From contig PS015054.1 of the NCBI GenBank assembly GCA_048213135.1, positions 487,727-527,247 of the forward strand: DNA of 39,521 nt, in the 5' to 3' direction. Origin of the DNA: Reclinomonas americana ATCC 50394 (lineage: Eukaryota). Within the stretch, counting starts at the first letter, position 1; the number at the start of each line of letters is the position of its first letter. The position numbers and the translations under genes were made by a program. Below are positions 1-39,521 of the stretch, one piece after another. The notes below the pieces were generated by a model. The model saw only the letters and a list, made by a program, of their open reading frames with translations, had not been told where the DNA came from and did not search any database.

Positions 1-3000
1 TACCTTGGCCGACAGGCCCCTCATGAACTCGCTGAGGTACTTGTTCAGCTGGGGCGCGGTGGGGAGTGAGCGACAAAGAAGAAGCTTTGAGAGGCAAAAC
101 AAGGCGGTGAAAACCAAATCACCTTGGTCGGATTCAACATCGGGAAGAGTTGCTCCGTCCTGTCACAACACACACAAAAATCAGCACACACACACTCGCT
201 TCGAGACCAAGTGGGGATTTGATGCAAACGCAACGGTCCGACACCCTCTGTCAGCTTCACCAGGTTGTCGTAGACTTGCGGATCCACCTGCACCTCGTTC
301 TCGTACTTGATCGAGTCCTTGCCGAGGAACGAGAAGAACACTTTCCGATCATCGCGCAGATCCACGTGCTCGATGCGAAGCGAGCAGCAGCCGACAGTGT
401 CGGCCTCCTCCTCCGTGTCCTTTTCGCCACCCACACGCTGTGCGGCAACGACACACAAGTGAGCAAGGAGGCTAACAAGGGAAAAAAACTTCCTTGCTCC
501 CTACACACGCACCAGTGCCAAGGTGTCGATAAAGTACAACGCCGTAGCCCTCTGCATGGTGAACGGATCGTCCGATCGGAGATCCTTGCGGTTCTTCTTG
601 CGGATGCGGTCGATGATGAGCGAGAGGCGGCGGGCCTTGTCGAACTTCTCCATGTCGGCCCACAACTTGAACGAGCTCTGCGCCGACAGGAAGACGTACT
701 TGGTGCCGTTGAAGAGCGGATCGCGCCAGGTGGCTGTCCAGGTGACGGCCTTGTTGTGCACAATGCCGCCCCACTTGTGACCGGCTGGCGGCTCCGGAAT
801 CTTGGCCTTCTTGCCAATGTTGATGGTGATGTCTTCGGGGAACACGCGACGCTTGAAGCAGCCCTTCTTGGGGTGCTCGCCACGGCCACGGAAGAGGCCC
901 GGCGGCTCGATGCGGTAGTTGCCGTTCTTCTCCTTGCGGCCGTCCACGTACACCCACTTGTACTTTTCCTCGGCGGCCTCCTTGGCCGCCTTCAGCGCCT
1001 TCTTCTCCTCCTTGGACATGCTGTCGCGCTTCTCTTTTTCTCGCACGTGCCAGTTCCAGATCGGGTCAAAGTTGACCCAGTCGAGCCGCTTGATCGTCTT
1101 GCCCTCCTCCGTCTTCTTGAGCAGCGGCTTCCAGTCGTTCCAAAAGTTCTCGCGGAACTTGGCGTCGTTGTAGTGCGGCAGCAGTCGGAGCACCGCAAAG
1201 TACGTGCCCCACTCCTCCTGCTCGGGCGACAGGTGCACGTCAACCTGCTCGCTCGGCTTCTTCGGATCGCCGTACTTGAGCGGAATACCGTGTGGCTGGT
1301 ACTCTGGCGGGAACAGCACGCCATTGTGTTCGAGCGTCTCCCACTTCTGACCGGCCTTCTTCGGCTTCTTCTCCCAGTACTTCTCCGTGATCACCGGCGT
1401 CACGCCCTCCTCCTTCTTCGCCGCCGCGCCCTTCTTCTTGCCGGTGCCGCCTTCGTCGTCACCGTCGTCGTCATTCCTCTTGGCGCCCCTCTTGCCACTC
1501 TTTTTGCCATTCGCCGCCGCTGCGCCAGTGGCGTCGGTGGCGGCCGTCGGCGACCCACTCTTCCTCGGCATGATCGGCTGATCTTCGTCATCCTCTGACG
1601 AAGACGAAGCCTTCGACCTGCCATTGGCCTTGCCCTTCTTGCCGGCGGGCGCCGCGCGCTTGCCGACCTTGCCGGCCTTGCGCGAAATCGGCTCATCCTC
1701 CGAATCATTGTTGTTGTCGTCGTCGTCGTCGTCATCGCTGCTCTCCGCCTTCACGCCCCTCTTGCCCCTCTTTGCCTTCTTCTTCTCCTGCTTCAGCTGG
1801 CTCAGCGGCACATCCGAATCCGACTCCGCCTCCTCCTCGTAGTCCTCATCGTCCGCCGAATCCGACGACTCCACCATACGCGCCGGCTTCTTCACCACCG
1901 GCTTCGTCTTCTTCTTCGCGATCGGCTCATCGTCGGAGTCGTCCTCGTCGCTCGACTCCATCACCGCCTGCTTCTCGCGCTTCACCTGCGCCACCGTCTT
2001 CTTCCCCGCCGCCGGCTTCGGCTTCGGCTTCGGCGCAATCGGCGCATCATCGCTGTCCTCATCATCGTCGACCTTCATCTTCTTGACAGCAGCAGCAGGT
2101 GGCTTCTTCATCAGCGCCGCCAGAGGCACGTCATCGTCACTGTCTGACGATGACGACGACGACGACGAGGCATCATCGTCGACCACTGCGCGCACCGCTG
2201 ACACTGGCGACTTGACTCCATTAGGCGTGGACGGCTTGGCGCGCTTCATCAGCGGCGCATCCTCATCACTGCTGCTGTTGTTACGCTCCTGCGCGCCACA
2301 CACGTTGTGTAAGCACTGCACGCTCAACTGGTCAAGAGACAACTCACGCGCACACANNNNNNNNNNNNNNNNNNNNNNNNNNNNNNNNNNNNNNNNNNNN
2401 NNNNNNNNNNNNNNNNNNNNNNNNNNNNNNNNNNNNNNNNNNNNNNNNNNNNNNNNNNNNNNNNNNNNNNNNNNNNNNNNNNNNNNNNNNNNNNNNNNNN
2501 NNNNNNNNNNNNNNNNNNNNNNNNNNNNNNNNNNNNNNNNNNNNNNNNNNNNNNNNNNNNNNNNNNNNNNNNNNNNNNNNNNNNNNNNNNNNNNNNNNNN
2601 NNNNNNNNNNNNNNNNNNNNNNNNNNNNNNNNNNNNNNNNNNNNNNNNNNNNNNNNNNNNNNNNNNNNNNNNNNNNNNNNNNNNNNNNNNNNNNNNNNNN
2701 NNNNNNNNNNNNNNNNNNNNNNNNNNNNNNNNNNNNNNNNNNNNNNNNNNNNNNNNNNNNNNNNNNNNNNNNNNNNNNNNNNNNNNNNNNNNNNNNNNNN
2801 NNNNNNNNNNNNNNNNNNNNNNNNNNNNNNNNNNNNNNNNNNNNNNNNNNNNNNNNNNNNNNNNNNNNNNNNNNNNNNNNNNNNNNNNNNNNNNNNNNNN
2901 NNNNNNNNNNNNNNNNNNNNNNNNNNNNNNNNNNNNNNNNNNNNNNNNNNNNNNNNNNNNNNNNNNNNNNNNNNNNNNNNNNNNNNNNNNNNNNNNNNNN

Positions 3001-3439
3001 NNNNNNNNNNNNNNNNNNNNNNNNNNNNNNNNNNNNNNNNNNNNNNNNNNNNNNNNNNNNNNNNNNNNNGAGGAAAAATCTGGAAATGTCGCACACACTC
3101 TTCCTGTCTTACACGCACAGCGGCGTGCTTCTCCTCTCTGTCTATGTGGGTGTACGTGTGGGTCACACACTTGCACATCGTGCATGTGAGTGGGCATTTG
3201 TGAGCGTGAGTCTGGACTCGTGTTTATCCGCAATACAACACACACTCTTCTCTCTCTCACACACACACACTTCTGCTCACTCACCGCGTACACTTTCTCA
3301 CACACAGAGACACACACAATACACTGACCCACAAAAGTGCAAAAATACTCACAAATCACGGCACATTCTCTTCCTCTCTTCCTCTCTCTCTTCCTTCCGC
3401 ACACACATGTGCTCACTTACCTCCAATCACCGCCGGCAT
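1..3439 (-). CDS. TOP1: DNA topoisomerase IB, spliced; continues off the left edge; first exon tentative
   Basis: Motifs [78 protein letters not shown] follow a long Lys/Asp/Ser-rich N-terminus. The main exon is about 513-2288, with GT-AG introns at 438-512, 160-234 and about 50-122. A putative first exon (MPAVIG, donor gtaagt at 3420) lies beyond the N gap and needs further exon(s) in the gap to stay in frame. Confidence 0.97.
2357..3069. other. Assembly gap (N run)
   Basis: Run of N inside the 5' part of TOP1. Confidence 1.
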
Positions 3440-3836
3440 CCTTGCGGCTTTGTATGTGTGTATGTGTGTGTTTGAGAGCGGGACAGTCGCCATGACGTCA
3501 CTCGTGACAAATACGCATCTGTCCCACTCCGACGGTTAAATTTCCGGTTGCGCTCACACTTGTCTCCCCATTCTTCTCTCTCTCCCACCCTCCCTCTCTC
3601 TCTCACACACACACACGCGATCATGAGAGTCGCCTCTCTCTATCTATCTCTCCCTTCCTTTCTTTTTTTCGTCGGCTGAGTTGACTGTGCAAGTTGCGGT
3701 TTTCGTTTATGCGTCGTTTTTCCTGGCCACCGAGTTTTTTGTAAGGCAGTGACGAGCACAGACAACCCGTATAAGGTCCGCGTGCACTCCTTATTGCCTC
3801 CGTCCCACATCATCGATCGCTCACTCCACTGCACAG

Positions 3837-6800
3837 ATGTCCTCGCGCCCGTCTCTGCGTCGTACCTTCTCCGACATGCAAGAGCTGGACGCGTTCACCG
3901 CCGACTTGTTCCAGCAGAGCAGCGTCGTTGCCGCACCAAGCAAGCAGCCGTCACTGATGATGATGAGCTCGCGATTCTCGCCGATTGGTGGCGGACGCTC
4001 GGCGCCTGGATCGCCGACGTCGAGCTTTATGCGTCACCCACAACAGCAGCAGCAGCAGCAGCAGCATCAGTGGTCGACATTGCTCGGCAGCAGTCGTCCG
4101 GGATCGGCGGCTTCGTCGCCCTGTATGCCGCACTTTGGATTGATTTCGCGCTCCTCCAGTCCGGTATTGAAGCACGACGAGGAGCACAGTGCGATGATGG
4201 ATCAGTTGCTGTTGCATCACCATCACCACCCGATGCTGCTGCAGCAGCAACCACAGCAGCAGCAGCAGCATCAGACGTTGTTGCCGCCACCTCCGGCGGC
4301 ACCACCGGCCAAGGCCGAGACGGCGGACAGCATGGTGTGCACGATCAGCGGGCCGTCGACCAGCGTGCACTCGCCGCATCACCACCAGCATCAGTATCAG
4401 CACTATCAGATGCCGCAGCAGCAGCAGCAGCAGTTCCAGCAGCCGCAGCGACCGTCGGCACCGCCGAGCCCGCAGCACATGCCGTTTATGATGCCGGCGA
4501 CGCCCGTGGCGCAGGTCACGACGACGATTATGAGTGGCCAGGCACCGTCGCGGCCAGTGGCCTCGCGTGCGCTGAGCAAGTCGCCGCCGACGCCGCTGCG
4601 TTTGCCCGGACGTGATGGCATGACTGCGCCGTCGTCGCAGTCGGCGTCAGCGGCCGTGTCGCCGGTGCCGTCGTCACCACCGGTGCCTTCCATGTCTTCG
4701 TCGACAGCGACGACGACGACCACCGTCGCCACTGCGCCGGCACCCACCATGTTGCCGCCGCCGTTCCAGCATGCGCACATGCAGGCCGAGTATGGTGCCG
4801 AGCAGCAGCAACCCTACGCGACCATGTACGGCTACCCGGCGTACTTTTCACAAATGATGCCGCCGCCACCGCCGCCACCACCGTTCATGCCGAGCTCGCA
4901 AGCGGTGTGTAATGCAGTGCCCACTGCGCTTTTTAAATCCTGTGTGCTTGACTACTCACTTTTTCCCTTGCGTCTCTACAGAACTCACCGCCGCCGCCAC
5001 CGCCGCCGCCGCCGCCAATGACCATNNNNNNNNNNNNNNNNNNNNNNNNNNNNNNNNNNNNNNNNNNNNNNNNNNNNNNNNNNNNNNNNNNNNNNNNNNN
5101 NNNNNNNNNNNNNNNNNNNNNNNNNNNNNNNNNNNNNNNNNNNNNNNNNNNNNNNNNNNNNNNNNNNNNNNNNNNNNNNNNNNNNNNNNNNNNNNNNNNN
5201 NNNNNNNNNNNNNNNNNNNNNNNNNNNNNNNNNNNNNNNNNNNNNNNNNNNNNNNNNNNNNNNNNNNNNNNNNNNNNNNNNNNNNNNNNNNNNNNNNNNN
5301 NNNNNNNNNNNNNNNNNNNNNNNNNNNNNNNNNNNNNNNNNNNNNNNNNNNNNNNNNNNNNNNNNNNNNNNNNNNNNNNNNNNNNNNNNNNNNNNNNNNN
5401 NNNNNNNNNNNNNNNNNNNNNNNNNNNNNNNNNNNNNNNNNNNNNNNNNNNNNNNNNNNNNNNNNNNNNNNNNNNNNNNNNNNNNNNNNNNNNNNNNNNN
5501 NNNNNNNNNNNNNNNNNNNNNNNNNNNNNNNNNNNNNNNNNNNNNNNNNNNNNNNNNNNNNNNNNNNNNNNNNNNNNNNNNNNNNNNNNNNNNNNNNNNN
5601 NNNNNNNNNNNNNNNNNNNNNNNNNNNNNNNNNNNNNNNNNNNNNNNNNNNNNNNNNNNNNNNNNNNNNNNNNNNNNNNNNNNNNNNNNNNNNNNNNNNN
5701 NNNNNNNNNNNNNNNNNNNNNNNNNNNNNNNNNNNNNNNNNNNNNNNNNNNNNNNNNNNNNNNNNNNNNNNNNNNNNNNNNNNNNNNNNNNNNNNNNNNN
5801 NNNNNNNNNNNNNNNNNNNNNNNNNNNNNNNGTCGGGCATGCCAACGGCCGCGTACTATGGCATTCCGCCGCCACCGCAGTTCCACTATGCGCCGCTGTC
5901 GGGCGACAACGGCATGCCTGTCGCGACGCAGCAGCAGCAGCAGCAGCCGACCAAGGGCAAGCGTCGCCCGCCACCGTCGCACAGTGGTGCACAGGTGCCC
6001 TTGGCCACTGTGCCGCAGGTCGCCGACAGCCTGCCGCCGGTTGCGCCCTCTGGCGGTGCTCCGTGCCACGTGTCGTACAAGACGAAGCGCATGGGCGGCT
6101 GGGCGGCCATGCCGCGCGAGCTGTCCGCCGCTCACACCCACTGCATCAAGCTGACGTGTGCGCTGTCGGAGGCGGGCACACCGGTGCCGAGCCAGATCAA
6201 GTTCCGCATGCACATTCTCAACTGCGTCGAGGAGGTGGACGAGGTCGTCAACGTGCTCGACTCCACCAACCCCCTCCGCGGCTACACCGAGTCGCTGGTG
6301 GTGACGGCCGACGATTCGGAGATTATGGATGTGGAGCTCAACGACGACGTGGTGTCGGTCATCACCAAGTTCAAGCTGAAGAAGGTGCCGCGCAGCCGGT
6401 GCCCGCAGCTCCGCTTTGCCTTCATCTTGACGGACCAGAGCACCAACTTCTTTGTGTGCATGCTGACGGCGTCGTTCAAGTTCTTCCAACGCACCACTGG
6501 CGGCACCGNNNNNNNNNNNNNNNNNNNNNNNNNNNNNNNNNNNNNNNNNNNNNNNNNNNNNNNNNNNNNNNNNNNNNNNNNNNNNNNNNNNNNNNNNNNN
6601 NNNNNNNNNNNNNNNNNNNNNNNNNNNNNNNNNNNNNNNNNNNNNNNNNNNNNNNNNNNNNNNNNNNNNNNNNNNNNNNNNNNNNNNNNNNNNNNNNNNN
6701 NNNNNNNNNNNNNNNNNNNNNNNNNNNNNNNNNNNNNNNNNNNNNNNNNNNNNNNNNNNNNNNNNNNNNNNNNNNNNNNNNNNNNNNNNNNNNNNNNNNN

Positions 6801-7030
6801 NNNNNNNNNNNNNNNNNNNNNNNAAAAGGTGTACGAGCGCACTGGTGCGCATGCTCGTGGCGACAATGGCGAGCCGCCGCGGAAGCGCCAACGCTCCACG
6901 TCGCGCTCCAACTCGGCAGCCTCCTCCCCGACACAGGAGTACGAGGAGGCCTACGAGACGCAATCAGCAGCGCCGCCGCCACCACCACCGCCACCACCGC
7001 AGCAGCTGCAGCAGCAGCACCATCATCACA

Positions 7031-7065
<35 letters not shown>

Positions 7066-7179
7066 CAGCAAATGTTCCACCCGCATCACGGCTGGCAGCA
7101 ATACGAGCACATGGCACCGGCGTCGCTGCCGCCGCCACCACCACCGCCGCCGCTGGCGACGGATGCCTTCTTCTACTAA
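3837..7179 (+). CDS. Gln/Pro/His-rich protein with a central globular domain; putative transcription factor; interrupted by two N gaps
   Basis: ATG at 3837, intron about 4905-4981 (G|gtgtgt...ctacag), stop TAA at 7177-7179. PolyQ and polyP tracts flank a roughly 150-aa beta-rich segment (CHVSYKTK...ASFKFFQR) and an NLS-like PPRKRQR. Function is inferred from architecture only. Confidence 0.75.
5026..5831. other. Assembly gap (N run)
   Basis: Run of N within the Q/P-rich gene. Confidence 1.
6509..6823. other. Assembly gap (N run)
   Basis: Run of N within the Q/P-rich gene. Confidence 1.
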
Positions 7180-7419
7180 ATAATAGATAGTTCAGGTGGT
7201 GACAGAGCAATCAATCTGTCACCTCTTTTTTTTTTCCTCTCCCTCCATAGTTGTACCAGTAGCTGTTTGCGTGTAATGCCTCCCCCCACTTTTCTCCTTC
7301 TACAAAGAAGGATAGACAATATAGTGAATCCAACCTAGAATCAATGATAATCAACGAGTGCATTTGTGGAAGCTTCGTTTCTTGTGTATTTCATGGCCAT
7401 GGATTCCTTCCCATCCGCC

Positions 7420-10400
7420 TCATCTCTTCGAGCGCTTCCGCGGTGGTGCATCCTCGTCTTCCTCTTCCACGCGACTGCCGCTATCGTCATCGTCGAGGAG
7501 GCTCTCGTCGTCGTCGTCGGCTGCATCCTCCTCGTCTTCTTCTTCTTCGAAGCGGCGCCGCTTGTTGCCGGCGAGACGCGGTGCAGTTGCTCTTTCCGCT
7601 TCCTCTTCTGCATCGTGCAGGAAGTCGTCATCGTCGTCGTCGTCGTCGTCCTCGTCGGCACTCGGCTGCGGCTGAGACGACGGAGCTGGCTTGCGCGGTC
7701 GCGGCGCGGCACGGGGAGCGGGTCGCTTCTTGATCTTCTTGCGCTTCGTGCGCTCTTCCTGGCTCCATGCGTCGTCACTGCTCTCGTCCTCCTCCTCCTC
7801 CTTGCCACCGACCTCCTCCTCGTCGTCGGTCTTGACCAGGTCCGACAGATCGCTGTCGTCGTCGTCGTCGTCATCGTCGTCGTCGTCCTCATCATTGTCA
7901 CTTCCACCATCGCCGTCCTCCATGGCAGCGGCCGACTGCGGCACCTTGCGAAGCACGAGTTTGTTGCCGCCACCGGCCACCGGATTCTTGCGTGGTCGCC
8001 CTCGTTTGCGCTTCTCGGTCGACTCGACGGCTTCGGCCTTGGCCTGCCGTTTCGCTTGCGTCATGGCTCGCCGCTGTCGTCGTGAGCCGGGAGCAGCCGG
8101 TGCCAGTGCCTCGTCCTCCGCTTCTTCTCCTCTCTCCACCTCAGGCTCGGGAGCCACTGCCGACACTGTCTCCGCCGCCGCCATCGCCGCCGACTCGGCA
8201 CCAGCGTCCGCAGTCGACGCCCCCTCGCTTTCGCCAGCTTTGACGGTGGGGGTGCCGCGCGGGCGACCACGAGTGCGCCGCGGTTCGTCAGCAAGTGCAC
8301 TGGGCTGTGCGTGTGTGTGCGTATGTGAGTGGCAGCATGAGCGGCGCGACTGTCAACAAAATAGGACATGGAAGTGACGAACCGGCAACGGCAGGGGCTC
8401 GAGACCGTGCTTGGCACGAATCTTGTTGATGAGCTTGGCCTTGGTGCGCTCGGGATCGGCCGAATTGTAGATCTGCAAGTGGCGTGCTTCAGCGTGTGTA
8501 TCACTCACCCGCGGGACACCGACGAAAAAACAAAACGCACCCGATCCCACTGCGCATCGGTCAACTGGTCCGAGTACATCACCGTGTCGCGGACGCGTTT
8601 GCCACGACCCAAATCCTGCAGCTTCGGCTTCAGCTCCTCCGCAATGGTGGTCTCGGCATGGCGAATCCAGTCTGGCAACTCCCAGTCTTGCATCAGCCTG
8701 TCCACGAAACAAATGAGGACACCGAAAAAACATGCATGCATTGAGGGCGTGCCATCTTGCCGTACCTCGGAGCGCCACCTTCGGGGACACCACGACCCAT
8801 GTCCACCCACGTGCGCAACCGCAGCTCGTCGAGTTCCTTGTCAAGCTGTGCGGCATTCACAGAAGGTGAGAAGCCACAATCGAAAGGACACACAGACATG
8901 CAGCAGATTGACCTTGGCAAACAGGATTTCCTCGTCGTCGTTGCGAGCCAACATCTCGTTCAGCTCGTCGTCGTCCAGCAACCGCTGGTCGTTCTCTGTC
9001 GTGTTCTCGTTGGAAAAGATGGCACGCTGCACGGGAGGAAATGAGTATATTTGTGAGGAACGGAGGTGCGTAGTTATTGGTACGCACCAGCAGGTCCTTG
9101 CGCTCCGAGTCGGCCGACTGTTGATTGAACTTGCCGGCCTTGATGACCTTGGCCTCGGCTTGCCGCTTCGTCGTGGCCTGCTGGAGCACGCGTTCCTCAA
9201 ACACCGTGTTGGTGATGAACGTAAAGACGCGCACTTCGCGAGTCTGGCCGATGCGATGAGCTCGCGCCTACACGCCACGTGGTGAGAGCACAATCCACAT
9301 TTGCAAACGAACAGAAGACGCTCACCTGCGCCTGCAGATCCTGCTGCGGATTCCAGTCCGAGTCGAACAGAATGACCGTGTCGGCAGTCTGCAGATTGAG
9401 GCCGAGGCCACCGGCGCGGGTGGAGAGGAGGAAGATGAAAATGTCCGAGTCCGGTGCATTAAAGGCCGCCATGATCGACGGCCGGTCTTCGCTCTTGGTG
9501 GTGCCGTCGAGGCGGCAGAACGTGTAGCCGCGGTACTCGCAAAACTCCTCCAGCAAATCGAGCACTTGCGTCATTTGGCTAAAGAGCAGAATCTACACAC
9601 AGCACCAAGTGTGAGTACGCGACTGGCAGGTGAAGAGTGGACAACACCCTCCCACGAAACTCGATGTTTGGTGCGCGCATACTTGTAGCAGATGCGGTCC
9701 AACAACTCAAACTTGCCCGAGGAACGAATGAGGTCCTCCACGCACAGGTCGAGATCCTCCTCCACGTGCAACAGAGGGTGGTTGCAGACCTGCGGAAATT
9801 GATGAGCAAGGCACCGCACGGGAGATGGGGAGAATGAACACAGGCAAGGAAAGAAGACCTTGCGCAGTTGCATCATGCGATTGTTGAGTGCCTTGCTCTT
9901 CTTGCCTGTGTTCTCCGAGTTGGTGATGACGCGGCCGGCCTCGGTGATCTGCTTGTACAGAATCTGCTGGAGTGCCGACATGTCGCAACGCAAAATGATC
10001 TCCACTTTTTCGGGCAGCTGGCCGAGCACCTGTGGAAGGGGAGTGAGGAAAGTGAGACGACGCGGAAAGAGGCCAACTTTATGCACGCCGGGAGCGTACC
10101 TCATGCTTTTCACGTCGCAGGATAAAGGGACGCAGCACCGAATGCAGTTGCCACACCAGAGCCTCTTCGACTTCTGGATCTGTCTCCACCTGCGCGAAAC
10201 ACCTTAGACCGGATCGACAACTTGCGCCCCCCATTCTTGCCAAGCTCAAACCTTCTCGCCAAACAACGGCGACTGGAACCACTCCTCAAACTCGGTGGCA
10301 TTCTCGAAAATGTCGGGCAGGCAGAAATGCAACAGTGCCCACAGCTCGTTGAGGTTGTTTTGTAGCGGGGTGCCGGTGAGCAGAATGCGGTGCGAGGCAC

Positions 10401-12871
10401 GCAGTTGATTGAGGTTCTTGACGAGCTTGCATCCGGCGTTCTTGATGCGATGGCCCTCGTCGATGATAATGTGGCGCCACATTACTTTGCGGAACGCCGG
10501 CAAATCCGTGTCACGCAACAGGAATTCGTACTGCAATGGTGGTGGTGGTGGTGGTGGTGGTGGTGGTGGTGGTGGTGGTGGTGATGGTAAGGAAGAGTGG
10601 AAGCAATGCAGGGAGCTTATCTTGTACAAACATGCGCACCTGCGTGATCATAATGTTGAACTTGCACTCGGACATTTCCACGGCCGCGATGCGTCGGCGT
10701 TCGTCCTTGTTGCCCTTGTACATGACAAAGGTGAGCTCGGGCGCCCACAGACTCAACTCCGACCGCCACGTGTCGAGCATACTGCGTGAGAAGTGAGAAA
10801 AGAGCAGAGCAGAGCAGAGAGAGAGAGAGAGAGAGTGGTGGCCTCGAGACGCAACGCGCACGGCACGACAATCAAGTGCGGGCCCTTGATGCCCTTCATC
10901 TCGTTCAGGTACGCCAACAGCGCAATGGTCTGGATGGTCTTGCCGAGACCCATTTCGTCGGCCAAGATGCCATTGAGATTGTTGTTGTACAGCGACACCA
11001 TCCATTGCAGACCGCGGAGCTGAAGGCCGACAGATATTAGACAAGAATGGAAAGGGCGAGGAAATAGAAAGACAGCGAGATATGAAGAACGAACGAACGC
11101 ACCTGGTACTCCTTGAGCTGTCCGCCCACCAGCATCTTCGGCTGCACGGCAATCTCCTCGGCCTCCTGATGCGTCTTCATGTAGAACTCCTTGGTACCTA
11201 CAAGCGCCTTTGTCAATACGACGCACATCAACAAACAAAAAACGATGAGAACGGAGACGCACCGACACCCTCTGGCGGCACATGCTCCTCCTCTCCGTGC
11301 TCTCCACCCTCGCCACCGTCGCCAGCCATGCGGGCATCGTCACTGGCACCAGCAGCGGCTCGTGCCGCGTCACGCTTCTTCACAATCATGGCGGAGATAC
11401 GAGCCATACAAGTCTCGGTCTTCTCAATGAGTTGCACCAGGCGCGTCTTTTGGGCGTTCTTCATCAGTGCCTTGTATTGCTCCATGTCGGTTTCCTGAAG
11501 GAGAGGTCACGCGGGTCAGATGGGTGGGAGAGACGAGGGGAGATAATGCATTTGCACTCAACTCGCAACAAGCGGAGACGCTCGCGTTCCTGTCGCTGCT
11601 GCTCCTCCAGGCGTCGACGCTGCAGCTCCACCATCAGATTCTGCATGGCGCCGGCCAGACGACGGGCACTGCTCGTGCGGTCCGTCCATCTGCGTGCACC
11701 AGTCGTTAAAAGTGAGAAACCATACACCGATTCAAAAATGCCCACGCCTCGCCGATCACGTACTTGCGCATGAGATTCTCACGATGGCGTGCCACCGAAT
11801 CGAGAAACACGTGCCGCTTGCTCTGCACGGCTCGCATCTGCTGCTCGCGAACACGCTGTGACGGGCGACAGAAGTGAGTCCACACAAACACACACACACG
11901 AGCAGACGCCTTTCACGGTCCACACCAGTTCACGCTCGTGCTTCTGCTTGACCAACTGCACCGCCTTGTCCTTCTCGTCCAACATGTGCTGCAAAAGGAG
12001 AGAAAATGCGCGCTCAGACACCCTTCTTCACACATGCAACATGGTGGTGATTATTCGCACCTGCAGATGCAAGCGATGGCTCAAGCACGTCGGATCGAGC
12101 TTGGCGGCGTGAGCCGCCAGCAACTCGCAGCGCGTGAGGTACTGCACGAGTCGCATCTCCACCGTGCGCTTCTCGGACAGAAGCGTCTCGCGCAGCGACG
12201 GGCACTCGATAGTGGGGATCATGGCTGTGAAGCAGGTGAGGCGGGGTACAAAAACGAAGCACGTGAAATGAAACACAAGCGTGTCGACCTGACAGTTCTG
12301 CAACTCGTCGCTGGTGCGAGTGAACAATTTGCTGATGTCGCTCCTCGGTCAGGTTGTGTGCGGCACGCAGCGATACATACGAGGTAGCCATGTTTTCCGT
12401 GTCGCGGAAGGCCGTGGCTTCCAAGCCAGACGGGTCGTTCTGGGTGGAGCGCAAGGGACAGATGAGGTCGGAAAACCGCAAGTGATGCACCCCGCCACAC
12501 GCACCGCACGGATGCCCTGCAACATGCCCGTCTGCGCCAGCTTCCACTCACGAATCTGGTCAGCCACCGCCGCACGCTGCGTGTCGGTGAGCGGATGGCG
12601 GTTCGCTGGACCCCAGACGGTGAGAAGATGCACCAAGCAACGAAGAGGGGGGCGGGAGACGTACCACTGCTCTGCAACGCCTGCGCGTGCAGCTCAGCCT
12701 CACGTCGCTCGAGCAAGTCCAGCAACGCGCACAGCGTCTTGCACTGGCGCATGGCGGTGTGCACGCCGGCTTGAGCGAGCGCCGCCACCATCTGCGAAGG
12801 GAACGGGAAAGCGATCAGGAGAACGAGGGAAGGACTTGTCGTTTCTTCCAGGGACGCTCTCTCTCTCTCTC

Positions 12872-12923
<52 letters not shown>

Positions 12924-13095
12924 ACGCACACAGTGAATGCACTTTGATCACACACACACACTCCCTCTCCTCTCTTCCTCTCTCTCTCTCTCACACACAC
13001 ACCTTTTGCGTTTTGACTCGCACTGCACTGAGCTGCGAGAGGCTCAGCTCCGCAAACTCAGGTGGCAACTCAGCAACCACCCCAATTGAAGTCAT
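7420..13095 (-). CDS. SNF2: SWI/SNF chromatin-remodelling ATPase (Snf2/BRG1 subfamily), about 18 short introns
   Basis: Motifs [120 protein letters not shown]. Also an HSA-like helix, a SnAC-like region ([18 protein letters not shown]) and two RGRPR AT-hooks. Start MTSIG at 13095 is inferred by splicing to the 12791 exon. Confidence 0.95.
10537..10588. repeat. (TGG)n microsatellite in an SNF2 intron
   Basis: Direct trinucleotide run. Confidence 0.95.
12858..13002. repeat. Compound (CT)n/(CA)n microsatellite in SNF2 intron 1
   Basis: Direct dinucleotide runs. Confidence 0.9.
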
Positions 13096-13402
13096 TTTTT
13101 CTCTGCACAATAAAACACACACACACACAGAGAAGAACACTCACAGTGAGCAAAATGCTACACACAAGCACATGCGCATGCCCATCACACCCACCACACA
13201 CACAGAGACGGTGGTGAGAGAGACAACTTGCGTTGGCGCGCAATTCGTGACCAAAGTGTGAATCCACGGTCCAGTCAGTCCGTCGCGTCGGTCTCCATGT
13301 TTACAAAAGCAACTGAGGAGGTCGCTGGTACAACTCGGCACGATACTCATCTTCTCAAGTGCAGCACAAAGAATCAGAGAACATGAGAATTCCTTTGCCA
13401 TT

Positions 13403-14626
13403 TTACAATATCGTGCAGCAGCACTGCGAGTCATCTTGCTGCACGTAGTACACCTGCTGCTGCTGCCTGCCTGCCTGCGGTCCGTATGCATACGCGTAGC
13501 CGCCGCCACCGCCACCACCGGCCAGCAGCGGCACGTTGAGGTTGCCGCCTCCAGCCGGCATCCACTGCCGCGTGTCGCCCGCGGTGTAGTAGTACGCTGC
13601 TGCCGCCTGCTGCTGCTGCTGCTGCTGCTGGCCCATCATCATCATTCCGCCGCCACCGTATCCGCCGCCGCCGCCGCCACCACCACCAATGACCCCGCGA
13701 GTCAGCTGCCGCACGCCGGCGAACCGAAAGTCGGTGACCTGCTGCTGGTCGAGCGAGAAGAACCAGCGGTTGAAGGTGGCCAGGAGGATCTTGATGGTGT
13801 GGTCGGAGAAGGAGTACGAGAAGAAGCGGTCGCGCTGGATCATCTTGACGCGGTTGGCCTCCTCGCGGTAGTCGTCGGTGTTGTCGAAATTCAAAATCTG
13901 CCCATCCCACGCATCCAGGTACGCCATGTCCTCCTCGTCGTCGGTGCACTCGGCAAACGACACGTGAATCGTCGGGTCGCCATTCGTCAGCGAGTACAGC
14001 GTGCCAAAGAGCGCCTCCCGTCCCTCACTCGGCTCCCCGTCCGTAATCACCACAATCAGCAGCATGGTGCCGGGCTCCCTTCTCGGCGCCGACGCCGCCA
14101 CGCCCTTCACCGCTCGCGAAATGTGCGTATTCCCACTCGGCGGCCGCGCAAAGGCCGCCGCCAGACGCACATCCTGCACTGAGGTGACTTGCGGCACGGG
14201 TGCGCGATTCAAAAACGACACATTGACCGGGAAACCCGAGGTCGCCGTCGCCACCTCGATGATTTTCGCCACCAGCTTTTGCAGCTCGAGCCACCTCGTG
14301 GAGGTTTTCGGCACAAACGCGCCCACTCCGTCCTCCGCAATCACGTTCATCATGGAGGTGGAGTCGTCGCAAATGATCTCAATGTGCACGCGTGTGAGAA
14401 TGCGCAGTGCGTCGGCGACAAAGGGCGGCAGTTCCCAGCGTTCCACCAGTGAGTCATAGGCGCTCTGCTGGGCCGGCGGTTGTGGTTGAGGTGGAGGCGG
14501 AGGCGGGGGAGGCGGCTGTGGTTGCATCATAGCAGGTGCGGGCATTGCGGAGGGTGCGGCCGCGACGGAGGTGGGTGGTGGCGCCAGAAGAGGAGCGGAG
14601 GGTGCGTAGGGTGAGTAGGGGTCCAT
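13403..14626 (-). CDS. Intronless von Willebrand factor A domain protein with Pro-rich N-terminus, Gly/Tyr/Gln tail and C-terminal CaaX box
   Basis: MIDAS-like IICDDSTSM, FLNR, GNT and VVITDGEP; ends QCCCTIL-stop. Start MDPYSPY at 14626. Confidence 0.88.
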   Translation of the reverse strand: MDPYSPYAPSAPLLAPPPTSVAAAPSAMPAPAMMQPQPPPPPPPPPQPQPPAQQSAYDSLVERWELPPFVADALRILTRVHIEIICDDSTSMMNVIAEDGVGAFVPKTSTRWLELQKLVAKIIEVATATSGFPVNVSFLNRAPVPQVTSVQDVRLAAAFARPPSGNTHISRAVKGVAASAPRREPGTMLLIVVITDGEPSEGREALFGTLYSLTNGDPTIHVSFAECTDDEEDMAYLDAWDGQILNFDNTDDYREEANRVKMIQRDRFFSYSFSDHTIKILLATFNRWFFSLDQQQVTDFRFAGVRQLTRGVIGGGGGGGGGYGGGGMMMMGQQQQQQQQAAAAYYYTAGDTRQWMPAGGGNLNVPLLAGGGGGGGYAYAYGPQAGRQQQQVYYVQQDDSQCCCTIL

Positions 14627-14806
14627 GGATGGCGGGGAGGAGGGACGGAATGGAAAGGAAATGTGTGGGACAGCATGCATATACATATCCGATTGTTGAC
14701 TTCGCCATCCTGTCGTGCGCCCTCTTGCAGTGCATGCACACATCTCAGTGATTTGCTGAAATCACTTCGCGACGTGTCTTTTCTCCGCCTGTCACTTCAC
14801 TTATCC

Positions 14807-17800
14807 TCACACCATTCCCAGATCCTCGAAATCCTCATCGTCGTCGCCGTCCTCGTCGACCTCACGCAGCGGCAATCCACTCGGTCGCACCAACGACAAT
14901 CGTCCACTGCTGCGCCCGCTACTCTGCGCACGCGCGCTGGGTGCGGCCGACGATCGCCCACCGTAGCTTCCGCTACTCGTTCGACTGTGCGTCACCGATG
15001 CCTGGCGACCGCTCCCACTCGCACTACCACTGCCACCACTGCCACTGCGTCCCGACAACTTGCAGGTGGCGTTGGTGGCGGCGTTGTTCTCCTGCTCCAT
15101 CTCGCCAAGACCAATATTAACGGCGGCGACGGCAGCCTCAAGACTCAACAGCTCGGCCGACGGCGAGCGGCGCAACACGGGCCCGGCACTTGCCGACCGA
15201 TGGAAGCGCGGGCGAGGTGGCACGCGGTCCGCAAAGCGAGCATGCAGCCGGTACTGCTCCAGCTGGAACTGCAGCTCCTGGTAGTCGGCGCGCATCTTCT
15301 CCTGGTACGGCACTCCGTTGTAGGAGAGGACGCAGCCGAGGTCAATGAACATGGCCTTGGCGCACTCGGTGCAGCTCTGTGTCGACGTGCGCAGTACCAA
15401 GAGCAGCTTGTGTCGCTTGGTCTCCTCCTCCAAGCGCGCATTGCCCTTGCCGCCCTTGCGGAGCCGCCTGCATGTCACAGTTCAGTGCGCGAGCGGAGAG
15501 ACACGGATGTAGCAGATGACACATACCGTGGATCCATGATCATCAACTCGAAACTCTCGAGCATGCGCAGCGCCTTTTCTCTTGCCAGCACCATCTCTGT
15601 GGCCTCGCTCCAGTAGATGAAAGCGCGCTCAATCGCCACCATATCTTGTCGTCCACGCACTGCTTCGCGATGCGCCGCGCGCTCCTTGTCCGGCATCAAC
15701 AACATTTCCCACATGTCCTCCAGGCGCTGGCAGTACTGATCAAAGGCCTGTCGATCAAACGGTCGCTCACGCATCTGTGCGATGCGGAGCAGTCGTCGCG
15801 AGACCACACTGCTGGCCGTGGATCCCGACGTTGCCGCTGCTGCTTTGACGACCTTGGAAGTGGCGGCCGCCAGCAACATGCGACCCGCTGCGCCACGGTA
15901 TTGAGAAATGAGACAACAAAGGGCGCGAGGACAGACACAAAAGAGTGAACGCACGATCCGCGGCATTGGCTATGACGCTGTGCTTGTCGTCGAGTGCACG
16001 AGCAGCGCTTCCGGCCTTCTGCACAAGAGCATCCACTTTGGAGGGATCACGAGCCGAAGACTCCGCGGACGGCGGCTTCACCGCCGCACGCCGCATACGG
16101 TCGATTCGCGCATCCAGCTCCTCCAGCGACAGGTATTCCACTGTCGAAAAATTGGCAAGTGAGAAGAAGTGAAAGCCGCCTGCACAGCGAAGAAAAAGGC
16201 GCAACATCGCGGTGTGGCAAACACCGATGTGGAGGTGCTCTCCGAGCCGAAATCATCACCCAGACCCTGCTTCAACAGGCGCATGCGCACGGCTTCCAGC
16301 AGTGCGCGCCGACCGTAGTACTTGCTGTTGTAGGCAACACCCTCGTCTATTATCAAATGAGTAGGAATTAGCAGCCGAGACACACAGTCACGGACAGGAA
16401 AGCAAAGCGACGACGCACTGTCACCCTCGGCGTACACCCATTCGCCGTACAGCAAGTGGCACATGAACTGCTGTGCACGTGAGAGGTTGCCGCGGTTGGG
16501 CATCGCGTCGCCGCGCGCATTCATGGATCGATACATGCGCAGTGAATCTGCCGACACGTGAATGAGGAAAACGCACCGTGGAGGCGTCCGAAATCGCTGC
16601 CACTCACCAGGTTCGTCGTTCTGAGTCTGCATGTAGTGCCCAACCAACACCATGCCCTGCACAAAAGAGTCGCTCAGCATGAAGGAAGCACATGCAGAGA
16701 TGCAATGGTCGCTCTGCTCACCTGTCGGTGCATGGTGATGACCTTGGTGAGCGCTCGCTGTACCGACGCACAGGTCATTTGGTACCGCGCGCGTGTATCC
16801 TCATCCAGGAACGCAATGTAGCACTGAATGACTGCATACAAGTCGTCCAACTCCGACAGCTCATCCTGCGGCATCTCGATCGTCAGTCACACAACCACCG
16901 CTCATCGCCCTTCTCCTCCAACTCACCATCACCAAATCGCTCTCCAACTGTACGCGCAGTCGTTCCACCACCGCATTGTATTCGCACAGAGCACGCAAAT
17001 GGACGGGCAGCGCCGAGTTGAACAGGTTGCGCATACGCAAATCCATCATCAGCAGCAACTCGGCACCCTTGGCCCATGTCCTGCATAACACAACAGCCTC
17101 GGTGAGACGGAAGCTGACTCTCTCTCTCTCTCTCTCTCCCTCCCTCTTCACGCACACACCTCTTGAGTGTGGTTGTGCGGGCACGGCGAAAATCAACATT
17201 GGCCAGGGTGTGCAGCAAGGCGTGCCGATATGTGCGATCTTCCGGATTGGAGAGGGGCTGTGGCCGAGACACAGAGGCGCTGAGTTTCGGAAAGGGGCAA
17301 CTACGTACAGCAGCGACGGTGACGCACACTGCCTGGTCGGAGCTGCCTGTCGTGTGTCGCTTGGTCGTCGCGATTCTCCCAGTCGTCGTCGTCGGACGGC
17401 AGAGTCTGCCGGCTGTTCCACGAGGACATGCCAATCGACACTTCAGAGATATTGCGCGCGTGCCCTGCGAGTCGCACACACCATGAGAATTCGTATGATC
17501 CCCAGCCACAAACACGAAACGCAAGACGCACCTGAACCGCGCATCGGGCCCGACGTCTGAGACATGAAGCTGACATCTGTGACGAAGATGTGAGCCGACA
17601 GCACGGCAAACAGTAAGCAGCGCACACTCAAGACGAACCGCCTGGTACGAGAGACGAACTCCGCGAGTGGAAACCACCTGTTCACATATGATGAGTGCCG
17701 TCCAGCGAGCTGTGTCTTTCTCTCTCGGGCCACTCACCACTGGCGCCGAGAACGGAGGGAGATCGTGCATGAATGTTGGAGAGATCTGGCGGCACGAGCG

Positions 17801-20404
17801 ACGGACTCCTCGAGTGGCCACCTGTGTGTCGCGCACGAGGGTGGGTCTCACAGACACAAGCCAGTGAGTGGTCGCGTAACTCACCTGCCAGCGACTGTAC
17901 ACGCGAGTGCCCTGAAGATGCTGCTGCTGGTGGTCCTGCAGCAGCAGTGTGAGTCAACTGCACTCAGCTGTCGATTCTGGTGCGCCAACACACACCATCG
18001 GCAGGGACAAACGACGATGACCGCGAATGACCTGCATTCAGAAAATGTGTGAGCCAGTGTGAAACCGCGGTCGTGATCTTGCTTCGCCTAACGTACCAGT
18101 TGGCACACTCGACTGCGTGCGGGAATGCATGCCTGCAAGTACAAGGCTGCGTCAATAACCACGCCTGGTGACACATGAGACAACTAGAAAACAACAGACC
18201 TGAGACGGGCGACCCACCTGCAACACCGACGCAGAGGTTCTGTGAGATTCAACAGCTATACGATGGGGGGGAAGCACGCACGACGTCTCACGCACCAGTG
18301 GCCGCAGTGGACGAGGGAGCACGGGGTGTCTCATCCTCGGGTGGTCGCAGCAGAGTTTGTGCGAGGTACACCACAAGCTGCTCCAACGATCGCTCCTGGA
18401 TGTCGGGTGGGTCGTCGGGAGTGATGACGGCTGATACGCACTCGTCAGGCACACAGGAATATGCACACCCTTGACCAGGTTCACACAGGCACACGCAACG
18501 AAAACCAACTTCCGGATCCAACAGTGGCAGAGAACTTTGACGCGGCAGTGGAACACTGGGGCGGTCGCCTTGCAGTGGTGGCGGCGAGGCCAGTGGTCCC
18601 AGAATCGCTTGGTGCATGGACGACGTGACGGTATTTGCTGGATGCAAATGCGACGTATCCAGGTGTGACTCGGTCGCCGCTTGCTCGACCAGCGACGGCG
18701 AGCGAATGAAATCCGTGGAAAACACGGCCACCGGCTTCCCCGTGCGTGGTGCATACTTGGCCTGGCCAATCATGGAGGCTGGAAGTCCGGAAGCGGCTTC
18801 CGCCTGCTGGATTCGATCGATGTCGCTACATGGCACGGCGGAGGTGAGAGTTGAGACCACGAGGGAATGACACGCGCTCATCGTATGCGAAGAACTCACC
18901 GAGTCGCCTCAGCCATGACACTCTTTTCGAGGGCGGTCGACAGGCGTCCTACGGGCTGCGGTGGCGGTGGTACCGACTGTGACCTGTTGGTTGCAGTGCC
19001 GTTGACAGAGATTGCAGAGTGTAGTTTTTGTCGCACGCGAGAGACTGCGCCGCTGTTGTCTGCGGGCGTCCAGCTGGCGGCGGTGGTCGTCGTCGTGGCG
19101 GTCGTGGCAGTGGTGGTGTTCGACCTTGACAGGTCGAACGACACTGTGTGGTGCTGCTGCTGTTGCACCTCAGCAGGCACGCGACGGGGTGGAATCATGG
19201 CGGCAACCACTTTGCGCATCACACCATTGTACGCGGCACCGTCTGGCGAATCGGTCACCAGCGACAGCGGCGGCGACGGCGGCGATCCCACGCTGCTGTT
19301 GCTCCCCATGCCTCCCAGCGGCGGCGACGACGGCGGAGAGGTGGCCAGGAGCGGTGGCGAGCTCGGTGGCGACGAGTATGCCGGAGTCGACGCGCCTGTC
19401 GAATCCCCTGCACCAGATGCCGCTGCCGCTGCCGCAGCTGCCGCCGCCGCCGCCTGTCGCTGTGCATTTGTCGGCGACTTGCGCGTACCGATAATGTACT
19501 GGTGCAGCTGTGTGCCGAGAACCGATGTCGGCGACGTGACTCCTGGCCCGGCTGCCACGGCCGTCGAGGCGGCATGCTTGATCTGTCGCGCCTTCTCCAG
19601 CGCCTCCGGACTCTCCTTCGAACCGATCGCAGTGATCATATCGCTGATGGACTCGCTGAGGCGGCGCGTAAACGTCGAGCGCTGACGACGGCGACCTTTC
19701 TTGGTGGCGCTGCCACCCGCAGCTGCCGATGACGACGTGGGCGTGCTGGGTCGGTGCGACAGACTGCGCGTGGGCGACGGCGAGGAACCGGTGGGCGAGT
19801 CGGGCGAGTGGCGGTTCGAGTTCTCGAGCTGCGCGCGCTGCAACGCGGCGGCACCCTTCTCGCGGTACTCCATCGTCATGTCGCGCTCCACGTCGCGGCT
19901 GGTGAGACTGCGGGGAGAGCGGAGGAGAGTGAATATCGAAGACCGTTTCGTTCTGATTGTCGTGCGTTGCGCGCGCGCAACTAGGAGTACATGGCAGTGT
20001 CGGCCTTTGCTCTCGCGCGAATGCGGTTGGCCGCGGGCGAGATCATGCCACGCGAATTCCATCCTGATCATCATAAAGACAAGTGTCACATCGGCCTCTC
20101 AGAGCAATGCACGGAGAATGTGAGGGCGAGGGAGCGAGAGGCGCGCAACTGGAGCACAGCTTCTCGCTGAGTCGCACGAGCTCCTCGCGCTTGCCCTCGA
20201 TTTCCATCTCCACGCACTCTTGCACGATCCGTTTGTCGACCGCTGACAGCGGCTGGAGAATGGCAAACCGCTCATGCGTGAGTGAGTGAGAGAGGCGCGC
20301 GCGCACGCACACGCACACGAGTGCGTGTGAGAGAGTGGCAACGCAACGACATTGAGAGGCACTTTGAGAGGCCCATTGCGTTTCACGGGTTGCGCCTTCT
20401 CCAT
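14807..20404 (-). CDS. CCDC87: CCDC87-like coiled-coil protein, about 20 introns
   Basis: C-terminal domain QRLEDMWEMLLMPD...WSEATEMVLAREKALRMLESFE...DPRR...LEEETKR...GCVLSYNGVPYQEKMRADYQELQFQLEQYR matches my recollection of the CCDC87 C-terminus (QRLERIWSVLEVPD...RE.LL..LE.FE...GRPYLDKMKRD..EML..L.Q). Exons splice in frame from MEKAQP at 20404. Confidence 0.75.
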
Positions 20405-21959
20405 CGAAAACAACGACAATCAATGGTGTGACGCACACATCGAGTTTGTCCGATCGATATCGAGCAGCTTGCGACGTCGCCAAAGCAGCTGTGCTGGTGG
20501 TTGTCGCGCACCACCACCTGCTTCGCGGCCTTTTTTTACGCCATATAGAGCAGCTGCGCCGCCCCACACGGAGGCGGATCTGATTTTGCAATTGATATTG
20601 GGAGCTCGAGCCCAGATAGGCCTTTTGTAGTGCGTTGGAGAACCGTAAGATCAAGCCGCGAATCAGCATAACGAGACGACGACAGATGGCCTTTCCAACG
20701 TTCTGGGCAGGAAGCAAAACAGGCCTGCCCGCTGAGATCCCATTTGCATCGCCTCGCGAGAAGAGAGCGAAAAGCGCCACGGGGCATCAGCAGCTGGCAG
20801 TGACAGACACTTCTCAGTATCGGTGGCGCCGCCGACATCAACGGGCAGGCGACGCCACTCACAACAGTTATCCGCCCTCCTATCGCAGCACCTCGAAAAC
20901 AACTGCAATCGATTTCTCGCAAAGCGGTTCGCAAACGCGTCTGGTGAAAGATGGCGCAGGCTACGAATACACAGATACAAGCAACTGATCGCACTATCAA
21001 CACGCTGAACGCCGAGAACCAAACTCCATTGTGGTGACAAAGCACACAGTCACTGCACCTCTCATCACACGCCGGCGTCAGAATCAGACACGCTTTCGCA
21101 CCCACGCACATCTGGCACAGAAGCAGCATGCGCAGTAGACGAAGCGTCAAAGCTGACGCCACTCCCGCGTCTCGTCATGCCACGACAAAAAGCTCTGCGA
21201 ATCTCTCGCTGCCGAACCAGCGACACATCGTCGTCGCTGGAGTACGACAAATCCGTCGATAGCTCACAATCACCAGTCACCGTGGTGGTGTGGAGTACGC
21301 GGGACGGATTATCATCCTTTGCTTCGTGGAGCGAGTGAACGACGGCGGCAACTGAGGCAGAAGAAAGAGTGTCAGCAAACAATGGCAAAGACGCGTACTG
21401 TCTACAGTACGTTTCTCTCCTTCTCGCTCTCTCACACACATTCTCCATGGCTCTCCTTTTCTCGCACTCCTCTCTCGCCATCTTCTCGCACAATTCGCCT
21501 CAGTCTGTGTGTGTGTGTCACGCACTCTTATCTCGCACTCTCTACTCTCTCTACCCCAAACTCGCTCGCGGACCTCCCACGCAGAGACGAAGGTACTGGT
21601 GATAATAGAAGTTGGCATCGAAGACGTCCTCCGCCTTGCACGCTTGCTGCGATGGGAAAGGAGCTGAGACGTGGTGGCAGTCCCTCAAAACGAGCAACGA
21701 AGCTCACCTCGACGGCCTCGCCGATGAAAATGTCAGTTTTCACCAAGCCTTCGTCGACCATGCGTGAGATGTCGGCGAGGGCGTACATCTGATGTTGCAA
21801 AGATGATACAAGCGCCAATGTTGATGGAAGCAGCGATATTTCGGATCTTTGACACAAGACGACAGGACGATGATCGCAACGTTGGACAAGCGCCAGTGCC
21901 TCCCGGAGCTCGATAAAGAGACCATCTATTGTCAGCAGCAGGGCATCTACTTGCAGTCG

Positions 21960-22740
21960 GCAACGGGAACTGCAGCTGCTTCAGGAGTTGTCTGCCAACT
22001 TCGAAGAAAGACACCAAGTGCATGCGCACGTGTCGAGCGTTGAGCGGTTTCAGTAGGTCGTCTGCACGTGTAGTGCAAGCAGCAGGAACTGCAGGAAAGA
22101 CAGAGAGTCGAGAAGATGACAGGCAAATCCCACCCGGAATAAGAAAGACACGGTGGTAACGACTGACAAGCTCTGGCCAATAGTCGTTGGAGCTGAAAGC
22201 ACAAAGTGGCGAAGGCAAGAGCAGCTTCGAAATGCTGTCGATCTTGAGAGTGTATGTAAACCCCAGGATCAACAAAGCAGAAGCGGAAGAGACAGAAAGA
22301 CAAGAAACTACAAAATGGTGGAGACAGACGCTGAAACAGCAGCAGGAAGTCGACTCCACGGTAGCGCAAGCACCGGGAACCCGAAGAAACAAGACACACA
22401 TCGCTGCGGTGGAGGCAAGTGCAGCTGCGAATGGCTGCCGATCGTGAGTGTGATCTCTCACACCAGGAACGAGAGAGCAGAAGCGGTGGAGACAGAAGCA
22501 CAGAGCAAGCACCTGGACCCGAGAAAAGCGACACAGCGTGGAGGTAAGCACTGAGCAGCTTCAAAGGATGAATCCCAGGAACAAGAAAGCACATAGCGAT
22601 GAAGACAGCGGCTCCACGAAGTCGTCCGCAGGTGCAGCGCAAGCACGAGAACCCAAAGAAGAAAGACACAGGCTGAGCCAAGTGTGGAAACACCTTCAAG
22701 ACGCAAAGAAGCAAGCGTTGAGAGAACCACACGCTTGACC
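21960..22740. repeat. Diverged cryptic tandem repeat, purine-rich on the + strand
   Basis: Related units gtcg.c..ca.g..(t/c)ag(t/c)gcaagca...gaac....(a)gaaagaca near 22056, 22347 and 22619; caggaac.ag.aagcaga.gcgg-like units near 22262, 22463 and 22575; gagcagcttc at 22219 and 22554. No long credible ORF. Confidence 0.6.
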
Positions 22741-22746
22741 TCATAC

Positions 22747-23379
22747 TTACTCATACACTCCCTTCTCTCTCCCTCTCCCACTCTCTCGATCTTTGCGAAT
22801 GGAGAACGCGCGAAACGTGACGGCGGCAATCTCCCGCTGCTCGCTAATCACACACTCATCGATGCGCGACTTGGGTGAGCCCTTGGTGCGCAACCACGTG
22901 GCAAACTGTTGCATCTGTGCGGCCTCGCCCTGTGCTTCGCCCTCCACACTGCCACTGCTCGTGTTGCGCACCCATCCCACGAGGCCCAACTGTGAGAGAG
23001 AGAGAGAGTGAGTGTGTGTGTGTGTGAGAGAGAGAGAGAGATCAGCAGCAGCAGCAGCAGCAGATTACGTCGTTAGGAGACCTTTTCTGCGGTCTTGTGA
23101 GTGTGTTTGCGGAAGAAGACACCTGTGGGAGCGATCAGTGAGAGTGAGTGACGCAACAAGCCTTTCTTCGAGCTCACCTTGCACCTTGCCAAACACCTCA
23201 TACCGGAAGTGCTGCAGAGTCGACGCTGATCCACTGGCCATGACCACCACCACAGTTGCCACTGTCACCACCAGGAGGAGGAGGAGAACGCGAGAGAGTG
23301 GTGTCGTCTTTGGAAGGGATTTGAAGATCGATTTGTCCCGCGCGTTGCAGTTGTCTGAGACGTCGCCTGCAGCTTCCAT
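22747..23379 (-). CDS. ACYP: Acylphosphatase, 3 exons
   Basis: Spliced YEVFGKVQG|VFFRKHTHKTAEK|LGLVGWVRNTSSGSVEGEAQG...GSPKSRID...FSI carries the signature GxVQGVxFR and GWVRN motifs. Start is either 23241 (MASG) or 23379 (MEAAG). Confidence 0.93.
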
Positions 23380-23797
23380 CGCCACCAAGGCTAAGACTAG
23401 AATGGCATAGACTTAGGGGTGCTGTTGGCTGCAAGCTGTGTCGTCGACATGGTTTAGATATTTTCGATATCAATGTTCGGATTCGAATTCATCGCGACAT
23501 GCATGTTGTACACGAGCTTCTGATGCAGAGAACGACATAGTCCCTGCCGCTGCTTGTTTTCGGTGTGTAGTACGACTCGCCAAGGCCTCTGCACGAGCTC
23601 GAGAGCGACAATATCGAACACCAATGCAAATGAGCCAGTTTTGGCTCCGACGTCGCCTACGCATGGCCACAGCAACCAAGCAAACCGACAGCCGGCTCCA
23701 TCTAGCCTCTCGCTAATCGGCGTCCTGGCTACCACCCTCGCACGTGGAGACAGTGATCCACAAACGTCAGAGGACAAGATCGTGATTGTGTTATTGC

Positions 23798-26700
23798 ATG
23801 GAGGAGTCGGAAGAGGCCGTGGCTGCGCGCACTCTTGTCGCCGAGTGCTGTCGCAAGTTCTACCGCGGCGAGGCCACACTCGTCTGCTTTGTTGTCGCCG
23901 TCACAGACGCTGGCATGGTCAGTCTTTCTCCCTCCCTCTCCCTTGCACTCACACTCTGTCTCTCACGCCTTCTCCGTGCCACAGCTGGGCATCCATGTGG
24001 CATACGCAGTGAGTAGTGACGATACACCATCGCCAGAGACCGTGGTTCGCGTGGCACAAGAGTGGCTGCATGCGACGTCTGGAGGAGAGGTTTTACACAA
24101 CGTGGTTGTCGAGTTGAGCATGGACTCTCCTCCCACTCACTTGGTCGCACTGATGCAGCATATCCGCTTCTTGCTGATGCGAGTCGGCCTCTCGCCACTG
24201 CTCGTTCAGTGCGATCAGACACCCGTCAGTGTCACTACCACGCCCTCGTTGGTTCTCGAACACGTCTGTCGCATGATTGGCTTTGCAGAGGTTCCCTTCT
24301 TGATGAAAACACACACGACCACTGTGCAGTGGAGTCTGTTTGCATCACTCACACACACTGTGGTGGAATCGCTCCCAGGCCATGCCTCCCGGAGAGTACG
24401 GTATCTTGTCGTCGGACGAGGAGGTGGCGCAGCAGCTGGAGCGAGTGGCGAATGAGTTGTTGCGGGTGTCGGCTGGCGAGGAGGCTGTGGTGTCACTGGT
24501 GACGCAGTTGTTGGAGAAGCGGGGAGCGCCTGTGTCGCGGTATCGTATCTTTCGGGCGCTGACCAAGCTGCGCTCGACGACGGGCAAGGTCGAGCCGACG
24601 GCACTGGCGGATGCGTATGATAGTTCGTCGCCGTCGCCCATGCCCGATGGAGCGCTGGGTCCCTCTCTCATGGCATCCATGGTGCCGGTGACTGCCTCTC
24701 CGCTGGGAGCCCCACAGTGCGGTGCTGTTGCCGGAGTCGCTGACATGACAGAGGTGGAGTAATCGAGGGAGGGAGGGAGGGTTAGATGGCAGCCGCTGCA
24801 GTTTGCTCACTGTCTCTGCTGGGCAGGTGGCGTTTCGTTACCTGGACAGCCAGCAACTGGTGGTGCCGTCGTCGCTGGTCGAGGTGGCCATCGACATGGT
24901 GCAATCGGTTGCGAGTGAGTCGTATACCACCGAGACGTTTGGGCCCGCCGTGCAGGCATGCATTGCCTCGCTTCCGTACTCAGAGCAGCTTCAAGTTGCG
25001 CATCCCACAAGCACTTATCACACTATGAGTGGGTGCCTGACTCGCGATTGTGTGAGGCAGACGCTGCATTCGATGTTTGGTGATGTGCTGCCGCACGGGG
25101 ACATTAGCGACTTGGTGGCTGCCACCGACGGCGACTTGGTCATGTCGGTGAGAATGTGCACGCATAAGCTGCGCTCGCTCGACCAGGAGGAGTTCCAGTC
25201 ACAGCTGCAGGGAGCGGAAGCAATGGGGTGAGTGCGATTTCCCCCTCATCGTCGTGATGAATGGTTTCCAACAATGGTGCACAGGAGGAGCTTGTCGGCC
25301 AGCAACGAAGCACTTGGCCTGTGCGTGCATCTCCTCTTGCTTTGCACATGTCGCCGTGGCTCATTCGCTCTCCTCGGTACAGACAATTAAAACAGCTGAC
25401 CACGGAGCTCGAGACGGCGCGGGTGTACACGTGCGTATGGACGTGGAGTTATGTGCCTGGATGAGTGCCGTCGCTCAGACACACGCATCGCAGTGCCCGT
25501 CTCGAACAGGATATGGCAATGATGCAGGCGCGACTCGTACAGGCATTATCGACAGCAGCGGCAGCAGCGACCGCCGCAGCGCCACCACCATCAAAGTTGC
25601 TTGTCACTGCGGTGATTCTGCATAATTCTGCCACCACTCACCGCGTGTCGCAGAAGCGGCTCTCCGTCGACGGCACGGACAGACGCATCGCGATCTCCAC
25701 GATCATCTGCGGCACCGCCGGCCTCGGCTTCCGTCACCGAATCCATGCACGCACTCCTGTCTCGCCTGATGTCGGCCATCAAGGGATCGGCCGATGAGTC
25801 GGCTCTCCAGCGTCGCTTGTTCGTATGCCCCTGCAGTCTAGTGGATGTCGATCATCGTGTCGCTCACTCGACACACAGGGAAGAAGAAATCCAGCGATAC
25901 TGCGTGCTGTTGGAGTGGCCGGCGGAATGGTGCGTCACTTCTGCCTCCTGTCTACCATCGATCTCTGTTTTTCACTTCACACACAAACAACAGGGAGCGC
26001 GATCCCGATCCGCATCGGCTGATTCCCATGGGTGAGTCGCTCACTTTGATTGCTGCACTCGCGCTGCACCTCCCTCATCGTCTCTCTGTGCAGATGCATC
26101 CATGGGCTGCCAGTTGGTGGAGCTCGCCACCAACGGCGCCGAGTATACGCAGGTGGCAGAGCACTTTGTCAAGTCGCAAGGACCGCGGCAGGAGTTGTAC
26201 ATTCGGCGCATGTACCGCATCCAGAACCACGATGTGTATCGTCGGTTCGCCGTGCGAGCTCGTTGCGTCTGATCCATCTCTCCAAGGTCCCTTGGTGGTG
26301 GCGCCACTGACCGCGTTTCGTCCATGTTGCAGAGGAGGTGGCAAGAGATGTCGGCAGCAAGACGATTTGGGAGCCTGGTGTGTTGCAAACGCTCTTCCAC
26401 TGCTCACGAGAACCAGAATCGCTGCTGCGCAACGGCTTCGACGTGCGGTACGGCCGAGGTGGTCGGTTCGGGGCCGGTGTGTATTTTGCGCTGAATCCAC
26501 TACTGAGCAACAAGTACGTGCCGGCGTGCACGGCACACGGGTTTGTGTCGTCTGAGAGCACGCACCCACTACTGCGCCTGCCAGTCTGCTGATCATGATT
26601 CGCGCGTGCAGAGCCCGAGATTGCCACCAGTGCGACAGCATCATGTTCACGGCGGTGGTCGCGTTTGGCAAGTACCACCACATCAGCAGCTTGACATGTG

Positions 26701-26938
26701 CGTCCCCCTATACCCTGCTGTTCACTCGAGATGGCGCAACTGACACTCCCCGCAACACAAACACGCAGCCTCACACGAACACCGCAACATGACGCACCCA
26801 CCACCAGGCAAGCACTCGGTGCTTTACGACAGCGAAGCCGAGGAGCAGGGTCGACAGTTGATTGTGTATGACGGAAACCAAGCGTACCCGACATACTGGA
26901 TCGTGTACACTCGAACGCCACCGACGGCTGCGACGTGA
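23798..26938 (+). CDS. PARP-family ADP-ribosyltransferase with a C-terminal catalytic domain and an uncharacterised N-terminus including a coiled coil
   Basis: Spliced EYTQVAEHF...IRRMYRIQNHDVYRRF...LFHCS...NGFDVRY...GRFGAGVYFALNPLLSNKY...VAFGK...PPPGKHSV...QLIVYDGNQAYPTYWIVY; stop TGA at 26936-26938. N-terminal exon structure is less certain. Confidence 0.88.
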
Positions 26939-27160
26939 AGAACGCGCGTGCTGTGTTATGACCGATGTATGGAATGTATAAGTTTGCGATAACAAGCCGT
27001 TGGACCCCGCAAGATAACTTGCACGCTTGTAGGTGCCTTCCATGTCAGAGGAGGATCGAGTAAACACCTCTCGAGACAGCTGCATGTTCTGCAATGCAGT
27101 TACCTCTAAAGTAAAGACGTCGACACTTCGCAGGACTCTGCGCACTCGCAATGAGGTGAC

Positions 27161-30100
27161 ATGCGACTCAACGCACTCACCGTCACCGTTCTCACGCTGA
27201 GCGGTCTCCTCCTTCTCCTCTTTCTCCTCACGCGATCGCCCTCCAATGATCGCGACCCTCAACCGATCACAGTCACTGTGCCAGCAGCTCCACCACCACA
27301 ACAACTTCAACAAGCACACAGTCGCCAGTGGACACACATGAGCAAGCTGCTTGCGCAAGTGCGCCAAGTGCGGGAAGAGGCGCGCGAGCTGATGCAGCGA
27401 GCGCACGTGTTGCAGCATGTGGGAAAGGGACTGCAGACGAGTGTTGACAAGGGTATGTGTCCCAATCACTCTCTCTCTCTCGCCCTCCTGACTCTCTCAC
27501 TCATTCGCTGATGGCCGCAGTCGCCACTGCGGCAGTGACGGTGGCAGAGTCGCCTCCTGTGGTGGACACGCGTAGCAGTGAGCCTGAGGCGACTGAGGAC
27601 GCACCTGCAGAAAGGGAAGAGCAGAAACCACCAACAACAGCAGCAGAGGAGGAGCAGCAGCAACAGACTGCGATGGAAGCAGTGGAGGAGACGAGTGGCA
27701 GCAGCACTGAGTCGCCACCTGCAAGCGATCCCACGCCACCTGCAGCGAAGAAACAAGGTCGATTGCAAATCGCGCATATAAGGACACGTGGAGGATGTCT
27801 GTTGCTGACTTTTACTCCACAGACGACACTGCACTGGAGTTTGCACGACTGTTTCCCGATCTTGGCGACGAGTACTTGTTCACGCGGTACACGCCCGACT
27901 CGTTTCCGATTGCGCTGGTGGCCTACAATCGACCGGATTACCTGCAGCGCACGTTGCAGTCGTTGGCGGAGGTGGACGGGGTCGATCTGAAGCGAGTGAC
28001 GGTGTATCAGGATGGAACCGACACGACCGTGGCGGCGGTGGCGCGCATGTGGTCGCAGCGTGGAGTGCAGCTGGTGCAGCGTGATCGGCTGGAGTCGTTC
28101 AGCGAGGGCGCGCAGCACATTGCCACGATGTACAAGTATGTGCTGACGCATATATTTTACAATAATCCCACGGATGAGGTGCGTGGAGGGGGAAGGGGTG
28201 GAAGGGTAAGGGAAGGAGGGAGGGGGAAGGGGACAGAGAGAGGGAGTGGGTAAGTGGCACAGTCACGCGAAGAGTAGCAGCTTCACAGGGAAGGGTAGAT
28301 GAACAAGAAGAGTGGCACAGCCACGCGAAGAGCAGCAGCATCCGTACGTGCGACGCCATGACAAGGAGAGAGACTTAGGTTCACAAGGGAGGGCAGATCA
28401 ACAAGAAGAGTAGCAACCATACGTGCGACGCCATGCCAAGGAGAGAGATATAGCTTCACAATGGAGGGCAGATCAACAAGAAGAGTGGCACGGTCGCGAC
28501 AATAGCAGCAACCGTACGAGCGACACCGTTACACGGATGATGGCACGGTGAGAAAGGGACACACAACTACACGGCGATAGGGAGAGGGACGAGGATGAAT
28601 GAGCACAGCAACACTTGATGGGGCGCGGCGACTGGGGAGGGAGAGAGGAGCAGGAAAGCGACATAAGAATGCACTGCAACCGTTCGCGTGATGCAAGGAA
28701 CACGGAGAGAGACAGCGATATGGGGAGGGATGCAGCAGCATGCCCTGACGTGGACAGCAGTTAGCGGCAGAAGACTGTGCACCTACCCTTTTCCTTCATC
28801 TCACTCACCTCCCCCTTCCCCTAACGCAGTACGCTGTCATCATCGAGGACGACATGCTGTTTACACGCGACTTCCTGCAATACTTTGCACAAATGGCGCC
28901 CATCATGGACCTGCCACCGAATGCCATGCAACACGTTGCCACGGAGCCGGGCGGGCGGCGTCGTGGCTCGGGAGAGCGGTGGGACCGATTGCGCGGAGAG
29001 GAACCAGAGTATTCCAGCAAGACGCCCAGTGCGCCCGAGGCGACGAAACCCGGCGAGCGGCCACGACCACCGCCGATTCCGCCATCGGATCTCGAGTTGC
29101 GTGTGCGCACACACACCAATCCATGCCCATCTCAACTGCGTTTTCCCTCACGTGTCCGCTGGCAGACGCACCTTTCCACGCAACGGCGATCCCACCGTGC
29201 TGGCCATCTCGGCATACAATGACAATGGCTTCACCGACACGGTGCGGTACGTGGACAATGTGCACCGCACCTCGTTCTTTGTCGGTCTCGGCTGGCTGGC
29301 GTCGCGGCGTATCTTTGGCACGGAGCTGCTGCAAAGATGGCCCCGCAATCACTGGGACCATTGGGTGCGCGAACCCGGTCAGCGGCAGGTGTGTGTGTGT
29401 GTGTGTGGTCGCTGGAAGACTTTGCGAGCCGCTGTCTTGCTGACGTTCCTTCCAGGGCCGTGTGACGCTGTTTCCCGAAGTGTCACGCGTGTATCACATT
29501 GGCGAGCGCGGAACGCACTCGGGCGGTGTCGACTATCAGCAATTCTTCGGCAACATCAAGTACGAGCAGACGCTGGAGTCGCCGTTCCGCTGGCAGCTGT
29601 TCCGCGAGCACGACTACGATGAGCGCCTCGTGGCCTCCATCAAATCGGCGGAGAGCGTGATCAGCGTGGAGCAAGTGCTGCCTCTGCCGCGACTCTCCAC
29701 CGTTGTGTTGTGGTACGAGTCGCACAATGAGAATGTTGCGTTGCTAAGGCTGCGACTCCATTGTTAGTCGTTGTTCATTTCTCCTTGTGTTGACACAGGA
29801 TTCAATCTGGCGCTTCATCGGCAAATACTTTGGCTTGTGGCCGTCGACGCCGGTGCGTGGCGAGTACAAGGGCGTGATGGAGTTCTGGTGGGCGGCGCGC
29901 CACATCTACTTGATCGGCTCGTACAGCGTCTTTGTGCAAGCCAAACCCGACAGTGTCAACTTTATCACCTCGTCGGAGTGGTACAAGGTGCGCTGCGTGT
30001 CAACGACGAGTGTCTTTACGAAGTCGTGGATCTGACCGCCTCTCGGGACCAGCTGAATGCGCCGCTGTGGTTCCCAGGCATGCCGACCGCGTCGGCCACA

Positions 30101-30600
30101 CAAATCATTGCCTCGGAGATTGGCGAGAGCTGCGACCAGGCGTGCGAGCGCGACAATATGCTCTGTGTGGTACGTGGAGGAGAAGGAGGAGGGTGGGGGT
30201 GACGTAACGAAGGGGAGAGCAACCTGTGTTGCATCGTCGATTGGTCTCGCATTACCTGCGATAGATGTCGCTTTGTTTGTGGTGTGCGGTGTGACTTACC
30301 GAGTGCGCGCAGGGTCCCATGCTGACGCGGATCAACACGTGCAACGACTTGCGGGAGCACTTTGACTGCTCTTCCTGCGTGCAGAGCTTCGGCAATGACC
30401 AGCCTGCCATGGAGGCCGCGGTGAGTGTTTGCGGGAAGAGAGAGAGGCAAGGAGATTCGTTCTCATACAAACACGCATGCGCGCAGACAAAACGCTGCCT
30501 GGTCAATGAGCGCATCGACCACTACCCACCACGCTGCAATGCCTCTCACCGGTCCACCGCTCGCCTCTGTTCCTGCGCGCAGAAACCCATGCGTTCGTGA
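27161..30600 (+). CDS. Type II membrane GT13-family (GnT-I/POMGnT1-like) N-acetylglucosaminyltransferase with a C-terminal Cys-rich domain
   Basis: N-terminal signal anchor and stem; catalytic motifs AYNRPDYLQRTLQSL, VYQDG, IATMYKYVL, VIIEDDM..DFLQYF, ISAYNDNG, RTSFFVGLGW, WPRNHWDHWVR, PEVSRVYHIGERG. Confidence 0.92.
28254..28530. repeat. Diverged minisatellite in the long GT13 intron (28179-28829)
   Basis: ttcaca..ggagggcagatcaacaagaagag-like units at about 28282, 28380 and 28455; gtggcac.g.cacgcga units at 28254, 28312 and 28485; cgtgcgacgccatg twice. Confidence 0.85.
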
Positions 30601-31458
30601 GAATTAATTGTACTGGATATGGAAAAGGTGATGAGTACTCGACGAAAGCGGGTATGTGGGAGAAGGGTGTGAGTGGGAAAGGCGGGAGGGAGAGAGGGAG
30701 GGGAGACAGCACAACAGGATTTGTAGCGAGCCACGCAAGGTGATACAGATATATATCGATATCGTGATGACCATTTTGGTGGGGATTCAGAAGAGAGAGC
30801 CGCAATGCACGTAAGTGGTGTTAGAGAAGAGCGAGATGGGAAAGAACAGCATAGCCAGCAAGCCAAGGTGGAGTGCAGTTCACGCAGGTGCTCGGGGCAA
30901 TCGCAAGAAAGGAACTGGGGATTGTCGTCCAGCTACAGTGCGTAACTCACAGTGAGACTGATAGCCTCTTGTAGCAGCACGACGGGCTGTACATGCCGCT
31001 TGAAGGCGAATGCAGCTGCATGCAGCCTTGCAAACACGACTGCACCGAACGAATGGCGATTGTAAGAGCTCGAGGAACCGCGAGGTGAGAACAACAACAA
31101 CAACAGGAAACATCTCGTGACTCGCGAGGGCCCCACATAGGCACACCCACCTGCAGTCAGCGCGCGGGCCCGCAACTGCAGTCACCACGTGCACTTGCAA
31201 GTCAAATTGCACCCAAATTCTCCGGTCACGAAGCTCAAGTCGCCCTCAAGCGCACCTCAATTCCATCAGCACGCGAGCTCGCCCACCTCTGTGCGCAACC
31301 ACTACAAACCGGAATATGAGAGGGCGGAGAGAGAGAGAGAGAGAGAGAGCGGAAGCAGTTGCTTGACAACGAATTGCTTGATATACAACAACGGAGAAGA
31401 CTCGCGCGCGCGTTTTGTGCCACTCACACAGAAGTTGTTCTTCTCGCACAAATAAACA

Positions 31459-34400
31459 ATGTCGATGCGACGCACACTAGTCGCACCAACCACTGAGCGC
31501 GGTAAGTCGCACACACACGCACGCACACAACACACAACGCGCACAGTAAAAAAGCTTGAATTTGAACTCACACAAGTATGTATTTCCCCGCGCCCTCTCT
31601 CATGCACTCTCCATCTCTCACACTACTCTCTTATGCTCACTCGTACACGCACACACACCACTCTCATTCTCTTGCTCTCACATGCACTCATCTCTGCATC
31701 ACATGCAGCGGAGCTCTCACTCTTTGCACACTCTCTTTGTACGCAAGCTCTTTGCACACACACACACACACACGCATTGCACACTCAATGCCGGGCTCTT
31801 GCATTCTCAATTCCTTACTCACGTCTCTCTCACTCTCTCTTCCCTCTCTTCTCTCTGTTACAGGCCGCTCGCGCACTCCATCACCCAACCGCAGTCGCAG
31901 CAACTCTCTTGCCTCACCCGAGACACTCCCACTGGGAGGCGCTCTGCGCTCTTCTGCTGCAGCACCCTCAGCCGCCGGTGCTGCCGCCGCTGCTGGCTCC
32001 CCGGCCGGCTCAAGTGGCAGTGCAACACTGAAGCAGTCGAGTCCAGTGGGCGCTGTGCTGGCCTCCTCGCAGCATGTGCGACGTGGCTCGGCGCCTACGA
32101 CGATTGGGTCGCCGTCGTCGCCTGTGGTGAGTGCCATTGCTCTGCTTGTGCTGCTTGGAACTTGCGCTCGTCTTGCTGTCAGGCGCGCGCTCCTCCCTTT
32201 ACTCATACGCGTGCTGGGTTCATCTTTCAATCTTGTCTGTACATTTCGCGGAACATGTTCTTCTTGCTTGTCTGGCGCGCTTTCCGCTCTCTCACACTTC
32301 CTGCGCCACCCCTCCTTCTCATCCTCCTGCTCTTGCGCGCTCATACGCGTGTGTGCCTTGCTTCCAATCTTGTTTGTGCATTTCGCGGAACACGTACAAC
32401 TTGCTTGTCTGTCGCTCTTCCTCTCTTCTCTTCCTCCGCGCGCCTCCTCTCCATGCGTATCCACATGCTCGTTGTTCAAGTCGTGCTCTCAATACCGTTT
32501 GTGCATTTCGCGGAACATTCTTGAGTGGCACCTCATTCACTCATTTTGTCGTCATTTGTTTGAGCACTCCCCACCACACACACCCTCCTCTCTCTCTCTC
32601 CCCACTCGCTTTCATCTTCCGATGCTCGCTTGCTCGCTGGGGCGCCTCTCGCTTTCTCGGGATTCGATAAACATACTTGTGCGTGGTTTCGGGGATTCTT
32701 TGATTCTCGCTCCGTCTCACTTTCTTCCGCTCGCTTTCATTGCTCACCGCCTCCTCTCCCACACACAGTCCGCCGGCGGCAGCAGCAGCTCGTTTGCCGG
32801 TCCGCGTGACGAAAAGGACTTGGTGTTCCCCGAAACACCCATGTCGACGGCAATGGAGATTCTCGGCGATCGGCAGCAATGGGCGGTGGCCGACACGCAA
32901 GCCATGGTCCAGGTGCTGACCGAGGCCGAAATTCGCACAGTGGCCGACTTGAAGAAGGCCAAGCCCATGCTGGGCATCTTTGGGTTGCAAAAGCCGGTGG
33001 TCGACGCCATTGGAGAGTACTTGGACACGTGCATGCGTGGTTTGTTTTGTTCTTTCACACACACACACACACAAAGTGGAGAGCGTCCTCATTTCTTCTT
33101 CTTGTTGTTCTTGGTCCAGATGCCCCGCCAATGAGTGCGGCGGAGGTCATTGCGCAAGTGCTGGAGCGTGGCTACGGCACGCAGTCGGAGGCGGGCGGTT
33201 TTGTGGAGCTGGATCCGGCACACATTGTGAAGAAGCGGCCAGTGGGCTCGGGCACATTTGGTGATGTGTACGAGGGTCGAATCGGTGAGATTCCGGCGCG
33301 AGTGGCCGTGAAGGAGATCAAGCAGGTCGGCACCGATCACACAGTGTTGCTGCGGGAATTGCGAGCCATGTCAAAAGGTGAGCGTAGACGGGAAGGGAGG
33401 AGGGGCACTGAGATGGAGGGTGCGCTCACGCCTCTGGTCAGTGTGTTCTCAAGAAAGAGACGCTTGTGTGGTGCGGGCTCTCTTTCTTATATGTCGCGTC
33501 TTGAATCTCGTGCGTGCCCTCTTTCTTGTGCGACACGTGCGGAGCGCGTCGTGTCTTGTGAGCGCTCGACTCCTCTCTTTCTTTCTTGTGTGAATGGTGT
33601 GTCTTTGAGTCTCGTGTATGCGCTCATCGCTGCCATGCCCTCTTTATTGTGACCGAAAGTCTTGTGCCTCGTGCGTGCTCTCGTCGCTGTTCTTCCCTCT
33701 TCCTTGTGCGACCTGCAAGGAGTGCGTCGTGTGTTGTGTCTCGTGTGTGCACTCGTGCCCTGTTCGTGTGGCCTGCGTTGAGTTCTCAAGTCTTGCGTCT
33801 CGTGTGTTCACTCTATTCCTTTTTCTTGCGTGACATGTGTCGTGTCTTGCACCTTGTGTGTGCGCTCACTCCTCTTCTGTCTTTTTTGTGCCACCTCACG
33901 TGTGTTAATTCATTCTCTAATCTGCCTTTATCGTGGTATCCTGTCAACATCTGGGTGTGTTTGCAGCTGACATTGTTATTACCCTCTCCCTCCTTTCCCG
34001 CAGTGCCCATCGAGGGAGTCGTGGGCCTAATTGGCGCATGTACGAACACGGGCGGCGATGCCACCAGCCCCTACTACATTATTACTGAATTCATGGAGTT
34101 GCGTTTCGACGACAAAAGTCCACCGCAACCTTTCCCCACTCCCGCATCTCACCCTTTTTTTGTCCCCCCTCCCTCTCCTCCTTCCGCTTACAGTGGCGGA
34201 TCACTGGGCGACTGGGTACACAAGGGCAAGGGCTTGCAAGCGTCGCCCTTTCAAAAACTCGTCATTTGCTGCTCGATTGCCCACAATATGGGCGATTTGC
34301 ACGCGAATGGCATCTGCCACCGAGACTTGAAGACGGAGAACATTTTGATGGACGCCTCGTATGCTCACCCGAAGGTGGCCGATTTTGGCATCTCGCGCGT

Positions 34401-34935
34401 GAATCGTGACTCGGACCGCGTGGAGACCATGCACACCACCACCGGCACCCTCGCCTACATGGCTCCCGAGGTGAGCTCCATGCGCGTTGTCTGTTTCAGT
34501 GCGTGTATGTGCTAACACACGTGTGCGCGCGACAGGTGTTGAAGGGCGAACCATATGACGAAAAATGCGACTGCTACTCGTTTGGCGTGATGATGAACGA
34601 GGTGCGTGACATGAGGTCGACGGTCTGCTTGTGCTTTTGTTTCTCACTCGTCGTGCCTGCAGATCATGTCGAATCAAGTGCCATTCTCAGACGTGAAGAA
34701 CCAGTACGCAATCATGCATCGTGTGGCCGGCCTCAATCAGCGACCAGTGCTGTGCACGCCCGACAAGTGCCCACCGCCAGTACTGGAGCTGATTCAGCGC
34801 TGCTGGGACGGCAACTCGCGCAAGAACAAGCGACCATCGTTTGCGCAAATTGCGGCTGCGCTTGACGAGTTGGTCGGCCTCGGCGAGGCCACTATCAATG
34901 GCGCCTGTGCCGGACGAGGTTCATCCTCCCGCTAG
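31459..34935 (+). CDS. Tyrosine-kinase-like (TKL) Ser/Thr protein kinase with a low-complexity N-terminus and a possible SAM-like domain
   Basis: Motifs VGSGTFGDVYEG, VAVKEI, RELRAM, YIITEFMDGGSL, CHRDLKTENIL, KVADFGISR, TGTLAYMAPE, EKCDCYSFGV, LIQRCWD...RPSF; 8 exons. Confidence 0.93.
32200..32520. repeat. Diverged minisatellite (period about 125-137 nt) in kinase intron 2
   Basis: catttcgcggaaca at 32242, 32379 and 32504; ctcatacgcgtg twice. Confidence 0.85.
33470..33880. repeat. Diverged minisatellite in kinase intron 4
   Basis: Recurrent gtcttg...ctcgtg(c/t)gtgc.ctc and cttgtgcgac units at irregular spacing of roughly 50-110 nt. Confidence 0.75.
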
Positions 34936-35251
34936 ACCTGGAAGCTACTGTGTGTGCGAATATGTATGTGTGTGTGTGTGTGCGTGCTGTTTGATGAGTA
35001 GTCTTGTGTGCTTGCCCGTCTTCGTTGTTGTCTCCTCGTGACTCGGTTGTATGAGAGCCCGAGCGAGATGCAATGGGTGGCACGACCACAGGCTGAGTGT
35101 GCGTAGTCTGGTCGTCTGACAGCTAGGAAGAGAGGGAAAGGCAAAAAGAAAAGAGAGCAGAGAATATGTGTGTGTGTGTGAGTGAGAGAGAAAAAGAAAA
35201 GTGTATTTTGTGACGCGGCATTGGCATTTTTCATTCCATTTCTTTGTTTTA

Positions 35252-37078
35252 TCACAACTCGTCGCGCTCGTTGCTGCGCAGCACTTGCAGCCGTTGTCGC
35301 AGAAGACTGGTCCAGTCGGCTGGCTCCTCGCCGCACCCCATGACGCTGACTTCGTCGCGACACAGGAGGCGCACAGTGTTGCGCGCACCCACTGCCTCCG
35401 ACTCCATGGCCGACATCTGTCGCGCGTCGTTGTGTGAGAGGTGAAGGCGCGAAAAGCAAACGCAAACGGAAGAACGCACCGTGAATTCCATGCCGTTGAT
35501 GTAGTACAGCTTGGGCGCCAAGCGGAACGGCGCCAGCTGCTCCACCTCCTGTTCCGAGTACGGCGGGAGCACGGGATATGGATTCCACGCTCGCGTCGAC
35601 GCCACCTCCCATCCGTCGACAAACCACGCCGACAGTGAGGCATTGTCCAGCGCCTGGTGCGAGAACAGCTTGTACACACCGTCGGCGACCAGCGAGAGCG
35701 AGAGGAAGCCCGAATTGGAGCCGTCTGCGGTCAGCACGTGGTCCGGCATCTCCTCCAACGACGAGAGGCCAAAGAACGAGGCACGCGCATTGCCGCGCAC
35801 CAACGTCACATGCAGCTGTGGGGTCATTCAGGAAGGCGAAGGCGACATGAGTTGCAGCGGGGGAGATACTGTACATACCTCGACAAATCGTCGTGCCGGC
35901 GGCAAATGTGGTGCCACATCGCTGAGGTCGAGACCGTGCATGTGCTCGAGCGGAGCGGCAAGAATCACCGCGTCGAATGGCTTCATCGACTCGCCCGACG
36001 CGGTGACCACACGCAGGCGGTTGCCGTCGCGCTCCACCGCCGTCACCGCACTGTCGAGGTGCACGGTGGCACCCGAGGCGCGAGCCAGCTCCTCAATGAA
36101 CTGCGCATTGCCGCCTGCACGAGCAACATACATGCGTGAGGAATGGCGTGTGAAGACGAGTGGTGGCACTGTGCGCGCTGTGCACGCACCGACCACCGAG
36201 CGCAGGTCGTTGCCCGAGGCCACCACCGACACCATGCCAACCAGGGCATGAATGGCGGCCGCGTCCTGCCCGTAGTTGCACCGCGTGGCCGCAGCCACCA
36301 GCTCATCGGCCAGCTGCGGCGTCGTGTGCAACGTGTTGAGCAGGTAGTCACGCGCTGACTCGTACATTAGCGGCTTCTCCAGCTGCAGCGCGCGCATCAT
36401 CTCCACCGCCGACTCAAAGGTCGCCTCGCGCTCCGGCAGGTCGTACACCTTGCAGAAGCGCTGCAGCATCTCCTTCGAGGCCTCATTCATGCGATACAGA
36501 GACAGCGGGCCGTATCTTGCAGCACGCAACGAGTCGTGATGATCAGTTGTCTCGCAGGGGAGGCGGAAAAACAGCTGCAGATTCTCTCCTCACCGCCACA
36601 TGAGAGACAAGGTCGTGCGCAACGAGGCCCACCAGCTGTCCGGATTCTTGGTCTCCACCTGCCGCCACCTCCACTCCTGTCCGTCCCAAATCCCAAACGA
36701 CTCGTCCCGATCCGCAAATCCCTGACGCGTCGACAAGCCCATGGCGTCGACCCAATCGCGCACAAATCGGTTCTCCACGTGATACACACTCGCACCGAGC
36801 TCCACAGTCATGAACTGCGCCTCTCCACTCTCCTTCTTCTCATCAGTGAGGCTCAGGCGGCGCAGGTGGATGGCCTCGACGCGGCCTCCCAGGCGTCCGC
36901 TGGCCTCGAATAGGTGAATGTCGTGATGATCCGAGGAGGAGGAGGAGGAGCGAGAGGCGAGGAAGTAGGCGGCAGAGGTGCCGCCTACACCACCGCCGAT
37001 GATGGCGATGCGTGCGGCGTGCGCGGTGCAGCAGGCGAGGCAGAGGAGGAGGAGGAGGGCGAGGAGGAATGTGCGCAT
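35252..37078 (-). CDS. PCYOX1: Prenylcysteine oxidase/lyase (FAD-dependent, signal peptide), 5 exons
   Basis: Signal peptide MRTFLLALLLLLCLACC; motifs RIAIIGGGVGGTSAAYFL, LFEASGRLGGR, ELGASVYHVEN, ATRCNYGQ, GGN, FDAVILAAPL, WNPYP, LYYINGME..SAMESEAVGARN. Confidence 0.9.
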
Positions 37079-37599
37079 GATCGGCGGGAGGAGAAGAGAA
37101 TCGAACATGTGTCCTGCATCGTAGAAAGCTCTGGTATGGAGCCTGTGTGATGAGAGCCACGAGGTGGTACACAGCCGCCATTAGTTCTGATCCACTGCGG
37201 GAATGCACGGGCAGCTGCGCGAATAAGAAGAAGATCCATTGCGATTCGATCGCGACGTATCAACGTTGTTATTACAAGCGGATCGGCTCAGCGCAAAGCT
37301 TCTGCTGCACTAGAGTTGTCGGCGTACACGAGTGCCACTGCTATGCCGACAAGACAACGGTGCAATCCTGCGCATGCATGCCGTCGATATCAACGTCGAT
37401 CGCGAGCTCGAGCTCGAGATCGAAGTCGCTGCAGGCATCTGTCTCTCAGTGGCCTTTGCGTCGCCCCGGGTGCTCTTGAAGAGTAGTCACTGGAGAGGTT
37501 GGAGAACTGAAGAACGAAGCCATTCTGTCGCCATCCACGCAGGACGACGTCGCCATTCGTGACAACTTTCAATCAGCAAAGGGTGTGAGACAGCGCACA

Positions 37600-39521
<1,922 letters not shown>

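Follow-up and report, generated by a model that had tools for sequence, protein, structure and literature searches.

Donor sites whose consensus is out of step with the point of cleavage have been described in human cells, where shifted and bulged registers of U1 pairing are reported as proven (Tan et al., 2016; PMC4856993). In the shifted-register sites of Roca and Krainer (2009), as summarized by Tan et al. (2016), the consensus is found one base downstream of the place expected from the GU that opens the intron; U1 presumably pairs in a register displaced by one position, and cleavage takes place at the GU. The bulge +2/+3 sites (Roca et al., 2012), as given in Table 3 of the same article, have U at both +2 and +3 and resemble a consensus into which an extra nucleotide has been inserted; 68 of them were predicted and 54 remained after curation among 201,541 human sites, of which all noncanonical registers combined make up 1.5–2.1%. 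Additionally, U6, the second reader of the donor, is described as able to work one position off at the STAT3 tandem donor, a single human site studied with suppressor snRNAs (PMC11162779). Concerning protists, the diplonemid S. specki has two U1 snRNA genes with differing 5' ends and a donor logo of G/GT or (G)/GTATG, and the part of its published account that deals with splicing describes no offset donor class (PMC12621601).

The window presented here is the whole analysed stretch of 39.5 kb from Reclinomonas americana, which is rich in introns. For a sizeable minority of these introns the apparent start is GTTGCG(T/C), which looks like the usual GTGCG(T/C) signal displaced by one base into the intron (a slash marks the exon end below). 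On sequence criteria, H/GUUGCGY is confirmed as a real and separate donor class inside this window. Like the human shifted-register sites it begins with GU and has its consensus one base downstream, but the core is GCG instead of AAG. The human class is rare, while the one presented here accounts for about 1/4 of the motif-bearing donors (12 offset versus 36 ordinary in the donor-blind parse described below) and for 4/12 verified introns, and these frequencies, like the term “mainstream” that had been applied to the class, refer to a single window. It shares the two U's with the bulge +2/+3 sites, a register that should still favor G at −1, which the offset donors lack. Unlike the S. specki logo, the ordinary signal here is GTGCG.

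The first-pass annotation had placed the motif GTTG(C/A)G(T/C) at 13 donors with an exon end that is never G, and both statements hold: the motif is present at 13/13 positions on the proper strand (Table 1), 12 times as GTTGCG(T/C) and once as GTTGAGT, and the last exon base is A at six sites, C at five, T at two and G at none. UU occupies +2/+3 at all 13, and C at +5 is near-invariant (12/13). The window contains 41 copies of the motif (17 on the plus and 24 on the minus strand); hence, it is not rare and the majority of its copies are non-donors.

Table 1. Offset donors and their introns in the window (the lower-case letter is the last exon base).
Feature	Position	Strand	Length (nt)	Donor	Phase	Remark
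TOP1 intron	160..234	−	75	c/GTTGCGT	2	
SNF2 intron	9593..9660	−	68	a/GTTTCGT		Additional to the 13 sites; CGT at +5..+7
SNF2 intron	10782..10855	−	74	c/GTTGCGT	2	
SNF2 intron	11495..11562	−	68	a/GTTGAGT	0	
Intron, gene without recognizable homologues	16141..16205	−	65	t/GTTGCGC	1	
Claimed donor without assigned intron	18493..18499	−		c/GTTGCGT		Motif present; unsupported
Intron 3, gene starting at ATG 20403	19908..19981	−	74	a/GTTGCGC	2	
Intron 2, gene starting at ATG 20403	20064..20149	−	86	a/GTTGCGC	1	
Intron 1, gene starting at ATG 20403	20271..20347	−	77 (or 95, to 20253)	c/GTTGCGT	0	Phase by manual reading
Possible PARP-gene intron	24995..25060	+	66	a/GTTGCGC		
PARP-gene intron	26262..26332	+	71	c/GTTGCGT	1	
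GNT-I-family gene intron	29096..29165	+	70	a/GTTGCGT	2	
GNT-I-family gene intron	29735..29798	+	64	t/GTTGCGT	0	
Kinase-gene intron	34098..34193	+	96	a/GTTGCGT	2	Within hinge motif

Junctions were scored against homologous proteins, and only GT..AG pairs were permitted. For TOP1, the 234 to 160 junction ranked top of 1041 GT..AG structures against 40 homologues (mean score 104.3, runner-up 99.0) and was best or tied in 29/40. In the SNF2 gene, 10855 to 10782 was the sole best junction in 30/30 homologues (margins of 8–12 in the first 8 of 30), and 11562 to 11495 was best in all 72 region-matching homologues (mean 83.6 versus 60.0). All three introns were also found by the donor-blind parse, and the one in TOP1 has a CTGAT 22 nt ahead of its 3' end. 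A further SNF2 donor with the related word GTTTCGT, at 9660, gave the sole best junction in 29/30 homologues (margins of 14–15 in the first 8 of 30). Once the introns at 234, 10855, 11562 and 9660 are removed, the frame is restored and the product again matches the homologous protein. In the kinase gene, residue 2 of the exon 3' of the intron corresponds to position 83 of the Pkinase profile, and query residue 68 to residue 88 of the Chk1 chain, directly before GGSL; the register of the kinase domain is thus consistent with 34098 as the donor. This donor was found by the donor-blind parse as well, and its in-frame rivals occur only with introns of 219–237 nt. As a separate observation, position 10861, 6 nt upstream of 10855, has a GTGCGC that resembles an ordinary donor. 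Use of 10861 as the donor instead was considered and rejected, because it would drop two residues from a length-conserved helicase motif.

At the claimed sites other than 234, 10855, 11562 and 34098, what intron removal restores is the reading frame. The donor-blind parse found 16205, where reading through causes a frameshift, four in-frame rival GTs would give introns of 119–200 nt and CTCAC lies 20 nt ahead of the 3' end. It also found two donors of the gene starting at 20403: 19981, with GTACTCC at 19990 as the single in-frame rival, and 20149, whose acceptor has no other in-frame GT. The first donor of that gene, 20347, was missed by the donor-blind parse and recovered only once the donor table had been self-trained; it has three in-frame rivals, and CTCAC repeats lie 9–13 nt ahead of the 3' end of its intron. 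Position 18499 was recovered by neither the donor-blind nor the self-trained parse, and all three frames upstream of it are open. Concerning the PARP gene, the donor at 24995 was found blindly but with 25056 as its acceptor and seven in-frame rivals; since reading through stays open in frame, there is possibly no intron there. The donor-blind parse missed 26262, and a parse of the same design took GTCGGTT at 26241; a further rival, GTGCGAG at 26252, goes with other acceptors. The exon downstream of 26262 matches tankyrase and Pfam PARP. The upstream exon had no match in Pfam or PDB, and the RRFAVRAQEV argument made earlier for the PARP gene was not reproduced. Sites 18499, 20347 and 26262, with in-frame rivals and no independent support, are classed as unsupported. 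Finally, both donors of the GNT-I-family gene were found by the donor-blind parse. With its phase-2 rivals 28979 and 29009, the intron of 29096 would be 187 and 157 nt long, respectively, and the six in-frame rivals of 29735 would make introns of 94–169 nt. The segment SDLE-RTFP, invoked earlier as conserved sequence in this gene, falls within an insertion when aligned with the GNT-I profile; the exon end at 29096 is inside an insertion of about 60 codons, so conservation lends no support. Comparison of the 29735 junction with PDB pieces gave no usable continuity.

The donor-blind parse used 3'-end models trained on nine verified introns, with the claimed sites excluded, and recovered 10/13 claimed donors. 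GTTGCG was the top-enriched donor hexamer, with 9/24 sense copies used (hypergeometric p = 2.4e-6; Bonferroni 6e-4); GTGCGT was used at 11/48 and GTGAGT at 7/22 copies. In the antisense-strand control of the same parse no hexamer was significant. A position-independent donor model predicts 0.62 GTTGCG donors for the window against the nine observed, which argues for a separate class rather than the tail of one donor profile. The parse counts are rough, because the parser overcalls (92 of 140 predicted introns have no recognizable donor motif) and reproduces only 8/12 verified introns exactly. A weak test that uses the 3' signal only gave p = 0.13 for sense GTTG(C/A)G against other sense GTs and p = 0.008 against the antisense copies.

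The base at −1 separates the two kinds of donor. In the donor-blind parse G precedes 25/36 ordinary but 0/12 offset donors (p = 1.9e-5), and among the 12 homology-verified introns 8/8 ordinary but 0/4 offset ones (exact p = 1/495), in agreement with the contrast drawn in the first pass. G at −1 is also rare in unused sense copies of the motif (5/31), and its avoidance in used versus unused copies is not significant (p = 0.3), while A is commoner in the used ones (7/12 versus 5/31, p = 0.0099). The offset −1 bases (A6 C5 T2 G0) resemble the ordinary −2 bases (A14 C9 T6 G7; chi-square p = 0.35), which fits intron G+1 in the role of exon G−1.

By their sequence features the offset introns belong to the major (U2-type) class of GT-AG introns. 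GT stands at the start of 13/13 sites and AG at the 3' end of 12/12 assigned introns (18499 being unassigned). YTNAY lies 9–39 nt ahead of the 3' end in 12/13 offset introns, against a fraction of 0.26 in random 40-nt windows, and within 45 nt of it in 7/8 ordinary verified introns. Lengths are 64–96 nt for the offset introns and 58–109 nt for the ordinary comparison set. An introner-like or transposon-derived origin was rejected, as the mean local score of intron interiors was 8.41 for offset-offset pairs (66 pairs) and 8.37 for offset-ordinary pairs (156 pairs; p = 0.42). U12-type (minor) introns are likewise a second donor class beside the main one. Their donor consensus is (A/G)TATCCTT, which none of the 13 sites resembles, and this identity was rejected as well.

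The reading that we favor, at a probability of about one half, is that the U1 5' end reads ordinary and offset donors in one shared register, both in U2-type GT-AG introns, the snRNA pairing being inferred. The ordinary signal G/GUGCGY and the offset signal H/GUUGCGY would present the same UGCGY core, in the latter one nucleotide deeper. Intron G+1 would then occupy the usual slot of exon G−1, U+2 would be the lone mismatch and U-G-C-G-Y would pair as normal. Since the later steps (U6, U5, Prp8) need the GU that stands there, the cut would be made one base 5' of its usual place. The standard U1 5' end is ACUUACCU. When potential pairs with a U1-type 5' end are counted, the shifted register surpasses the canonical one at 12/13 sites and equals it at the remaining site. 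Nearest-neighbor duplex energies, calculated with a human-type U1 5' end that may not be the host's own, are less favorable: GUUGCGU stays between 0 and −2.3 kcal/mol whether the register is canonical, shifted or +3-bulged, GUUGAGU alone reaches −5.2 kcal/mol when shifted, and only 5/14 shifted duplexes fall below zero, while verified ordinary donors lie between −4.1 and −11.3 kcal/mol. Plain shifted pairing to standard U1 would thus be weak. Of the shifted-U1 reading in the first-pass annotation, the separate class, the core one base deeper and the missing G at −1 have stood, and effective pairing with a standard U1 has not found support in the energies.

The near-zero duplex in any register leaves room for a re-tuned or second U1. 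A lineage-specific snRNA, which we consider a tentative alternative, could be either a U1 paralogue whose 5' end has a changed base facing the usual +1 position or a single U1 adapted to pair with G-C-G, for which UGCGY would by itself be a strong site in the offset position. Two U1 genes with differing 5' ends in one diplonemid, as reported for S. specki (PMC12621601), provide a precedent. The standard 5' end forms essentially no stable duplex with GUUGCGU, yet this is the most enriched donor word, and the C at +5, a mismatch to standard U1, is hard to account for by weak shifted pairing alone; its near-invariance suggests true pairing to a partner that contains C-G-C. However, few RNA segments of eukaryotes are as conserved as the U1 5' end, GUGAGU (14) and GUGCGU (18) are both common ordinary donors in the donor-blind parse and standard U1 tolerates both, and the core C:A ratio of 12:1 in offset versus 22:14 in ordinary donors is not a significant difference by rough estimate. 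In an unlikely variant of the pairing, G+1 and U+2 would pair normally, one U of +2/+3 would bulge and GCGY would pair as +3..+6 with U1 and perhaps U6. The invariant UU suits this geometry, the +3-bulge register exceeds the canonical one in possible pairs at 13/13 sites, and the +2/+3 bulge is listed as experimentally validated in human (PMC4856993, Table 3). Its energies are no better than those of the shifted register, though, and G at −1 would still pair and should be preferred as in ordinary donors, but it is absent from the claimed and the blindly parsed offset sites; this −1 pattern favors the one-base-shifted reading over a bulged U.

Reading largely independent of U1 pairing is similarly improbable in our view: either a protein or the U6/U5/Prp8 stage would recognize GU and the downstream GCGY, and the offset would reflect flexibility there. 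The shifted U6 register described at the human STAT3 tandem donor (PMC11162779) and the near-zero duplex energies with human-type U1 agree with it, as do verified donors that are nearly free of consensus, i.e., aag/GTCTTC at 9858 (28/30 homologues) and aag/GTGATT at 122. These two, however, retain the exon-end AAG that the offset class lacks, and so sharp a 7-nt motif would be unexpected without a sequence-specific reader. Least probable of all is that most sites are non-donors, the motif having been picked by motif-guided hand annotation in GT- and GCG-rich sequence. The abundance of the motif, the 15/24 sense GTTGCG copies that remain unused in the donor-blind parse, the three unsupported sites and the open read-through at 24995 speak for this. 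Against it, four offset donors were fixed by homology with the motif not consulted, the antisense control shows no such enrichment and 12/13 offset introns carry the branch-like motif.

It is a possibility, although one to which we give rather low weight, that this lineage uses two donor codes, with about 1/5 of its introns on H/GUUGCGY and read by a U1 5' end of their own or a re-tuned one rather than through slippage of a standard U1. The offset class itself is a known type of donor in a new form.

GTTG[CA]G[TC] occurs on the proposed strand at all 13 positions for which the first-pass annotation had claimed an offset donor, i.e., one whose usual GTGCG or GTGAG core lies one base deeper in the intron: 234 (TOP1, -), 10855 and 11562 (SNF2, -), 16205, 18499, 19981, 20149 and 20347 ('CCDC87-like', -), 24995 and 26262 (PARP, +), 29096 and 29735 (GT13, of the GNT-I family, +) and 34098 (kinase, +). 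Twelve of these read GTTGCG[TC] and one GTTGAGT, and the exon-final base is A in six, C in five, T in two and, as had been noted, never G. Since 41 copies of GTTG[CA]G[TC] and 226 of GTG[CA]G[TC] were counted in the window, the mere presence of the motif is uninformative and its use as a donor is the question. The window is intron-rich, eukaryotic DNA with a G+C content of 58% over non-N bases, and no Rfam family was detected in it; all results presented here are based on its sequence and on protein homology.

Exon junctions were fixed in two genes with the aid of 150 SNF2 and 120 TOP1 homologues, against which all in-frame, stop-free GT..AG pairs were translated and scored, other dinucleotides being disallowed. 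The SNF2 intron 10855 to 10782, with a GTTGCGT donor, was the sole best junction in 30/30 homologues (margins of 8-12 among the eight homologues listed). It outscored a GTGCGC located 6 nt upstream at 10861 (-) and in frame with it, the choice of which would cost a length-conserved SNF2 helicase motif two residues. The SNF2 intron 11562 to 11495 was the top junction in all 72 region-matching homologues (83.6 vs 60.0). Concerning TOP1, the intron 234 to 160 together with the next one (122 to 49) was the best among 1041 candidate structures (104.3 vs 99.0), and best or tied in 29/40 homologues, which gives donor 234 the backing of homology. Along with the introns in the table, these make up 12 verified introns. 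The core lies one base deeper in four of them (GTTG[CA]GT in three, GTTTCGT in one); the -1 base is non-G in 4/4 of these and G in 8/8 of the others (exact probability 1/495). The 10861/10855 pair could also be a tandem donor yielding a two-residue variant. Two of the short introns, 10531-10639 (-) and 10782-10855 (-), contain microsatellites, namely (CCA)n over a long stretch, and (CT)n. Donor 9858 (GTCTTC) has no likeness to the consensus beyond its GT; with AAG at the exon end, even very weak signals on the intron side suffice for donor recognition here.

Verified introns other than those of donors 10855, 11562 and 234, and further features of the window (a slash marks the exon end)
Feature	Position	Strand	Donor	Support or remark
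Verified intron	donor 11102		cag/GTGCGT	SNF2 homologues 14/30
Verified intron	donor 10639		cag/GTGCGC	SNF2 homologues 30/30
Verified intron	donor 10099		gag/GTACGC	SNF2 homologues 7/30
Verified intron	9790-9858	-	aag/GTCTTC	SNF2, sole best in 28/30; margins all 23 among 8 listed
Verified intron	donor 9660		cga/GTTTCGT	SNF2 homologues 29/30; offset donor beyond the 13 claimed
Verified intron	donor 9325		cag/GTGAGC	SNF2 homologues 29/30
Verified intron	donor 9087		ctg/GTGCGT	SNF2 homologues 22/30
Verified intron	donor 512		ctg/GTGCGT	TOP1 homologues 117/120
Verified intron	donor 122		aag/GTGATT	TOP1, found jointly with 234 to 160
N runs	2357-3069, 5026-5831, 6509-6823			Total 1834 bases; break the TOP1 gene and the TOP1-SNF2 interval
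Prenylcysteine lyase	35255-36589	-		E 8e-26 and 7e-16
First beta-propeller of RSE1/DDB1/CPSF1-type protein	37480-37923	+		E 7.5e-5
GT2 glycosyltransferase	27711-28250	+		Weak match

An exon-chaining parser that demands only GT at the 5' end was also applied (blind parse), scoring codon usage, open frames, intron length and profiles of the 3' splice site and branch motif; nine verified introns, none of which is a claimed site, served to train its 3' models. It overcalls, in that 92 of the 140 introns it predicted on the sense strand lack a recognisable donor word, and it reproduced 8/12 verified introns exactly. The most enriched donor hexamer was GTTGCG, used in 9/24 sense copies (p = 2.4e-6, Bonferroni 6e-4) and followed by GTGCGT (11/48) and GTGAGT (7/22), while the antisense control gave no significant hexamer. 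When these predicted donors are turned into a position-independent model, 0.62 GTTGCG donors are expected against the nine observed, an excess that marks the separate donor class proposed by the first-pass annotation. Ten of the 13 claimed sites were recovered blind, the missed ones being 18499, 20347 and 26262. Other variants of the procedure were less informative. A low-power test of 3' signals only, downstream of motif copies, gave p = 0.13 vs other sense GTs and p = 0.008 vs antisense copies. Donor placement was poor when a parser relied on codon usage alone, and codon bias in the window is weak and owes most to the charged TOP1 exon. The full model proved unstable under self-training (95-131 introns, 5/8 verified introns regained), and a later self-trained run, partly circular, found 12/13 claimed sites but only 8/12 verified introns.

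The dependence on the -1 base held in part. In the blind parse G stands at -1 in 0/12 offset donors vs 25/36 ordinary donors of the GT[GA][CA]G type (p = 1.9e-5), so the ordinary preference for G is lost, but active avoidance of G is unproven (p = 0.3). G is also scarce before those sense copies of the motif that go unused (5/31), and the zero thus reflects a lost preference rather than a demonstrated avoidance. A is found at -1 in 7/12 used vs 5/31 unused copies (p = 0.0099), and the bases at -1 in the 13 claimed sites show no difference in spectrum from those at -2 in ordinary donors (p = 0.35). An extra T arising as a sequencing artefact was rejected by argument alone, as no correlation with the -1 base would then be expected. 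The remainder of the intron is ordinary. YTNAY is present 9-39 nt before the 3' end in 12/13 offset introns vs 0.26 of random 40-nt windows, and offset introns measure 64-96 nt, the ordinary introns used for comparison 58-109 nt. Their interiors share no extra similarity (8.41 vs 8.37, p = 0.42), indicating that the class is a signal and not a repeated element.

Aligned from the 3' side, H/GUUGCGY (H, non-G) departs from G/GUGCGY solely at the ordinary +1 slot, and in geometry this corresponds to the shifted register of human donors (PMC4856993). The shifted-register interpretation, although unproven, is consistent with the data. The same paper describes a bulged U at +2/+3 as an alternative register, predicted at 68 of 201,541 human sites; a bulge would still gain from a G pair at -1, and the absence of the -1 G in the offset class speaks against it. 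With a human-type U1 5' end, from which the organism's own U1 may differ, GUUGCGU reaches 0 to -2.3 kcal/mol in all three registers vs -4.1 to -11.3 kcal/mol for verified ordinary donors, and GUUGAGU alone attains -5.2 when shifted. Furthermore, 12/13 sites carry C at +5, a mismatch to standard U1. Given these near-zero energies and the retention of C despite its mismatch, the offset donors may instead be read by a re-tuned or second U1, and two U1 5' ends do exist in one diplonemid (PMC12621601). Recognition mainly past the U1 stage is also possible, a shifted U6 register having been reported for STAT3 (PMC11162779).

In the remaining genes the claimed sites fared unevenly. At kinase donor 34098, conserved sequence is consistent with the junction: the downstream exon enters the Pkinase profile at position 83 with its residue 2. 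Residue 88 of a Chk1 chain aligns at query residue 68, just ahead of GGSL, and these alignments fit a hinge motif split by the intron. The conserved-sequence argument for GT13 donor 29096 fails. On the GNT-I profile the piece upstream covers 195-227 and the one downstream 221-294, so the approximately 60 codons before 29096 are an insertion without counterpart, and 29096 is favoured over two other phase-2 GTs by frame and length only. This low-complexity insertion, at 28911-29095 (+) with flanking pieces overlapping at profile 221-227, could be a loop specific to the lineage; otherwise part of it is intron. Against PDB, the GT13 pieces gave one weak match and otherwise none. The PARP exon upstream of 26262 had no match in Pfam or PDB (PDB pieces gave chance matches only), and a homologue search with the PARP exon found none. 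Donor 26262 is preceded by a GTGCGA at a distance of 10 nt, and this could likewise be a tandem donor pair. The 'CCDC87-like' label found no footing, with no Pfam match and no homologue for ORF 16886-17953 (-). In our reading this gene would start at ATG 20403, with introns 1-3 each beginning with GTTGCG. Its long exon at 18899-19907 (-) encodes a protein of low complexity that is S/P/T/A-rich and contains poly-A/poly-T.

The TOP1 core at 504-2354 (-) has a best protein match of 54% identity, with top matches scattered across plants, fungi, a jakobid and kinetoplastids, while the closest solved structure is the Leishmania enzyme. A metagenome scan with it returned eight loci (best 49% identity). 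From this lack of a close TOP1 relative, the lineage appears poorly sampled. Two candidate lineages were rejected: Andalucia is intron-poor, unlike the window, and the diplonemid donor logo is GTATG (PMC12621601), whereas the ordinary donors here are of the GTGCG type. Among the papers listed by full-text searches, GTTGCG/GUUGCG gave primer-like matches only and no description of it as a donor word was found; supplements of the cited papers may list such sites.

The offset donor class stands as real within the window, judged from sequence and homology, and the claim of 'mainstream' status is drawn from these 39.5 kb only. All validated noncanonical registers together account for about 1.5% of human sites (PMC4856993), whereas the offset class provides 4/12 verified introns here, and in the blind parse 12 donors vs 36 ordinary ones that bear a motif. 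In humans, 5' splice sites read off register are known as that small fraction and are regarded as tolerated noise around one consensus; the offset signal here carries its own exon-end preference. Gene finders trained on one donor profile would put a considerable part of this genome's exon ends in the wrong place, for instance at 10855 with its upstream GTGCGC. If true, a genome with an offset signal as frequent as each ordinary donor word would alter the noise view, make the register of donor recognition an evolvable, mainstream variable, and offer a natural system in which to study how U1, U6 and Prp8 come to use one cleavage point.

Follow-up and report, generated by a model that had tools for sequence, protein, structure and literature searches.

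Seven consecutive mini-exons, most of them encoding an H-x-R-x-x-S motif, were predicted on the minus strand of the window, by which we mean the whole 39,521-nt stretch of Reclinomonas americana DNA analysed here. They run from 18217-18200 to 17576-17532, each is a multiple of three nucleotides long, and each is entered and left in phase 1. We favour an explanation in which the mini-exons are real and mostly constitutive exons of a lineage-restricted gene, encode a multisite cluster for an NDR-type kinase and go back to an old exon duplication; taken as a whole, we consider this explanation evenly balanced between right and wrong. The features on which the analysis rests are as follows.

14807..19879, minus strand: host gene model, 19 exons, CDS of 3819 nt, 1272 aa, candidate ATG at 19879
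18296..18825, minus strand: exon 2, in phase 1 at its end, leading into the array
18200..18217, minus strand: mini-exon 1, 18 nt, GGSPVS, motif-free, weak donor GTCTGT (4.9 bits)
18097..18132, minus strand: mini-exon 2, 36 nt, GMHSRTQSSVPT, motif at 18127-18110
17996..18031, minus strand: mini-exon 3, 36 nt, GHSRSSSFVPAD, motif at 18029-18012
17885..17935, minus strand: mini-exon 4, 51 nt, GPPAAASSGHSRVQSLA, motif at 17909-17892
17822..17884, minus strand: retainable intron, 63 nt, in frame and stop-free, whose retention would add 21 residues
17738..17821, minus strand: mini-exon 5, 84 nt, HSRSPS at 17816-17799 and HARSPS at 17771-17754
17639..17677, minus strand: mini-exon 6, 39 nt, GGFHSRSSSLVPG, motif at 17669-17652, weak donor GTTCGT (1.7 bits)
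17532..17576, minus strand: mini-exon 7, 45 nt, DVSFMSQTSGPMRGS, motif-free
17328..17464, minus strand: exon 10, 137 nt, entered in phase 1 and left in phase 0, starting with GHARNIS (motif at 17462-17445), where the array ends
15955..16547, minus strand: three symmetric phase 1-1 exons (lengths 123, 87 and 186 nt), part of the helical C-terminal half, motif-free
15467-14807, minus strand: last exon, Ser/Gly/Arg-rich C-terminal tail with the eighth motif
14972..14989, minus strand: eighth motif, HSRTSS, in the C-terminal tail within the last exon

The host protein is laid out as a Ser/Pro-rich N-terminal half, the array linker, an alpha-helical C-terminal half and a Ser/Arg-rich tail. With the predicted splicing, the only stop in the 1272-codon model is the terminal one, and all 18 introns are of the GT..AG type with lengths of 59-119 nt. 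By eye, the N-terminus of the model is polar and shows no visible hydrophobic signal, and the start is a candidate only. Exon 2 possibly contains an extra in-frame intron with its 3' end at 18431, for which 18505-18431 and 18499-18431 are candidates. With the obvious GT at 18509 as donor, the resulting 79-nt intron would break the frame.

Each mini-exon has AG immediately before it and GT immediately after it (7/7). The six internal introns of the array are 60-67 nt long and the two bordering ones 78 and 67 nt, and the mini-exons make up 309 of the 3819 coding nucleotides. Retention of any array intron other than that at 17822..17884 (7/8) would shift the frame or introduce an in-frame stop. 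An earlier note on this DNA had described seven phase-1, multiple-of-3 exons separated by GT-AG introns of about 55-80 nt; we reproduced all of its coordinates, lengths and peptides, and the introns measured 60-78 nt. It had also stated that the ORF track shows nothing of the array, which needs qualification, because two stop-to-stop ORFs on the minus strand (17682-17963 and 17964-18248) hold four of the motifs. Mini-exon 1 is the least certain exon of the array, and mini-exon 5 looks like two units whose intervening intron is absent.

The model contains eight H.R..S motifs, at residues 512, 523, 543, 553, 568, 582, 608 and 1213, the same number as given in the earlier note, which had included GHARNIS of exon 10 and HSRTSS of the last exon. 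Whole-protein shuffles contained 0.34 such motifs on average and 4 at most, and none of 20000 reached eight; the array segment of 150 residues has seven motifs, where shuffles averaged 0.15 and never exceeded 3. RS.S is enriched as well, with 10 occurrences where 1.71 are expected (0/5000 shuffles). When all six frames of the window were searched, 53 matches were found in 79042 residues; seven of these matches fall within a single stretch of 800 nt on the minus strand, while the second-richest non-overlapping 800-nt bin on that strand has three. The seven copies in the array region follow the pattern G-(G)-x-H-[SA]-R-x-x-S-[hydrophobic]-[hydrophobic]-P. His at -5, Arg at -3 and Ser at 0 are invariant in all eight units and positions -2 and -1 vary freely. 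The codons for the invariant residues differ among units (CAC five times and CAT three times for His; five different codons, AGG among them, for Arg; TCG four times, TCT twice, TCC and AGC for Ser), and this invariance despite differing codons argues for selection on the peptide.

HxRxxS/T is the consensus of LATS, NDR and Cbk1 kinases, and 14-3-3 binds to some sites of this kind (PMC4320110, PMC3849777), in line with the earlier note, which had named this consensus and called its sites often 14-3-3-bound. Dependence on a -5 His is described as a unique trait among basophilic/AGC kinases (PMC4320110), and at -3 the consensus has Arg, or Lys/His (PMC4320110, PMC3849777). As a sequence pattern, each of the eight motifs agrees with this consensus. 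The mini-exons and the start of exon 10 would encode about 105 residues of a low-complexity, probably disordered linker placed between the Ser/Pro-rich N-terminal and alpha-helical C-terminal halves of the predicted protein. Since the invariant His, Arg and Ser coincide exactly with the specificity determinants of NDR/LATS/Cbk1, this linker would most likely serve an NDR-family kinase as a cluster of several phospho-acceptor sites. Such a cluster might act as a graded or thresholded switch on the helical domain, possibly via 14-3-3. The geometry of the exons and introns, the strength of the splice signals, the motif enrichment and the constancy of the amino acids across differing codons are results of the present analysis. 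Everything past the sequence pattern is what we infer from it, from transcription and exon inclusion through disorder, phosphorylation and kinase identity to the downstream effect and the history of duplication.

Other sequence features bearing on this function were also searched for. No match to [YF]xFP, the docking motif defined for fungal Cbk1 (PMC4428629), was found across the 1272-aa model. Pro never occurs at +2 in the eight motif units and occurs at +3 in four of them. The mode-1 motif of 14-3-3 is R-S-x-pS-x-P, with Pro at +2, although 14-3-3 binding is not strictly dependent on this Pro. One exact R[ST].[ST].P is present in the model, RSQSVP at residue 299, outside the array. The sole kinase fragment in the window (33562-34515) best matches generic Ser/Thr kinases, not NDR.

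The exons could be real and the repeat could nevertheless serve another role, either as a cluster for other basophilic kinases (PKA, AKT, CaMK or AMPK-like, RxxS) or as a non-phospho binding repeat with His and Arg as the ligands, which we regard as possible but on the unlikely side. The protein is rich in RxxS overall, with 22 R..S against 14.0 expected (83 of 5000 shuffles reach 22). Look-alikes without His also lie outside the array, namely FIRSPSLVE at 366, NRSQSVPP at 297 and LRRSPSAEL at 1151. AMPK- or SnRK-type sites, however, need a hydrophobic residue at +4, and the +4 residue of the motif is not hydrophobic. The -5 His is missing from some NDR/LATS substrates, and in Kif23 one consensus site is described as His-independent in vivo (PMC4320110). 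Against this role stand the -5 His present in 8/8 units and the fact that the literature considered (PMC4320110) mentions no further basophilic kinase that prefers it.

The splice signals were scored with a weight matrix. Its training set was the host gene's 10 introns outside the array, which had been placed by eye with the same GT-AG and open-frame logic, so that the following scores come from a partly circular model. About 9.7e9 GT-AG chains through 18400-17400 keep the frame; the best of them scored 125.8 and the chain of the earlier note 125.3, with seven of eight introns in common. In 100 dinucleotide shuffles of 18295-17465 the score was 81.2 +/- 8.8 with a maximum of 106.1, the real chain lying about 5 sd higher. 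The array introns resemble those in the rest of the gene, with GTGAGT, GTGCGT or GTACGT donors and a CTNAY box 14-25 nt from the 3' end in 6/8 array introns and 7/10 others; in two array introns no CTNAY box lies close by, and the array includes two weak donors, of 1.7 and 4.9 bits. The array exons scored +0.074 bit/codon for coding in frame; intron values, whatever the frame, ranged from -0.18 to -0.41. We read the block of predicted exons as a real and probably mostly constitutive run within one lineage-restricted protein-coding gene.

The run might instead be an artefact of the gene model, with some or all mini-exons unused. The block would then lie in an intron, escape translation or belong to a decaying gene, and the motifs would be relics. 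ORF continuity is not proof of inclusion, because all the exons are symmetric and skipping of the whole block (an 831-nt intron) keeps the frame. The array has no more than a weakly positive coding score (7.7 bits in frame 0 and 2.6 bits in frame 1), the exon searches found no homologue of the host gene, and near-equal splice alternatives exist for the 18-nt exon and for the last junction; at the latter, an exon of 17576-17482 followed by one from 17405 gains 0.5 bit and would lose the GHARNIS motif of exon 10. An 831-nt intron, on the other hand, would be seven times as long as the longest other intron of the gene (119 nt), the splice-signal score lies well above the shuffles, the full model is free of internal stops, and the preservation of His, Arg and Ser through varied codons in 8/8 units is not expected of DNA-level relics. 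We judge an artefact improbable.

If the mini-exons are included, their number could still be regulated, an idea of the earlier note, with combinatorial cassette skipping setting the number of HxRxxS sites from 2 to 8 by condition or cell state. All 128 subsets of the seven mini-exons are frame-neutral, end at the same stop and leave 2-8 motifs, and the junction codons are G|GN or G|AT in every subset, never a stop; the earlier suggestion that any subset could be skipped without frameshift is thus borne out by computation. Very short exons and weak donors, of which the array has two, correlate with skipping in eukaryotes (PMC6142364), and the NDR/LATS site on the isoform-specific exon 18 of Kif23 is a precedent (PMC4320110). 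However, skipping associates with longer flanking introns, whereas those of the array are 60-78 nt, and outside animals intron retention is regarded as dominant (PMC6142364). Exon symmetry also needs no selective explanation, because duplication of one symmetric unit yields symmetry automatically. Given the short introns, tunable skipping is disfavoured, and we hold such regulation to be very improbable. The fullest version, a splicing-programmable phospho-rheostat of 128 isoforms and 2-8 sites through which an NDR/LATS-type kinase, perhaps with 14-3-3, would control a divergent MAP65/CCDC87-like cytoskeletal protein in a unicellular short-intron eukaryote, is hard to credit.

In our preferred explanation, the one-unit-per-exon layout most likely goes back to an old tandem duplication in which exon and intron were copied as a unit, the 84-nt exon now missing one intron. 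The earlier note had proposed exon duplication, and the shared phase 1, the peptide pattern and a split Gly codon 1-3 residues before His in five of the seven array-region motifs speak for it. Nucleotide similarity does not: a single match between units was found (24 nt of coding sequence, 87.5%, units 5 and 6), the array introns share splice and branch signals alone, and Tandem Repeats Finder reported no array at the mini-exon block. Near-nil DNA similarity is compatible with an old duplication and is not proof of one, and we regard this origin as plausible but weakly supported.

The identity of the host gene was approached through its exons. Single exons yielded no Pfam, PDB-sequence or database homologues; in particular, 11 single exons, each a fragment of any domain, gave no match to PF03999 or any other Pfam family at E up to 10. 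In a language-model feature search, in which scores below 0.9 are leads only, a 119-residue exon retrieved MAP65_ASE1-annotated clusters at ranks 1-3 with sub-threshold scores of 0.85, 0.84 and 0.83, the annotation being carried by 15%, 48% and 30% of their members. A CCDC87 cluster came at rank 13 with 0.78, likewise below the threshold, and is the sole pointer to the label CCDC87-like that the gene had been given. This label is thus not upheld, and the leads point more to MAP65/Ase1 than to CCDC87. The host gene is also like MAP65/Ase1/PRC1 (PF03999) and CCDC87 in overall layout, with a Ser/Arg-rich tail after the helical domain.

Should transcripts confirm the exons, the array would offer a clean example from nature of a one-to-one match between kinase-consensus sites and symmetric mini-exons. 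It would then illustrate growth of a multisite phospho-switch by exon duplication within a disordered linker and provide a candidate NDR/LATS-type substrate from a lineage with proteins lacking database relatives. HxRxxS clusters and repeat-per-exon genes are both known already, and the array opens no long-standing question.

Among known systems, yeast Ssd1 has about eight Cbk1 consensus sites, and its HxRxxS clusters, like those of YAP and TAZ, lie in disordered regions. Multiple Cbk1 consensus sites in Ssd1 are described in PMC4428629; YAP has five and TAZ four HxRxxS sites, some of which drive 14-3-3 binding, and two of the YAP sites start with H-S-R (PMC3849777). The host protein resembles these proteins in having several H-x-R-x-x-S sites, which in their case form a multisite switch, acting at some sites through 14-3-3. 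It differs in having no detectable sequence homology to them, in carrying its sites, which are predicted only, in a mini-exon-borne tandem peptide repeat, and in having Pro at +3 rather than +2 and no [YF]xFP. In Kif23/CHO1, exon 18 encodes a 104-residue isoform-specific insertion with the NDR/LATS site S716, in which 14-3-3 is involved, and splicing alters the number of consensus sites there (PMC4320110). That case is one large animal cassette exon under exon definition, whereas the host gene has seven mini-exons and introns of 60-78 nt.

Schistosome MEGs contain runs of symmetric 3-81 bp exons with frame-preserving skipping, and their micro-exons constitute most of the CDS, with introns of up to 5 kb and secreted products (PMC10526429, 10.1101/2023.06.21.545858). 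The host mini-exons are likewise short and symmetric (7/7, 18-84 nt), but they form a small part of the coding sequence (309/3819 nt) and are separated by short introns. The array is, on purely predicted grounds, a tidy variant of known repeat-per-exon gene designs. The microtubule-binding repeats of tau with exon 10, the PEVK region of titin and the fibrillar collagens are built from duplicated symmetric exons with one short repeat each, and in tau each repeat has a kinase site, while the repeat number changes when one exon is skipped. All of these genes come from animals, have long introns and are documented to be alternatively spliced, and their repeated element is a structural or binding repeat, whereas that of the host gene is a kinase consensus.

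The seven mini-exons occupy 18217-17532 on the minus strand, measure 18, 36, 36, 51, 84, 39, and 45 nt, and each lie between an upstream AG and a downstream GT. Phase 1 was found at the entry and exit of all seven, and the codons split at their junctions are without exception G/GN (Gly) or G/AT (Asp). Coordinates, lengths, symmetry, GT-AG flanks, and peptides agreed with those of the earlier note. The host gene model (19879-14807, minus strand) comprises 19 exons with 3819 coding nt, encodes 1272 residues with its sole stop at the very end, and has 18 introns, all GT-AG and 59-119 nt long, 13 of which are in phase 1. Two further features of this model concern its symmetry and intron lengths:

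15955-16547, minus strand: three consecutive phase 1-1 symmetric exons of 123, 87, and 186 nt, located where this gene encodes its helical half

16141-16259, minus strand: an intron of 119 nt, longer than any other in the model, for which an alternative acceptor at 16180 would give an 80-nt intron and 13 additional residues

The 119-nt form was preferred over the 80-nt alternative solely by branch-box position. Exon 2, which precedes the array, is Cys-rich at 18431-18509 (minus strand) and carries an intron-like CTGAC box and TATCAG acceptor; a 79-nt intron at 18509-18431 with an obvious donor was rejected as implausible because it breaks the frame, and the in-frame candidates in this region, of 75, 69, or 54 nt, would depend on weak donors. 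A (CT)15 microsatellite at 17118-17147, which is (GA)n on the gene strand, lies within intron 17159-17081.

Splice chains were scored with donor and acceptor weight matrices and a branch-box bonus, trained on the 10 non-array introns of the host gene, which were themselves placed in this analysis by the same logic as the array introns. We enumerated every frame-keeping GT-AG chain in 18400-17400 with introns of 50-130 nt, approximately 9.7e9 chains. The top-scoring chain reached 125.8 and that of the earlier note 125.3; seven of the eight introns were identical, and the sole difference was an alternative last junction in the top chain, which loses the GHARNIS that opens exon 10. In 100 dinucleotide shuffles of 18295-17465, the best chains scored 81.2 ± 8.8 (maximum 106.1) with at most one HxRxxS; an additive score rewards many introns, yet the shuffles averaged 9.24 introns versus 8 in the real sequence. 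Array introns had lengths and donor types like those of the gene's other introns, and a CTNAY box stood 14-25 nt before the acceptor in 6/8 of them and in 7/10 of the others. Splice signals were weak at the 18-nt first mini-exon with its GTCTGT donor, at mini-exon 6 with its GTTCGT donor, and at acceptor 17822. The predicted mini-exons are very probably real exons.

The HxRxxS motif occurs at residues 512, 523, 543, 553, 568, 582, 608, and 1213 of the model, which bears out the total of eight counted previously. Shuffled proteins contained 0.34 motifs on average and at most 4, and none of 20,000 shuffles reached eight; the 150-residue array segment has seven motifs versus a shuffle mean of 0.15. 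The six-frame background of the window is 53 motifs per 79,042 residues. One 800-nt minus-strand stretch holds seven, the other non-overlapping minus-strand bins hold three or fewer, and a second HxRxx[ST] cluster was searched for across the rest of the window and not found. Across the eight motifs, His is encoded by five CAC and three CAT codons, Arg by five kinds of codon (CGC, CGG, CGA, CGT, and AGG), and the acceptor Ser by TCG, TCT, TCC, or AGC, with many different residues at positions -2 and -1. Because the same amino acids are specified by differing synonymous codons, purifying selection has probably acted on the peptide; a DNA repeat would not give this pattern. The codon table is the strongest internal argument that the frame is translated. 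Codon usage was weakly positive for the array exons (+0.074 bit/codon; 7.7 bits in frame 0 and 2.6 in frame 1) and negative in all frames for the introns.

The earlier proposal that the array arose by exon duplication is plausible. A shared phase, a shared peptide pattern, and a Gly codon split just ahead of the motif in five of the seven array-region motifs are all consistent with an exon-plus-intron unit having been duplicated in tandem, and the 84-nt mini-exon looks like two units with no intron between them. The naive probability of seven consecutive symmetric exons is (1/3)^7; duplicating one symmetric unit would yield symmetry automatically. DNA similarity between units did not bear the proposal out: the sole shared match among the exon-plus-intron units was 24 nt at 87.5%, and Tandem Repeats Finder reported no repeat in the array block. 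Since nucleotide similarity is nearly lost, the duplication, if it occurred, would be old. Alternatively, introns may have been gained in parallel at a recurring AG/G site within an older repeat.

Together with the beginning of exon 10, the array encodes a Ser/Gly/Pro-rich linker that separates a Ser/Pro-rich N-terminal half from a helical C-terminal half. It contains seven units of the form G-(G)-x-H-[SA]-R-x-x-S-hydrophobic-hydrophobic-P, in which His -5, Arg -3, and Ser 0 are the only invariant positions. The available text of PMC4320110 gives these three residues as specificity determinants of LATS/NDR/Cbk1 kinases and calls the -5 His requirement unique among AGC/basophilic kinases, in keeping with the previous assignment of HxRxxS as the NDR/LATS/Cbk1 consensus. 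As the invariant residues coincide with these published determinants, the array is read here as a putative cluster of multiple acceptor sites for an NDR-family kinase. A broader basophilic-kinase reading may also apply, because His-less look-alikes are found outside the array:

residues 297, 366, 420, 1141, and 1151, in the first, second, and last exons: NRSQSVPP, FIRSPSLVE, PRQSSLP, FHRSASAGP, and LRRSPSAEL

The RSxS unit thus extends beyond the array, and the host protein has 10 RSxS versus 1.71 expected. We slightly favor the NDR family as the kinase class acting on the predicted sites, and the entire chain, from real exons to an NDR-family multisite acceptor cluster, would stand at about even chances.

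All 128 subsets of the mini-exons keep the frame and the stop and leave two to eight motifs, so the suggestion that any subset could be skipped without frameshift is arithmetically right. The array exons are short, with flanking introns of 60-78 nt, and intron retention is described in the available part of PMC6142364 as the prevailing splicing mode outside animals. Skipping is associated in that paper with longer introns beside the exon. Retention of seven of the eight array introns would shift the frame or hit a stop, and intron 17884-17822 (63 nt) is the only one left open. That regulated combinatorial skipping sets the motif number is highly improbable.

Word-indexed searches found no longer-protein homologues of the 119-aa exon or of region 1-100 of the final exon. 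When 1.84 billion representatives were searched exhaustively with HMMER, two matches emerged, both repeat proteins; neither aligned with the full model in local blastp or phmmer, and they were rejected as spurious. Metagenome scans revealed no relatives of the host gene, the best E value for two exons in a PDB sequence search was 0.37, and Pfam gave nothing above cut-off for 11 single-exon translations and 4 antisense/read-through ORFs. The host gene thus appears to be an orphan with no detectable relative in the databases searched. AlphaFold2 modeled the 119-aa exon on its own as all helices with a poor pLDDT of 51.4. A language-model look-up of this exon ranked clusters partly annotated as MAP65_ASE1 (PF03999) at the top (0.85, 0.84, and 0.83) and a CCDC87 cluster 13th (0.78), all below the 0.9 under which scores count as leads at most; the name CCDC87-like given to the gene is therefore a weak lead and not a finding. 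BAR-like rows for the final exon (Atlas, 0.81-0.83) were at chance level, and no paper linking CCDC87 with MAP65, or containing both, turned up in a literature search.

The window looks eukaryotic, with approximately 58% G+C, short introns, and dinucleotide microsatellites. Apparent low-GC bins in its composition profile are due to three runs of N, assembly gaps of 1834 bases in total:

2357-3069: run of N

5026-5831: run of N

6509-6823: run of N

Dinucleotide microsatellites lie near 12850-13000, and long (CA/TG)n tracts read THTHTH or VCVCVC in ORF translations. An ORF at 33562-34515 (plus strand) encodes a partial protein-kinase domain (Pkinase, 1.1e-17), which among PDB sequences comes nearest to generic Ser/Thr kinases (Pto, CIPK, Chk1, AMPK, and RSK), not NDR/LATS. 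The neighboring single-exon ORF 13403-14761 (minus strand, 452 aa) encodes a VWFA-type protein without a Pfam match at E 0.01; it most resembles metagenomic proteins and proteins from MAGs of Klosneuvirinae giant viruses (Hyperionvirus and Barrevirus), which are approximately 45-52% identical to it across roughly half its length. As this ORF had no self-match, proteins of this genome are absent from the database searched. Pfam assigned no family to nine of the 10 long ORFs, and scans of the window found no Rfam families or tRNA genes. The source lineage seems to be a poorly sampled eukaryote.

YAP has five HxRxxS sites and TAZ has four; some of these govern 14-3-3 binding (available text of PMC3849777). 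Cbk1 substrates such as Ssd1 bear several consensus sites (available text of PMC4428629). The array, here predicted from sequence alone, can be likened to these multisite regions and is similar in layout to repeat-per-exon genes. However, the classic 14-3-3 motif has Pro at +2 whereas the array units have it at +3, and the [YF]xFP docking motif is absent from the host protein model; together with the His-less look-alikes, these differences argue that the array is no simple copy of what animals or fungi have. Micro-exon genes (MEGs) of schistosomes, as far as the available sources describe them, share exon symmetry with the array, but their micro-exons make up most of the coding sequence and their introns are long, neither of which the array matches. 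MEG products are secreted; the provisional N-terminus of the host protein model looks polar by eye. Kif23 exon 18 (available text of PMC4320110) is an earlier example of an isoform-specific exon that carries an NDR/LATS consensus site. The component kinds are already known, and what appears to be new is their combination: symmetric mini-exons that each supply one predicted kinase-consensus site, within an orphan gene of a eukaryote with short introns.
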